Assembly (NCBI GenBank): GCA_963834385.1
Contig: CAWIBO010000003.1
Span: forward strand, 320,001 to 384,000
Direction of reading: 5' to 3'
From: an uncultured Verrucomicrobiae bacterium
Lineage (GTDB): Bacteria; Verrucomicrobiota; Verrucomicrobiia; Chthoniobacterales; UBA10450
Length of the DNA: 64,000 nucleotides
In this document: piece by piece, positions 1-64,000 of the stretch
Numbering within the stretch: position 1 is the stretch's first letter
Layout: every line of letters starts with the position of its first letter
Position numbers and translations under genes: made by a program
Notes under the pieces: model-generated
The model's input: only the letters and a program-made list of their open reading frames with translations
Databases searched by the model: none
Told to the model about the DNA's origin: nothing

Positions 1-1
1 T

Positions 2-340
2 GACAGTGCCAACGTCGCCAAGGCGATTGGGGCCATTACATATCTGGAAGCAATGTTGCTCTTAGGAATCAGTGCGTGGGTGTTCTACTTCTTAAATTCC
101 CGGCTCATCCTGGAGATTTCAAAACTACAGGTCTTGATCGCGTTCGCCCTGACAGGTTTCGCGAACTATTATTACCTTATAGTGCGACAGGAAGGGGAGC
201 GGTTTGAATCGGAGTTCAACAATTTTCCTCCCCGGCAACGCTCCGGGCTTTTTCTCCTATGTCTTCTCTTCTCGCTGTTTGCCATTGTATTCGCGATAGG
301 TTCCGGAGCGTATGTCCATTCACAGTGGAGTTCACGATGA
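2..340 (+). CDS. Hypothetical membrane protein, probably 5'-truncated by the window edge
   Basis: Frame is open from base 2 through the ORF-track entry 53..340; three hydrophobic segments; visibly lower GC than the bulk of the window. Confidence 0.55.
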   Translation, partial: DSANVAKAIGAITYLEAMLLLGISAWVFYFLNSRLILEISKLQVLIAFALTGFANYYYLIVRQEGERFESEFNNFPPRQRSGLFLLCLLFSLFAIVFAIGSGAYVHSQWSSR

Positions 341-503
341 ACGCAGGAAAGAAAGATCCTCGCGATTATTTTCCCGATCGAATTTCTGTTACCACCACCC
401 ATACCGAAACTGGGACCGATTAGTTGCTCCGGGGCACCGGGGAGCAAGTCTCCACTGCGGTATGCAATATTAACGATATAGACGCGACCCCCGAGTCCTC
501 TCC

Positions 504-668
504 GTGGCGATGCACCTGATGTGGGAGCACTGCGGGATGAGCCTGCGGGAGATTGGCGACTATTTTGGCGGGGTAAACGATCAGGCGGTGGCGCAACGGC
601 TCAAAAGAGCCCGGAACGACGCCGCAGAGATTCCGCGGCAACTGCGTGATGAAATATCAAAAATATGA
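504..668 (+). pseudogene. Helix-turn-helix fragment resembling the DnaA-C-like tail of REP-associated/IS200-type tyrosine transposases
   Basis: Hand translation from GTG504 gives VAMHLMWEHCGMSLREIGDYFGGVNDQAVAQRLKRARNDAAEIPRQLRDEISKI*; SLREIGxxFGG is a DnaA-C/TrpR-like HTH pattern; no HUH catalytic part present. Confidence 0.5.
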
Positions 669-798
669 CGCGACCCCGAAACCCATGCGGTCGAAAAATC
701 CGCTTTGGGACCTCGGACCATCGCTCCAGGCCGGCGGATGGTTACGCGTCATAAGTATTATATTTACCCCCGGAACGAAAGTGGGTAGCAGCCGTTCC

Positions 799-3533
799 AT
801 GAGTGAACGATTCGGAAGGGCTTTCCTGCTTGTCGCCGCAGCGCAGTTGCTTTTTTTTCGCCGCCCCAGTTTTCGGCGCCCTCATTGAGACGAACGGTGC
901 ACTTGATTCCACCTTTGATCCGGGACGGATCACCAATGGGCAGGTCAATGCCTGTTTCCTGCAGGCCGATGGCAAGCTGGTTATTGCGGGCCAGTTCGCC
1001 AAAGTGAATGGAATCACGCGGGGCAACATTGCCCGCCTGAATCCGGATGGCAGCCTTGACGCTTCCTTTGCGGCCGGAGCGGGCACGAACGGTTCCATCA
1101 GCAGCATCGTCGCCCAGCCCGATGGCAAGTTTGTCATCACCGGATTTTTCTCAACCTATGATGGCGTCTCGCGTTTGTCCGGAGCAGCGCGTCTGAACGC
1201 GGACGGGAGCCTTGATGCCTCATTTGATCCCGGTGCCGTCCTCGGGGAAGACGCCACTGAAAACCCATCCGCGCCCGGCACTCCGCTCCATCCCGGGGCG
1301 GTCGCCAGCGCGACTCTGCAACCGGACAACAAGATTGTCGTGACCGGCTATTTCTACCGAGCTTTCACAGGCCCCGCTACCTCCGTGTCTCGTTCGGGCA
1401 TCGCCCGATTCAACGCAGATGGCTCCTTTGACCCAACCTTCGATCCGGGAACCGGTCTGGTCCTGACCAGCAGCCCCGGTTCTGAACAGGGCAGCTTTAT
1501 CGTGGCGCAGAGCGATGGGAGACTTGTGGTCGAAGGCAATTTCAACCAGTATAACGGCAACAGCACTCCAGCCGGTTTTGCCCACATCGAAGCAGACGGT
1601 GCCTACAACGCTTCCTTCTCAGTCGGGGTGGGTGCTTCCTGGACAAACGTGGCGGGCCTGTTCGTGCAGCCGGACGATCACATCGTCGTCTATGGCAACT
1701 TCACTCTTTTCAACGGCGTAGCCCGGAACGGCATTGTTCGCCTCGATAAAACCACCGGCGCAGTTGATGCCGGGTTCTCCACTCCTCCCTTTAGTGATTA
1801 CGCCGACATCGGCACCATTCAGGGGATGACGCGGCAGGCGGACGGTAAGTTCGTTGTCTTCGGCGCCTTCCACACATTCGACGGCGTGGCCTCGAACGGA
1901 ATGGCCCGTCTGGAAACGACCGGCGCGCGCGATCTTTCCTTCAATGCCACCGACGGGGTCGGCCCTAACGGGTACACCTTTTGCGGCGCGGTGCGTCCCA
2001 GTGACGGCCACATCTTTGTCGGCGGATATTTTTCCACCTTCGGCGCCGGCCCGGCCAAACGAAACAACATTGCCCTCGCCACTGCGACCGGCCTGATCGA
2101 CACAGCTTTCGCGCCACCAGACGGCTGCACCGACGGTCTCCCGCAGGTGCTTGTGATTACCGTTCAGGGCGATGGCAAAGTCATTGTTGGCGGCATCTTC
2201 ACCTCCGTGCAGAACGAGCCGCATTACAATTTCGTCAGGCTCAATCCGAATGGAACGATTGATCCCACCTTCAACGTCACCGCCGGGACGAGCCGGTCCG
2301 TGCGCGCCCTCGTTGTCCAGCCGGATAACCAGATTTTGATCGCCGGACAGTTTGGCGGGATCAATGGGGTCCCGGCCGGCCGCGTGGCCCGATTGAATCC
2401 TGACGGGACGATCGACGGCACCTTCAACGCCGGGACCGGGGCGGACAATATCATCTACGCCATGGCGCGGGACGCCGCGACCGGCGCGGTTTATCTCGGC
2501 GGCGACTTTTTTAACGTGAACGGGACCGCGCGGACCCGCCTGGCCAAACTGAGCTCAGCCGGCGTCCTCGATGCCACCTTCGATCCTGGGACCGGACCCA
2601 GCAGCACGGTCCGGGCCGTCACCGCGCCGAACGGATCGGCCGGGCCCGGTCATCGGCGGAAGTTTCACCTCCTATGCCGGAACTTCCGCTCTTCGGATCG
2701 CCCGAGTTGATGCCACCACTGCAGCTTTCGACGCCGCTTTCAAGACGGCCCTGGGCACGGGGCCAAACTCCGTCACACGGGGAGTCCAGCTGGGAAGCGA
2801 CGGGAAATATACGATCGGCGGTAATTTCAGCAGCGTTTCTGGCGTGAGCCGCAGTCGAATCGCCCGCCTGGAAAGCACCGGAGCCCTCGACACCGGCTTT
2901 GTGCCAAGTCCCTCGTTTGTTGGAACACCTGTCTTTAGCCTTTACCTCCAGGACACCAAGGTGTTCGCCGGAGGGACTTTCACCGGCCCGGGTAATCAAC
3001 TTGCGCGCTTCCTTTCCACGGGAGCTGCGGACACCTCCTTCTCGACCGGCATCGGCGCGACGATCGCCCCGGCCGCCTCCATCAGCAGCATCGCTTCGGT
3101 TAATGCGCTCACCGCGCAGGGCGATGGAAAGTTTTATGTCGGCGGAACTTTTAACCATTATGACGGGCAGCCGCGTTCCTGCCTCGCCCGGCTTTGGAAT
3201 TCCAACTACAAGTTTACCTCCAGCACGATCACCGCGGGCGGACATGTCACCCTGACGGGCGTTGGCGTGCCCGGCGCGCTCAACCATGTGGAGGCGGCCC
3301 CGGCCATCACCGGGCCCTGGACGGAGATCGCTACGGTCGCCGTCGATGGCATGGGGAATTACCTGTTCGAGGAGGACGTGAACCTTGCTCTCAACCCGAC
3401 TCGGTTCTACCGGATGACCGTCACGGCGGCCGCCCCGGCCCGCAGGGGACGGCGCGAGACGATCGCTTCGGGAACAATCCAGACGAAGACGGCCTCCCGG
3501 CCGAGCCAGCGCAAGAGCAGCGGCCGAAAGTAG
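799..3533 (+). CDS. Secreted delta-60 repeat (DUF5122-type) beta-propeller protein; frameshifts at about 855 and 2640
   Basis: Signal peptide MSERFGRAFLLVAAAQLLF from ATG799 joins ORF 803..2710 across a poly-T run; many QxDGKxxxxGxF...ARLNxDGSLDxxF repeats; continues in ORF 2571..3533. Confidence 0.85.
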
Positions 3534-3534
3534 G

Positions 3535-4083
3535 CTAAATCATGCCGAGCTTCATGCGCCCGGCTTCGCTGATCATGTTCTGGTTCCAGGGCGGGTCCCA
3601 GACCAGGTCCACCTGCGCTTCGTCCACGCCGTCGATGCTCAGGATCTTGCTCTGGGCGTCGTGCGCAATGGCCGGGCCCATCCCGCAGCCGGGCGCGGTC
3701 AGCGTCATTTTCACCTCGGCCCGGGTGCCGCCTTCCGGCTTGTTGATTAGCTTGCAATCGTAGACCAGGCCGAGGTCCACGATGTTGACCGGGATTTCCG
3801 GGTCAAAACACTGGCGGAGCTGATCCCAGACCGCTTCCTCAGAGACGGGACCGTCCGCGGCCGGCTTTTTCACCTCGCCGTTCTGCGGTTTTTCCAAGCC
3901 AAGAGCGTCGAGATCTTTCTCCGCCACGCGCGCCAGGCCCTGCGGCGTGGCAATGGTATAACTGCCGCCGAGTGTCTGGGTGATGACTCCCTGCATGCCC
4001 GCCGGCAGTGTGATGATCTGGCCACTGGGAATCTGGATCGCTTCCATTTCGCGGCTCAGGGTGAATTCGGTGTTCTCGTGCAT
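3535..4083 (-). CDS. sufT: Fe-S cluster assembly protein SufT (DUF59 with N-terminal extension)
   Basis: DPEIPVNIVDLGLVY, TLTAPGCGMG and WDPPW motifs. Confidence 0.9.
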   Translation of the reverse strand: MHENTEFTLSREMEAIQIPSGQIITLPAGMQGVITQTLGGSYTIATPQGLARVAEKDLDALGLEKPQNGEVKKPAADGPVSEEAVWDQLRQCFDPEIPVNIVDLGLVYDCKLINKPEGGTRAEVKMTLTAPGCGMGPAIAHDAQSKILSIDGVDEAQVDLVWDPPWNQNMISEAGRMKLGMI

Positions 4084-4095
4084 AAGTGGGATTCG

Positions 4096-4584
4096 TCAGG
4101 GTTTTTTCTGGGCAAAGACGACTTTGATTTTTCCGTCCGGCTGGGGAGCGAGCTGATCGATCAGGGTGGGTGAAGTGGCACTGGCTTTAACCGGTGCCGG
4201 ATCGGCTCCGCCCTCGAGCGCGTTGCGCAAGGCGCTTTCCACCAGTTGCGCGCAATGGATTCGCACCGGCGGGAGCGCGCCCAGCGGGGCCGCCATTTCC
4301 TCGCCCGACAGCGCCTTCGCTTCGCTCACGGTTTTGCCCGCGAGCATCTCCGTGGCCATGCTCGCCACGGCAATGGCGGTCTGGCAGCCGAACGACTGGA
4401 AGCTCGCCCGGTCAATGATCTTCCGGCCGTTCTCCTCCTTGAACTTGATCCACATCCGCAACATGTCGCCGCAATCGGCGTTGCCCACCGTGCCCACGGC
4501 GTCGGCGTCCGCCATCTCGCCCATGTTGCGCGGATTCTTCAGCGCTTCCTCGATGCGCCCCTGCAATGCGGCGTCGTCGCTCAT
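4096..4584 (-). CDS. IscU/NifU-N-like Fe-S scaffold protein
   Basis: NPRNMG, GNADCGD, FGCQTAIA and PPVRIHCAQL, with three conserved Cys. Confidence 0.9.
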   Translation of the reverse strand: MSDDAALQGRIEEALKNPRNMGEMADADAVGTVGNADCGDMLRMWIKFKEENGRKIIDRASFQSFGCQTAIAVASMATEMLAGKTVSEAKALSGEEMAAPLGALPPVRIHCAQLVESALRNALEGGADPAPVKASATSPTLIDQLAPQPDGKIKVVFAQKKP

Positions 4585-5129
4585 GTTCGTTCCACGTGAT
4601 AGCGCGAAATCTTCGGGTCCACCTCGACGCTCCAGGCGTCGATGCCGCCCCGGAGACTTTTCACGCGGGTAAATCCGTGCCCTTGAAAATAAGCGGCCGC
4701 ATCGAGGCTGCGCGTTCCCTCGTGATCGTAAATGACGATCAACACCCCGTCGCCCGGGGCGATCTTTCCCATCGTTTCCTGGGTGAAAAGCTCGGCGCCC
4801 TCGATCCGGACCGCCTCGAATTCCTCGCGCGTCCGCACATCGAGCAGGCGCACCGCTTCGCCGGCCTGCAATTTTTCCGCCAGCTCCCGCGGCTCGATCT
4901 GCATGGCCCGGTCGGCGCTGTCGCTCTCCGTGATATGCTCGATTACTTCGTCCACCGGCAGGCTTTCATTGCGCCGGCAGACCGCCGCCAGCGTCTCCTC
5001 CGGCGCGAAGCCGCAACTGCTGCACCCGCCAATGTGGTAGCGCCGAAAAAGCGCGCGTTGCGCCCCCGGATAACGCTCGAGGAGCTCCCGCATGGTGATT
5101 TCCGGGTCGATGGTGGATGCCGTCTGCAT
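4581..5129 (-). CDS. DUF1858-like N-terminal domain fused to a rhodanese-like domain
   Basis: HIGGCSSCG in the N-terminal domain; LLDVRTREEF and LRGGIDAW rhodanese signatures; 4-bp overlap with the scaffold gene. Confidence 0.8.
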   Translation of the reverse strand: MQTASTIDPEITMRELLERYPGAQRALFRRYHIGGCSSCGFAPEETLAAVCRRNESLPVDEVIEHITESDSADRAMQIEPRELAEKLQAGEAVRLLDVRTREEFEAVRIEGAELFTQETMGKIAPGDGVLIVIYDHEGTRSLDAAAYFQGHGFTRVKSLRGGIDAWSVEVDPKISRYHVERT

Positions 5130-5200
5130 GGCAACGCCAAACTACGGGAGCGGAGAGAATCCGCAAGATGGCAGCCGGCGCGGCCTGCGGCGTGCCCCTG

Positions 5201-6448
5201 CTAAAGTTTGGCCGGATCTTGCAGCAGCTCGGCCACCTTTTGCAACAGTCGCCCAGCGCCGCCGCCGTCCAGGCTGCGGTGATCGAAACTCAGCGTTAAT
5301 TCGGCCTGCGTGACCGGCTCAAAATTCTTCTTTTCCCCATTCCAGACCGGCGCTTTTTTGCCCGCCCCCATTCCCAGCAGAAGTGTCTGGTCGGGGAGCG
5401 GAATCGGCGTGCCCCAGTCGAGCCCAAAGGTGCCGAAGTTTGAAACCGAGGCGATGCCGCCACTGGTCATGTCGGAGGTCACCCGCCGCCGCCGGGCCAG
5501 CTCCACCAGCTCGGTATATTTCGCGGTCAGATCGGCCAGCGAGGTTTTGTCCGCCTGCCGGATCACCGGCACCATGATGCCGTCCTGCGCTTCCACCGCC
5601 ACGCCAATGTCGATCGATTCGGAACGCACGGCGCGATTGCCGATCAGTCGCGCGGCTGCCGCCGGGTTTTCCGCCAGGGCAAGGGCCAGCGCGCGCAGCG
5701 CGTAAAGTGCCGGGCCCGGTTTTGGATCGCGCTTTTTGCGGTCCTCCAGCACCGGATCAAGCGAAACCGCGAGCCCGACGGTGGCCAGCGGCCGTGTCCA
5801 GCTCCGGCGCATGGCGTCGGCCACGCCCGTGCGAATGGCGCTGACGTCCTCCGCGGTCTGCTGGTCGAGGTTGCCCAGGAATGTTTCCAGGTCTTTCACC
5901 GTGACCCGTCCGGCCTGGCCGCTTCCGGCAATCCCGGCGAGATCGGCCTGCGTCAGGCGCAGCTCGGCCATGCGCGCGCGCATCCGCGGCGAAAGATAAC
6001 CGGCGCCCCGGGCCGAGGCCGGCACCGGGAGGCCGCCTTCGCCTTCGAACGAGCCGGTCGGCACCCGTCGCAGCTCGGTTTTGTCGACCTGGAAATGGGA
6101 GCCGCTGCCGTTCCCATCCGTTTCCTCCTCGCGCCCCGGCACCTCCTTCGCGACTTCGCCCTTGGGCGGCGCGGGCTTCTTTTTCACCAGGCGCGCGGCG
6201 TCGGCTTCGCTCGCCTCGATGTAACCGAGGACGGCGCCGACCGAATAAACCTTCTTCACTTCCGCCTCGATCTTCGCGACCTCGCCGGCGCAGGGCGTGG
6301 TCACGCCCATGACCGCCTTGTCGGTCTCGACCTCGATGATTTCCTGGTCGGCCGCGACCTTGTCGCCCGGCTTCACCTTGATCGTGACGATGGTGGCCTC
6401 GGCCATGGATTCGCCGAGCTGCGGCATGGTGATGGGAACTTGCGGCAT
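5201..6448 (-). CDS. 2-oxo-acid dehydrogenase E2 (dihydrolipoamide acyltransferase)
   Basis: Start MPQVPITMPQLGESM; lipoyl motif VETDKA; E3-binding GSGQAGRVTVKD; catalytic DHRSLDG. Confidence 0.9.
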   Translation of the reverse strand: MPQVPITMPQLGESMAEATIVTIKVKPGDKVAADQEIIEVETDKAVMGVTTPCAGEVAKIEAEVKKVYSVGAVLGYIEASEADAARLVKKKPAPPKGEVAKEVPGREEETDGNGSGSHFQVDKTELRRVPTGSFEGEGGLPVPASARGAGYLSPRMRARMAELRLTQADLAGIAGSGQAGRVTVKDLETFLGNLDQQTAEDVSAIRTGVADAMRRSWTRPLATVGLAVSLDPVLEDRKKRDPKPGPALYALRALALALAENPAAAARLIGNRAVRSESIDIGVAVEAQDGIMVPVIRQADKTSLADLTAKYTELVELARRRRVTSDMTSGGIASVSNFGTFGLDWGTPIPLPDQTLLLGMGAGKKAPVWNGEKKNFEPVTQAELTLSFDHRSLDGGGAGRLLQKVAELLQDPAKL

Positions 6449-6449
6449 A

Positions 6450-7431
6450 AATGTAGTTCGGCGCAGGATTTTTCGCGCCTTCTCGGCGATGACCTTCGCG
6501 TTGGGGCGATGCGTGCCGACCAGAGGTTGGGGTGATAGGGGATGGGCGTGTCCTTCGCGTTCAGCGCGGCGCGGGCGCGGCATCGAGCAGGTGAAAGCCT
6601 TCGGTGGCCACGCGCGCGATGACCTCGGCGGTGACGCCGCCCCAGGGAAAGGATTCGCCCACGCAGAGCAACCGGCCGGTGCGCGCGACGGACGCAAGGA
6701 CGGTGTCGGTATCGAGCGGCTTGACCGTGCGCAGGTCGACGACTTCGATCTCGAAGCCGTCGCCGCTGCAATTCCTCGGCCACGGTCAAGGCCTCGTGCA
6801 CCATGGCGCTGTAGGTGACGATGCGTCAGGTCGCGCCCGGGCCGGACGATGCGCGCTTTGCCGATCGGCATCACTTCCTTCGGCAGGGCGTCGGCCTTGA
6901 GATGGTAATAAAGATACTTGTGCTCGCAGTAGATCACCGGGTCGTCGATCGAGACCGCCTCGATCAGCATGGAATAGGCGTCCTCCACCGTGGCCGGGGT
7001 CATCACGACCAGCGCCGGGATAGTGCGCATAGATCGCTTCCATGCTCTGGCTGTGGAAAGGCCCGCTCCCTGTCGTGCCGCCGCGAGGGCAGCCGCACCG
7101 TGATCGGGCAGGGAACTTCGCGTGCGCCAAAAGTGCGTGCCGCGTGGTTCACGATCTGGTTGAAGGCCACGCTCGAGAAATCGGCGAACTGCATCTCCAC
7201 GATCGGCCGCATCCCCTCGATGGCGGCGCCGATGGCGGTGCCGACCATGGCATCCTCGCTGATCGGCGTGTTCAGGACGCGCCCCGGGAATTCCGTGGCC
7301 AGACCTTTGGTGGCCTTGAAGGCGCCGCCGAATTTTCCGGCAATGTCCTGGCCGTAGATGAAAACGCGGTCGTCCGTGCGCAACAGGTGTTCCTGCGCGG
7401 ACCGGATCGCTTCCAGGTAGGTGACACTCAC
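6450..7431 (-). CDS. 2-oxo-acid dehydrogenase E1 beta subunit (several frameshifts)
   Basis: GQDIAGKFGGAFKAT, NTPISE, EMQFADF, GPFHSQS and EHKYLY found across ORFs 7003..7557, 6786..7130, 5201..7030 and 6373..6804; GTG start overlaps the alpha stop; 3' end approximate. Confidence 0.85.
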
Positions 7432-8459
7432 GGCAGAGGATCCAAAAGGCGCCGCGTCGCGAGCGCGCACCAGTCTTCCTCCCCGCCCTCCGGCGCGGGA
7501 TCGTTCTGGGCGGTCGCGACCGCTTCCTCGACTTCGGCCGCGACTTCCGCGCGCCATTCCTTGAGCTTTTCCGCGTCGGCCAAACCGTGCTCGAGGATGA
7601 ATTTTTCCGTCAGGGGCAGCGGGTCCTGCGCAAACTTTTCCTTCTTGATCTCCGGCGCGACGTAACTGGCGTCATCGTGTTCGCCATGCCCGGCCAGGCG
7701 CAGGGTCGAGGCGACCACGAGCTGGGGCGGGCCGCCGGCACGGGCGCGTTCCACCGCGCCCCCGATGACCTCGAGGCATTCGCCGAGGCTGGTGCCATCG
7801 AGGGAATGCCCTTCGTAGCCATAGCCGACCGCGCGATCGACCAGGTCGGCACAGGCGAACTCGCGATCGTTCGGCGTCGAGTAGGCGTAATGATTGTTCG
7901 TGGCCACGAGGACGAACGGCACTTTCTCCACCGCCGCCATGTTCATCCCCTCGTGCGTCGCGCCGGTCTGCATCCCGCCCTCGCCGATGGTGGTCAGACC
8001 GACAAAATTCTTTTCGCCCTTCATCTTTTTGGCGAGGAGCACGCCCACCACCACCGGGATGAGCGAGCCGAGATGGCTGATCATGGCCAGTTGTCCCTGG
8101 CGCGGACGGCCCCGGTGGATGTTGCCGTCGCGGCCGCGCATCGGTCCCTGGCGCGAGCCGAGGTAGGTGCGGGTGACGTCGACCAGCGGTTCGCCAAAGG
8201 CGGCCCGCCCGGCCTGGTCGCGGATGAGCGGCCCAAAGACGTCGCCTTTTTTCAGGAAAAGGCCGCAGGCGGTGCTGACCGCTTCCTGGCCGCGCCCGAT
8301 GTAAACGCCGCCGGTGATCATGCCGCCGCGATAAAGGCTGGCCAGCTTGTCCTCCAGCACGCGCGTTTGCAGCATCACCCGGTAGGCTTCCAGATAGCGC
8401 GGGTGCGGCGCCTTTTTCCCCGAGGTGCTCTTCTCCTTCGGTGGCGCGGTCTGCAGCAT
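7428..8459 (-). CDS. 2-oxo-acid dehydrogenase E1 alpha subunit (TPP-dependent)
   Basis: GQEAV, TPP motif GEGG...N...NN, RLAGHGEHDDASY. Confidence 0.9.
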   Translation of the reverse strand: MLQTAPPKEKSTSGKKAPHPRYLEAYRVMLQTRVLEDKLASLYRGGMITGGVYIGRGQEAVSTACGLFLKKGDVFGPLIRDQAGRAAFGEPLVDVTRTYLGSRQGPMRGRDGNIHRGRPRQGQLAMISHLGSLIPVVVGVLLAKKMKGEKNFVGLTTIGEGGMQTGATHEGMNMAAVEKVPFVLVATNNHYAYSTPNDREFACADLVDRAVGYGYEGHSLDGTSLGECLEVIGGAVERARAGGPPQLVVASTLRLAGHGEHDDASYVAPEIKKEKFAQDPLPLTEKFILEHGLADAEKLKEWRAEVAAEVEEAVATAQNDPAPEGGEEDWCALATRRLLDPLP

Positions 8460-8536
8460 CCCCCGATCTTCCTCTCTGGCGGAATGCGGCGCAAAAAGTT
8501 TTTTAACGCGGTCGCGAGCCGGCGACGCCGGCGCCG

Positions 8537-9826
8537 CTACTTCGCCGGCCCGGTGAACCGGTCGAGCAGGATGGCCACGAGCATGTCGCTCATCACGTTC
8601 ACCCCCGACCGCATGCGCGCGAGAATCCAGTCGACCGGCAAAATGAGCGGGATCGCCAGGACGATGGCTTCGTCCGGCAGACCGGCCGCGGAGAGCACGA
8701 GCGGCAGCACGATCAGGCCGGCTTCCGGGATCCCGGCCACGCCGACCGCGGCCATGAGCGACGCGAGCACGATCACGCCCTGCTGGCCCACGCCGAGGGC
8801 GTAACCGTAGGCCTGCGCGAGAAAGAGCGCGGTCATCGCCTCGTAAAGCGTGATGCCGTCGTTGTTCAGGTTGGTGCCGACGCAGGCCGCCATCCGGGCC
8901 GACGTTTCCGAGACGCCCATTTTTTCCGTGAGACAGCGCAGGGTCACCGGGACCGTGGCCAGGCTGCTGTTGGTAGAAAGACCGGTGACGATGGCGTCGG
9001 CCCCGCGCCCGAGGTAGACGCGGGGCGATTTCCGGCCGACCAGCCAGGCCATGGCCGGGTAGTAGATCAGCGCATGGATCAGCATCCCGGCGAGGATGAT
9101 GAAAAGAAACCCGGCGAGCGCCTGGAAGACCGTCAGGCCCGACCGGCCGACCACCTGGGCGACCACGCCGAAGACGGCGAAGGGCACCAGTTGCACGACC
9201 CAGAACAGCATCTGGATCAAGGCGTGATAAACCGTCTCGATGAAGCGCTCGACCGGTTCCGTGCGCGCGCCGCTGTTTTGTTTCACCCGGCGCAGGGCCG
9301 CGCCGCCGAGCAGACCGAGCAGGACCACGGTGATGACGTTGTTCTTCGCGAAAGGATCAACCAAACTTTCCGGGACGTAGCCGGCGATGTTCGCAATCGG
9401 GTTGAGCGTGGCCTGCGGCAGCGCCCCTTTGTCCGCCCCGGTCTCGTGTTCCACCACGCCGGCGATCTCCGCGATGCGACCCCGCCATTGTTCTCCGGGC
9501 CGCAGCGTGTTCATGAGGGTGAGCCCGATGACAAACGCGACCGAGACGTTCACCAGGCAGATCAGGAGAAGCCAACCGCCGTGCCGCGCGGAAATGTGCA
9601 CCCGCACAAAAGCGTCCAGGATGGCAAAGAGAATGAGCGGGACCGCCAGCGCCTTGAGCAACCGGATGACGAGCATCCCGAGCCGGCCAAGATCGTCCGT
9701 GCGCAGCCCGGGAAAAATTTCGCCGGTGCCGAAGAGAAGTCCGAGCGTCGTGCCCGCGATCACCCCGAGCAGGACACGCAGGTAAAGCGGCAGCCGGGTC
9801 CAGGCAGGGCGATTCGTTTTGGCCAT
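8537..9826 (-). CDS. Dicarboxylate/amino acid:cation symporter (DAACS)
   Basis: STNSSLATVP, GTNLNNDG, GVAGIP and RSGVNVMSD motifs; multi-pass membrane protein. Confidence 0.9.
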   Translation of the reverse strand: MAKTNRPAWTRLPLYLRVLLGVIAGTTLGLLFGTGEIFPGLRTDDLGRLGMLVIRLLKALAVPLILFAILDAFVRVHISARHGGWLLLICLVNVSVAFVIGLTLMNTLRPGEQWRGRIAEIAGVVEHETGADKGALPQATLNPIANIAGYVPESLVDPFAKNNVITVVLLGLLGGAALRRVKQNSGARTEPVERFIETVYHALIQMLFWVVQLVPFAVFGVVAQVVGRSGLTVFQALAGFLFIILAGMLIHALIYYPAMAWLVGRKSPRVYLGRGADAIVTGLSTNSSLATVPVTLRCLTEKMGVSETSARMAACVGTNLNNDGITLYEAMTALFLAQAYGYALGVGQQGVIVLASLMAAVGVAGIPEAGLIVLPLVLSAAGLPDEAIVLAIPLILPVDWILARMRSGVNVMSDMLVAILLDRFTGPAK

Positions 9827-9928
9827 CCCGGGCCGAGCCTAGCCGGTCGTCCTGGTTTGTCGGCCTTTTTTCGCGTGGCTGGCCCGCGCAAAGAGTTGCC
9901 CCGAACCCTCCAGCAGGTAGACCACGGG

Positions 9929-10930
9929 ATGAAGACTCTCGTTCTGGCGCTGCTCTGCGCCGTTCTCCCCGGCGCGGTGGGCGCGCAAACAGAAGCCGCG
10001 GCCATGCAGGCGATCCGTTACCATTCCTTCGGCGGCCCGGAGGTTCTCAAACTGGAGGAAGTGCCGCGCCCCACACCGGCCGCCGATGAATTGCTCGTGC
10101 GCGTCGCGGCCGCCGGCGTCAATCCGGTGGACGCAAAAGTGCGGTCAGGCGCTTTCAAGCGTGGGGGCGAGAAATTGCCAGCCATCCCGGGTTACGACGT
10201 TTCCGGCGTGGTGGAGGAAATCGGCGCGAAGGTGACCCGGTTCAAAAAGGGCGACCCGGTTTACGCCTATCTGAGCCTCCAGCGCGGCGGCGCCTACGCG
10301 CAGTATGCCATCGTGAAGGAGGAGGAAGCGGCCGCGCGCCCGGCGAAGTTGAGCGACGCGGAAGCGGCGGCGGTGCCGCTGGCGGCCCTGACCGCGTGGC
10401 AGGCGCTGGTGGAAACGGCGAAGCTGCAGAGCGGGCAGAGCGTTCTTATCCACGGGGGTTCCGGCGGGGTCGGCAGTTTTGCCGTCCAGATTGCGAAAGC
10501 GCGCGGCGCAAAAGTTTTCGCCACCGCCTCGACCCGCAACCAGGAAACGCTGAAGAAACTGGGTGCCGACGTTCCCATCGACTACACCACGACGAAATTC
10601 GAGGAGGTGGCAAAGGAAGTCGATGTCGTCCTCGACATGATCTCGGGCGACACCTTGCGTCGTTCCTACGATGTCCTGAAAAAGGGAGGTTTCCTTGTCT
10701 CGATCCTTGGCCCGCCCGACCGGGCGGAGCTGGAGAAGCGCGGTCTTCGCGGCGAAGGAATTTTGGTGCGCCCGAGTGGCGCGATGCTGGGCGAGATTTC
10801 GCAGTTGATCGAGGCCGGGAAGATCGACGTGGTCGTTTCCGAGAAACTGCCGCTGGCCGAGGCGGCCAAAGCGCATCGCCAGATCGAGACTGGCCACACC
10901 CGCGGCAAGATCGTTCTCACCGTTCCCTGA
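9929..10930 (+). CDS. NADP-dependent MDR-family (quinone oxidoreductase-like) oxidoreductase
   Basis: GGPEVL, AAGVNPVD, IHGGSGGVGSFAVQIAK and GHTRGKIVL; start taken at MKTLVLALL. Confidence 0.9.
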   Translation: MKTLVLALLCAVLPGAVGAQTEAAAMQAIRYHSFGGPEVLKLEEVPRPTPAADELLVRVAAAGVNPVDAKVRSGAFKRGGEKLPAIPGYDVSGVVEEIGAKVTRFKKGDPVYAYLSLQRGGAYAQYAIVKEEEAAARPAKLSDAEAAAVPLAALTAWQALVETAKLQSGQSVLIHGGSGGVGSFAVQIAKARGAKVFATASTRNQETLKKLGADVPIDYTTTKFEEVAKEVDVVLDMISGDTLRRSYDVLKKGGFLVSILGPPDRAELEKRGLRGEGILVRPSGAMLGEISQLIEAGKIDVVVSEKLPLAEAAKAHRQIETGHTRGKIVLTVP

Positions 10931-10951
10931 TCCGCGCGCGCGCGGCGAGGA

Positions 10952-11320
10952 TCAGTAGCGGACCTGATACGACCCGCGCGGGACCCCGGCCAGTTTGCGC
11001 AGGCCGTAGGGCATCACGGCATACCAGCGCAGCTTGTCCGGAGCGCGGCGCGGCCGAAAGATGCCGCCTCGCCGCTCGATCCCGCGCCCAAAGGTCCGCT
11101 GACCGACCGGCGCGGGAGCGCGATAATAACTGCCGTCGGCTTCCGTGCGCTCCAGCCGGTAGACGCCCGGTGGAAAATGGAGCGTGGCGCGATGGAACGG
11201 TTTCGTCACCACGATCGCAGTGGGCGCGGTTTCTCCAGCAGGCCGGGTGGAGGCGCAGCCGGCCAGGAGAAGTGCGGCCCCGAAGAGAACGACGAGCCGA
11301 CAGACAGGCGAAGCGGACAT
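10952..11320 (-). CDS. Hypothetical lipoprotein
   Basis: Lipobox LLAGC after a hydrophobic stretch. Confidence 0.6.
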   Translation of the reverse strand: MSASPVCRLVVLFGAALLLAGCASTRPAGETAPTAIVVTKPFHRATLHFPPGVYRLERTEADGSYYRAPAPVGQRTFGRGIERRGGIFRPRRAPDKLRWYAVMPYGLRKLAGVPRGSYQVRY

Positions 11321-11434
11321 CGAACGAAAATGGCGGCATCAACGCGCGGACACAACCCGTTTCCCAGTCCGGACAGTGCCGGCACCCGCGGAGAAAGGCC
11401 TTGCCTTTAATCGCTCGCGGCAAAGGTTTGCGGA

Positions 11435-11827
11435 ATGAAGCGCGTCACCGGGCTGGGCGGGATTTTCTTCAAGAGCGAGGATCCCGATCAGCTGCGCGAG
11501 TGGTATGGCAAACATCTCGGGATCGAGAGCGAGGAATGGGGCGCGATCTTCAAATGGCGCGACCACGAAACGCCCGCGCGCGAGGGTTACACGGTCTGGA
11601 GTCCTTTTGAAAAGGAGACGCATTACTTCGCGCCGAGCGCGAAGCCGTTCATGATCAATTATCGCGTGGAGAACCTGGCCGCGGTCCTCGAGCAGTTGCG
11701 CCAGGAGGGCGTGGCGGTGGACGACAAGACGGAGGAATCGGAATTCGGCAAGTTCGGCTGGGTCATGGATCCGGAGGGGAACCGGATCGAGCTCTGGGAA
11801 CCGCCGGCCACGCCCCCGGCCTCCTGA
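11435..11827 (+). CDS. VOC/glyoxalase family protein
   Basis: MKRVTGLGGIFFK...MINYRV...DPEGNRIELWEP. Confidence 0.9.
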   Translation: MKRVTGLGGIFFKSEDPDQLREWYGKHLGIESEEWGAIFKWRDHETPAREGYTVWSPFEKETHYFAPSAKPFMINYRVENLAAVLEQLRQEGVAVDDKTEESEFGKFGWVMDPEGNRIELWEPPATPPAS

Positions 11828-11829
11828 TT

Positions 11830-12447
11830 GTGGGACGTGTTCGCTCCAGCAAACCGCGCGCTGGGAAAAAACGCGCGGCGCCTGCCGCGAAGAAGCCTCG
11901 CGCGGAGAACGCGCCGGCGTCACCGTTCAAGGAATGGCGGAATCGTTTTGTGCGCGTGGCCGGCCGGCCGGTCAGTTACATCGTGGAGGAACACAGCGAC
12001 CCCGACCGGATTGATCATGTCTGGATCGATGTCGATACGGGCGAGCACGGGCTGGTCCGGATTGCCTTGAACACCTGGTCGCGGATTAGCCGTCGGAGCG
12101 GGTTCGAAGACCGGATGTTTCTCCGCGTGGTCCCGGGCAAATGGGAGGACCTGCCGGCGCCGGGCATCGAGCTGAGCGGCGACCGCACTTACGAGGAGGG
12201 CAAATTCAAACCCATGGCGCCGCGGTCCCTGGAGCAACTGTTTATCGACCGGGCCGGGAAATCGCTCCTGGTGGAAGCCTGGGGCGAACTTTATCTCACG
12301 CCGGCGCCCGGCATTCACCAGGTGCACAGCCGGCGGTCCAGTTGCGCGGTGGAAACAAGCGTGAAAGGCCGCGACGGCGCGGTGCGGTTCTACTTCAAGG
12401 AAGGCAACCGCTCGGAAACGTTCCTCCTCAAGTTCTGCGGCCAGTAA
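11830..12447 (+). CDS. Hypothetical protein, possibly a remote DUF2278/YukJ-like relative
   Basis: Clean ORF directly after the VOC gene; GIHQVH...DGAVRFYF...FLLKFCGQ pattern. Confidence 0.55.
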   Translation: MGRVRSSKPRAGKKRAAPAAKKPRAENAPASPFKEWRNRFVRVAGRPVSYIVEEHSDPDRIDHVWIDVDTGEHGLVRIALNTWSRISRRSGFEDRMFLRVVPGKWEDLPAPGIELSGDRTYEEGKFKPMAPRSLEQLFIDRAGKSLLVEAWGELYLTPAPGIHQVHSRRSSCAVETSVKGRDGAVRFYFKEGNRSETFLLKFCGQ

Positions 12448-12453
12448 AAAAGC

Positions 12454-12855
12454 CTACGGGTCGCCGTGGCTGTTGGCGCGTTTGCGGAAGGTCAGGAAAA
12501 GTCTCGTTTCGTTCGTTGGTTTGGTTACCGCGATGGTGGCCGGCCCTGCAACCACCACGGCATCCCGGGCCTTGGGATCGTCGTGCCGCCCGGCAACCAG
12601 CACGCGCGCCGTCACGCTGTCCCGCGTCACCGTGATGAAATATTCGCCGGAACCATCGTAAACAAAATCAATGATCCGCAGGGTGGCGCCCTCCGGGACG
12701 TTGATTTCAAACTGGTCGTCGGCTGACGACGAGGTCAGGAGACGTGTCTTGAAATGATCCGCGGACGCGGGCGCGACCATGGCCAGGAGCAACGAGCAGC
12801 AGATTGCCAGGGTTCTCACGCGGCTGATTCCATCAGGAAAGAGCGATCCTGACAA
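12454..12855 (-). CDS. Hypothetical secreted protein
   Basis: Signal-peptide-like N-terminus (LAICCSLLLAMVAPASA); lies directly downstream of the TonB receptor; start uncertain. Confidence 0.55.
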   Translation of the reverse strand: MSGSLFPDGISRVRTLAICCSLLLAMVAPASADHFKTRLLTSSSADDQFEINVPEGATLRIIDFVYDGSGEYFITVTRDSVTARVLVAGRHDDPKARDAVVVAGPATIAVTKPTNETRLFLTFRKRANSHGDP

Positions 12856-12871
12856 GCCGCCGGACGCTTAG

Positions 12872-14965
12872 TCAAAAACGGGTGCGCGCCTGCAGCGTGA
12901 GCAGCCGGGGCGAACCGATCTGGGTGAGGCCATCGGCGGTTTTGCCGGTCTCGATTTCGGTGTCGAACAGGTTTTCAATCCGCGCCGCCACGCTCAGGTG
13001 CGGCCCGATCTCGTAATTCATCCCGAGGTCGACCGTGGTGAAACCAGCCAGGCGCCGCGAGTTTTGGTCGTCCTCAAACTGCGCGCCGGTATAACGAACC
13101 TGCGCCTGCGCGGTGAACCGCGCGTCCGGTCGCCATTCCAGGCCCGCCACCGCGACATGTTGCGGCGTTTGCGCGAGGAGATTCCCTTCCAGTCCGTTTT
13201 CCTCCGCCTCCGCAATGGTCGGGCAGGTGAAAATGTAACTGGCCTGCAGGATCAGCGGTCGCGCCACGCGCCAGTTCATCTTCCCTTCCACACCCGGGGC
13301 CAGCACGAGGTCGACATTGCGCCGCTGCCGCAGGACGCCGCCCGCCGGGACAAACCCGCCCGGATCGAACGTGCCGGGGCCGCGCCCGATGGTCACGTTG
13401 CCGATGGCATCCTGCAGCGCGTTGAAAAAACCGACCGCGCTCAGGCGCAGCGGTTCCACCGGTTGCCAGTCCGCCCCCGCCTCGCCGCCGAGCAAGCGCT
13501 CCGGCTCCAGCCCGGCGTTGGCCTCGGTGATGTCGTTGCCCACCCGGAACGGCCGGTAAAGCTCGTTCAAGGTCGGAACCCGGAAACCGGTGTAACCCGC
13601 CCCGCGCAGGGTCAGGTGATCGTTCACCTGCCATTCCGCGCCGGTCCGCCCGTTCAGGCTGACGCCGTCCCGGTCCGGGTAGGTCTGGCGCAGCAAGGCC
13701 GCACCGGTGACACGATCGAACTCGCGGCGCATCCCGTCGAACAATCGCCAGTAATCGAGGCGCGCCCCGCCGACGATCATCGTGGCCGGGGTCGCCTGCC
13801 AGGTTTCCTCGGCAAAAATCCCGAGGAAAAGCTGGCGCCCACCGGCGTTGCGTCCCCGGCTGAACCCGGCGCCGGTCCAGCGAAAGAATTCGTTGGTCTC
13901 GCCTTCCACCCAGCGCAGGTCGCTCCCCAGGGTGAGACGATGGTCGGGAGCGGGCGCCATTTGCCAGACGGCGCTGCCGCCCGCGGCGTTGGCCGGCACA
14001 TCATATTGATCGAGCGCGGGCGTTTCGTTGCGCCGATCGGCGCTGACCGAACTGAAAGTGCTGCGAAATTTTCGGCGCTGAAACCAGCCGGCGACGGCGA
14101 GCTCGGCCTCGAGCCGGGGCAGGCGCAAGGTCAGCAGCGCGCTGGCGTCGTTCCCGGTGGTTTCGTTGCGGGTGAAAACGGTGCCGTTGTTCCGTTCCTC
14201 ATGAAACCGGCGCGCCCGCACCTGCAGCGAGGCTTCTCCGCTGAGCTGGAACCGGCCGGCAAACTGGAGAAGATCGGAATCAACGCCCGCCTCGGTATCG
14301 ATGCGTCCGCGGCGCCCGGCTTCGACCACCGGATAGCCGGCGGTGGAAAATCGTTCGCCGAAAAGGGAGAGCGCGACAGGTCCCTCGACCAGGTCGCCCG
14401 TGGCGGCGACGCCATAAGTCTCCTGGTTGCCCACGGTGGTCTCGAGCATGGCCCCGGTCCGGTCGGGTTGCGCCGAGGAAGCGAAGATGGTGCCGGCGAT
14501 GGCGGCGTTGCCGAAGAGCCCGGCGCCGCCGCCCGACTGCACAATAATGGAGGAGAGCGAGGAAGGGGGGAGCTGATTCCAGAGCACGTAACCGGCGAAC
14601 GGATCGTTCAGCGGGATGCCGTCGAGCAGGACCAGCGTGCGTCCCGCGCCGCTGGGCCCGAAGTTGCGGAGCGTGACCCCTTGCGTGGTCGGGTTGGCCG
14701 CGCGGCTGCTGTTCCGGCGAAACAGGCTGAACCCCGGAATTTCCGCGCGCAGAAGATCGTCGAGGCGCAACTGCGGCGCCTCCTCCAGTTCCTTCTTCTC
14801 GATCACCTGCACCGTGAACGGCGCGCGGGAAGCGTCGTCCGGCAGACGGTCGGCGCGGACCACCACGCGATCGACCGCACTTTGGGCAAGGAGCGGAGCG
14901 GGCAGTCCGACGGCGAGGAGCATGACGGCGCGCACAACGTGCCCATGGGGGAAAAGATGGTTCAC
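12872..14965 (-). CDS. TonB-dependent receptor
   Basis: Signal peptide, TonB-box-like DRVVVRA, plug motif RTLVLLDGIPLNDPF, ENLFD and terminal Phe. Confidence 0.92.
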   Translation of the reverse strand: MNHLFPHGHVVRAVMLLAVGLPAPLLAQSAVDRVVVRADRLPDDASRAPFTVQVIEKKELEEAPQLRLDDLLRAEIPGFSLFRRNSSRAANPTTQGVTLRNFGPSGAGRTLVLLDGIPLNDPFAGYVLWNQLPPSSLSSIIVQSGGGAGLFGNAAIAGTIFASSAQPDRTGAMLETTVGNQETYGVAATGDLVEGPVALSLFGERFSTAGYPVVEAGRRGRIDTEAGVDSDLLQFAGRFQLSGEASLQVRARRFHEERNNGTVFTRNETTGNDASALLTLRLPRLEAELAVAGWFQRRKFRSTFSSVSADRRNETPALDQYDVPANAAGGSAVWQMAPAPDHRLTLGSDLRWVEGETNEFFRWTGAGFSRGRNAGGRQLFLGIFAEETWQATPATMIVGGARLDYWRLFDGMRREFDRVTGAALLRQTYPDRDGVSLNGRTGAEWQVNDHLTLRGAGYTGFRVPTLNELYRPFRVGNDITEANAGLEPERLLGGEAGADWQPVEPLRLSAVGFFNALQDAIGNVTIGRGPGTFDPGGFVPAGGVLRQRRNVDLVLAPGVEGKMNWRVARPLILQASYIFTCPTIAEAEENGLEGNLLAQTPQHVAVAGLEWRPDARFTAQAQVRYTGAQFEDDQNSRRLAGFTTVDLGMNYEIGPHLSVAARIENLFDTEIETGKTADGLTQIGSPRLLTLQARTRF

Positions 14966-14990
14966 AGGACTTTCGGCGCGGCCCGCGCCG

Positions 14991-15062
14991 TGGGCAGTGA
15001 GGGGATCGAACCCCCGACCAACTCGGTGTAAACGAGCCGCTCTACCGCTGAGCTAACTGCCC
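14991..15062 (-). tRNA. tRNA-Val (TAC)
   Basis: Reverse complement GGGCAGTTAGCTCAGCGGTAGAGCGGCTCGTTTACACCGAG...GGTTCGATCCCCTCACTGCCCA folds as a cloverleaf with anticodon TAC; CCA tail not encoded. Confidence 0.95.
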
Positions 15063-15107
15063 GGTGACGCGCCGATTGTCTCGGTCAAAAACCGCCTCCC
15101 GGCAAAC

Positions 15108-15542
15108 AAGATTGAATTTGGAAACCAGGAATCCAGGAAAAGGAATTGAATTAGGAAAGCAGGAAAACAGGAAACAGGATTGAATTTGGAAACTGAAGCA
15201 GGAAGGGGAACAGGAACAAATTTGGAAGCCAGGAATCCAGGAAAGGATGAATCAGGAAGGCAGGAAAACAGGAAACTGGATTGAAATCGATTGGAAACCA
15301 TAGGCCGACCCTTCTTCATCCTGCTTTCCCGGGCTTCCAAATTTTCTTAATCTTAATTCTTAATTCAGGGACCGGCCTCACGCGAAGGCGCTGAGGTCGC
15401 AAAGGATGGAAACCGGAGAGCTAGCTCGCCCTCTCTTCATCCTGCTTTCCTATTTTCCTGATTCAAATTCCTTCCTGGTTTCCTGGCTTCCAAATTCGTT
15501 CCTTCAGCCTTCTTAATTCTTCCTTCTTAATTCATACTTCCT
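15108..15542. repeat. Purine/pyrimidine-skewed GGAA repeat array, copy 1
   Basis: Recurrent GAATTTGGAARCCAGGAA and AATYAGGAARGCAGGAA units followed by their reverse complements. Confidence 0.85.
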
Positions 15543-16445
15543 TCAGATCTGCCCTATCCAGGTTTTCGGGGCGACGTCGTCCCAGCGTTCCCGGATCATT
15601 TCGTAATCGGCCGGCTTGAGCGGCCCGGCCTCGAGCAGTTTCGCGTTGGCCGCCCAGCGCTCCGGGTTTTTTGTGCCAACAATGGCCACGTGCACGCCCG
15701 GGACGCTGAGGGTGAACCGGAGCGCCATGCTGAAGCTTTTTTCCGGGGTGGAAGAATCGAGAAACTCGTAGCCGAGCTTGCGTAACCGGTCCCAGGACTC
15801 GTGCGCGTAGGAGTTTTCCGGTTTATGCCCGGTCTTCCAGGCGGCATTCGCAATCGGACGCTTCGCGATCACCCCCATCTCTTTTACCCGCGCCAGCGGC
15901 AGGGAAAGATCGATCGCTTCCTGGTCGGCGATGTTGATGGAGGTCTGGAGCGCGTCGAACGCCCCGGTCTGCGCGGCGAACCGCGCCGCCTGCGAATCGC
16001 CGCTGTAACCGATGTAACGCGTGTAGCCCCGTTCGCGCGCGGTCTGGAGCGCGGAGATCGCGTCCCCTTTCTCCAGAACCCCTTCCGGACAACTGTGCAA
16101 AAGGACGAGGTCGAGCCGGTCGGTCTGGAGCCGGCGCAGGCTGCGCTGGATCGTTTCCAGGATGGAATCGGGCGTCCAATTGGCCGCGCTCTCCATCCCG
16201 TGCGGATGGCCCACCTTGGAAAAGAGATGAAACTGGTCGCGCCGATGCGAAACGGTTTTGCCGATGAGCTCCTCGCTGTTGCCGTAGCACTCCGCGGTAT
16301 CGATCACGTTGAGGCCGGCATCGAGGGCCGCGTTCAGCAGCCTGGCCACGTCCTTTTCCTCCGCGCCTTCCAGGCCGATCTCGGCGCCGCCAAACCCGAG
16401 CACGGAGACCTGCATATCGGTGCTGCCAAATGTGCGTCGTTCCAT
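15543..16445 (-). CDS. Aldo/keto reductase
   Basis: VSVLGFG, IDTAECYGNSEE, SLRRLQTDRLDLVLLH. Confidence 0.92.
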   Translation of the reverse strand: MERRTFGSTDMQVSVLGFGGAEIGLEGAEEKDVARLLNAALDAGLNVIDTAECYGNSEELIGKTVSHRRDQFHLFSKVGHPHGMESAANWTPDSILETIQRSLRRLQTDRLDLVLLHSCPEGVLEKGDAISALQTARERGYTRYIGYSGDSQAARFAAQTGAFDALQTSINIADQEAIDLSLPLARVKEMGVIAKRPIANAAWKTGHKPENSYAHESWDRLRKLGYEFLDSSTPEKSFSMALRFTLSVPGVHVAIVGTKNPERWAANAKLLEAGPLKPADYEMIRERWDDVAPKTWIGQI

Positions 16446-16449
16446 GGCT

Positions 16450-16765
16450 GAAATTAGGAAGGAAGTGTTAGGAAGGAAGAAGGAAAAATTAAGAATTAAG
16501 AAGGAAGGAATTTGGAAGCCAGGAAACCAGGAAGGAATTTAAATCAGGAAAATAGGAAAGCAGGATGAAGAAGGGTCGGATTACTCCCGGGTTCCAAACA
16601 TCTCTAGTTTCCCGCCTTCTGATTCAACCTTTCCGGTTTCCTGTTTCAAATCATTTCCTCCTTTCCTGATTCAATTCTCCTCTTCCTGGTTTCCAAATTC
16701 AATCCCGTTTCCTGTGTTCCTGCTTTCCTAATTCATTTCCGTTTCCTGGTTTCCTGCTTTCAAAT
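16450..16765. repeat. GGAA repeat array, copy 2, largely an inverted image of copy 1
   Basis: 16501-16579 matches the reverse complement of about 15435-15505; 16689-16733 matches the reverse complement of about 15149-15193. Confidence 0.85.
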
Positions 16766-18267
16766 CATCCTGTTTCCAGGAGGTGTGACAGGAGGAGCGC
16801 GGCGGCGAAGAGGGTGAAGGTCCAGAGGGGCAGAACGAATCGCGGCTGGAACTCGGTCAGGAAACAGGTGCCGAGCAGGACAGCTTCGCCGCTTAAAACG
16901 AACGCTAGCGCGCAGGCGGCGTCGGCCCGCGCCGCCGGCGTCCGGCGGAGCAGAAGAATCGTGGTGAGCGCAATCAGGCCGCCCCCGAGGACCACGCGCA
17001 GGCTGATCGCTTTTCCCCAGCTCAGGTAATGATGACGCCGAAACATCTTCAGGATCGCGGCGGCGTCGCGATCACGAAATGTGCTCAGGCCGGCCGCCTG
17101 CGGCATTGAGCGTGTCCGACCGTAATAATAGGCGGTGGCGCGGAACAGTTGGCGCACGGGGGCCGTCACCGCGAGGCCGTGATACCGCAAAAAATCTTCG
17201 CGCACGAAGGTGAGGAAAAGCGGCGCCGGCGGGAAAAGGAAAGCGGACGTGACCTCGTTCAGGGTCTTGCCCAGTTGGTTTTCGGCGTGCCCGGGCAAGG
17301 CCTGATGAAATTTTTCCAGGAGCGCCAGCACATCGGGACGCCGCCCGGGCGGCGGTTCGCTCCGCAGCACCGACAGAACGCGACGGGCCTCCTCGCTTTC
17401 GACCCGACGGGCGACTTCGTCGATCAGCCGGGCGCGATCGGCCGCGCGCAGCCGGGACAGGAACTGGAGCCGCCACATGAAAGTGACGCCGGCCCGGCTG
17501 TGATATTCGAGCCCGTGCCATCCGGCCAGGCCGCGCGCGGTGAGGTCGGCCGCGATCAGGCTAACCAAACCCAGGGCCCCGGCCAGGAGCGCCTGTCGCA
17601 GACAGCGCCGCGCCGGGCCCGCACGGAACAAGGCCGCGAGAGCGAAGGCGGCGGGCAGGAGGATGACCAGGACGATGTTGATGTGCCGGGTCAGGATCGC
17701 GAGAAACAGAAGCACCCCGAAACCAGCCCAGGCCTGCCACCCCGCCGCGCCCGGCGGTCGCACGAGGCGCAGCGTCGCCACGGCCAGGGCGAGCGTCAGC
17801 AGGAGGCTGAGCGTTTCCGAGCCGACACAATGGGCAAAGGCGTAAAAGAGCGGGTTGGCCGCCGCCGCGAGCGCGAGAAGCAGGCGCACCGGACCGGAGC
17901 GCGAGATGGTGGTGATTGCCCAGAGACTGACGCCGGCCAGGGCGGCGTGTTGTGCGAGCACGAGCAGGAACACCCCGGTGTCGCACAGGATCGGCGCGGT
18001 GAAAAAGGAAGGCCCGGGGAAAGAGAGGGTGTCCGCGCGGAGCGTTTCCCAGGCGTAACCGAGAAAGAGGGGGAACCGCGCCAGCAAACAATACAGCGGC
18101 CCGTAATGGAGGATGGTGGCGAGCCCCGGCGGCGCCGTTACCTGGATGTAAGCGTCCACATCCTTCCAGAGCGGCGGCAGCGTGCCGAGCATCCAGGCCG
18201 AAGGGGCCAGGAGAACGCCGGCCAGGAGCAGGTGCAGGCGGATCGGCGACAAGGAGGGAAGGTTCAC
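16765..18267 (-). CDS. Polytopic membrane protein, possibly GT-C-fold glycosyltransferase-like
   Basis: Many TM segments; acidic KDVDAY motif after the first TM; large extracytoplasmic loop. Confidence 0.55.
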   Translation of the reverse strand: MNLPSLSPIRLHLLLAGVLLAPSAWMLGTLPPLWKDVDAYIQVTAPPGLATILHYGPLYCLLARFPLFLGYAWETLRADTLSFPGPSFFTAPILCDTGVFLLVLAQHAALAGVSLWAITTISRSGPVRLLLALAAAANPLFYAFAHCVGSETLSLLLTLALAVATLRLVRPPGAAGWQAWAGFGVLLFLAILTRHINIVLVILLPAAFALAALFRAGPARRCLRQALLAGALGLVSLIAADLTARGLAGWHGLEYHSRAGVTFMWRLQFLSRLRAADRARLIDEVARRVESEEARRVLSVLRSEPPPGRRPDVLALLEKFHQALPGHAENQLGKTLNEVTSAFLFPPAPLFLTFVREDFLRYHGLAVTAPVRQLFRATAYYYGRTRSMPQAAGLSTFRDRDAAAILKMFRRHHYLSWGKAISLRVVLGGGLIALTTILLLRRTPAARADAACALAFVLSGEAVLLGTCFLTEFQPRFVLPLWTFTLFAAALLLSHLLETG

Positions 18268-18392
18268 CGCGAAAGAAGGGCGGCCGCCCGGAAGGCGGAC
18301 GAAATCAGTCAGTCTTTTCCTTGCCGCGCCTGCAAGCCTTTCTGTAGAAGGAGGCCGTGCGAGACGTTCAAGCCGGCTAGGAAAGGGGAGTC

Positions 18393-19935
18393 ATGACCGC
18401 CGCGCTCGCCATGTTCCTCAGTTTTGTCGCGGTCACGCTGGGCATCACCTGGTGGGCGGCCCGGCGTTCGACCAGCACGGCGGCTTATTTTGCCGCCGGA
18501 CGCCGCATCTCGGGTTGGCAGAATGGGCTGGCGGTTTCCGGCGATTACATGAGCGCGGCCAGTTTCCTCGGCATCGCCGGGATGATCGCCATGAACGGGT
18601 TCGACGGGTTCATGTACTCGGTCGGGTTCCTTGTCGCCTACCTGACCGTGCTGCTGATCGTGGCCGAGCCGCTGCGCAACGCCGGCAAGTACACCATGGC
18701 CGACGTGCTGGCCTACCGGTTACGGCCGCGCCCGGTCCGCGCCTGGGCGTCGCTTTCCACCCTGACCGTGAGCACGTTCTACATGATCGCGCAGATGGTG
18801 GGGGCGGGGACGCTGGTCCGGCAGCTCATCCCGGGGTCAGTTATGAGATGGCGGTCATCGGCGTGGGCGTGCTCATGATTGTCTACGTCGTTTTCGGCGG
18901 GATGCTCGCCACCACCTGGGTCCAGATCATCAAGGCGATCCTGCTTATGAGCGGCAGCATTTTCCTCACGGTGCTCGTCCTGCAACGGTTCGATTTCAGC
19001 CTCGCGAAATTTTTCGCCTCGCTCACCGCGATTTCCTCGACCGAGGGCGGCGCCACCGTGACGCGCAATTTTCTGACGCCCGGGCTGCTTTTTAAAAATC
19101 CGCTCGACCAGATCTCGCTCGGTTTGGCCCTGATTTTCGGGACGCGCGGGGCTTCCGCACATCCTCATCCGGTTTTATACCGTGCCCGACGCCAAGACCG
19201 CCCGGGCCAGCGTCATCTGGGCCATGATCATCATCGGCCTGTTCTATATCATGACGACTTTCTTCGGGTTTGGAGCGGCCAGCCTGCTCGGGCCTGATTA
19301 TCTGCGCGGGCATGGCGGCACCAACATGGCGCGCGCCCGAGCTGGCCCGTTTTCTCGGGGGCGAACTCTTCTTTGCCTTTATCTCCGCGGTCGCTTTCGC
19401 CACCATCCTCGCGGTCGTGGCCGGCCTGACCATCAGCGCCAGCACCAGTTTCGCGCACGATTTTTTCACGAACGTGATTCATCACGGCAAGGAACACCGT
19501 CCGGGCGAGGAAGTGCGCGTGGCTCGGATCACCGCTTTTGCCGTGGGCGCGGCCTCCATCCTCATTGCCATCCTGCTCGGCCCGAAGGTGAACGTCGCGT
19601 TCCTCGTCGGCCTGGCTTTTGCCGTGGCCGCGAGCGCCAACCTGCCCGTGATCGTCTTTTCGATTTTCTGGCGCCGGTTCAACACCATGGGCGCCTGCCT
19701 CGGCCTCGCGGTCGGTCTTTTCTCCAGCATCCTCATCATTGCCGTCAGCCCCGATTTCATGGAGTCACCGCTCTTCCCGCTGCGGAACCCGGGTTTGCTC
19801 AGCATTCCGCTCGGGTTCCTCGGCGCGTTTCTCGGCACCCTGCTGACGCGCGAACCGTCGGCGGCGGAACGCTTCGATGAGCTGACCGTGCGGGCCAACA
19901 CCGGGCTGGGCGCGGAAAAAGCAACCACGGAATAG
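18393..19935 (+). CDS. actP: Cation/acetate symporter ActP-like (sodium:solute symporter family); frameshifts at about 18835, 19145 and 19330
   Basis: [46 protein letters not shown] and [11 protein letters not shown] across successive frames. Confidence 0.85.
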
Positions 19936-19977
19936 GCCAAAGCGCGCGGGGTGATCGCCCGCCCCAAGTCCGTTTCC

Positions 19978-20020
19978 TTGACGCGTCTCAACTGAGACGT
20001 TATCATGTCTCATATGAGAT
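19978..20020 (+). promoter_or_regulatory. Sigma70-type promoter with two TCTCA-NN-TGAGA palindromic operators
   Basis: TTGACG (19978-19983), 17-bp spacer, TATCAT (20001-20006); palindromes at 19984-19999 and 20008-20019. Confidence 0.75.
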
Positions 20021-20418
20021 CAGCGGGCGCTCTTCCTTCCGGTCCCCTGGTGACCCCGGCTTTTTTCCGTCAGGTCGAGCGCGGCCTCAGTTTTTCCACG
20101 CTCGAGCTGCTCCGGCGCGCCATTGATCTTTCCCTCGATAAGATCGCGGGCCAGGTGGGCATCTCCCGCGCCACCCTCCACCGGCGCAAAAAAGAGAAAC
20201 GCCTCACCCCGGCCGAGTCGGAAAAGGTCCTGCGCTACGCCCGCCTGTTCGACCAGGCCCGCCGCGTTTTTGGTGACGCCGCCAGCGCCCGGCTCTGGCT
20301 CAAGTTTCCGCAGCAGGCCCTTGGCCAGGTCGCCCCGCTCGATTACGCGCGCACGGAGCTCGGCGCGCGGGAAGTGGAAGATCTGCTCGGTCGCATCGAT
20401 CACGGCGTTTACTCCTGA
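20014..20418 (+). CDS. Xre/MbcA/ParS-type antitoxin
   Basis: HTH (GISRATLHRRK), ESEKVLR, WLxxPxxALG...P and LGRIDHGVYS; ATG20014 preferred because ATG20005 lies inside the -10 box. Confidence 0.9.
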   Translation: MRSAGALPSGPLVTPAFFRQVERGLSFSTLELLRRAIDLSLDKIAGQVGISRATLHRRKKEKRLTPAESEKVLRYARLFDQARRVFGDAASARLWLKFPQQALGQVAPLDYARTELGAREVEDLLGRIDHGVYS

Positions 20419-20877
20419 TGCGACACGGCTGGCGCCTGGTCCGGGCCGCGCGCGCCGGCACCGCGTTTACCGGCGAAGGAGCCGCTCTTTTCCCGGGGCG
20501 CTGGAACCGCCGGGGCACCCGGCTGGTCTATGTCAGCGCGCACCAGTCGCTGGCCGCGCTCGAACTGCTGGTGCACTGGCGCCCGTTGCCGGCACGCCAG
20601 GAGTTTGCCGCGTTCGCCCTGAAATGGCCCGAGCGCATCACCGAGACGCTCAAGAAGCTGCCGCCTGACTGGCGCGAGGAGCCGGCGCCGGACTCCACCC
20701 GCGAGCTTGGGGAACGCTGGGTGCGGGAGGCGCGCTCCGCTGTCCTGGCCGTGCCGAGTGTGCTCGCGCCGGCCGACCTGAATTATTTGCTGAACCCGCT
20801 CGCACCCGGACTTTCGGTTGATCGAGATCGGCCCGGCCATCCCCTTTGCCTTTGATCCGCGCCTGCTGGAACGTTAG
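20418..20877 (+). CDS. RES-domain toxin (NAD+-consuming type II toxin); frameshift near the 3' end
   Basis: GEGA...GRWN, VYVSAHQSLAALELLVH, VPSV and NYLLNP; the typical FAFDPRLL ending lies in a shifted frame ending at TAG20877. Confidence 0.9.
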
Positions 20878-20879
20878 CG

Positions 20880-21424
20880 ATGTCCTCGCCCTTTATTCGG
20901 TCCGCGCTTTTGTTTGCCCTGGTCGTTTTAGCCGTGGCGCCGGCCCGGGCGGAGGAGGAAACATTCTTCGATCGGTTGCGCGCCTTGTGCGGCGAACGGC
21001 TGGAAGGCCGGACCGAGTTTCCGACGCAGGCCGATCATCCCATGGTGGGGAAAACGCTGGTGCTGACCCCGGTCTGTTCGAAAGACGACGAGGTGCGGGT
21101 GCCGCTGGCGGTGGGGGAGGATCGTTCCCGCACCTGGATCATCCGCCAGGAAAAGGAGGGGCTGTATCTGAAACATGATCACCGGCATGCCGACGGGACC
21201 CCGGACAAGGTAACCAACTACGGCGGACAGGCGCAGGCGGACGGGACCGCGGTGCGTCAGGTTTTTCCGGCGGACCAGGAGACGGCGGAGCTGTTGCCGG
21301 AAGCGGCGACCAATGTCTGGACGCTCGAGTTTCATCCGGAGCGGAACGAGTTGAGCTACACCCTGCACCGGCACGGCGAATTGCGTTACCGGGCGGTCTT
21401 CCGCCTGCCCGCGAAGAAAAATAG
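20880..21424 (+). CDS. Secreted hypothetical protein
   Basis: Signal peptide; DRSRTW, LKHDHRHADG...TNYGG and NVWT blocks; one extra A in the run near 21417-21421 gives a stop at 21422-21424 instead of read-through into the tRNA. Confidence 0.7.
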
Positions 21425-21508
21425 TGCCGGCGGAGGGGATCGAACCCACACTCCCTTGCGGGAACCGGATTTTGAGTCCGGCGCGTCTGCCAGTTCCGCC
21501 ACACCGGC
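21425..21508 (-). tRNA. tRNA-Leu (CAA)
   Basis: Reverse complement GCCGGTGTGGCGGAACTGGCAGACGCGCCGGACTCAAAATCCGG... with a long variable arm; anticodon CAA. Confidence 0.95.
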
Positions 21509-21563
21509 GCGGTCGTGGCATACCGTTCCGCATCGCCCCTTCCGCGCAAGTTAAAAGAGGGGA

Positions 21564-21656
21564 GCGGAAGCCTTCGCCACAGATTGACACGGATTAACAC
21601 CGATTCGGGATTGCGTTCCGTTTCTCCCATCTGTGAAAATCAGTGTTCATCTGTGG
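21564..21656. repeat. CCACAGAT/ATCTGTGG inverted-repeat element (left and right arms)
   Basis: Left arm CCACAGATTGACACGGATTAACAC, right arm ATCTGTGAAAATCAGTGTTCATCTGTGG; arms recur at 22648-22684, 23503 and 23681. Confidence 0.8.
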
Positions 21657-21874
21657 AGAACTCCTTTGCAGCGTTGTCGCTTCCGCCCTCGCCCGGCGCT
21701 CCGGCAGTGTCCGACCGACGCGGACGAAATTCTGGGAGGCGTAAGATTCGTGGACGGACTACCCCCTTTTTTGTTCGGCGTTCTTTGCTTGAGAGTAAGT
21801 TCTGGTCAGGGCTCCTTTGATTTGGCAGAGCGCAACATGGTGATGCACCTGACTAACCTGTAGTACGAAACACT

Positions 21875-22321
21875 ATGCCCAGTCTGTGGTTGCTAACTTT
21901 ATGCCTAGCCGCTGCCTTGTGGTTCCCATTGGCTTGGCTCCATAGCTTCTACAGTGGGTGGCAAGCTTTAGCGAAACACTTTCGAGAGGAGAGTCGGAGC
22001 GCCGGAGAAGTTGAGTTTAGTGCTGGGACTGTGATTATCGGCGGGACGGTAAATCGTCTTGGTATATCTATGGCGATCTCGACCGAGTGTCTCCATTTAC
22101 GATCGGCATGGATCACGAGTTTTGCACATCCGCCTCTCGCTATACCTTGGACCTCCCTATACAATCCGAGACTTGTTCATGTTATGTGGATTCCCTATGT
22201 CAGGTTCGATGTCGGGCGCCCGGCGATAACGACCATCGAGGTTGCAGGTTATTTATCCTCGCTCTTCCCTCCCTCAGCGCGTCCTGAGGTGTTTAAGCCT
22301 TCATCAGATCAAGGCAGATGA
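21875..22321 (+). CDS. Hypothetical membrane-anchored protein (lower GC)
   Basis: N-terminal TM; GWQALAKHF and HPPLAIPW blocks. Confidence 0.65.
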   Translation: MPSLWLLTLCLAAALWFPLAWLHSFYSGWQALAKHFREESRSAGEVEFSAGTVIIGGTVNRLGISMAISTECLHLRSAWITSFAHPPLAIPWTSLYNPRLVHVMWIPYVRFDVGRPAITTIEVAGYLSSLFPPSARPEVFKPSSDQGR

Positions 22322-22604
22322 ACCGTCGCCATGTCGTGACCGGTTACGTTCCGGCTGGAGTCATCGCTACCGTATACATCGCGATTGTTGCGGCTGGCGG
22401 CTCCGATCCGGAACTCGTGCGCAAGGTGACTTTGCCCGCGGCGGCAATGATTTTTGGCGCTCTCGGCTGGCTGCCTGGTTTGTTGGCACCTCTCTGCCTG
22501 ACTGGAAGCGGCCCGCCACCCTGATCCCATTCGTACTAAACTGCATTCTCCTGGTGGCGGCGGTTGGCCTTTGCATCTTTTCCCTCCCGTTTTGGTGGGT
22601 TTAG
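22318..22604 (+). CDS. Small hypothetical membrane protein, probably frameshifted near 22490
   Basis: ATGA overlap with the previous gene; hydrophobic helices continue in ORF 22242..22604. Confidence 0.45.
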
Positions 22605-22705
22605 GCTGTTGCGCCTCAAAGATGCTTACCGTGCAAATAGGCAAGCTGCGGAAGCTTTCGCCACAGATTTACACGGATTAACGCAGGCCCAGTGAAGATT
22701 AAGAA

Positions 22706-23356
22706 ATGACCAAGTGTGTTCGAGTTATAACCTGCTTGACCCTACTGCTGATCATGCGCGTGACAGGCATGGCGTTCAAGATGGAGCCTGAGATGCAAGC
22801 CTATCTAAATTCAGCGCAAGTTACCGAAGATGGTATTCCTAGTGGTGACTATCACGGCCCCTCGTCGTTTCGCTCTTATCTCCGGGCGAACTGGCGGGAG
22901 ATCCTCGATAACATCCAGACGATCGCGCCAAACCGTCCGCAGCAAGCCGTGATCTTCGCGACCGCGGCGTTCCTTCCGTCGCCTGAATATTTGGATTTCA
23001 TGGCGGCGACGATTGATCAGTTTGAAAAAGGAAATCTGGATGCAACAGCGGTGCGGCACCGCGTTCTCTTTCCTCCGCGCCATCGTTATGGATTCTTGCA
23101 GTTCAACTACCAGAATCCGCAGGTTCGATCTATTTGCGAGAAAGCGAAGCGGCTGTTCCCATCTGATCAGCAACTCCAGGAATACTTGAGCGACATTTTG
23201 AGCGGCGCAGGCAAGGAGCACGCCGAGGATTGGCTTTCCCAGAACAAGATGAAGCCGCCTGAAGTCCTCGCGTCTGTGACTCCTCCCACACTGCCAAGAG
23301 TGAGGCCAGGCGCAGCCACGCCAATGCCGGCGCCGCCCGCTCCACGTAAATGGTGA
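22706..23356 (+). CDS. Hypothetical secreted protein with a Pro-rich tail (lower GC)
   Basis: 216-aa ORF with a signal-peptide-like N-terminus. Confidence 0.65.
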   Translation: MTKCVRVITCLTLLLIMRVTGMAFKMEPEMQAYLNSAQVTEDGIPSGDYHGPSSFRSYLRANWREILDNIQTIAPNRPQQAVIFATAAFLPSPEYLDFMAATIDQFEKGNLDATAVRHRVLFPPRHRYGFLQFNYQNPQVRSICEKAKRLFPSDQQLQEYLSDILSGAGKEHAEDWLSQNKMKPPEVLASVTPPTLPRVRPGAATPMPAPPAPRKW

Positions 23357-23373
23357 ATCGTAAGAAGCCAATC

Positions 23374-23730
23374 CGCTGAGGACAGCGGACGCTACAGCGC
23401 GACAATATGAAGCGGCGTTGGTTGGTCGTTTGTGAGGTCCTTCGCTTCGCTCAGGATGACGGACAGGTGGGACAGCAGATCGGGAGCGGATCGCTTCCTT
23501 CCCATCTGTGAAAATCTGTGTTCATCTGTGGCGAACTCGTCCGGTTGGTTCGTCGCAGCGGCGCTGTAGCGTGCCCTATCCATATGAAGCTGGGCTGGTT
23601 GGTCGTTTGGGGGGTCCTTCGCTTCGCTCAGGATGACGGACAGGTGGGACAGCAGAGGAGGACCGCGTTCAGGGCTTCCCCATCTGTGAAAATCTGTGTT
23701 CATCTGTGGAGAAACTCGTCCCGGCTGATT
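23374..23730. repeat. Two tandem ~177-bp composite repeat units
   Basis: TCCTTCGCTTCGCTCAGGATGACGGACAGGTGGGACAGCAG at 23438 and 23615; CATCTGTGAAAATCTGTGTTCATCTGTGG at 23503 and 23681. Confidence 0.9.
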
Positions 23731-23770
23731 GGACAAACCCGGCCTCGTCGCGACACTTCCCTTTCGGCTC

Positions 23771-25586
23771 ATGAAACACGTTCTTCTCCTCCTGCTCTCC
23801 GCCAATCTGGCCTTCGCAGCATCGTCGCCGTCTCCCTCGCCTCCGCCCGGCACTGCGACCGTGTCCGAGCGGCTCAAGGCCTTCTTCGAGGAAACGTTCG
23901 AGGCGCACCTGGCCCGGCATCCCATGGAACAGGCGCGGCTTGGCCTGAAAACCAATTACGATCAGTGGGACGATTATTCCGACACGGCTCGCGTCGCGGA
24001 AATGGCGGCGCGCGAGGCCGAGCTGGCCCGGTTGAAAAAGGAATTCGCGCCCGATCAGCTCGAGCCGGCCGACCAGTTGAGCTACGAGCTGTTTGAGCGC
24101 GAAGTGGCGCGCGCGCGCGAGGCCTTCCCGTTCCGCCAATCCGTTTATCGCATCTCGCAGATGCGCGGGGTCCACACCGAGCTGCCCACCTTCCTTATTA
24201 ATGTGCACAAGGTCGAGAACCCGGAGGACGCCCGGGCTTACATTGTGCGGCTGCGCGGCATCCCCGCCGTTTTCGACGCCGCCATCGCCGATCTCGAGGA
24301 GAGCGCGCAACAGGGCGTGGTCCCGCCCAAGTTTGTCTTCCCGCTGGTGCTCGATGCCTGTCGCCGGATCATTGCCGGTGCCCCCTTTGAAAAAGAAGGG
24401 TCGCCCAGCCCGCTCCTCGAGGATTTCACCAAGAAGCTCGATGCCCTGAAGGATCTGCCGGCGCCGGCCCGCGAGAAACTGCTCAAGGAAGCCCGGCTCG
24501 CGCTCGAGACCGCGGTGGCGCCGGCCTACCGCAAACTGATGGCGAGCCTCGAAGCGCTCGAGAAGAAAGCGACCGACGACGTGGGCGTCTGGCGGTTTGA
24601 AAAAGGGGCCGATTATTACCGGATCCTGCTGCGTCACACCACCACAACCGATCTTTCCGCGGACGAGATACACGCCATTGGTCTGCGCGAAGTCGCCCGC
24701 ATCCAGAAAGAGATGACGGCGATCAAGGAAGCGGTCGGGTTCAAGGGGACGCTGCCCGAGTTCTTCAAGTTCATGCGAGAGGACAACCGGTTCTATGCCG
24801 CCAACTCGGAGAAAGGCCGGGCGCGTTACCTGGCCCAGGCCACCTCGATCATCGACACCATGCGCGGACGGCTGGACGAACTTTTCCTGACCAAGCCAAA
24901 GGCAAATTGCGTGGTCAAAGCGGTGGAACCGTTTCGCGAGAAATCAGCGGGCAAAGCCTTTTATCAGCGGCCGGCGGCCGACGGGAGCCGGCCCGGAATG
25001 TTTTACGTGAACCTGAGCGACATGAAAAACACGCCGCTCTATTCGTTGGAAGCGCTGGCCTACCACGAAGGGATTCCCGGGCACCACATGCAGATCGCGA
25101 TTGCGCAGGAGTTGACCGGCCTGCCCCGGTTTCGGCGTTTCACCCATGCCTATACCGCCTACGTCGAAGGCTGGGCGCTCTACAGCGAGCTGATTCCCAA
25201 GGAAATCGGTCTTTACCAGGATCCCGTTCTCCGATTTCGGCCGGCTCTCGCTCGAACTCTGGCGGGCGGGCCGGCTGGTGGTCGATACCGGCCTGCACGA
25301 GAAGAAATGGTCGCGCGACCAGGCAATCAAATACCTTGTGGAAAATACGCCGAACGCGCCGACCGACTGCACCGACGCGATCAATCGTTACATCGTGATG
25401 CCGGGGCAGGCGACGGCCTACAAAATCGGGATGCTGCGGCTGGTGGAGCTGCGGGACCGGGCCAAAAAGAAGCTGGGCGAAAAGTTCGACCTGCGTGAAT
25501 TCCACGACGTGGTCCTGACCAACGGCCCGATGCCGCTCGATCTGCTCGAGCGCATGGTGGATCGCTGGATCGCGTCGAAGAGCTGA
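23771..25586 (+). CDS. DUF885 family secreted protein (putative metallopeptidase); frameshift at about 25225
   Basis: Signal peptide; HEGIPGHHMQ, EGWALYSE, RLVVDTGLH and PGQATAYKIG. Confidence 0.9.
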
Positions 25587-26231
25587 TCAGACCGCCCGCT
25601 CCGCTGCCGGCTGGAGTCCGCGCGGCGGGCCCAGGATCTCGCGAAGGACGATCGCCTCGCGCAAAGCCGCCGGGGTGCCGAGGCGCGCCCGCAACAGGGA
25701 GGGCGAGGCGACGGTCGTCTCGGGGAAACTGGTTTCCGCCTCCCGTTTCCGCGGTCGGCGCTGGGAGCGGGGAGCCGGTTTGCGTTCGCGGAAAGCATCG
25801 GGCAGTTCCTGCCAGGGCGACTTTTCGATGGGTGATGGCACCGGCACGAGCGGTGGGGCGGGGGGGAGCGGCGGCGGCGTGGTGGTGAGGGGCGGCACCG
25901 GGTTCAAGACCCGGCGGCGCTCCTGTTGCACCGTGCGTTCGACCTTTTCCCGCACCACTTCGCGAATCGGCCGGGGCTGGGCTTTCGGCGGCGGCTCGTT
26001 CGTGGTGGGAACGCCGAGCGCTTCCAGGAATTTGCGGACCCGTTCCTCCTCGGGCGTTCGTCCCGCGGGCGCGGTTCGGCTGGCCGGTTCCGCCCGGTGC
26101 ACCGGGACGGGTGGCGGCGGGGGCGGCGTCCCGGCGTTCTCCCGCTCCTCCCGCTTGCGCGTGGCATTCTCAATCATCCAGCGGGCCAGGGCCACGCCGG
26201 CGATCAGGAGGATGAAGAGGATGTTTTCCAT
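25587..26231 (-). CDS. Membrane-anchored Pro-rich hypothetical protein coupled to floA
   Basis: N-terminal TM; C-terminal LREAIVLREILGPPR; start overlaps the floA stop. Confidence 0.7.
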   Translation of the reverse strand: MENILFILLIAGVALARWMIENATRKREERENAGTPPPPPPVPVHRAEPASRTAPAGRTPEEERVRKFLEALGVPTTNEPPPKAQPRPIREVVREKVERTVQQERRRVLNPVPPLTTTPPPLPPAPPLVPVPSPIEKSPWQELPDAFRERKPAPRSQRRPRKREAETSFPETTVASPSLLRARLGTPAALREAIVLREILGPPRGLQPAAERAV

Positions 26232-27247
26232 CAGGCCTGGTCGTCGCCCTTCTTGTCACCGCCCGCGATCGATTCCCGCATGTCGGTGTCGGCCTGCACA
26301 TTTTTCATCCGGACATAATCCATGATGCCGAGGTTGCCGGAACGGAAGGCCTCGGCCATGGCCTGCGGCACCTGCGCCTCGGCTTCGACGACCTTGGCCC
26401 GCATTTCCTGCGTTTCGCGCGCATTTCCTGCTCGGACCGCGACGGCGGCGGCGCGGCGCACTTCCGCCTTGGCCTGGGCGACGCGTTTGTCGGCATCGGC
26501 CTGCTCCGCCTGGAGCTTGGCGCCGATGTTTTCGCCGATGTCGACGTCGGCGATGTCGATGGAAAGAATTTCAAAGGCGGTCCCGCTGTCGAGGCCCTTT
26601 GCCAGGACGGTTTTCGAAATGCGATCGGGGTTCTCCAGCACCTCCTTGTAGGAGTCGGCCGAGCCGATCGAGCTGACAATGCCTTCGCCCACGCGGGCGA
26701 TGATGGTTTCCTCGGTGGCGCCGCCGACGAAGCGGTCGAGATGCGAGCGCACGGTCACGCGGGCCTTGGCTTTGACGCCGATGCCGTCGCGGGCCACGCC
26801 GTCGATCGTGGTCTTGCCCATGCTCGGGTGCGGACAATCGATCACCTTGGGATTGATGCTGGTGCGGACGGCCTCGAGCACGGTTTTGCCGGTGCCCTTG
26901 GTGGCGAGGTCGATGGCGCAGGCGCGGTTGAGATCGAGCGAGATGCCGGCCTTGTCCGCCGCGATGAGGGCGAGGATGACGTGGGAAACTTTGCCGCCGG
27001 CGAGGTAATGCGCCTCGAGCGGATCGCTCTGCACATCGAGGCCGGCTTTGACCGCGGTGATGCGGTTATCGACGATGAGGCCGACCGGCACCTTGCGCAG
27101 GCGCATCCCGATCATCTTGCCGATGCCGACCGGGGCGTTGGCGATGCGGGCGCGGAGCCAGAGCCCGAAGAAGTTGAAGATGACGATGGCGAAAATGAGG
27201 CCGACGAGGGCGAGGGCGCCAACGCCCACGAGGTAAAGAGTTTCCAT
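26231..27247 (-). CDS. floA: Flotillin-like protein FloA (YqfA family)
   Basis: [51 protein letters not shown] and GNLGIMDY. Confidence 0.92.
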
Positions 27248-27418
27248 GGTGGGCGGAATCTACCGGAAGGAACCGGTGGCCGAAAGGTCTTTCGCGCGGG
27301 AGCGGCGTAACGGCGCTGGGCGGATCGGGGAGGGGCGCGCCGGTTCGGCGGGGCCCGGGAGCAAAAAAACTCTTTTTGCGACCAGCGTTCCGGCCTGATC
27401 CGATGTATCAGTAACTCT

Positions 27419-27739
27419 ATGAAAACAATAACCAAATGTCTGGCGGGAATTTTTTCGGTGGCTCTGGCCCTGGCGGTGCTGACCGGTTGCGAAGTGAAGA
27501 AGACGCAGGATGCGAAGGCGCCGAGCGTGGACGTTGATGTGAAGACGTCCCCGGGACAAATGCCCAAGTATGATGTGGACGCCGCCGACGTGGACGTGAA
27601 GACCACTGAGGAGAAGGTGCTGGTGCCGAAGGTTGGCCTCCAGGAAGAGACGATCAAAGTGCCGGACGTGGACGTGAACATGCCGGGCGAGACGCCGACC
27701 CCCGCGGCCGAAGCGACGCCGGTGCCGCCGCAGAACTAA
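27419..27739 (+). CDS. Small lipoprotein with V/D-rich repeats
   Basis: Lipobox LTGC; repeated PxVDVD motifs; followed by a terminator. Confidence 0.8.
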   Translation: MKTITKCLAGIFSVALALAVLTGCEVKKTQDAKAPSVDVDVKTSPGQMPKYDVDAADVDVKTTEEKVLVPKVGLQEETIKVPDVDVNMPGETPTPAAEATPVPPQN

Positions 27740-27756
27740 GGAAGAACGAACTTAAC

Positions 27757-27799
27757 AAAACGCGCGTGTTCCGCCGAGAGGCGGGCACGCGCGTTTTTT
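27757..27799. terminator. Intrinsic terminator
   Basis: AAAACGCGCGTG...CACGCGCGTTTTTT hairpin with a T tract. Confidence 0.85.
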
Positions 27800-27851
27800 A
27801 TTTTGACTAAGAGGCCTAAAAACGGGATGAACTGCTGCGACGGCCAAAGTT

Positions 27852-28610
27852 ATGAGATTCCTAGGACTTTATATAACGCTCTTGGTGATCGGTGTTGGTT
27901 CAGTTCGCGCACAAACCGTTTACCCAGGAAACGGTGGGGCTGGGTTCGGAGGAGCAATTGGCGGGGGATCGCTTTCTTTGTCAGACGATGGTACCACCTT
28001 GGTCGGGACACTTACCCGTGGCTCGGGGGGATTTAATGACGGATTCGTCATTTACGTCGATTCGATTGCGGGTGGCGCCACCTCTACAAGCGGTTACACC
28101 GATACTGCTGATGGCCTTAGATCTGCCATTTCTGGTCTCAATGGCGCGGACCGCGCAATTCTTAACTTCCCAACTTCGTTCGCTCCCGATTTCGCCATCG
28201 CAATGTCTCCTGCCCAAAACTTCGGAGGCCTGTGGAGCTTGTCGAATCCGGCTGATTTCCCCTTCGTGAGCGCAATCAGTTTCGCGCCCCCCAGCGATTC
28301 CACGGCGGGAAGCTACAGTTTTAGCATTAGCCTCACTGACCTAGGCCTTACGGCAAACAGTGGTCAAAGCTTCGATTTTGTCTCCACCTATGTGAGTTTT
28401 ACGGCCTACCGTTCGAATGAGAGTATCGCCACCACTTTGACAGGGACTTTTGCATCCGGAGACCCTAACAACAACTTCGGCAGGAACGACGTAACAGCCG
28501 GAAACTTCGCTACTTACACGATTATTCCGGAGCCTTCGACGGTCTCCCTGCTGGCTTTGGCGGGCGGGTTGGCCCTCTTCCGGGTGGCCCGGGCCCGAAA
28601 AAAGGCCTAA
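27852..28610 (+). CDS. PEP-CTERM surface protein 1
   Basis: Signal peptide; IPEPS + TM + RVARARKKA tail; beta-rich body. Confidence 0.9.
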   Translation: MRFLGLYITLLVIGVGSVRAQTVYPGNGGAGFGGAIGGGSLSLSDDGTTLVGTLTRGSGGFNDGFVIYVDSIAGGATSTSGYTDTADGLRSAISGLNGADRAILNFPTSFAPDFAIAMSPAQNFGGLWSLSNPADFPFVSAISFAPPSDSTAGSYSFSISLTDLGLTANSGQSFDFVSTYVSFTAYRSNESIATTLTGTFASGDPNNNFGRNDVTAGNFATYTIIPEPSTVSLLALAGGLALFRVARARKKA

Positions 28611-28667
28611 AAAGGCCCGAAAAGGGTTGACCGCCCCCCGCCCCGTAGGGCAGAACAGGGGTCCCCT

Positions 28668-29268
28668 ATGAGCAAGAAACTTCTGCCAGTAATTATTGCA
28701 GTTCTCGCGTTTGCTGTTCCGAAGGCAACTTTCGCTTCTGCTGAGTTCTTCGGCAACGCGTTCGTCGTGCTGAATCTAAACGCCGGCGGCAACGTCTTTT
28801 ACGATCTCAACCCGAGCACGCAAACCTTGAACCCGAATTTCGGCGGGGAGGACCTTGGGACCTTTGATACTTCCGCGGGCGATTCACTTCTCCTCAACGG
28901 CGCGGAGTTCAATACCTTCACGACCAGTGCGACACGGTGAACACGGTCTCGTTGAATTACCGGGTTTTTATCCTGGGCAATCCGTCCTTTAGCGGCTTTG
29001 ACGTCACCTTCGTTTCACCAGCGGCAACAACCAGTTCTGGCAGTCGACCGACAAGAACATCAACGTCCTGAGCGGCCTGACCCCGGGCACCTACATGTTT
29101 GAAGTGTTCGGCAGCGCCGACACCACTGCCGGTTCGCGCTTCTACAGCAACAACGGGAACAATTACACCGCCACCTTCACCGTGGTGCCGGAGCCCTCCA
29201 GCCTGGCGCTGCTCGGTGGATCGTCCATTCTGGGGGCCTGGTTCTTCGCCCGGCGCCGGCGGAGCTAG
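28668..29268 (+). CDS. PEP-CTERM surface protein 2 (frameshifted)
   Basis: Signal peptide MSKKLLPVIIAVLAF; stitched end NYTATFTVVPEPSSLALLGGSSILGAWFFARRRRS*. Confidence 0.85.
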
Positions 29269-29350
29269 GATTACGGAAATTATTGGAATTGACGAACTCA
29301 CATAAATTGACGAGAATAAGGGAGCGTTAATATCAGGAAAAAAGGGAATT

Positions 29351-29993
29351 ATGAAAAAATCTTGCTGTCATTGGCCGCTGCGGTCCTTCTGGCGCCGCTG
29401 TCATTCGCCGACACGGGATCTTCGGATCTTTCGTTGTTATCAATGTCGAACGGCGGGGGGAACATCTTTTACGATCTCAGTTCCGCCACGATGAACCCAG
29501 ACTTCCAAGGGCCGTTCCTCGGCAGCTTTCGATCCGAGCAGCGGAGACACCCTGATCTTGAACGGCGGCGAGGTGCAGACTTTAAAAACGGAGGTACCGG
29601 GACAGGAACCGGCAACACCATTACCGGCGCCTTTACCGACTACAACGGTCACCTCAGCATCAACCCCACGGGAACCTTCACTGGGATCGCTTGCCGTTTA
29701 ATTCCAAGTTTCGCTTCCTTCGGGACGAACGGGCGACCAAAAATGGCAGCTGCATCGTCGGGACGCAACGTCCTGGCGGGACTCGACCCGGGGACCTACA
29801 GCTTCGAGGTGTTCTCGACGGCGAACTATAGTCCGAGTGGCGGTGCTCCAGCGGCACCCACTTCGCCAACAACGGCGGCGCCAACTACACGGCGACCTTC
29901 ACCGTGATCCCCGAGCCCTCCAGCTTCGCTCTCCTGGGCGGGCCCGCCCTGCTCGGCGCCTACTTCTTCGCCCGGCGTCGCCGGCAGAAGTAA
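29351..29993 (+). CDS. PEP-CTERM surface protein 3 (frameshifted), paralogue of protein 2
   Basis: NGGGNIFYDL...NPDFQG...LG, NVLAGLDPGTYSFEVF and NYTATFTVIPEPSSFALLGGPALLGAYFFARRRRQK*. Confidence 0.85.
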
Positions 29994-30016
29994 GCGGCCC
30001 ACCACCTTCCATTCTC

Positions 30017-30044
30017 AAAAGCCCCGCTGCGGCGGGGCTTTTTT
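30017..30044 (+). terminator. Intrinsic terminator after the PEP-CTERM trio
   Basis: AAAAGCCCCGC-TGCG-GCGGGGC-TTTTTT. Confidence 0.9.
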
Positions 30045-30069
30045 GTGCCCGGAAAGCCCGAAGAAAAGT

Positions 30070-30455
30070 CGAATCAGGAAAGCAGGAGGCAGGAAGAAGA
30101 ATGAATTGAATTTGGAAGCCAGGAAGACCAGGAAGGGAAACGACTAAGTCGGAAATCAGGAAAGCAGGAAGGCAGGAAGAAGAATGAATTGAATTTGGAA
30201 GCCAGGAAACCAGGAAGGGGAAGGACTAATCAGGAAAGCAGGAAAGTAGGAAAATGGGGGCGGGAAGGGGACGAACCGGTTTATGAAACACTAGAATCTC
30301 CACTCCGTTTCCTGTGTTCCTACTTCCCTGATTCATCATCCGATTTCCTGCTTCCTGGTTTCCAAATTCAATTTTCAGCCAGATTCCCCCTCCTGTGTTC
30401 CTGCTTTCCTAATTCATCTTCCGTCTCCTGGCTTCCTGGTTTCCAAATTCACTCC
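30070..30455. repeat. GGAA repeat array, copy 3
   Basis: Two tandem units AATCAGGAAAGCAGGA...GAATTGAATTTGGAAGCCAGGAA, then a complementary pyrimidine arm. Confidence 0.85.
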
Positions 30456-30613
30456 TTGCTCCCCTCATCTGGAAAGGGGCGGCGGAGGGTCTGAAAAAGC
30501 CGCGTTTTTTTGGAAAAATCATAGGCGACTTTCTCTCGAAAAAAGGTAATGTCAGCGACTCGTTCGTTGCCTGCCAGGGTATGGGCGGCAGTCGGCGCGT
30601 TTCCCCCCTCTTA

Positions 30614-33600
30614 ATGAACAGTTTACGACGCCGCGCGGCGGCCTGTTTCGTCATGGCCGCGGCGTGCCTTCTCCCCGCCACGATCCGGGGCGAAGCGATG
30701 CTCCAGTATTTCAATACCGACTGGAACGAGATCGCCGCGAAAATGCCGGAGCTGGCGGAGGCCGGTTACACCTCGCTCTGGCTGCCGCCGCCGACCAAGG
30801 GCAGCGGCGGACTCTCCGTCGGCTACGATCTCTGGGACCGGTTCGACCTCGGGAGCAAGGACCAGCGCGGCACGGTGCGGACGCGCTACGGCACCGAGGC
30901 CGAGCTGCAGCGGATGGTCGAGATCGCGCACCGCTTCGGCATCCGCGTCTATTTCGACAACATCATGAATCATAACGCGTTCGATATCCCCGGATACGAC
31001 GCGAACACGCCGATCGACATTTATCCCGGGTTCGTGCCGGAGGATTTTCATCTGCGCCTGACGGAGGACGGCTCTTACCGGAAATGGGATAACACGCGGA
31101 ACTGGGGCGACGCCTGGCAGGTGCTGAATCTCGGCCTGGCCGACCTGATCGACATCGCCCAGGAACCGGGCGCGACCAACCTGAACTTCGGCGCCAGCGA
31201 GGGCTCGACCTTCCCCAAGATCAAGTTCGTCCGGCACCCGAACAACCCGGAGTATTACTGTTTCCTCCCCAACGGCACCTATGTCGGGTTCGGCCCGAAC
31301 AACGGCATCACGGCCGCGATGCTCGCGGCCAACAGCGCCTTTTACTCCGAACGGGTCGAGGACATGCTCAACCGCTCGGCCCGCTGGCTGATGGACCGCA
31401 CGACCGCCGATGGCCTGCGCCTCGACGCGGTGAAACATGTGCGCGCCGATTTCTTCGGAGCGACTCGGGGCGGACAAGGACACGAGCGATTACGGCTATC
31501 TCGGGCAGGCGCAGCGGCAGTTCAATCTCACGCGCGGTTTCAGCGACCCGAACCATCGCGACTCGCTTTTCGACACGGAGAACGGGCGCGATGACGCGCT
31601 GATGTTCGGCGAGCATCTGGGCGAACCGCCGGGCTACGGCGAATACATCGAACGCCGGCATGCGGCTGGTGGACAATCCGCTCCGCCAGCAGTTCAACGA
31701 CCGGCTGGGCAATCCCTCCATCGACCTGAACGGCTTCGACCAGCCGGGCGCGGGCGGCTTCGCGCCCGACCTCGGGGTGATGCATGCGCAGAGCCACGAC
31801 AACGACTACGCCGCGCGCCGCGAGCTCCAGCACGCCTTTTACTTCACCCGCGCCGGCATCGGCCTGCTTTACACCGACGGCAATAATCAGGCCGAAACGC
31901 TCGGGGAAAGCGGCGGCGCCTTCCCGCGCCACGCCAACACGAATTTCCTCGGCCAATACGGCGACGGCCGCATCCCGAACCTGCTCTACATCCACAACCA
32001 GTTCGCCCGCGGATACTCAGGTGGGGCGATATGCCGATTCTGATTACGTGGCCTACGAGCGGATCGACAAGCGCGAGAATCTCGGCATGACCGACGCCGA
32101 CGGCGTCACCATGCTTTTCATGCTGAACGACAACTACGCCAATGGGCAGGCGCGCTCGATCAGACGAGCCTTTCCGGCCACCGCTTGCGCCAACAACTTC
32201 CCGGACATTGGGAACGCCTATCTCTACAACTACTCGACCTACGGCGGCGGCTTCTACAAGTACGCCTCGGAACTGAGCACGGTGGTCGTGCCGCCCGGCG
32301 GCTACTTTGCCTTCTCCTGGAAAAACCCCGATCCCTCGGATCTCTGGCAGAACGCCGGCGGCAAGCCGGTCACGATCCTGCAAAATGGCCAGCCGGTCGG
32401 GACGATGAGCTACGAGCGCAAGGATGGGCGCGATGGCGACAAGGGATTCAACCCGTACGGCGTCCCGGACGCGAACACGACCGATCTGAAATACACCTAC
32501 ACCGTGCCGCGCGTGACGGACGGGACGAACCTCAGCTTCTTTGCGCGCACGGATGCCTCGGCCGAAAACATCCTGCTGAACCTGGATGGCGGCATCGACC
32601 TCAACGGCGGCGCAGGCAACAGCGACCCTGGGTTGCGCGATCATCCTCCCGGCGTCACGACGGATGTTTTCATGGGCTACGAGCAGACGCTGTATGTCGA
32701 CCGGCAGGGCCCGGAAAAGTTCGCCGCCATCAACACGGCGCGCTGCACCTTCGGCTCGGCCGGGGCGGAGACCTACACCGGCGGCGCGCCGACGGTCGAA
32801 CGGCTCGGGAGCAAACCCGCAGAACGCCGATGCGGCCGCTTTTGTTTACCACGACCCGACGGCCGGGTTCGAAGGCTGGGCCGGGCCGCATCCGGCCACG
32901 CAGTTTGTGGACAACGGTTCCACCGTCGAGATCTGGGCCAAGACCAACTCCGTCGGGGGCGGCTACCGGATGTTTGTCTATTACACGACGCGACGGCAGC
33001 AACCCGGAGGGCGCGGGCGGCGTCGGCACTCGGCACGACGCAGACGGCGGAGATGCGTTACCAGGCGCCGAACACGGCCGCGGCGCGACAACTGGTGGAT
33101 CGAACAGCCACCCTGACCAAACCGGCCGGCACGTTCAAATACAAGATCGGCGTCTTCAAAGACCGGCCTGAACAGTCTCTTCCCGGTCGGTGCGGATGAG
33201 GTGGCCCGCAAAAAGATCGGCATGACGATTTTCAAGATCGACGAATTTCAACGCCACCACGAAGGCGTTCTTCCCGCACAACGATTACGTCGAAGAACGC
33301 GCAGGGACAACCTCATGCGCACCGGGCTGGCGGAGGGCTTTCATGTCCTGCGCGCGCGCGCTTTTCTCAACGCGCTCGGGCAAGGCGTCGATCTACAACA
33401 CTTTTACGCAGACCTTTTACTACGACGCCCAGCGGCCGCAGGGGAGATCAAGTTCCCCGCGACGAACGGCGAAGCGTCACCGGCCAGACCTACGGCGTGG
33501 TCGTCCGGACCGATCAGAGCGTGACCGAGACGTGGTATCACATCGACGACAGCGACCCGACCAATGACGACGTCGTCACCCGCGTGGCCAATGGCAACGG

Positions 33601-36600
33601 CGTCGGCTTCGAGCCGTTCACCGATGCGAACAGCAACGGCGATGCGCGAACCACGGAGGCCTTCACCGACCTGAATGGCAACGGGACCTGGGACGACAAC
33701 GTCCCCGCCTGGGTGAAGGTGAGCGAGGTCACGCCGAGCGCCGCGATCAGCAGCGCGTTCCCGCGCGAATGGCGCTTCAATTATCGCAACATCCCCGCGG
33801 GCGGCAGGGCAGGCACGATCCAGGTGCGCCTGCGTGAGCTTTCGTCGTCGCCCACTTTCTTCACCGGAGCAACGTCGACGTCAGCGACGCTGTCGGGCAT
33901 TTCACCACGCTGACCCGCACGGTCACCACCACCGGCGATCCGCAACCGTCTCTTTATCGCCTTCCCGCGCGCGGATGGGCAGACCGTCGGCCCGGGCTAC
34001 GTCATGAAGGTGCGCTTCAGCGACGTCCTCGGGAACGGCGTGGACGACGAAACTTTGAAGAGCCGGTTCGTGGTCAAGATCGCCAGCAGCGAGTCCGGCT
34101 CCGTGGCCAACGCGGTCACGCAGGGCACCTCGACCTACCAGATCATCCGCAACGCCGACCCCGGTTATCACGATCTCGCCTTTACCCTCCCGGCGCTTTA
34201 CAACGGCGTCCCCGATTTTCTTCACACGATCCAGGCCACGATGACGCGCCCGGGCAACTCCGCCCTGGTGGCGACGCGCCAGGTCCAGGCCGAGCCGACG
34301 CAGCAGGGCAGCTTCGTCAACATCACCAAGCCGCCCGAGTTCGACTCGGACGGGAAACGCTTCGAGATCGTCCTGCCGGACAAGCCGATGCCGCTGCCGT
34401 CCGAGCGGCAGACCGTGATCACGGTCGAGACCAGCACGGACATCGAGACCGTCTCGATCAGTTTTGCCAACAACGCCGCCACCGCCTCCCTCATCGCGGA
34501 AGTGGAAACCGAGCTGCGGCACCCGGTCTCGGTCACCAATGGCAGCACCACCGTGGCGGGTCTGGAGAAAATGCTGACCGGCACCGTCTCGACCACGATG
34601 GACAGTTCGACCGTGACCGGCAGCGGCACGCTCTTCACCACCGAGGTGGAGGTCGGCGACCTCATCCGGATCGGGTCGCAGGATTTTATTGTCATCACCG
34701 TCAACTCGAACACCCAGCTCACCACGGTGGAGACGGCGGACGCCGGCGGTTCCGGACTCTCCCTCTTCCTGCGCTCGCATTTCGACCAGGAGCTCTCAGT
34801 CGGGAACACGGTCAAGATCGGCGGCACGACGTACAAGGTGGCGGTGGTAAACGATTCCGACACGGTCACGCTCGAGATCCCCTACGCCGGCTCGACCACG
34901 GCCAGCCTCCCGGCCTTCCGGGTGGACCCGAACCCGATCAGCACCGGCAGCCGGAAACTCTGGAAGTTCCTCTGGTCGAACATGACGCCCGGTTCCTTTA
35001 CCTTCACCGCGCTGGCCCATCCTTCCTCGGGCCCGGATGTCAGCGCCACCCGCAACACGCTGGTGGTGCTGCGCCAGGTGGTCACGGGCGACGAGAACGA
35101 CGCCGACGATGACAACGACGGCCTCAGCGACGTGAACGAGACCACGCCGACGGCCCTGCCCGCGACCAACCCGGAGAGCTGGAGCAACGGGCAGGTCCAT
35201 GTTTACTACGCCTACGGTCATTCCAACCCGCTCAGCCCCGACACCGACGGCGACGGTCTGCCGGACGGCCTTGAAGTGGGGTGGCGCACCGCGGCCAACC
35301 CGCCGACGGATCCGGCGGCGGACACCAACGGCGACGGCTCGCCCAATTTCATCGGCGACCTTGATCCGCCGTTCTTCAATACGCTCGATAACTTCGGGAA
35401 CGTCCCGGATGTCGACAGCCAGAGCCAGGGAGGCGACCGGGCCAAACAGGTGGCCGGGAGCGCGACCAATCCGAACGATCCGGACACCGATCACGATGGC
35501 ATTCCGGACGGTCTGGAAGACGCCAACCGCAACGGCTGGACCGATGGGGACGGCGCTTCGCTGGCCACGACCACGGCACCCAGCCTCGGTCGCAACTGGC
35601 CCAATGGCGTCATGGACCCGGGCGAAACCTGGCTCGAGACAAGCCCGCTCGATCCCGATTCCGACAAGGATGGCCTGAGCGACGGCTACGGCGAGGACGT
35701 TGACCTGAACGGGAAGATCGCGGGCGACACGGACAACGACCGCGTTTACGACGGCGGCGAAACCTGGAGCGAGACCAACCCGCTCAAGGCCGACACTGAT
35801 GGCGACGGCCTGCCCGACGGCTGGGAAGTCCGGTACGGGCTCGATCCGCTCGACAATGGCACCCTGAACATGCGCACCGGCGGCGCCGGCAATCCGGACA
35901 ACGGCGCCAGCGGCAACCCCGACGGCGACGACTTCGAAACCTGCGAAGAACTGGTCAACGGCACCGACCCAACCACGCCGAACACGATCGTGCCGCCGCC
36001 GCCGGGCATCGATCGTGATCGGCCCGCACACGCCGGTCGTGGTCGGCGGGGTGACCAACGCGCAGCGAGTTCACCGATTGGAGCGCTGGACGACCTGATC
36101 GTGCTCGACGAATACGACGGCGCCGGCGCGAACAACCAGGGGGCCGACGTCTATCACGGCGACGACGGCTTCGATTCGTCGCGCGACCTCGTCGCGTTCT
36201 ACGCGCACGACGGCGGCGACCCGGACGCTGGGCGGCGACGGCAATTTCTATTTCCGCGTCGATCTCCAGCGACCTCGCCCGCCTACGCGGAGGAGGGCAA
36301 CCTCGACATTTATGTGGTGGTCGATTCGGGCAACCCGGCCATCGGCGAATACGCCCTGCCGGACGACGTGGACACGGGCACGACCATGCGCTGGGAGGCC
36401 GTGGTGGCGGGCTATTCGTCAACAACGGGCGCGTCTATGTCGATACGAACAACGCCTCGAACTCCACCGCCATCGGCCAGGCGCTGCGCCGGCTTCGGGT
36501 CGTGCAGCGCGCGACCAGAATACGCCGGATGGATTCAAGAAAGGCGTACTACAGCTCCGACCTCGACTCGGTGGAATTTTCCATCAGCCGCAAGGCGCTG

Positions 36601-39409
36601 CGCGACGCGGGCTGGAACGGCGATCCGCGACCCTGCTCAACTACCAGGTCTTCACCACGCCGGACGGCACCGACAACAGACCGCGCCCGGCGCGGGCGAC
36701 ATCGGCGGGCGCTCCGACATCCGCGACACCATCTACGACGATTTCCTCGCCTCGGATTACTACAAGGACCAGTCGGACATCGGCGGCGACAAAAGCGTGC
36801 TGAACGCCTGGTTCAGCGCGGCCGGTCAGCGGGCGGCCAGGGTCCAACGACCGCGGCAAGCGCGCCAAGGTCATCTCGCTCGTGCACGGCAACCAGGCGA
36901 TCCAGCCGGGCAGCTCGTGCAGACGCTGATCAATAATGCCGCCGGCGCCGGCTACTACCGCCCGCTCGATGTGCACCAGGCTTACGAGCGTCCCGCTCGC
37001 CCTTCATCTTACGCCGACCCTCGCCTCGGCGTTTGCAGTGGGCGACGGCCGATCCGGCGTCCCGCGCCTTATCGCGACGGTCCCGCGTTCAATGCCCGCC
37101 TCAACACGCTCGACGAAGAGCGGCGTGATCGACCTGCTCGGCAGCACCTTCTCCGATCACTTGCTGCCGTACTTCCCGACCGACTTCAACGCGGCCAACG
37201 TCGCCCTCGCCGACACCTTTCTCTCCTCGATCTATTCCGGCGCATGCATTCGGCGTGACGTTCTTTGGAATCCGGAACGCGTGGCCGACTCCGGCGTCCT
37301 CCAGCAGATCGGCGCGCTTGGTTACACCCACACCTTCATCGACCAGATGCGGCATCTCCTGAAATGGTTTGGCCGCACCAGCGCGCTCGGCGACGACGGC
37401 TACCGGCTGAACCTGATCAATGGCGTGAAATGTTTCGTGATCAACGACCAGGCCGGCACCTATCGTTTTCTCAACACCGACAACGGCCTCGCGCGTCGCC
37501 CTGCGCGAACTGCTCAATCGCAAGGCCCGCGCCGGCACGCAGGATCAGGTCGTGATCCTGTTCAGCGCGTGGGAGGATTTCGGCGGCAAGACCAACGCGG
37601 ACGCCTACGACAAAAACATCCGCTGGATGGCGAGCCGGCCCTGGATCCAACTGGTCACGCCGGACCAGATCGCCAGCGGCCAGGTCGATCTTTCCCAGCC
37701 GCCGGACGGGGCGGGGGACACCTGGGGCGTGAAGGATCGCTCGACCGGCGGCGGCAGCGCCGCCCTCAAGGTGGCGCACGACTACGTCGATCACGCCACC
37801 CAGGAGAATTACGATTCCTGGTATTTCGGGTCGGCTCAGGAGGAAGCCTTGAGCACCAAGCAATTCAGCATCCGCACCGGCGTGCTCGTTCCCTCGGCCT
37901 TTGGCATTGTCGGGACGGAAGGCGTGGCCCATGCGGCCTGGAGTGCTGTGGCCGGGTTCGTGCCGACGCCGGCCAACATCGATCTTTATGCCCTGGCCCG
38001 TTCCGTCCTGCACGCGGCCCAGTTCGAAACCGCCTTCCACGACCAGACGAACAACGACCTGAGCAAGTTCAGCACGGGCGCCTACATCAACCCCGATACC
38101 AGCTTCCAGAGTCTGGCCTCGTTCTCGAAGACGGCCCAGGCGCAAACCCGTTTCGCGGCGGTCTATGCGCGGGTGAACAGCTGGTCCTCCTCGGCCGGCC
38201 AGGGCCTTTACCTGAACTCATCCCAGACCGCCATGGAAGACGTGGACCTCGATGGCGAAGCGGAATACCTCGTTTACAACGATCGACTCTTTGCTCTCTT
38301 TGAGCGCATCGGGGGACGCATGACCGGGGCCTGGCTGCGCAACCTCGAGACCGGGCATGTCGCCCAGGTCGTCGGGAACTTCGCCAGCTACGCCGGCTCG
38401 GAGACCGAGCTCGAGGGCGCCGGCAACTTCACCGGGTCGGCCGTGAACGCGCACCGCACCTCCGCCTTCAAGGATTGGTTCGCCAAGACGGACCCCGGCG
38501 GGGCCGGGACATCGCAGTATGTGAACGAGCTTTACACGGTGGCGCCCGCTCCTGCGGGCACGGGATGGAAATTGACCAGCGCCGACGGCAAGATCGCCAA
38601 GACCATCACGCTCAACCCGGGGGCCAACCAGTTGCACGCCAACTATGCCACGACCGGGATCGTGCAGCTTTTTGTCCGTTTCGGTCTCTCGCCCGATCTC
38701 GAGAATCCTGCTTCTGGCCGGCCAGGCTTCCCTCAGCGGAGTGATCAGCAACGCCCAGGAGGCCAATCTGTTTAATCATAACCTCGCCCGCAGCGTCCGC
38801 GCCTTCCTGCGCACGGGCGGCGGCAGTTTTGCCGGCGCCACCCGTAACGCGACCGCCAGCGACGGCGCCACCGGCGTCGTCCTTGATACCGTGGCCATGC
38901 GCAACCAGGCCCAGACTCACCAGATCGAAATCGAGGGCAACACCAGCATGACGTTTGCCCTCGGCTTCGAGACCGGCCTCACCCTCTCGTATGATTCCGA
39001 CGGGGACGGTCTCCCGGATTGGTGGGAGACGGAACACGGCAGCAATCCGAACGATGCGACCGGAAACAATGGGGCCGGCGCAGACTTGGACGGCGATGGC
39101 TGGGACAGCCTCTCCGAGTTCATCGCGGGCACGGATCCCGCCGTGGCCGACAGCACCACCAGGGGGCTCACGATCATTCGCAGTTCGCCCACCACCGTCA
39201 CCCTCCAGTTCCCGACCGCCCTTGATCGCGTTTATCGAATTTATTACCGCAACAGCCTGCAGAGCGGAAGCTGGACCCAGGCCGGTCCCGACATTATCGG
39301 AAACGGCGCCCAGGCGAATTATGTCGATGACGGCGCGGGGACTGGCTCCGCTCCGACCAACAGCCAACCCAGATTTTACAAACTCGAAATCCGTCTCCTT
39401 AATCCATGA
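30614..39409 (+). CDS. Giant secreted multidomain alpha-glucanase (~2,900 aa when stitched): GH13 + beta-rich domains + DxDxDG repeats + GH57-like + C-terminal domain; many frameshifts
   Basis: Signal peptide; GH13 motifs DNIMNH, GLRLDAVKH, FGEH and QSHD; GH57-like HGNQ, STFSDH and WNPER; coding character passes frame to frame with no internal start/signal peptide seen. Confidence 0.75.
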
Positions 39410-42400
39410 CCTGTTCCCCTCGTTATTTTACGCGCCTTGCCCTTCTCGTTTTTCTCGTCGCCGGAAGTCTGCCGAACGTTTTTGGTGTCCTGGCCGATGC
39501 CGGTCATCGCCCATTCTTTTCCGACGTGCCGCATGCGGATGGAAGCCCGGCGCCTCGGCGGCAGTATCGGGAGCCCTACGTCGAGATCAGTAATAACCCG
39601 GCCGTTAATACCCCCATCACCGTCTACACGGTGGTGCGGAGGTTGAATAATTCCTACGGGACGGCCAATCAGACGGGCGGCACGCTTTTCTACAAGGGAG
39701 CAAACGATGGAGTCTGGCAGAGTGTCTCGCTCGGCTTCCATGCCAATGAAGGGGACTTTCAATACTGGAAGGCCTCTTTCGACAGCAATTTCTTCGAGGC
39801 GAACGAGGTCATCCAGTACGACTTCCTCCTTACCTTTAACTCTGGTGCGGAGAACACCTATCTCTATGCCGGCACCGGTTTTGGCGACCTTGCCAGTCAA
39901 ACGACAAACAGCCAGGGCACGGCGGCTACAAGCCCGTTCACCGTGCGCAATCGGCCGGCCTGGATTTTTCATGCGAACAATCGCGTAACCAGTGGCAATA
40001 ACGTCGAATTCTGGGCGAAGGTTGGATATATCGGCGATCCGAATGATCTTCAGACGCGCTGGGCCACGAACGGGGCGGTCTATTACACGACTAATGGAAG
40101 TGAACCGAGCGGGAGCGGCGGCCTCCCCGGACCCGACACGACAGTCGTTTATTTCAGTTACTCCCACCCGGAAAGCAATAATCAGGGGGGCGCAAGCATC
40201 GCCGGCACGCCGATGTGGTGGAAGGCCACCGGGCCCAACCTTCTCGCGATCGCGCCGCTTGGCGGCACCATCAAATACAAAATCGGGTTCTGGCATTCTT
40301 CGACGAGCGAGGAAAAATTCGCGGAGCATAATGCCGGGACCAACAACCTCACTTTCTCTTTCCAGAACGGCGTGGCGGGCGACCCGGTTCTGACCGTGAA
40401 CGGTGTGAATGCCAACTACACCACGACTCACCTTTTTGTGGATGAAACCTTGCTCGAAAGTCAGCCTGTCACGGTTACCTTCGCCCCCGGGCAAGTGGCC
40501 AGCGAGGTGGAGGTTTTTACCAACCTGAATCGCCGCGCCCGCGCTGAACTTGACGCCAATGGCGATGGTTTTGAGGACGGACTGCAACCCGTCGACGCTA
40601 ATCTGGTGGTGTCGACCGGGCCAGGCAGCGATGATCACTATTACAAAGCCTATCAGATGGTGAACAATGGAGGCGGGAATTACAGCCTGGCTCTGGCTGC
40701 CAGCAAGACCGGGGCTTACCGGCTGACCGCCCGCTGGAAGGTCTCCGGCGATCCAGCCTGGCGCTGGTATACGAACGCCGGCGCCAATCGCCGCGACCAT
40801 GCCCTGGTAATCTCCCCGACCGCCGCCCGGAACATCAATCTTTACGAGATGAATGTCTTCAATGTGGAAGCCAGCGGCGACCAGTTCTCGCAGCGAGGCA
40901 CCCTCGAGGATCTTTACGATGCTCCCAACGCCCCGCACCAGGGGTTCGAGAACCGCTGGAACCTCACCTATCTCCGGAACCTTGGGTCGAATTGGCTTTG
41001 GTTTCAGCCGATCCACCCCATCACGCTCGAGGCCCAGCAAGGTTTTGATCCGGGCAGCCCATACTCGGTCCGCAACTTCTTCGAGATCAATCCGCTCATG
41101 TCGGTTAATTACAACGCTGCCGCCGGACCGCTCGATCAGGGTAACCGTGACTCCGCGCGCCTTGCCTTTGCCGGTCTCGTCTCCGCCGCCGATAGCGCCG
41201 GCGTGGGCATCATGCTCGACGCCCCGTTCAACCATACCGCTCCCGATGCCGAGGTTTCGCATGTGGGCGACGATATCTTCAATCTCTCGGCCAACGCCCT
41301 GTTCCGGGATGTGGAAGCCCGCTTTTACTCTCGCGACGACAATTACGCGCAGCGCGCTTCCAGCGCCGCCAACATCGCCATCGCGCCGGATCGCGGCGAC
41401 TTCGGGAAATGGGGGGACGTCCGTGATGTCTTCTTTGGAAATTACTCCGCTTTGGTGGCCATCAACCCGCAGGACAACGGCAACTTCAATAACGAGGCCG
41501 ATATCTTCGATTACACCAGCTCAAATTGGACGAGCGATGATCGGGGTGATCTCCCTGGTTTGCAGAATGTCACGCGCAACGTCTGGCGCTATTTCGCCGA
41601 ATACACTCTTTATTGGTTGAGCCAGACTGGTGTGCCGATCGGCGCCGACCTTGCCACCCAGACCGCCCTGGGCATCGACGGATTACGGGCCGATTTTGGA
41701 CAGGGCCTCCCCTCACAGTTCTGGGAGTACCTGCATCAACAAAACGCGCACTCGGAAGTGGAATTTTATCTTTATGGCGGAGTCGCTCGACGGAGGCGCG
41801 GTGACCTATCGTTCGAACCGGCATTTCGATATCCTGAACGAAAATATCGTGTTCCCGCTCAAGTCGGCCTCCAGCGCCGCCGACTACCGGAGTATCTTCG
41901 AGTCACGACGCAGTTCCTACGGGCAGGGTCTTGTTCTCCTGAACAACATGTCACACGACGAGGAGAGCTACGAAGATCCCTGGCAGGCCCTGGTGCGCTA
42001 TGCCGTGGCCGGGGCGGTGGACGGTGTTCCGCTTATCTTCCCGGGGCAGGAGCTCGGGATCTCCCGAACCTTCGGTTACTCGCATTACGAGACGAATTTC
42101 GGCAAGCAGATCGCGCACTTTAAGCGCTACAATTCGATGCTTCCGGCCTGGAACGATGCAAACTACGGCAACGACCAGCTTTATCCCGTTTATCAGGGGA
42201 TCGGACAGGCCCGCGAGTTCAGCCCGGCCCTGCGCAGCTCGAACCGCTATTTCCTAAACGAAGATGGCAACAGCCAGACCATTTTCGCCGTGGCCAAGTA
42301 CGTAACGAAGAACGCGGGGCCGGCCAGCAGCGATGTGGTGTTTGCCTTTGCCAACACCAATCGTGACGCCAGTCCCAGCGGAAATTATCGCGTCAATCAG

Positions 42401-43270
42401 GATACCGACAGCAATGGCGTGAATGATTACGGAATCAAGACGGGACGGACCTATAACGTTCGCAACATCGCCGCCTACGAGGGGATCGACGGAACTCGTC
42501 GGGAAGTCTGTCTTTGGGGCGGGGGCCGCAGCGGCGCGGACATTCTGACCAACGGGGTCTTTGTCTCCATGAACAAGGTTCCCACCATGTCCACCAGCAT
42601 GAATCCCGCCGATCCCGCCTGGAACCAGCGCCCCTACGAAGCGCAGTATCTCAAGGTTTTCGACGTGACCGCTCCGCCTAATGCCCCGGGCGCGCTCAAT
42701 CCGGGCAACGCCTATAGCTACACCATCGGGAGCACGCTGAACCTGACCTGGACCCCCGCCGCGCCCGACTCCGAGGGCCTGCAGCCGCGTTACAAGGTGA
42801 ACTATGTTTTCAGCGGCCAACCGGCCAACTTCTTTTATAGCAACGACCCGTCGGCGACCTTTGGCAGCGCGCCCGGCAGCACCATCCAGGTTTGGGTCCA
42901 GTCGGTGAACCCGAATGACAACAGCGTCGTCGGCGCCTCCACCGCGACCTTCCAGTTCACCTTCCTCGACGGGAACAGTGACAATGACGGGGATGGCATG
43001 AGTAACGCCCGGGAGGACGTCGCCGGCACCAATCCATTCGACCAGCAGTCGGTCTTTGCCATCGCCAGTGTCGCCCGGCCCGATCCTTCCACTTTCTCGG
43101 TTTCGTGGACGAGCGTGCCTGGGCGCCGCTATCAGGTGGAAGGCGCCACCACGCCGGGCGGCACCTACATGAGCATCGGTGGCGTCATCACGGCCGATGC
43201 CACCATGGAAACGCTGGCCTTCGCGCCCACCGGCGGACAGCAGTTCTTCCGGGTCAGGATCGTCCCGTGA
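39406..43270 (+). CDS. Secreted multidomain GH13 enzyme (~1,290 aa); frameshift at about 41735
   Basis: ATGA coupling to the previous gene; WFQPIHP, GSPYSVRNFF, DAPFNH, GLRADFG, AESLD and SHDEE; C-terminal DNDGDG...FFRVRI. Confidence 0.85.
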
Positions 43271-43332
43271 GCCGGGACGACCGGCGGGACTTGCCAAGCG
43301 TTCCCTGAGAAGGTCTGATAGATGACCCGGCG

Positions 43333-45190
43333 ATGATCATTCGTGTAACTTGTGCCGCGCTTGGCGCGGCGGCCGCCGCTCTCCTTCCAGCCTGTCGCCT
43401 CGCGGAAAACGCCGCGCCCGCGACGGAGAAGGTGCCCTGGGCCACTGAGGCGATCTTCTACCAGATCTTCCCGGAACGGTTCCGGAACGGCGATCCGGGC
43501 AACGATCCCACCCGCGACTCGCTCGAGACGCCGGTCGCGCCCGGCCCTGACTGGCGGATCTCTTCCTGGACCGCCGATTGGTACGCGCGGGACGACTGGG
43601 AGAAAATGCTTGGGCCCGATTTCTACCGGCATGGGGTTTTCGACCGGCGTTACGGCGGCGACCTCCAGGGCGTTCTCGAAAAGCTCGATTACCTGAAGGA
43701 CCTCGGGATCAACGCCATCTATTTCAATCCGCTCTTCGCCTCGCGTTCCCTGCACAAGTACGACGGCAACTCCTACCATCACATCGATCCTTACTTTGGC
43801 CCCGACCCGGCGGGAGATATCGCCCTCATGGAAAGGGAGACAGCCGATCCGAAGACGTGGCAATGGACCGCCGCCGACAAACTTTTCCTCGAGGTGATCA
43901 GGCAGGCGCACGCCCGCGGCCTTCGCGTCATCATTGATGGCGTCTGGAATCATACCGGGCGCGATTTTTTCGCCTTCCGCGATCTCCGCCGGAACCAGGA
44001 GCAATCGCCTTACCGTGATTGGTATGCGGTGGAGAGTTTCGACGACCCGGCCACGCGCCGGAACGAATTCGTTTACAAGGGCTGGTGGGGGCACGCCACG
44101 CTCCCGGTGTTCTCTGCTTCCGCGGACGGCACCGACATGCATCCCGGACCGAAAGCCTACATTTTCGAATCGACCCGGCGATGGATGCAGCCCAACGGGC
44201 GGGTGGAGGATGGTATCGACGGGTGGCGTCTGGATGTGGCGGACGAGCGGCCGGCAAAGTTCTGGGCGGACTGGAACGCGCACGTGCGCGAGCTGAACCC
44301 CGCTGCCTACACCACGGCGGAGATCTGGAAGGATGCGGCGGAGCTGGTGCGGGAGGGCGGGTTTTCCGCCTCGATGAATTACAACGCCTTCGCCATCCCG
44401 GCCAAGGGGTTCCTGATCGACCATCAGATCACGGCCTCCGAGTTTGCGCGCCTGCTCGAGGAGCGCCGGGCGGTGTTTCCGCCCGAAGTTGCGGCGGTGA
44501 TGCAAAACCTGATTGATTCGCACGATACCGACCGGATGGCCTCGATGATCGTGAACGGCGGGCGGACGCCCTACCCGGAGCCGGGCAAGATCGAGTTCAA
44601 CACGAACAACAGCCCGCGTTCCTCCGAGACCTACGATATTCGCAAGCCGAACGAGCGGGAACGGGCGGTGCAACGCCTGCTCGTCCTCTTCCAGATGATC
44701 TATCCCGGGTGCACCCATGATCTACTATGGCGACGAAGCGGGTATGTGGGGGGCGCACGATCCCGATGACCGAATGCCGATGGTCTGGGCGGACCTCGAG
44801 TTCGCCCCGCAGACGCTCGACCCGAGAGGCCGGCCGCGAACGGCGGACGAGGTAAAGTTCGACCAGGAGCTGTTCGATTATTATCGGCGCGCGATCTCGC
44901 TGCGCAGAGAACACCACGCGCTGAACCACGGCGATTACGCCACCGTGCTGGCCGATGATGCCCAGGGCTCCCTCGTGGTCCGCCGGCAATCAGAACAGGA
45001 GACCCTGTTCATCGCCCTCAATCGCTCGGAGAAGGAGTCCACTTTGGAGATCGGTCCGATTCCCGGTCGTTTGCAGGTCCTGTTTACCAGCGACAATCCC
45101 ACCGGGGTGCGCGTCGAGCAGATGGAGAAGGGGAGCCGCCTGGTTCTTCCGCCGCTCACCGGGGTGGTCCTGTCGTCCACCAGCGAATGA
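43333..45190 (+). CDS. GH13 cyclomaltodextrinase/neopullulanase-like lipoprotein; frameshift at about 44712
   Basis: Lipobox-like LPAC; YQIFPERF, GGDLQG, HKYD, DGVWNH, GWRLDVA, AEIW, SHD and IYYGDE. Confidence 0.9.
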
Positions 45191-46433
45191 AGGTTCCCGC
45201 GCCAGAGGATTGTTTCTGTGGGTCTGTGGCGGGCTGGCCCTTTGTTTTCTTGGGGCCTGCGGACGGCCGGCGGAGACACGGCCGGTTATTCGCATCTGGC
45301 ACCAGAAGATCAGCGCCGAGCGGGATCTGTTCCACGAGGCGATCGCGCGCTACAACGCGGCGAACCCCGACCGGGTGGTGGAGGCTCTTTACAAGGAGAA
45401 CGAGGAACTGCGCAACCTCTTCGTCATCGCCGGGGTGGCCGGGCAGGGCCCCGAGTTGATTTACGGACCCTCGGATAACATTGGCGTCATGGTGACGACG
45501 CGCACCATCCGTCCGCTGGACGATCTCCTCCCGGCCGATTTTTTTGCACGCTTTGTCCCGCAGGGGGTGGTGAGCTGGGAGGGCCGTCGCTGGCTGGCCG
45601 CGGATCAGATCGGCAACCATCTTACCCTGGTCTACAACCGGGAAATGGTGCCGCGCCCGCCGGCCACTCTGGAGGAGTTGATTGAGATTGGGAAGAAGCT
45701 GACGCGCGACCGCAACGGCGACGGGAAGATGGACGAGTATGGGCTCACCTGGAACTACCGGGAGCCGTTCTTCTTCATTCCTTTCCTGACCGGCTTCGGG
45801 GGATGGGTCATGGATGAGAAAGGGAACCCAACGCTCGACAATGAACAGACGGTGCGAGCGATCCAGTTCGTGCTCGACCTTCGCGACAAGCACGGGATCA
45901 TCCCGAAGGAAGGGGATTACGACATCGCCGACATGCTCTTCAAGGAAAAGCGGACCGCCATGATCATCAACGGAACGTGGTCGTGGGGCGGATACGATGT
46001 GCCCCGGACCAGCATGGTGGCGCCCCTGCCGTTCAACACGGAAACGCAGCTCTGGTGCGAGCCGATGATCTCGCCCAAGGGATACTCGGTGAACGCAAAT
46101 GTGCCGGAGGCGAAGCTGCCCCTGGTGGCGGACGTAATTCGTTACCTGACCAGCGCGGAGTTGCAGGAAGAGATGGCGCGCCGGCTTTCCACCACGCCGG
46201 TGGACAAGAGCGTTCTGGCCTCGCCGGTCATGCGTGAGAACCCGGCCCTGGCCGCCTCCATGGAGCAAATCCAGCACGGCCGTCCGATGCCGATCATGCC
46301 GCAGATGCGCGCGATCTGGGAGGGAATGCGCGGTCCATACCAACTGGTCATGAACGGCTCCATCTCGGCGCGCGAGGCGGCGCGGCGCATGCAGCAGGAA
46401 GCGGAGAAGAACATCGCCGACAGCAATCTCTAG
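45187..46433 (+). CDS. Maltose/maltodextrin ABC substrate-binding lipoprotein (MalE-like); frameshift just after the start
   Basis: Lipobox LGAC; IRIWH, GQGPEL, LVYNRE, AMIINGTW and PMPIMPQMRAIW. Confidence 0.85.
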
Positions 46434-46435
46434 CC

Positions 46436-47326
46436 GTGTCCGACCGCACCAAGCTTCGCTTTTTTATCTCGCTCATGCTGACGCCGGCGGCGCTCGTCAT
46501 CATCGCGGTGGTGGCGTTCCCGTTCCTCTTCAACGTCATCCTCTCCTTCTCGAACGCGAACATCTACCATGTGCGCGACTGGCGGCTGATCGGCTTCGAC
46601 CAGTATGTGTCGGTGTTCCGCCAGGGCCTTTTTTGGAGCATTCTCCTGAAGACCGTCGTCTGGACGCTGGTAAACATCGTCTTTCACGTCGGGATCGGCG
46701 TTTTTCTCGCGGTCATCCTTCACCAGCGGTTCATCCGGGCCAAACCCATCTGGCGGGTGCTTCTCATCCTTCCCTGGGCGCTTCCGCAATACATCACCGC
46801 GCTCACCTGGCGCGGGATGTTCAATTACGAATACGGCGCGGTGAATCTTCTCATCACGAAGTATCTGCAGATGCCGGCGGTGGAATGGCTCACCTCGCCT
46901 TTCGAGGCTTTTCTGGCCGTGATCATCACCAACATCTGGCTCGGCTTTCCGTTCATGATGGTGATCGCCCTCGGCGGATTGCAGTCGATCCCGGAGGATC
47001 TCTACGAGGCGGCCGACGTCGATGGCGCCTCCAAGTGGTTCCAGTTCTGGAACATCACCGCGCCCCTGCTCCGGCCGGTCATGATCCCCGCCATCACCCT
47101 TGGTGTCATCTGGACCTTCAACAACATCAACGTGGTCTGGCTTGTCTCGAACATGGGCGAGCCGGCCGATTCGACCCATATTCTTGTCTCCTACGTCTAC
47201 AAGGCGGCGTTTAACATGTATCGCTTCGGCTGGGCTGCTGCGCTCTCCGTGGTCATTTTCGCCATTCTCTTCACCTTCTCGCAGGTCTTCCTGCGGAAAA
47301 CGCGGGCGGCGGAGGCGGTTTACTAA
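46436..47326 (+). CDS. Sugar ABC permease (MalF-like)
   Basis: LILPWALP, WLGFPFMM, EAA motif LYEAADVDGA and FNNINV. Confidence 0.9.
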   Translation: MSDRTKLRFFISLMLTPAALVIIAVVAFPFLFNVILSFSNANIYHVRDWRLIGFDQYVSVFRQGLFWSILLKTVVWTLVNIVFHVGIGVFLAVILHQRFIRAKPIWRVLLILPWALPQYITALTWRGMFNYEYGAVNLLITKYLQMPAVEWLTSPFEAFLAVIITNIWLGFPFMMVIALGGLQSIPEDLYEAADVDGASKWFQFWNITAPLLRPVMIPAITLGVIWTFNNINVVWLVSNMGEPADSTHILVSYVYKAAFNMYRFGWAAALSVVIFAILFTFSQVFLRKTRAAEAVY

Positions 47327-49704
47327 GGGCTGGCCTTGTCGCCGGCTTTCTCCGCGCGGACGTAAAAGGCCGCGCTCCGGGCCGGAAGCTTCAGCTCGGT
47401 CCGGCCGTTGGTCACCCGGAGGCTCCCCGGACCAAGAAGGTTGACGTATTCGCCGTCGGCGAGTTCGGGCGCAACTTCAAGGCCTTCTGCAGCGGGCTGG
47501 CGGAGCGATTGAAAGCGCAAAGAAGACGGTCATCCAGCCAGGCGCGCACGAAAACGAGTTCGTCCGCCCCGGCCAGGAGAGTGCGCCGGCTGCCGTAGCG
47601 CAAGGCCGGATGGGCCGCCCGGGCCTTCGCCGCCTTGCGAAAATGTTCCAGGACCTCGCGCTCGGTCGCGGTGACCTCCTCCCCAAAGCGCATGGGACGA
47701 CGATTATCGGGATCGCCCGCGCCGGTCATCCCGAATTCGTCGCCGTAATAGATCATGGGCGCGCCGTCGATCGAAAGGAGGAACGCCTGGGCCAGCTTGA
47801 GCCGGTCGTAGCGCGCCGGATCGTCCACGGTCGGAGGAGAATGCCAACCCACTTCTTCCTCCTTCACTCCCTCGACCGGCAGGTCGCCGTCGGCGTAGGC
47901 CATGAAACGCCCCTTGTCGTGGTTGCCGACCAGCGGCGACATCAACGCCTGCTTGCCATATTGCCGTTCCGAGGAGGTCAGGCTTTCCTCGAGCTGGGAG
48001 AGAGTGCTCCGGTTTTCCGCCAGCGTTTCCCGGATCGAATCATAGAGCGGGAAATCGAACTGGCCGTCGAGCATGTTTGGTCCGACGAAGGATGCGATTC
48101 CTGCCCGGCCGAGGAAAGTTTCGCCCACGAGATAAAAATCCGGTTTCGCCTTTAGGCGGGACCGGAGCGCTTCCCGGAACTTCCACCAGAACTCGTGGGG
48201 GATGTGCTTTACCGCATCGAGGCGGAAGCCATCGAGGTCGTACTGCACCGCCCACCAGATGGCGTTGTCGATCAAAGCCTGCACGGCCGGGTCACGCTCG
48301 AAATCAAAGGTGGGCAGGTACAGGCTCAAACCAGGTGGTGAACTGGTGTTTATCCCAGAGCCGGAGATTCTTGGTGCCGTCGGGCAGCTCGAGCTGGCCG
48401 AACCAGTCGCGATGCTTCTGCCACCAGGGATGCTCGATGTGCACATGATGGAGGACGAGGTCGGCGATGATCTTCATCCCCTCCTGATGCGCCGTTTGCA
48501 CAAGGGAACGGAGGGCGGCCTCGTCCCCGAAATGGGGCTCGACCCGCGTGGGCGAAACCGGCCAATAGCCATGATATCCCGTATACCAGCGGTGGGGCTC
48601 GGGATATTCCTGGTAGGCTTTGTCCGGGTTCTGGTTCAAAGGGGCAATCCAAAGGGTATTGATGCCGAGCTCACGGAAGTAGCCTTCCCGGATCTTCTGC
48701 TCGATTCCTTTCCAGTCGCCCCCATGAAAGTTGGCCGGCGGCTTCACTTCCGGATGTTGGACGGGAGCGTTGTTCTCCTGATTCCCGTCGTGGAAGCGGT
48801 CCGTCAGCGCATAGTAGATGATCGCGTCCTGCCAGCGAAACACCGAAGGGGCCAGGGGGACCCGCACGACATTGGTGATGCCGCCTTCGCGGTCGATTGC
48901 GATCGCCCGAACCCAGCTCCCGGCGGGAAGACTGGGAAGATTCACCGTCAGGATGCGTTTATCAATTTTGGCTGGAAGGGGACGGGCGGAGCCGTCGGGC
49001 AACTCCGCCACGACGGAAGCGGCCTTGAGGTCGCCTTCTGAGGAGCAGCGCAAGCGGATCTGCTTGGAAGAGAAGGCTTCGGCAAAGATGGCGCCGGGAC
49101 GCTCCACCGCCGCGACGTCGGCAATGGAATTCGTTCCTTCGTAGCCGTCCGGCTCGCGGCGCGGATTCGCCGGGTCCGGCTGCCAGGCGCCGTCGACCAC
49201 GAACTTGTAACGGTGACTTCCTGGCGGCAGGGGCAGCGCGAGAAAGAAAGAACCGTCGTCGCGCCGATTTAACGGGTGGGATTCCCGGTTCCAGGCGTTG
49301 AAAGAGCCTGCCACGGTGACCGACTGCACGGTTTTCGGCGCGCGATAGACAAACTCATGTCGGGCCGGTTGCCGCACCGCCACCGTGATCACACTGCGCA
49401 AAGACTTGGCGCCATGCCCGACGGTTATCGGAAGATCAATCAGGCCGGCGGCGTCGTGGGCCACGGTCAGGCGCAGCCTGCCCTGCGCCCGGTCGAGTGC
49501 CGACTGCAATTGCGGATGCTCGCCAACCTCGATGCGCGAATCCGGCAGCGGCTGATGGAAGCGGCGGAGATCGAGGAGGACGCTTCCGCCCGGCTCGACG
49601 AATTGCACCGGGATCGGGCCGAGGAAAAGCGACGGCGGCGCGGCGCAGACCGCGGCGGTCAGCGCAAGAAAGAGAAGGGGAAATCTAAGGCTGAACGGTT
49701 TCAA
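47323..49704 (-). CDS. Secreted GH13 alpha-amylase with a CBM48-like module; frameshifts at about 48320 and 47495
   Basis: VAGSFNAWN...YKFVVDG.W..DP; TDRFHDG, GYHGYW, GFRLDAVKH, GET and NHD; TTG49704 start inferred. Confidence 0.85.
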
Positions 49705-52226
49705 TCTCGAAAAAGAAGGGCGTGAGCGGGGCCAGGGGTGGGAGACCAAGGGTAATGGGCTGGTCGCCCGCAGAAAGAGGAGCCTTGATCTCGATGTTTC
49801 CAGCCAGCTTTTCCCGCAGGACGAGCCTGCCCGGAGCCGCCGGCCAGCGCGAGAAAGCGCAGCGCCTCGGCCGGCAAAAGAAGAGAGACATCACTCATCT
49901 CGCGGCGGGGATGAAGATTGATCACGCCCAGGAAGCGCTGGTTGGTCGCGGGATCGTGCCGGAGAAAGGCGTAGAGCCAATGTCCGCCCGCTGTCTCACC
50001 CGGGCCGCGGCCAAACTGCGGGTTCTCGTTGTTGGCCGCGTTCAGCGGGAAGAAATCGCCGTCGCGGAAGGCCGGTTCGTTCATCAGCCGGAGAAGGCGC
50101 CCGTAAAAGTCGCGCAGCTCGCGCTGATCATCGAGCATACCGCCGCCGTCGTATTTGCCCCCGTTGACCCAGTTCAGGAAGGCCGGCATCGACCAGTAAT
50201 CAAAGATCGAGGTGCGGGCATCGTCGCCGCCGAACCCTTCCGCGCCATCGGCCGGTTCGCCGACCTCCTGGCCGTGATAAAGCATGATCGGCCCCCGCCC
50301 GATGCCGTAGAGGAGGGCGGAGACCGGGCGACCCACCTCCGGGCCGATTTTGCCCCATTGGTCTTTTGCGGCCAGGCGCACCTCGTCGTGGTTTTCGGCG
50401 TAACGCAGGGAATTTTCGAAGATGAACGGGTTGCTGCGCGCGGCTTCGACGTCGTTGGCCCAGCCTGATCCATCGTAGATGTTCTTGACCGCCTTGTAGG
50501 AAGGATCGTCGTAAACCGCATCAAAGCCGGCGTTGAGAAGGTCAAACATCACATTGGATTTGCCCCCATTCAGACCCGAGATGACCGGGTCGCTTCCCGG
50601 GACCTTGGCCGGGTCGTTATCGTAGGCTTCGGCCACGAAAAAAACGTCCGGGTTGCGTCGGCGCGCCTTCCCGATGGCCCAGGTCCAGAATTCCGGGGGC
50701 ACCATGTGCGCCATGTCGCACCGGAAACCGTCGACCCCGAGCGCCTGCCAGTGCGCCAGGACAGCATCCATTTTCAGCCAGGTATCGGGCACGGGTTTGT
50801 CGGGCGTGAGCGCGTTTGGATATTCGCGGACCGATTTGCCGGAAGCGGTGAAATCGAATCCGTAGTTCAACTTGATCGTCTCATACCAGTCGCCCAGCGC
50901 CGGTTGCCAGCTGACGACATTGTTGCCAGTGACACGCCCAAACTCCTTCTCCGTCGGAAACAAGCCGTCACAGGCGTCGCCCAGGGCGAGGCAGGTGGGA
51001 CTGACCGCCTGGCCCTCCTTGACCGTGGGGAGCCGGAGAGGCGGACCTTCCGGGCCGGGCTTGAGATAAAAGAAATTGTTCAGCGGATCGAAGAATACAT
51101 CCTTCCGGTCGCCCGAGCCGCCATGTGATTGCCTGCCGAAATCGAACTCCGGTTTCACACTCGAGGCGTAGCTGCGGGCGACATGGTTGGGGACAAAATC
51201 GATCAGCGCCTTCATTTGCCGGGCGTGAATGCGTTGCAACAGCGCCTTGAACTCATCCAGTCGCTTTGCGGGATCGCGCGCATAATCTGGACTGACGTCA
51301 AAGTAATCCCGGATGGCATAGGGACTTCCCGCAATCCCCTTGAGCAGGTCGACATCATCCGCCGGTTCGCCCACGGCGGCGTAGTCCGTTCCGGTCGCCT
51401 GCTGGAGCACGCCGGTCAGCCAGAGATGGGTGAAACCCATTTCGCGCAGGGAAGTGAGCGCGGCTTCATTAAGGTCGGCGAATCGGCCGGAACCGTTCTC
51501 AGCCAGGGTGCCGTTCTGTTTCCGCGTCGTCTTGGTGTTACCGAAGAGGCGAACAAGGAGCTGGTAGATCCGGACACGCTCGCCGCCGGCACCCAGCCGG
51601 CTGCGGGGAGCGGAGACCACCTGCTTCGGCTTGGTCAGATCAAGCTCGTGATAATGCGCGATGAACTGGTCGCCCGCGCCGCCGCGCGCAGAGGGATCGC
51701 TGGCGCCATAGAGCCGGCCCCATTCGCCGCCGGAAAAATCCTTCGAGTAAACGACCAGCCGGATCTTCCCGGGCTTGCCGAGGTCGTCCAGGGCGAAGCT
51801 GATCTTCAGCTCCGTATCTTCCCAGAGAATCGGCAGCTCCTCCGAGGTGTCGATGCGGTCGCTCCATTTTTGTTTCTCCCAGACGCGCTTCCAGTCCTCG
51901 GACTTCTCCTTGCCGCTGCGCAGGACAAAAAGATGATCAGCGCGGAAGGGAAGAAAGACGGTGGATCCCTCCTCTCCGGGTGCGAAGGGAAGAACGGCGG
52001 AACCTCCCTCCGGGGTGGTCTGCAGGGCGATAAACACGGTGCGATCGGAGCCGGGCGCGGTCGTTCCCTGCGCGCGATAGTGCAGGGTGAGTTCGTTGCC
52101 TTCCCTGGTGACGAGGATGCGGGCGCCATCGGCCCCGACAAGAGTCGTTCCCTTCTCCTCGGCGCCTGCGAGCGGTAGAGCGGAAAACAAAAGACAAATG
52201 GCGGCCAGGAGCGGGCGAAGAGGCAT
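49685..52226 (-). CDS. Secreted GH13 enzyme (resembles GH13_38 alpha-glucosidases) with an extra N-terminal domain; frameshift at about 49850
   Basis: Signal peptide MPLRPLLAAICLL; IYQLLVRLFGN, GSPYAIRDY, DFVPNH, GFRCDMAH, AEAY and ENHDE. Confidence 0.85.
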
Positions 52227-52240
52227 CACGCGTGGCTGCT

Positions 52241-53605
52241 TCAAGCAATCGGGCTCTCGGGCGAGGTGGCGGTCGGCAGCATCCCTTCCTCTTCGGCCGC
52301 CTTCTGCAGGGGTTGCTGGGCGAGCGGCTTGTCGCGAATGAAGAGGGTAAGGAAGGCGGCCACGAGCAGGCAACAGCCGCCGAGGACCACGGCGGTCAGC
52401 CGGTTGACGGCGGGGAAATGTTCCATGACCCGGCTGATGACGATGGCGACGATGATCTGGGGAATGACGATGAAGAAATTGAAGATGCCCATGTAAACCC
52501 CCATGCGATCGGGCGGGAGCGCGCTCGAAAGCATGGCGTAAGGCATGGAAAGGATGGAGGCCCAGGCAATGCCGACGCCGACAAAGGCGGTCAGCAGCAT
52601 CCAGGGCTCGCGCAGGATGCCGACGCTGGCGAGGCCGAGTCCGCCGAGCAGAAGGGAGAAGAAATGAATCCACTTTGCGCTGGCGTGGCGGCCGAGCCAG
52701 AGGAAGACCATCGCGGCGATGAAAGCGACGAAGTTATACTGGGCGAAACAATCGCGCGCGAGGTTAAGGCCCTGCTCGTAGAGAGGCGAACCGGGGTCTG
52801 TCGCGCCCATGATGTTGCGGGCGACGGCCACGGTGAAAAAGATCCACATGCAAAAGAGGCCCATCCAGGTGAAAAACTGGACGGCGGCGAGTTGCTTCAT
52901 GCGGGCGGGCATTTCGCGGAACGCGACCCAGATTTCGCCGAACCCCTCGGCTTGTTTTGCGTTTGAGCGCTTCCATGTCCTCGGGCGGATATTCGCGGGT
53001 GCGTGAAGACCGTCCAGAGCACCGCCACGAGGAAGACGACCGCGCCGACGGTGAAGGCAATGACCACGGTCTCGGGGATGCGCTGCGCGGCGCTGGTCTG
53101 GATGCTGACGCCGGAATCCTGCAGCCAGCCGGGCAGCTTGGAGGCGATGACCGCGCCGGCGCCGATGAAGACCGACTGCATGGCGTAGCCGACGGTGCGT
53201 TGTTCCTCCGGGAGAAGGTCGGCCACGAAGGCGCGGAATGGTTCCATGCTGACATTGACCGAGGCGTCGAGAATCCAGAGCAGGCCGGCGGCCATCCAGA
53301 GGACGCCGCTGTGCGGCATGGCGAGCAGTGCGAGCGAGGAAAGGATGGCGCCGACGAGAAAGTAAGGACGGCGGCGGCCCAGCGCGTCCCCAGGTGCGGT
53401 CGCTCATATGGCCGACGATCGGTTGCACGATCAGGCCGGTGAGCGGCGCGGCCAGCCAGAGGAGCGGGAGCTGGCTTTCGTTGGCGCCGAGGTATTCGTA
53501 GATGGCGGACATGTTCCCCATCTGGAGGCCCCAGCCGAACTGGATGCCGAAGAACCCGAAGCTCATGTTCCAGATCTGCCAGAAGGAAAGCCGGGGGCGA
53601 TTCAT
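52241..53605 (-). CDS. MFS maltose/sucrose-type sugar transporter (frameshifted)
   Basis: WQIWNMSFGFFGIQFG, LAAPLTGLIVQP, MEPFRAFVAD, AWASILSMPY and GVYMGIFNFFIVIPQI. Confidence 0.9.
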   Translation of the reverse strand: MNRPRLSFWQIWNMSFGFFGIQFGWGLQMGNMSAIYEYLGANESQLPLLWLAAPLTGLIVQPIVGHMSDRTWGRAGPPPSLLSRRRHPFLARTARHAAQRRPLDGRRPALDSRRLGQCQHGTIPRLRGRPSPGGTTHRRLRHAVGLHRRRRGHRLQAARLAAGFRRQHPDQRRAAHPRDRGHCLHRRRGRLPRGGALDGLHAPANIRPRTWKRSNAKQAEGFGEIWVAFREMPARMKQLAAVQFFTWMGLFCMWIFFTVAVARNIMGATDPGSPLYEQGLNLARDCFAQYNFVAFIAAMVFLWLGRHASAKWIHFFSLLLGGLGLASVGILREPWMLLTAFVGVGIAWASILSMPYAMLSSALPPDRMGVYMGIFNFFIVIPQIIVAIVISRVMEHFPAVNRLTAVVLGGCCLLVAAFLTLFIRDKPLAQQPLQKAAEEEGMLPTATSPESPIA

Positions 53606-53684
53606 GCGCGCAGAAGGATGGTTTTAAGTGGCCGCCGGTGACAAGGTTAAAGTCTGCGAAATTAAACGGAGGAACGCTGTCAGA

Positions 53685-54030
53685 CGCTGTAGCGGCGCTG
53701 TCCTCAGCGCATCCCGGTGTCGGAGGCGTGCACCCAGGCTCGACAGAGTCTCGCCCTACCGGGGGGCGTGGGAAGCGTGAATGGTGAATGGTGGATGGTG
53801 AATCGTGAATCGTGTGTGGGGCTGGCCTTCTTCGGTAGGGCGACGCTCCGCGGAGCCTGGGAGCACGCGCCGCCAGCGCACCGGCCAAACGGAGGGACGA
53901 GCTTCCGCTCGTCCATGGACCTGCGGAAGCAGGTCCCTCCGTAAGAGAAAATCAGCCTGTCTCCGTGCCCTCTGTGATCTCTGTGGTGAGTCTGCACCCA
54001 GGCTCGACGGAGTCTCGCCCTACCGGGGGG
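53685..54030. repeat. Stack of several REP-like and short-tandem repeat families
   Basis: GGCTCGACRGAGTCTCGCCCTACC twice plus an inverted partner; GTGAATS heptamers; GGAGGGAC...GTCCCTCC palindrome; CTCTGTG motif. Confidence 0.85.
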
Positions 54031-54812
54031 CAGATGGGGACGATGTTTTCCTGGGTTTCGCGGCTGATTTGGAAGCCGTTGAAATAGACATCGTTCTTTT
54101 CGCTGTTCCGGTTGAAAAGCGCCATGCTTTCGATGTTGCCGGTGCCGGCGAGTCTGCGCCCGTTGAGTTTGGTCAGCTTTTTATCCCGCACTGTCTGAAT
54201 CTCGAGATCGTAGGTGTCCGTGCCGGTCAGGGTCACGGTCACGATCACCCCATCGTCCGAGACCGGCACTCCGCTGTCGTGGTTCGTGTCGCCATCGTGG
54301 ACCTGATAATTCGGCTGGCCCTGGTAATGGCCAAATTCAAAACGCGCCCCGGCGTTGTAGTCGCTGACCGCGGCATTGGCCTGGCCGCTGCGCAAAACCA
54401 GACCGGCCGAGCCACCCTCCGAGGTGTCTTTTTCCGATTTCTTTTCAAAGGCTCCCGTCTCCATGAGAAAGGAAAAGGATTCGCCGGGGGCGAGCGGCTG
54501 CGCGAACGGACGAAAAGCGATGGCCTGTTCGAAGCCGTCGCCATTGGCAAAAAGTCCAAAGGCTTTGTTCTCCTTGAGGATGCCGGTGACGTCCCTGTTC
54601 GTCTCCGGGTTGGCGAGGAAGAACCCGGCGAAACGGTTGTCGCCGGCAGCGTCGGTCAGGAGCGTCCAGGCGCCGAAACCGCTCCCACCGTTTTTGCCGG
54701 TCTCCCACACGGAGCCATAGGCGGAATGACTGGCGTCGTCCTCGGCGAGGTTGACCCGTTCGGCGTGGATGACGGCGGTGAGGGTGAGCAGGAGAACGAG
54801 GAAAGTGCGCAT
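53952..54812 (-). CDS. Secreted beta-sandwich-like hypothetical protein; 3' end uncertain
   Basis: Start MRTFLVLLLTLTAVIHA; NGGSGFGAW...DVYFN body; the frame runs on into the repeat stack. Confidence 0.75.
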   Translation of the reverse strand: MRTFLVLLLTLTAVIHAERVNLAEDDASHSAYGSVWETGKNGGSGFGAWTLLTDAAGDNRFAGFFLANPETNRDVTGILKENKAFGLFANGDGFEQAIAFRPFAQPLAPGESFSFLMETGAFEKKSEKDTSEGGSAGLVLRSGQANAAVSDYNAGARFEFGHYQGQPNYQVHDGDTNHDSGVPVSDDGVIVTVTLTGTDTYDLEIQTVRDKKLTKLNGRRLAGTGNIESMALFNRNSEKNDVYFNGFQISRETQENIVPICPPVGRDSVEPGCRLTTEITEGTETG

Positions 54813-54856
54813 GGGAAGATAGGTTTGCGTCGTGGCCAGAGCCGGATGGGGAACGG

Positions 54857-55702
54857 CTATCCCTTGACCGCGCCCGAGCTGAGGCCCGAGACAAGGAACC
54901 GGCTGAGGAGAAGGAAGAGCAGGACGACCGGGATGGAAACGAGGAGCGCGCCGGCGGCGTAGAGACCCCATTGCGTGCTCATGTTCGATTGGAACATCTT
55001 GAGCCCGAGCGGGAGGGTGAACATCTCGACATCCTGGAGGATGAGAGCGGCCACGACGTATTCGTTCCACGAGGTCATGAAGGAAAAGAGCGCGGTGATG
55101 ACGAGGGCGGGCGCGGCGAGCGGGAGCACGATGCGGTAGAACGACTGCCAGCGGGAACAGCCGTCGATGCCCGCAGCTTCCTCGAGGGAGAACGGAATGG
55201 TGTCGTAGTAACCCTTGAGCTGCCAGATGCAAAAGGGGAGCGCGGTCGCGGAGTAGATGACAATGACGCCGAGGTAGGAATTGATCAGGCCGAGTTTGAT
55301 CAGGATGAGGTAAAGGGGGAGCAACAGCATGGTGGCCGGGAACATCTGGGTCACGAGCAGGCCGTTGAGGGTGGTGGAGCGGCCGAGGAAACGGAACCGG
55401 GAAAGGGCGTAGCCGGCGGTGGAAGCGAGGGCGACGCCGGTGACCGTGACCGCGAGCGCGATCAGGGTGGAGTTGCCGAGCCAGCGGAGAAACGGGGTGT
55501 CGGTAAGGAGAACGCGAAAATTGGCAAGGGTGGCCCCGGCCGGGATGAGGGCGAGCGACGGGGAAAGGAGCTGGTCACCCGGGCGCAGGGCGATGGTGAC
55601 GATGCGCGAGATCGGGTAGAGCGCGAAAAGGACAAAAAGGAGCAGGGCGAAATAGCTCAGCCCGATCCGGAAGAGCTTGGCCGGCGACCTGTCGTTCTTC
55701 AC
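54857..55702 (-). CDS. Sugar ABC permease (MalG-like)
   Basis: YALSRFRF, QMFP, KGYYDTIP, EEAAGIDG, WNEY and GAVKG end. Confidence 0.92.
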   Translation of the reverse strand: MKNDRSPAKLFRIGLSYFALLLFVLFALYPISRIVTIALRPGDQLLSPSLALIPAGATLANFRVLLTDTPFLRWLGNSTLIALAVTVTGVALASTAGYALSRFRFLGRSTTLNGLLVTQMFPATMLLLPLYLILIKLGLINSYLGVIVIYSATALPFCIWQLKGYYDTIPFSLEEAAGIDGCSRWQSFYRIVLPLAAPALVITALFSFMTSWNEYVVAALILQDVEMFTLPLGLKMFQSNMSTQWGLYAAGALLVSIPVVLLFLLLSRFLVSGLSSGAVKG

Positions 55703-55726
55703 GCCGGGAAAGGCCCGACCGGGCGG

Positions 55727-56437
55727 CTACACTTTTTTCGAGCGGCGGCGCAGGAACGCCATCCCGGCCAGACCAAGGCCAACAAGGGCGTAGGTCGAGG
55801 GCTCGGGAATGAGGATCGTGGTGTTGAAGGCGGTATTAAAGGGTTGTGCAAAAGATTCGATGCTTTCCCATGCCAACGAGTCATCCAGGGACATGGTCAC
55901 GGTAGCCGGCACTACATCGGGGGTTTTCCAAAGCCATCCGTTGCTGGAGACGGTGTTATAATGAGTCGACGTTGCGATACTGGTCCCGTTGTAAAAACGT
56001 ATTGCGAGCGGGATGGAAGTCGATCCCGGCAGATTGTTTCCAGAGGTCATGCTCCCAGCGGTGAAAGTCAGGGAGAGGGCGAACGTCCCATCTCCAGCTC
56101 CATTTGCATTGAGATCACCGATAGAGATCTGCTGATAGGTTATCGTTGGGAAAGAACCCGATACTGTTTCTGTGTTTGCGCTTCCTTGACCGGCGATAGG
56201 CGTCCAAGTGCCAGTAAACCAGTTATCTGCGGTCGCCCCGCTGAAATAGCCGAGCTGAATAACTGCTCCATCACCGTCTGCGGTAGTTCCGCCTGTCAAC
56301 AGGGTTGTGTCCGACGTGTCCTGGTTGAACACCGTTTGGGATCCGGAATCAAAGCTCACGTTGGTCGACTGGCCATAAACGGCCGCAGAGCTCAAACAGA
56401 ACAGCGCAGTAAGGCAGAATCTCAACATTCGTTTCAT
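55727..56437 (-). CDS. PEP-CTERM surface protein 4
   Basis: Signal peptide; IPEPSTYAL + TM + RRRSKKV. Confidence 0.9.
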   Translation of the reverse strand: MKRMLRFCLTALFCLSSAAVYGQSTNVSFDSGSQTVFNQDTSDTTLLTGGTTADGDGAVIQLGYFSGATADNWFTGTWTPIAGQGSANTETVSGSFPTITYQQISIGDLNANGAGDGTFALSLTFTAGSMTSGNNLPGSTSIPLAIRFYNGTSIATSTHYNTVSSNGWLWKTPDVVPATVTMSLDDSLAWESIESFAQPFNTAFNTTILIPEPSTYALVGLGLAGMAFLRRRSKKV

Positions 56438-56441
56438 TAGG

Positions 56442-57472
56442 TTAAAGCGTATACGGCAGGGCCTGCGTCAGCGTGGATTGCGTTCCTGTCGCCGTGCTGC
56501 GCCGAACAACGAACATGGTGCCATTCGACGGGATGACGTCGGAATTGACGTTCGCGAGAGAGCCCGATTTTCGCCAGTTGGTCCCGTTGTAGTAGTAAAC
56601 TGAAAACGCAGAAGTGGCCGGATTCCAAATATAGACATTATCGGCCGAATTCGGACTCGTGCTGACCTGCCAATTCGGAAGGGTGTGGATGTTGGTCGCT
56701 AGGATGGTCGTTCCCGCCGGAAAGCGGTTCGAAATATACGTTGAACCAGGCCCGACGAGATCGGTGCGCTCTGTCGTGGTCGGGACTTTACCGACAAAAG
56801 TTAATTCGAGCGGACTGGTTTGGCGGCGGATGATGAAAAGACCGTCATCCGGATAAATAATCGTCCCATTCTGGTTCAAGAGAGAGCCCGATTTTCTCCA
56901 GGATGTGTTGTTGTGATAAAAGACGTCCCAGGCAGTGCCATTGAAGATATAAACATTATCCGCAGAGTTTGCGCTCGTTGCCTTGAAGAACGGATTTCCG
57001 GAGGGAAAGAGAGAGTTTAAGGTGTGGGCGGCAAAGATCTCAGCCGATTCACCCGTTGAAACTTGAAGTTCGGAGTTGGATCCCGGATTTCCGCTGACAA
57101 AAGTATAACCCGCCGTGTTTACGGTGAGAGTGTTGTCGTCATGACCTGTGATCAGAAAGAAGCGGCCCGTATTATTGCCGCTCGAAAATTTCACAAGATG
57201 TGGAGTATCCGAAAACTCGATTGAGCGGCGAAGGCTGCGTTCGAAAAAGTGAACGAAGTGGAATTGTCGAGGGACCCGACCGTGCCCTTATAAAGAGGGA
57301 TGGTGTAGAGAGGGGATGAGACAACATCACTGGTCGGGGATGTGGACGAGGTCGCTGCCGCAACAATCTTCGTTGTGAACCCGACCGGATCGGTGGTGAC
57401 GGACTGGGCGTTGAGCGAGCTAAGGACCGCGAAAGTTGCGAGGGCAAAGAGGGACGTTCGGAGGATGCGCAT
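56442..57472 (-). CDS. TIGR02597-like secreted protein; frameshift at about 57215
   Basis: Signal peptide then SVTTDPVGF; HTLNSLFP; duplicated ADNVYI...W...YY...WRKSG; FVGKVP. Confidence 0.75.
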
Positions 57473-57597
57473 AGGGAAAAGGGGACCTCGGCCAAGAGTA
57501 AAGGGAAGTGCGCGGAGAGCAAGCATAATTCCTCCTATTTTGAGAAATATCAGGTCCGCGGAGAGGCGGCAAATCCGGGTCGGAGACGGCCTGTTTT

Positions 57598-58359
57598 TCA
57601 CGGCCAGAAATGCATCTGGGCCAGCTTGATGATCAGCGCCCCGACGATGCCAAGAAACAGGACCCGCACGAACCGGCTCCCTTTGGCGATGGCCAGGCGG
57701 GTCCCGATGATCGCGCCGATGATGTTGCAGGCAGCCATGGCCAGGCCGACCCGGAACAGGATGTGCCCGGTCCACGAAAAATAGATGAGCGAGGCGACGT
57801 TGGTGGCCCAGTTGATCGCCTTGGCCGAGGCGGAAGCGCTCAGGAAATCAAACCCGAAGAGGCCGACAAACGCGAAGATCAGAAAACTCCCCATGCCGGG
57901 ACCGAAGAAGCCGTCGTAAAAGCCGAGAATCGCGCCGACCAGCAGCCCGAGAAGACGGGCCCGGTCGGGCGTGTGTTTCGGGGCGTGGACCAGTCCGAGG
58001 TCCTTGACAATGAAAACGTAGATCGCGACCGCGACGAGCAGGATGAGGACAAGAGGGCGAAGCAGGGCGGGGTCAAGCAGGGTGACGGCACGCGCGCCCA
58101 GGAGCGCAAAAAAGAACGCGGCCACCGCGGCCGGAACCACGGTGGACCAGTCCATCCGGACGTGGCGCGCATAACGCTGCAGGGCAAAGGTGGTCCCGAA
58201 AAGCGAGGCGAACTTGTTCGTCCCGAGCGCGGTCGGGACGGAGATGCCCGGGATGAAAATCATGGTCGCCGGAAGCTGGATCAGGCCGCCGCCCCCCACG
58301 GCCGCGTCAACAAACCCGGCCGCCAGCGAAAAACAGCAGAGCAGGAGCAGCTCGGTCAC
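57598..58359 (-). CDS. TSUP (TauE/SafE) family transporter
   Basis: AGFVDAAVGGGGLI, LGTNK and GFYDGFFGPG. Confidence 0.92.
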   Translation of the reverse strand: MTELLLLCCFSLAAGFVDAAVGGGGLIQLPATMIFIPGISVPTALGTNKFASLFGTTFALQRYARHVRMDWSTVVPAAVAAFFFALLGARAVTLLDPALLRPLVLILLVAVAIYVFIVKDLGLVHAPKHTPDRARLLGLLVGAILGFYDGFFGPGMGSFLIFAFVGLFGFDFLSASASAKAINWATNVASLIYFSWTGHILFRVGLAMAACNIIGAIIGTRLAIAKGSRFVRVLFLGIVGALIIKLAQMHFWP

Positions 58360-58463
58360 GGTCTGGTGTTTTCGTCGCAGACGGCGGGAAAGGCAAGGCG
58401 CGCCGGGGGGTGCGCCTGTTTTGGGAAGTTGAATCGGAGACCGCTCCGCGGGAAAGTCGGGAC

Positions 58464-58982
58464 ATGAAAAGAATGCTGTGCCTTCTCCTGGCCACGACGG
58501 TGCCGCTTTTTGCGGCCGAGAACTTCAAGGTGGGCGCCTTCACCTTCACGGTCCCGGAGGGATGGTCCAAGGTGCAGCCCTCCTCGCCGATGCGGAACGC
58601 CCAGCTCGAGGTGGCCCGGGGTCAGGAAAAAGCGGAGGTGACCTTTTTCCATTTCGGGGGCGGCAGCGGTTCTCCGGAGGACAACGTGAAACGCTGGTTT
58701 GGGCAGTTCCCCGGGAGCGACGAGAAACAAAAGAGCGAGACCGTGGAGGCGGGCCCGGTCACGATCACCTTTGCCTCGACCGAAGGAACGTTCAGCAGCG
58801 GCATGCCGGGCGGCCCCACCACGCCGGTGCCGGGCACCGGCCTTTACGGCGCGATCATGCAGCACTCGACCGGAGATGTGTACGTCAAAATGACCGGCCC
58901 GGCCACGCTGGTGGCGCAGGAGAAGGAGGCGCTGCGCAAAATGGTGCTGGAATCGGCGCGAAGCGGACTTCCGCAGAGTTAG
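58464..58982 (+). CDS. Secreted hypothetical protein
   Basis: Signal peptide; PEGW...SPMR, NVKRWFGQF and VKMTGP blocks. Confidence 0.75.
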   Translation: MKRMLCLLLATTVPLFAAENFKVGAFTFTVPEGWSKVQPSSPMRNAQLEVARGQEKAEVTFFHFGGGSGSPEDNVKRWFGQFPGSDEKQKSETVEAGPVTITFASTEGTFSSGMPGGPTTPVPGTGLYGAIMQHSTGDVYVKMTGPATLVAQEKEALRKMVLESARSGLPQS

Positions 58983-59028
58983 CGCGTTCATGCGCGCAGC
59001 AGCACCTCGCCAGCCGATGAGTGGGAGA

Positions 59029-59550
59029 ATGTTTCGTCACGCTTCTCTTTTCCTCTGTCTGGCGGCCCTCACCGGTTGCAGCACGGTCAGCGATCTGGTC
59101 GTTACCCATATCCCGGAACGCCATTCCGGCCCGGCCCGGATCGTGGTCGACCTGAGCGACCAGCAGGCCTACCTCTACCGGGGCAAACATCTCTCAGCTT
59201 CCTCCCGGATCTCGAGCGGGCGCGAAGGCTATCGCACGCCCACCGGCCGTTTCCGCGTCCTGGCCAAGGACGAAGATCATCGCTCCAGCCTTTACGGCGA
59301 CTATGTAAACCGGGATGGAGAGGTGGTCCGGGCGAACGTCGATGTGCGGAAACACCGGCGGCCGCGCGGGGCGCGCTACGTGGGAGCCCCGATGCCGTTC
59401 TATATCATGTTCAAGCCGAGCTACGGGCTTCACGCCGGCTACCTGCCGGGCCAGCCCGCCTCGCACGGTTGCATCCGGATGCCTTACTGGAAGGCGCGAC
59501 AGTTTTATCGCGCGGTGAAGGTCGGGACGCCCGTGACGGTGCGCCGATAG
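59029..59550 (+). CDS. L,D-transpeptidase (YkuD) family lipoprotein
   Basis: Lipobox LTGC; ISSG...TPTG, MPFY and GLHAG...SHGCIRM. Confidence 0.9.
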   Translation: MFRHASLFLCLAALTGCSTVSDLVVTHIPERHSGPARIVVDLSDQQAYLYRGKHLSASSRISSGREGYRTPTGRFRVLAKDEDHRSSLYGDYVNRDGEVVRANVDVRKHRRPRGARYVGAPMPFYIMFKPSYGLHAGYLPGQPASHGCIRMPYWKARQFYRAVKVGTPVTVRR

Positions 59551-60002
59551 TTTGAATTTGGAAATCAGGAAGCCAGGAAATTTAATAAGGAAAGGAGGAA
59601 AGTAGGAAAAAGCGGGATGAGAGGAATTTGGAAACCAGGAAGCCAGGAAAGAAAATGAATCAGGAAGGCAGGAAAGCAGGAACTGGATTGAATTTGGAAA
59701 GCGGAGAGTGCCTCGCCCCTTCTTCATCCTGCTTTCCTATTTTCCTGATTAAATTTCTTCCTTCTTAATTTCAAGGATGGGCCTCACGCGGAGGTTCGCT
59801 GAGGTCGCAGAGGGAGAATGAAGGAATACAGGAGAAGCGGATTCAATCACTTCCTGGTTTCCTGGCTTCCAAATTCTTCCTTCTTAATTTTCAGGATGGG
59901 CCTCACGCGGAGGGCTCTGAGGTCGCGGAGGATTGGGGAAACCAGGACGGCAGGAGGAAGCGGGTTCTGAACTTTCCTGGGTTCCTGCTTTCCTGATTCT
60001 TT
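59551..60002. repeat. GGAA repeat array, copy 4, with two GGCCTCACGCGGAG...GAGGTCGC units
   Basis: Same units as copies 1-3; shares TTCATCCTGCTTTCCTATTTTCCTGATT with 15436-15463. Confidence 0.85.
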
Positions 60003-60029
60003 CTCTCCGGTGGAGCCGCGGGATTCCCA

Positions 60030-60113
60030 TGGTGCTCGGGGGGGGACTTGAACCCCCATGCCTTGCGGCATACGCCCCTCAAACGTACGTGTCTGCCATT
60101 TCACCACCCGAGC
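60030..60113 (-). tRNA. tRNA-Leu (GAG)
   Basis: Reverse complement GCTCGGGTGGTGAAATGGCAGACACGTACGTTTGAGGGGCGTA...GAGCACCA; anticodon GAG; CCA encoded. Confidence 0.95.
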
Positions 60114-60275
60114 TTTTGGGGAGCGGAGCGCTGCTCCGCGTGAATGGGTGAATTGTATGTCGTGAACCGCTTCCCGCAAGCGGAAGAATGGAGGGGGCGC
60201 CGGTTGTTCGGACGGGGGCGCGAGCGCCCGGTCCGGACGTTACCGCGCACCGGGAAAGCGGGGTAAGTTGTCCTC

Positions 60276-61010
60276 ATGGGCACGGACGACTGGCTCAGGC
60301 TGGACCTGCACATTCACACCCTGGACGACCCGAAGGATTCGCTCGACTACAGCGCGCAGGAACTGCTGGAACGCGCGCGCGCCTGCCGCATCGAGGTGCT
60401 GGCGATCACCCTGCACGATGCCGTTTTCGATCGGCCGGAAGTTTTCGCGGCGGCGTGGGCGATGGGCCTTCTCCTGATCCCGGCGGCGGAGATGCGGCTG
60501 GAAGGGGCGGATATCGTCCTTCTCAATGTTTCCGCGGCGGAAGCGGAAAGCCTGCGCGACTTCGACGATGTGCGGGCGTTGCGGGCCCGGCGCGGGGAAA
60601 CGCTTTTCACCTTTGCGCCGCATCCGTTTTACCTGCTGGGCGGCTCGATCGGCGGGGAAAAGTTGCGGGCGAATCTTGATTGTTTCGACGCGATCGAGTG
60701 GTGCCACTTTCACCGGGGAAAGTTCAACCCGAACAGGCCGGCGGCACGGCTGGCGGAGGAATCTGGGAAACCGCTCCTGGCGACGTCGGACGCGCATCGG
60801 CTGGGAGCGTTCGGCCGCCATTACACGGAGATTCCGCGACCGGCCGAGCTCTCGGTGGAAACGGTTTTTGCCGGGCTGCGCGCGGGGCCGCGGCGGCTGA
60901 TCAGCCCGGCCTGCACCCTGGGCGAACTCCTGGGGGAGCTCTGGTTCATTTTCATCCATCATCCGGTGCGTGCCCTCTGGCGGGGGAACACGCGAAAAAG
61001 AGAGCCTTGA
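60276..61010 (+). CDS. PHP-domain protein
   Basis: DLHIHT, AITLHD, APHPF and TSDAH. Confidence 0.85.
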   Translation: MGTDDWLRLDLHIHTLDDPKDSLDYSAQELLERARACRIEVLAITLHDAVFDRPEVFAAAWAMGLLLIPAAEMRLEGADIVLLNVSAAEAESLRDFDDVRALRARRGETLFTFAPHPFYLLGGSIGGEKLRANLDCFDAIEWCHFHRGKFNPNRPAARLAEESGKPLLATSDAHRLGAFGRHYTEIPRPAELSVETVFAGLRAGPRRLISPACTLGELLGELWFIFIHHPVRALWRGNTRKREP

Positions 61011-61047
61011 ACGGGAAGGGCAAACCTGACAAAACCTTGGCATCCCC

Positions 61048-61512
61048 ATGTGCCGAATCTCTGTTCTCCTGATCGTGCTGGTGCTGGCGCTGGCCGGTTG
61101 CCAGAGCCCGAAAAAGAAAGGGCCCGAGAAGAAGGTGCCCGATCGCTCCTCTCCGGCGCTGCGGGACGACGCAAGCGATGTTGATTTCCAGGCTTTTGTC
61201 GGACGGCTGAAGGAGGCGGTGGCGGCCCGCGACATGACCACCCTGGCCGGGATGATGACGCCGGATTTCGCCTTTGTGCTTGGGGGCAGCCCGGGCGAGG
61301 ACCGCAAGGGCGACGGTGTTTTCCAGTACTGGGACGAAAACAATCTTTGGATCGAGCTGGAAGGCATCCTCTCGGAAAAATTCGTCGAGAGCGGCGGGTT
61401 CATGGTTGCCCCCCCGCAGTTTGTCACCACGCCGGACGCCTATCACGGCTACCGCGCCGGGATCAAACGAATCGGCGGAAGCTGGAAATTCGTTTATTTC
61501 GTGAACGGCTGA
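61048..61512 (+). CDS. Hypothetical lipoprotein
   Basis: Lipobox LAGC; stop overlaps the next start. Confidence 0.75.
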   Translation: MCRISVLLIVLVLALAGCQSPKKKGPEKKVPDRSSPALRDDASDVDFQAFVGRLKEAVAARDMTTLAGMMTPDFAFVLGGSPGEDRKGDGVFQYWDENNLWIELEGILSEKFVESGGFMVAPPQFVTTPDAYHGYRAGIKRIGGSWKFVYFVNG

Positions 61513-61970
61513 TGCCGCCGTCGCCCGAGCCCGGGGATGCGCTCGCCGGTTTGCCTCATCGCGCGCCCTTCGTCTTCATCGATGCTGTCCGGGAGATCGA
61601 CCCGGCCGGGCGGAGCGAATGCGAGGTCACTTTTCCGGAAGATCATCCCATGTTTTCCGGGCATTTCCCCGGGAACCCGCTCGTGCCGGGCGTGATTCTG
61701 ACGGAAGCGCTGGCGCAGGCGGCCGGGATCGCGGCCGCGGCGGGCTGCGCCGGAACACTGAAGCCGCTCTTTCTTCTCTCGGGCATTCGCGCGCTGAAGT
61801 TTTTGCGCCCGGTGCGGCCGGGCGAGCTTGTCCGGCTGTCAGCGGAGAAGACGGGCGAGATGGAGGGTCTCCGGCAGTTTCGCGTCATCGCCACCGTCGG
61901 CGACGGCGCCGTTGCGGAAGGGCAGATTATCCTGAGCGAAGCCCGGGCGGACCAGCGCCCACCGCTCTAG
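61512..61970 (+). CDS. FabZ-like 3-hydroxyacyl-ACP dehydratase
   Basis: LPHRAPFVFID, GHFPGNPLVPGVILTEALAQ and FLRPVRPG. Confidence 0.88.
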   Translation: MPPSPEPGDALAGLPHRAPFVFIDAVREIDPAGRSECEVTFPEDHPMFSGHFPGNPLVPGVILTEALAQAAGIAAAAGCAGTLKPLFLLSGIRALKFLRPVRPGELVRLSAEKTGEMEGLRQFRVIATVGDGAVAEGQIILSEARADQRPPL

Positions 61971-63920
61971 GGTGGCGGCGTCGTTGAGGAAGGAGGAGGC
62001 GGTGGGACGCGCCCGGCGTCGGGAATGGTTGCGTGCAAATCGTAGATCGCGCCCCAGTCGCCTCGATCGACGCGCCCGGTCAATCGTTCCCAGGGCCGGG
62101 TGCTGCCCGGATAATGTTTCTTCTCTTCCCGGCCCCAGAAGAGGTAGCGAACGTTCAGTTCGCGGGCGAGCTCCTGCCAGTTGGGCGCGCCCATCATGAG
62201 AGCCCGCAGCTTTTCGCTGGTGACGTCGTACTTGAAACCCTGCGTCCAAAGATGGCCGGGATACCCGAGCACCATTTTGCGTCCGTGCAGCAGGACCGGG
62301 TGATCAAAGGTGGGATGCGCGGCAAACCGCTCCTCCACCGGCAAGCGCTCGAGGGCCTGGCCGACACCGGCGTAATAGGAACGGCTGATGAGTTCAAAGC
62401 CGGGCCGGCCAGCGGCAAGCCCGCCCATGAGCGAGACAAAGCCGGAACCGAAGAGAGCCAGGCAAACGCCGGCGCGCAGCGGGAAAGACCAGCGCGCAAT
62501 CAATTCCGTCCAAAGAAAAGGGAGCACCAGGAAATAAGCCCAGATCATGATCTTGGTGTTGTCCCAGGCCCAGGGGGCGAACTTGACCAGGGCCGCGAGC
62601 AAAAAGATGGCGGAACCGGGGACCACGAAGGCGAAGGCGAGAGGCGGATCCGCCCGGCCATGCAGGCCGAGGGACGGCGGGTCCCAGCGGAGCCGGAGCG
62701 GCCCGGAGTCAAAACGCAGGCCAAAGACCCGCGCGAGGAGGATCAGCCAAAGCGGCAGAAGCAAACCGAAATTGACCAGCCAGAACTCCAGGAACGGCCG
62801 CCCAAACTCGCCGTTTGCCTGCACCCAGCCAGGCGCCCATTCCAAGAACCGAGCCGGCGCGAAAACCGTCGCTTACCTGATACATGAGGAAGGCGGCGGG
62901 CAGGAAAGCGAGGCCAACCAGGCGGAGCAGGCGCAGACGGAGACCGTTGCTGCCGAAAAGAAACCAGAAGGCGAGGACGAAGCTCAGGGCAAGGAAGGTG
63001 TGGACGTGAAAGAGCGGCAGGGTCGCGTAGAAAAAAAGCTCGAGAGCGAAGGGGAGAGGGGGAGCGGAGGCGCCGTTCCGGTCGAAAAAGCGGCGCCGCC
63101 ATTGCAGCAAGAGCAGCAGACCGGCCGGGATGGCATAAAGCAGTCCGCGCTGGGTCACGAACATGGCGAGTGGAATGCTTTTCCAGCCGATCTGCGGCAC
63201 GCCCTGGTAATCGAGCCACTGGCCGGTGGCGAAAATCTGGAACCCGGCCAGACCGCCGTTGAAAAGAAAACCGGCGACGCCGAACGGGCCGCCCCAGCGC
63301 CAGAAAGCATAAAAGGTGGCGATGGACGCGATCAGTCCCGTCCAGACCAGCCCCGCCCGGAGATCGACCTGGAGCAGGAGAAGAAAGGCGTTGAAGAGAT
63401 CGGCCCCGGCCGGGTAACGCAGTTTGCTGAAGACGTAGATGGGGCTGTCGGGCCAGAGGAGCACGCCGCTGGCGAAGTTGTTGATGTGCGCGAGATGAAG
63501 GGCCAGATCGCCGAGGTTGTTCGGCGATTGGATGCGCAGGACGTCGCCGTCGTGATAAAGCAACCAGCAAAAAGAGCGGAGCGCGAAGAGGGCAAAGCAG
63601 CCGCCAAGGAGCCAGAGCCAGAGCACACGTCCGCCGGTCGGCGCCGGCACGCCGGCCGCGGCGGCGGCCTGCGCGCGCAGGAGCCGTTTTTGCGCCCGGC
63701 GGGACAATGGTCGCGCCGGTGTTGGAGGTTCGGCAGCCGACACCGGGTCGGCCGGCGCGCCGGGACGCGCGGTGAAACGAAACGCGAGGAAGGCCACGAC
63801 CAAACCCAGGACCGCCGCGGCGACCGCCTTGGAAACGTCGAGGCCACCCGCCATGCCGAGCAGGAGCGCGCCGACCGTGGCCGCGTTGACGAAAGCAAGC
63901 CCGGCGGAAAACGATTTCAT
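61967..63920 (-). CDS. Polytopic membrane protein, possibly GT-C-type; frameshift at about 62845
   Basis: NLGDLALH...WPDSP...YP loop, many TMs, WAWDNTK, and a C-terminal GYPGHLWTQG domain. Confidence 0.7.
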
Positions 63921-64000
63921 CGGCCGGGCCGGCCCGGTGTGTCCGCGCCGCGCCCCTTGAATTCAGGGGTGCGCCCCGCGAAAAACTTCTGAAAAACCGG

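Follow-up and report, generated by a model that had tools for sequence, protein, structure and literature searches.

An alpha-glucan gene cluster of Verrucomicrobiota linked to PEP-CTERM genes and its predicted role in surface starch capture

Members of the Verrucomicrobiota are abundant degraders of polysaccharides. Of the many PEP-CTERM proteins, nearly all lack, to our knowledge, an assigned function. In the window, a 64,000-nucleotide stretch of DNA from an uncultured Verrucomicrobiae bacterium, four PEP-CTERM genes share 30 kb with amylase and sugar-transporter genes, which raises the question of whether such proteins serve starch or glycogen capture at the cell surface. The initial annotation proposed a distinct verrucomicrobial machine in which PEP-CTERM proteins and giant enzymes take the place of SusD/E/F/G. 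Our analysis supports a conserved verrucomicrobial starch/glycogen (alpha-glucan) gene cluster. We further predict, with a probability of roughly 0.58, that its five exported GH13 enzymes, transporters and PEP-CTERM proteins form a joint cell-surface system for capturing and digesting starch or glycogen. No description of the locus was found in the literature searched, and the system-level linkage of PEP-CTERM genes to an amylase locus is new.

Gene content of the locus

The locus contains five GH13 domains, one GH57-fold domain, malEFG, an MFS transporter and four PEP-CTERM genes, arranged in two convergent blocks whose ends meet at 47326/47412, in agreement with the junction proposed at about 47325:

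27852..28610, + strand: PEP-CTERM protein with domain family A, an unnamed beta domain (PEP-CTERM model; homologues)
28668..29268, + strand: PEP-CTERM protein with domain family B, an Ig-like sandwich, frameshifted (family models; structure model of a homologue)
29351..29993, + strand: second family-B PEP-CTERM protein, a tandem paralogue with several frameshifts (profile, regex)
30614..39409, + strand: G1, one gene for a giant exported protein (collinear with intact orthologues of 2,735-2,850 aa)
39406..43270, + strand: G2, exported divergent GH13 whose N-terminal domain is a homologue of family B, with TSP3 and an RFYR-type tail
43333..45190, + strand: GH13 lipoprotein of maltodextrin glucosidase/cyclomaltodextrinase type, one frameshift (family models)
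45187..46433, + strand: MalE-like solute-binding lipoprotein, start frameshifted, optional (family models)
46436..47326, + strand: MalF-like permease, optional (family model)
47412..49702, - strand: exported CBM48-GH13 (Pfam)
49760..52229, - strand: exported GH13 carrying a beta domain at its N terminus, 3' end approximate (Pfam)
52241..53605, - strand: MFS sugar transporter, GPH/sucrose-symporter-like, frameshifted (family models)
53952..54812, - strand: exported single-domain family-C protein without a PEP-CTERM tail (profile searches)
54857..55702, - strand: MalG-like permease, optional (family model)
55727..56437, - strand: PEP-CTERM protein paired with TIGR02597, not of family A, B or C (family model)
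56442..57472, - strand: TIGR02597 family protein, frameshifted, ending the region (family model)

In the translations, each of the five GH13s shows the full, intact set of four catalytic-region motifs: YFDNIMNH, DGLRLDAVKH, MFGEHLG and HAQSHDND in G1, LDAPFNH, DGLRADFGQG, FMAESLDG and NMSHDEE in G2, and an equally full set in the enzymes starting at 43333, 49702 and 52229. The Asp nucleophile, Glu acid and Asp stabiliser are present in what we take to be regions II-IV, assigned from the family motifs. Read by eye, signal-peptide-like N termini occur on 5/5 of these enzymes and lipoboxes on the 43333 enzyme and MalE, in line with the exported GH13 set as first described. In the window, Pfam detected all of them but G2, which it recognized weakly and in intact orthologues. 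The co-location of exported glycoside hydrolases for one substrate is a feature shared with Bacteroidota Sus-type polysaccharide utilization loci. The 43333 lipoprotein is present in 8/8 loci of the same family and the GH13 at 49760..52229 is core to them; the CBM48-GH13 was not seen in the seven other family loci, and in Puniceicoccaceae-like genomes it forms a single fusion protein with the GH13 that follows it.

G1 runs from a signal peptide through a GH13 alpha-amylase (closest solved structures 1mwo and 3bc9), a beta/Ig stalk, TSP3 repeats, the GH57-fold domain and further TSP3 to a C-terminal RFYR-type tail. Pfam gives the proposed GH57-like domain weak support (E 0.002), but its fold is clear: in an intact orthologue it was modelled (pLDDT 73) as a (beta/alpha)7 barrel plus a helical domain, matching GH57 enzymes by Foldseek at E 1e-13, with Z 27.6 and r.m.s.d. 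3.9 Å over 341 residues. It shares its fold and the invariant W-x-P-E nucleophile motif with Thermococcus litoralis 4-alpha-glucanotransferase (1k1w) and Aquifex aeolicus amylopullulanase (9jlr), whereas its identity to these is 12-14% and it is fused behind a GH13 in a single exported chain. The Glu nucleophile (CSR-3) is kept as W-x-[PA]-E-R in the window and 18 aligned orthologues. The usual acid/base Asp (CSR-4), at a position that we presume from the family motif rather than a residue-level superposition, is Ala in the window (FSAWEDF), mostly Asn in the orthologues and Asp in 3/18; the L015 orthologue bears Asp. This domain probably grips chains and does not cut them.

G1 has at least nine frame changes in the present assembly relative to intact orthologues, and G2 has one near 41733. 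The density in G1 exceeds that of 46 other genes, where 10 switches over 57 kb set a rough baseline, as might be seen if the locus were decaying into pseudogenes in this organism. Such decay is very improbable, given that the orthologues are intact, that unrelated genes are also frameshifted (7/46), and that short-read contigs of a close relative place indels at 28928, 29016, 31465, 32015 and 36011, several of the same break points. The frameshifts look like assembly errors.

By regex, 4/11 of the PEP-CTERM tails in the genome fall inside these 30 kb, where ~0.1 would be expected. Family models support the tails at 28524 (below the Pfam cut-off), 29185 and 55810, and the third, frameshifted tail (29907) was picked up by regex only. 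As in known PEP-CTERM proteins, a signal peptide precedes a C-terminal PEP motif, hydrophobic helix and basic tail, and the genome contains exosortases, at four loci. They differ in their N-terminal domains: no named PEP-CTERM subfamily model reached its cut-off on these, and the domains are linked to an amylase locus. A scan for promoters and terminators gave chance-level results. Since TIGR02597 also occurs in nine G1-negative genomes of the family, the right-hand pair is probably only a flanking neighbour and counting it among the locus parts is unsupported; of the four PEP-CTERM genes originally placed at the outer ends, the left-hand three thus remain.

PEP-CTERM domains and their linkage to amylases

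G1 occurs in 8/41 same-family genomes. All eight share the convergent layout, and in each the slot immediately upstream of G1 is taken by a PEP-CTERM gene of family A, B or C, with the families interchanging in this slot. Homologues of the family-A protein lie upstream of G1 in L039, G361, G274 and G387, and PEP-CTERM versions of C do so in relatives. The slot is occupied likewise in 5/6 G1-bearing genomes of a group inferred to be Puniceicoccaceae-like (f8), and in the sixth B and C adjoin a GH13 at a contig end. Profiles seeded from G1-linked genes found domain B in 20, domain A in 6 and domain C in 31 of 261 phylum genomes, and apart from one C match these lay inside the 35 G1-positive genomes; two genomes matching only a non-B part of the profile (G107 and G396) were left out of the counts. 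Such co-occurrence counts overstate the association because kin are not independent, and for the same reason Fisher tests carry no weight here. Where named G1 loci have 5 kb or more of upstream sequence, an A/B/C PEP gene is present in 9/58 and other PEP genes in 0/58; none of the A/B/C type was found near G1 in the other 49/58, in 13/14 other-family loci of the order or in 24/24 loci outside the class. In L016, the 10 kb upstream of G1 showed no PEP gene. In a B-seeded metagenome scan, GH13 adjoins 5/6 distinct PEP-B loci and 1/2 T9SS-B loci, and in a phage PEP-B is accompanied by a truncated amylase of G1 type. The neighbours of unlinked PEP-B/C genes were screened with our own query set, and beyond the class the majority of PEP-B genes lacked a nearby match to the alpha-glucan queries. 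In G361 the upstream neighbourhood of G1 also includes a repeat protein with a SusE/F-like look, for which searches yielded no more than E 0.15 to BT3088 and a weak CBM20 match.

Domain B is, by sequence profile, a distant homologue of the G2 N-terminal domain: a profile of stand-alone PEP-B proteins aligned with it at an HHalign probability of 91% (E 1e-6), compared with 0.1% for the control, C. This figure comes from PEP-only, non-fused sequences, whereas an earlier match of 97% was possibly circular. Searches found neither A nor C to be homologous to any domain within G1/G2, nor B to G1, and the G2 N-domain gave nothing meaningful against PDB and Pfam. The model of an intact B homologue (pLDDT 85.7) gave fold matches to CBM21 (Z 7.8, r.m.s.d. 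2.5 Å, 101 residues) and the CBM34/TVA I N-domain (Z 6.8), level with RhoGDI (Z 8.1); Foldseek returned nothing below E 0.001. Fusions of B to a G2-type or G1-type GH13 or to CBM20 account for 6/11 longer proteins, and A is fused to CBM20/CBM48 in 5/22. Both A and B are also found on dehydrogenase, peptidase, Kelch and Ig proteins. The weak Glucodextran_C match and the best ESM Atlas score (0.84) for A are leads only. Domain C matches unnamed clusters and DUF6645 in the ESM Atlas and is a generic module, with GH13 in just 1/46 long C-containing proteins scanned. Domain B is the best candidate glucan binder among the three, its binding being putative.

Transport and comparison with known systems

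The family models agree with the MalE/F/G-like and MFS assignments, and MFS is the transporter conserved in the locus. The malEFG genes are present in 3/8 G1-bearing family genomes and in 0/260 other genomes of the phylum sample (E 1e-25), which rules out MalE as a core part; of the co-occurrence put forward as a check, the link between the left-hand PEP-CTERM genes and G1 holds within the family (8/8), and that of mal does not. MalEFG match their families below the E. coli equivalog cut-offs and would pair with an ATPase encoded elsewhere: a MalK/UgpC-type ATPase above cut-off lies on another contig. Nothing in the locus stands in for SusC. None of the seven TonB receptors of the genome is in the locus, and the nearest (12875-14965), 13 kb off and best matched by siderophore/B12 models, has neither linkage nor family evidence as the importer. 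SusD (PF07980) was found in 0/261 phylum genomes, the host genome (89.6% complete) among them, while a control matched; LamB was likewise not found in the host genome at this completeness. Thus SusC/SusD and LamB/MalK are indeed missing from the locus and no SusC/D-like pair is conserved with it, but being SusC/D-free is the phylum norm, not a feature of the locus.

Like Bacteroides thetaiotaomicron Sus (SusA-G), the locus combines an exported alpha-amylase, extra GH13s, non-catalytic accessory proteins and a transporter; unlike Sus, it has no SusD or TonB-dependent receptor, it has PEP-CTERM proteins with unnamed domains as accessory proteins in place of SusE/F lipoproteins, and its amylases are 1,300-2,850 aa long with RFYR tails. 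The MalE/F/G-like parts with an ATPase in trans, and GH77 inside the locus of relatives, recall the enterobacterial maltose regulon (LamB, MalEFGK, MalS, MalQ), whereas here LamB is missing, malEFG is optional and split over both blocks, and the conserved transporter is MFS. The Ruminococcus bromii amylosome/X25 starch-adherence system likewise combines large modular amylases with non-catalytic proteins that are anchored separately, and L059 has a PEP-CTERM protein with X25, a starch-binding module, in the vicinity of G1/G2. The present host is diderm, however, and anchoring would use exosortase and the RFYR tail; cohesin and dockerin Pfam models had no match in the proteins scanned.

A predicted surface system and its alternatives

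In the predicted system, exosortase-processed A/B/C PEP-CTERM proteins would be displayed at the surface and fix the cell to alpha-glucan, like SusE/F in Bacteroides. Exported G1 and G2, whose catalytic motifs are in place, would be kept at the surface via their RFYR tails and cleave the polymer to maltodextrins. Products would pass the outer membrane by a route outside the locus, the three smaller GH13s may trim and debranch them in the periplasm, and the MFS transporter, joined in some strains by MalEFG with its ATPase from elsewhere, would import maltose or glucose. The small PEP-CTERM proteins behind which the giant amylases sit likely hold substrate at the cell surface, and they may replace SusD/E/F. 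The fuller proposal, in which exosortase-anchored proteins with new starch-binding domain families and RFYR-tailed giant amylases achieve SusE/F/G-like capture, is tentative, at slightly under even odds.

The cluster could instead be an ordinary set of secreted amylases and transporters, its PEP-CTERM proteins being co-regulated general adhesion, floc or envelope proteins blind to alpha-glucan. We consider this unlikely, though not negligibly so: C is mostly found on adhesin-like or other proteins of no known role, three unrelated domains fill one slot and most G1 loci lack a PEP gene, yet B shares ancestry with an accessory domain of an amylase, at the named loci the slot holds only PEP genes of A/B/C type, and a phage joins B to a G1-type amylase. 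PMC4960237 fits the adhesion view, tying PEP-CTERM proteins to exopolysaccharide systems and reporting variation with carbon source in Akkermansia. Less probable still is that the enzymes are released to the medium or periplasmic, with PEP linkage reflecting only shared ancestry of a chromosomal region. The role of the RFYR tail is putative, the locus encodes neither an outer-membrane transporter nor a secretion system, and the TIGR02597 pair, though unrelated, is likewise retained alongside by synteny at the family level; against shared ancestry, the linkage recurs in different orders with other flanking genes, and A, B and C swap within one slot in one family. As for a distinct verrucomicrobial machine, what holds is the conserved alpha-glucan locus, with its PEP linkage also in Puniceicoccaceae-like genomes and phage; as a general property of G1 loci it fails in 49/58.

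The surface-capture reading lends itself to experiment. Coraliomargarita algicola J2-16 encodes a G1, and the description of this strain records starch hydrolysis and maltose assimilation (PMC11165907). Thalassobacterium maritimum SDUM461003 also has a G1, and C. sinensis and C. akajimensis are starch-negative. The locus offers three PEP-CTERM domains that are small and expressible, together with a substrate that is cheap and predictable, and with a cultured, starch-positive G1 strain the functions of PEP-CTERM proteins and RFYR tails, and possible new CBM families, are therefore directly testable. If the prediction is true, PEP-CTERM proteins would gain a defined substrate-binding role, and the locus would show how a phylum lacking SusCD digests polysaccharide at its surface.

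Layout of the locus and its giant amylases

The window belongs to a host genome of 2.9 Mb that is 89.6% complete and, going by its best protein matches, probably falls in Chthoniobacterales. The parts that the initial annotation claimed for the locus are all present in sequence and family-model searches of the window, and its two convergent blocks are borne out, with a meeting point at 47326/47412.

Genes of the locus, in block order
27852, +, PEP-A, a PEP-CTERM protein carrying domain family A
28668, +, PEP-B, a PEP-CTERM protein carrying domain family B
29351, +, a second PEP-B
30614-39409, +, G1, a giant exported protein with GH13 and GH57-fold domains
39406-43270, +, G2, a divergent exported GH13
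then, +, a GH13 lipoprotein, malE and malF
opposite block, -, a TIGR02597 protein, PEP4 (a fourth PEP-CTERM protein, 55727-56437), malG, a family-C protein, MFS, GH13 and CBM48-GH13

The window's assembly is rich in indels, and alignment shows the reading of G1 to be collinear with intact orthologues of 2,735-2,850 aa over at least nine frame changes. The frame breaks in the locus are most likely assembly errors, since indels occur at several of the G1 and PEP break points in the short-read contigs of a close relative (one soil run), and 7 of 46 unrelated genes switch frame as well. A frameshifted gene for a large DUF5122 β-propeller protein lies at 803-3533. Imperfect direct and inverted repeats with ~80-bp units follow the third PEP gene, ahead of G1 (30065-30460), and by their 41 BLAST matches across the genome represent a dispersed REP-like element; a second dispersed palindromic family, with 82 matches genome-wide, separates the family-C gene from MFS (53726-54031).

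The closest solved structures to the GH13 domain of G1 are archaeal and Bacillus-type α-amylases. Structural comparison gives its rear domain a GH57 fold; the nucleophile motif is present, and an alanine occupies the position of the GH57 acid aspartate, which is kept in 3 of 18 aligned orthologues. That position, like the GH13 motifs of the locus enzymes, was assigned from the family motifs. An R/F-F/Y-Y/F-R/K (‘RFYR’) tail forms the C-terminus of both G1 and G2. G1 was found in 35/261 phylum, 23/131 order and 8/41 family genomes, and of 80 named loci, many of them truncated, 20 have G2 after it. In certain G1 variants (L021, L047), a single chain of 3,000-3,900 aa also contains a second GH13, of G2 type. 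In many relatives (for example, L015:8659-9690), a LacI-family regulator that is absent at the window's locus lies divergently to G1; in G054, a group II intron reverse transcriptase (L108:17217-18644) interrupts the stretch from the PEP genes to LacI.

Linkage of PEP-CTERM genes to G1

All eight G1-bearing family genomes share the layout G1-G2-GH13 facing GH13-MFS-family-C, and in all eight a PEP-CTERM gene of family A, B or C lies immediately upstream of G1.

PEP genes upstream of G1 in family genomes
Window genome: A+B+B
G361: A+C
G282: C
G377: C
G387: A+B
G391: B
G407: B
G399: C

Matches to domain B occur in 4/41 family genomes, all G1-positive, and C occurs in 10/41: the eight G1 genomes, G406, where a short contig holds malG-C-MFS, and the unpublished G388, on which this count alone rests. 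In f8, which appears to be a Puniceicoccaceae-like family, B or C PEP genes lie upstream of G1 in 5/6 G1 genomes, three f8 genomes having the common order MFS-GH77-GH13 fusion-C/B; in the sixth, B and C adjoin the same GH13 fusion at a contig end. The proposed PEP-CTERM association holds in the family and f8 but not generally: of 58 named G1 loci whose upstream flank is 5 kb or longer, a set partly overlapping these two and not independent of them, 9 have A/B/C PEP genes there, 49 lack them, and none has any other PEP gene. A/B/C PEP genes are also absent near G1 in 13/14 loci from the rest of the order, where flanks are sometimes short, and in 24/24 loci fetched from 26 G1 genomes outside the class, where PEP domains and G1 co-occur at genome level only.

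In the reverse test, scanning metagenomes with B as the seed yielded 10 loci; GH13 adjoins PEP-B in 5/6 distinct loci, where NCBIfam confirmed three of the GH13s and the other two were identified by eye, and it adjoins B as T9SS cargo in 1/2. One phage cassette includes a PEP-B gene.

Low-GC viral contigs (L228/L229:4558-11150; L230, L231) encode truncated G1-type amylases, two copies preceded by three PEP-CTERM genes (one of family B) and a pilin-like gene. Domain B is also T9SS cargo in Bacteroidota-type genomes (L237:7938-11472; P0121-P0146), once directly preceding an α-amylase, and domain A has T9SS forms too. In G361, the PEP genes are separated from G1 (L189:12394-15343) by an additional GH13 and a 503-aa repeat protein with a tentative likeness to the SusE/F-type binding domains of Bacteroidota; SusC/D are absent there.

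Identity of domains A, B and C

Domain B is predicted to be a 160-residue Ig-like sandwich; starch-related domains recur among the structures that match it best, tied with unrelated ones. The stand-alone PEP-B profile aligns with the N-terminal domain of long-form G2 at HHalign 91% (E 1e-6, 72 columns; control 0.1%), and 11 longer B proteins comprise four GH13s, two with CBM20 and five unrelated. A is fused to CBM20/48 in 5/22 longer proteins. C is a common, generic module (1,651 representatives), with one GH13 among 46 proteins scanned from the top 150. On these fusion, profile and structural results, B makes a fair candidate starch-binding module of a new kind, A is the weaker candidate, and the connection of C to α-glucan is by position only. 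That the locus encodes new PEP-CTERM-anchored starch-binding modules we put at slightly below even odds (about 0.45).

Transport and proposed mechanism

The locus was described as free of SusC/D and LamB. Neither SusD nor, in the host genome, LamB was found, but the lack of SusD is a phylum trait, as none of 261 genomes gave a match. The mal genes did not hold up as core parts: malEFG is present in 3/8 family loci, and of 12 other order genomes with a MalE orthologue (>50% identity), 10 are G1-positive, the gene lying mostly elsewhere in the genome. TIGR02597 and PEP4 look like a flanking pair, because 9 of the 16 family genomes (of 41) with TIGR02597 lack G1.

A MalK/UgpC-type ATPase is encoded in trans (G000:C1:135748-143507); its neighbours are a regulator, a GH13 that by eye is GlgE-like, and genes resembling ExbB/ExbD/TPR. 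ExbB/ExbD/TPR sets also lie next to the amylase loci of L016 and L170, and they might supply the energy for the outer-membrane step, for which no importer was identified.

The Sus, mal and amylosome systems served as points of comparison. Title-level searches, with subscription journals mostly outside their scope, found no paper on the locus, G1 or PEP-CTERM starch binding. In the literature compared, which included PMC3663571 and PMC3335022, PEP-CTERM proteins in Akkermansia are carbon-source dependent (PMC4960237), and a starch-growing verrucomicrobium has secreted GH13s (PMC13274419), with no 2,800-aa amylase among the supplement rows matching the terms searched. The phenotypic evidence is thin: Coraliomargarita algicola J2-16, whose G1 shares a 90% cluster with that of L016, is starch- and maltose-positive, and two congeners are not (PMC11165907).

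The analysis established gene content, catalytic motifs, two domain folds and synteny. In the mechanism we propose, PEP-CTERM A/B/C proteins would keep the cell attached to starch or glycogen, G1 and G2 at the surface would free maltodextrins, periplasmic GH13s would trim these, and MFS or MalEFG would import the products. The locus is a real, conserved and apparently undescribed α-glucan utilisation locus, which would work like a Sus-type surface system, yet is not a member of the Sus type.
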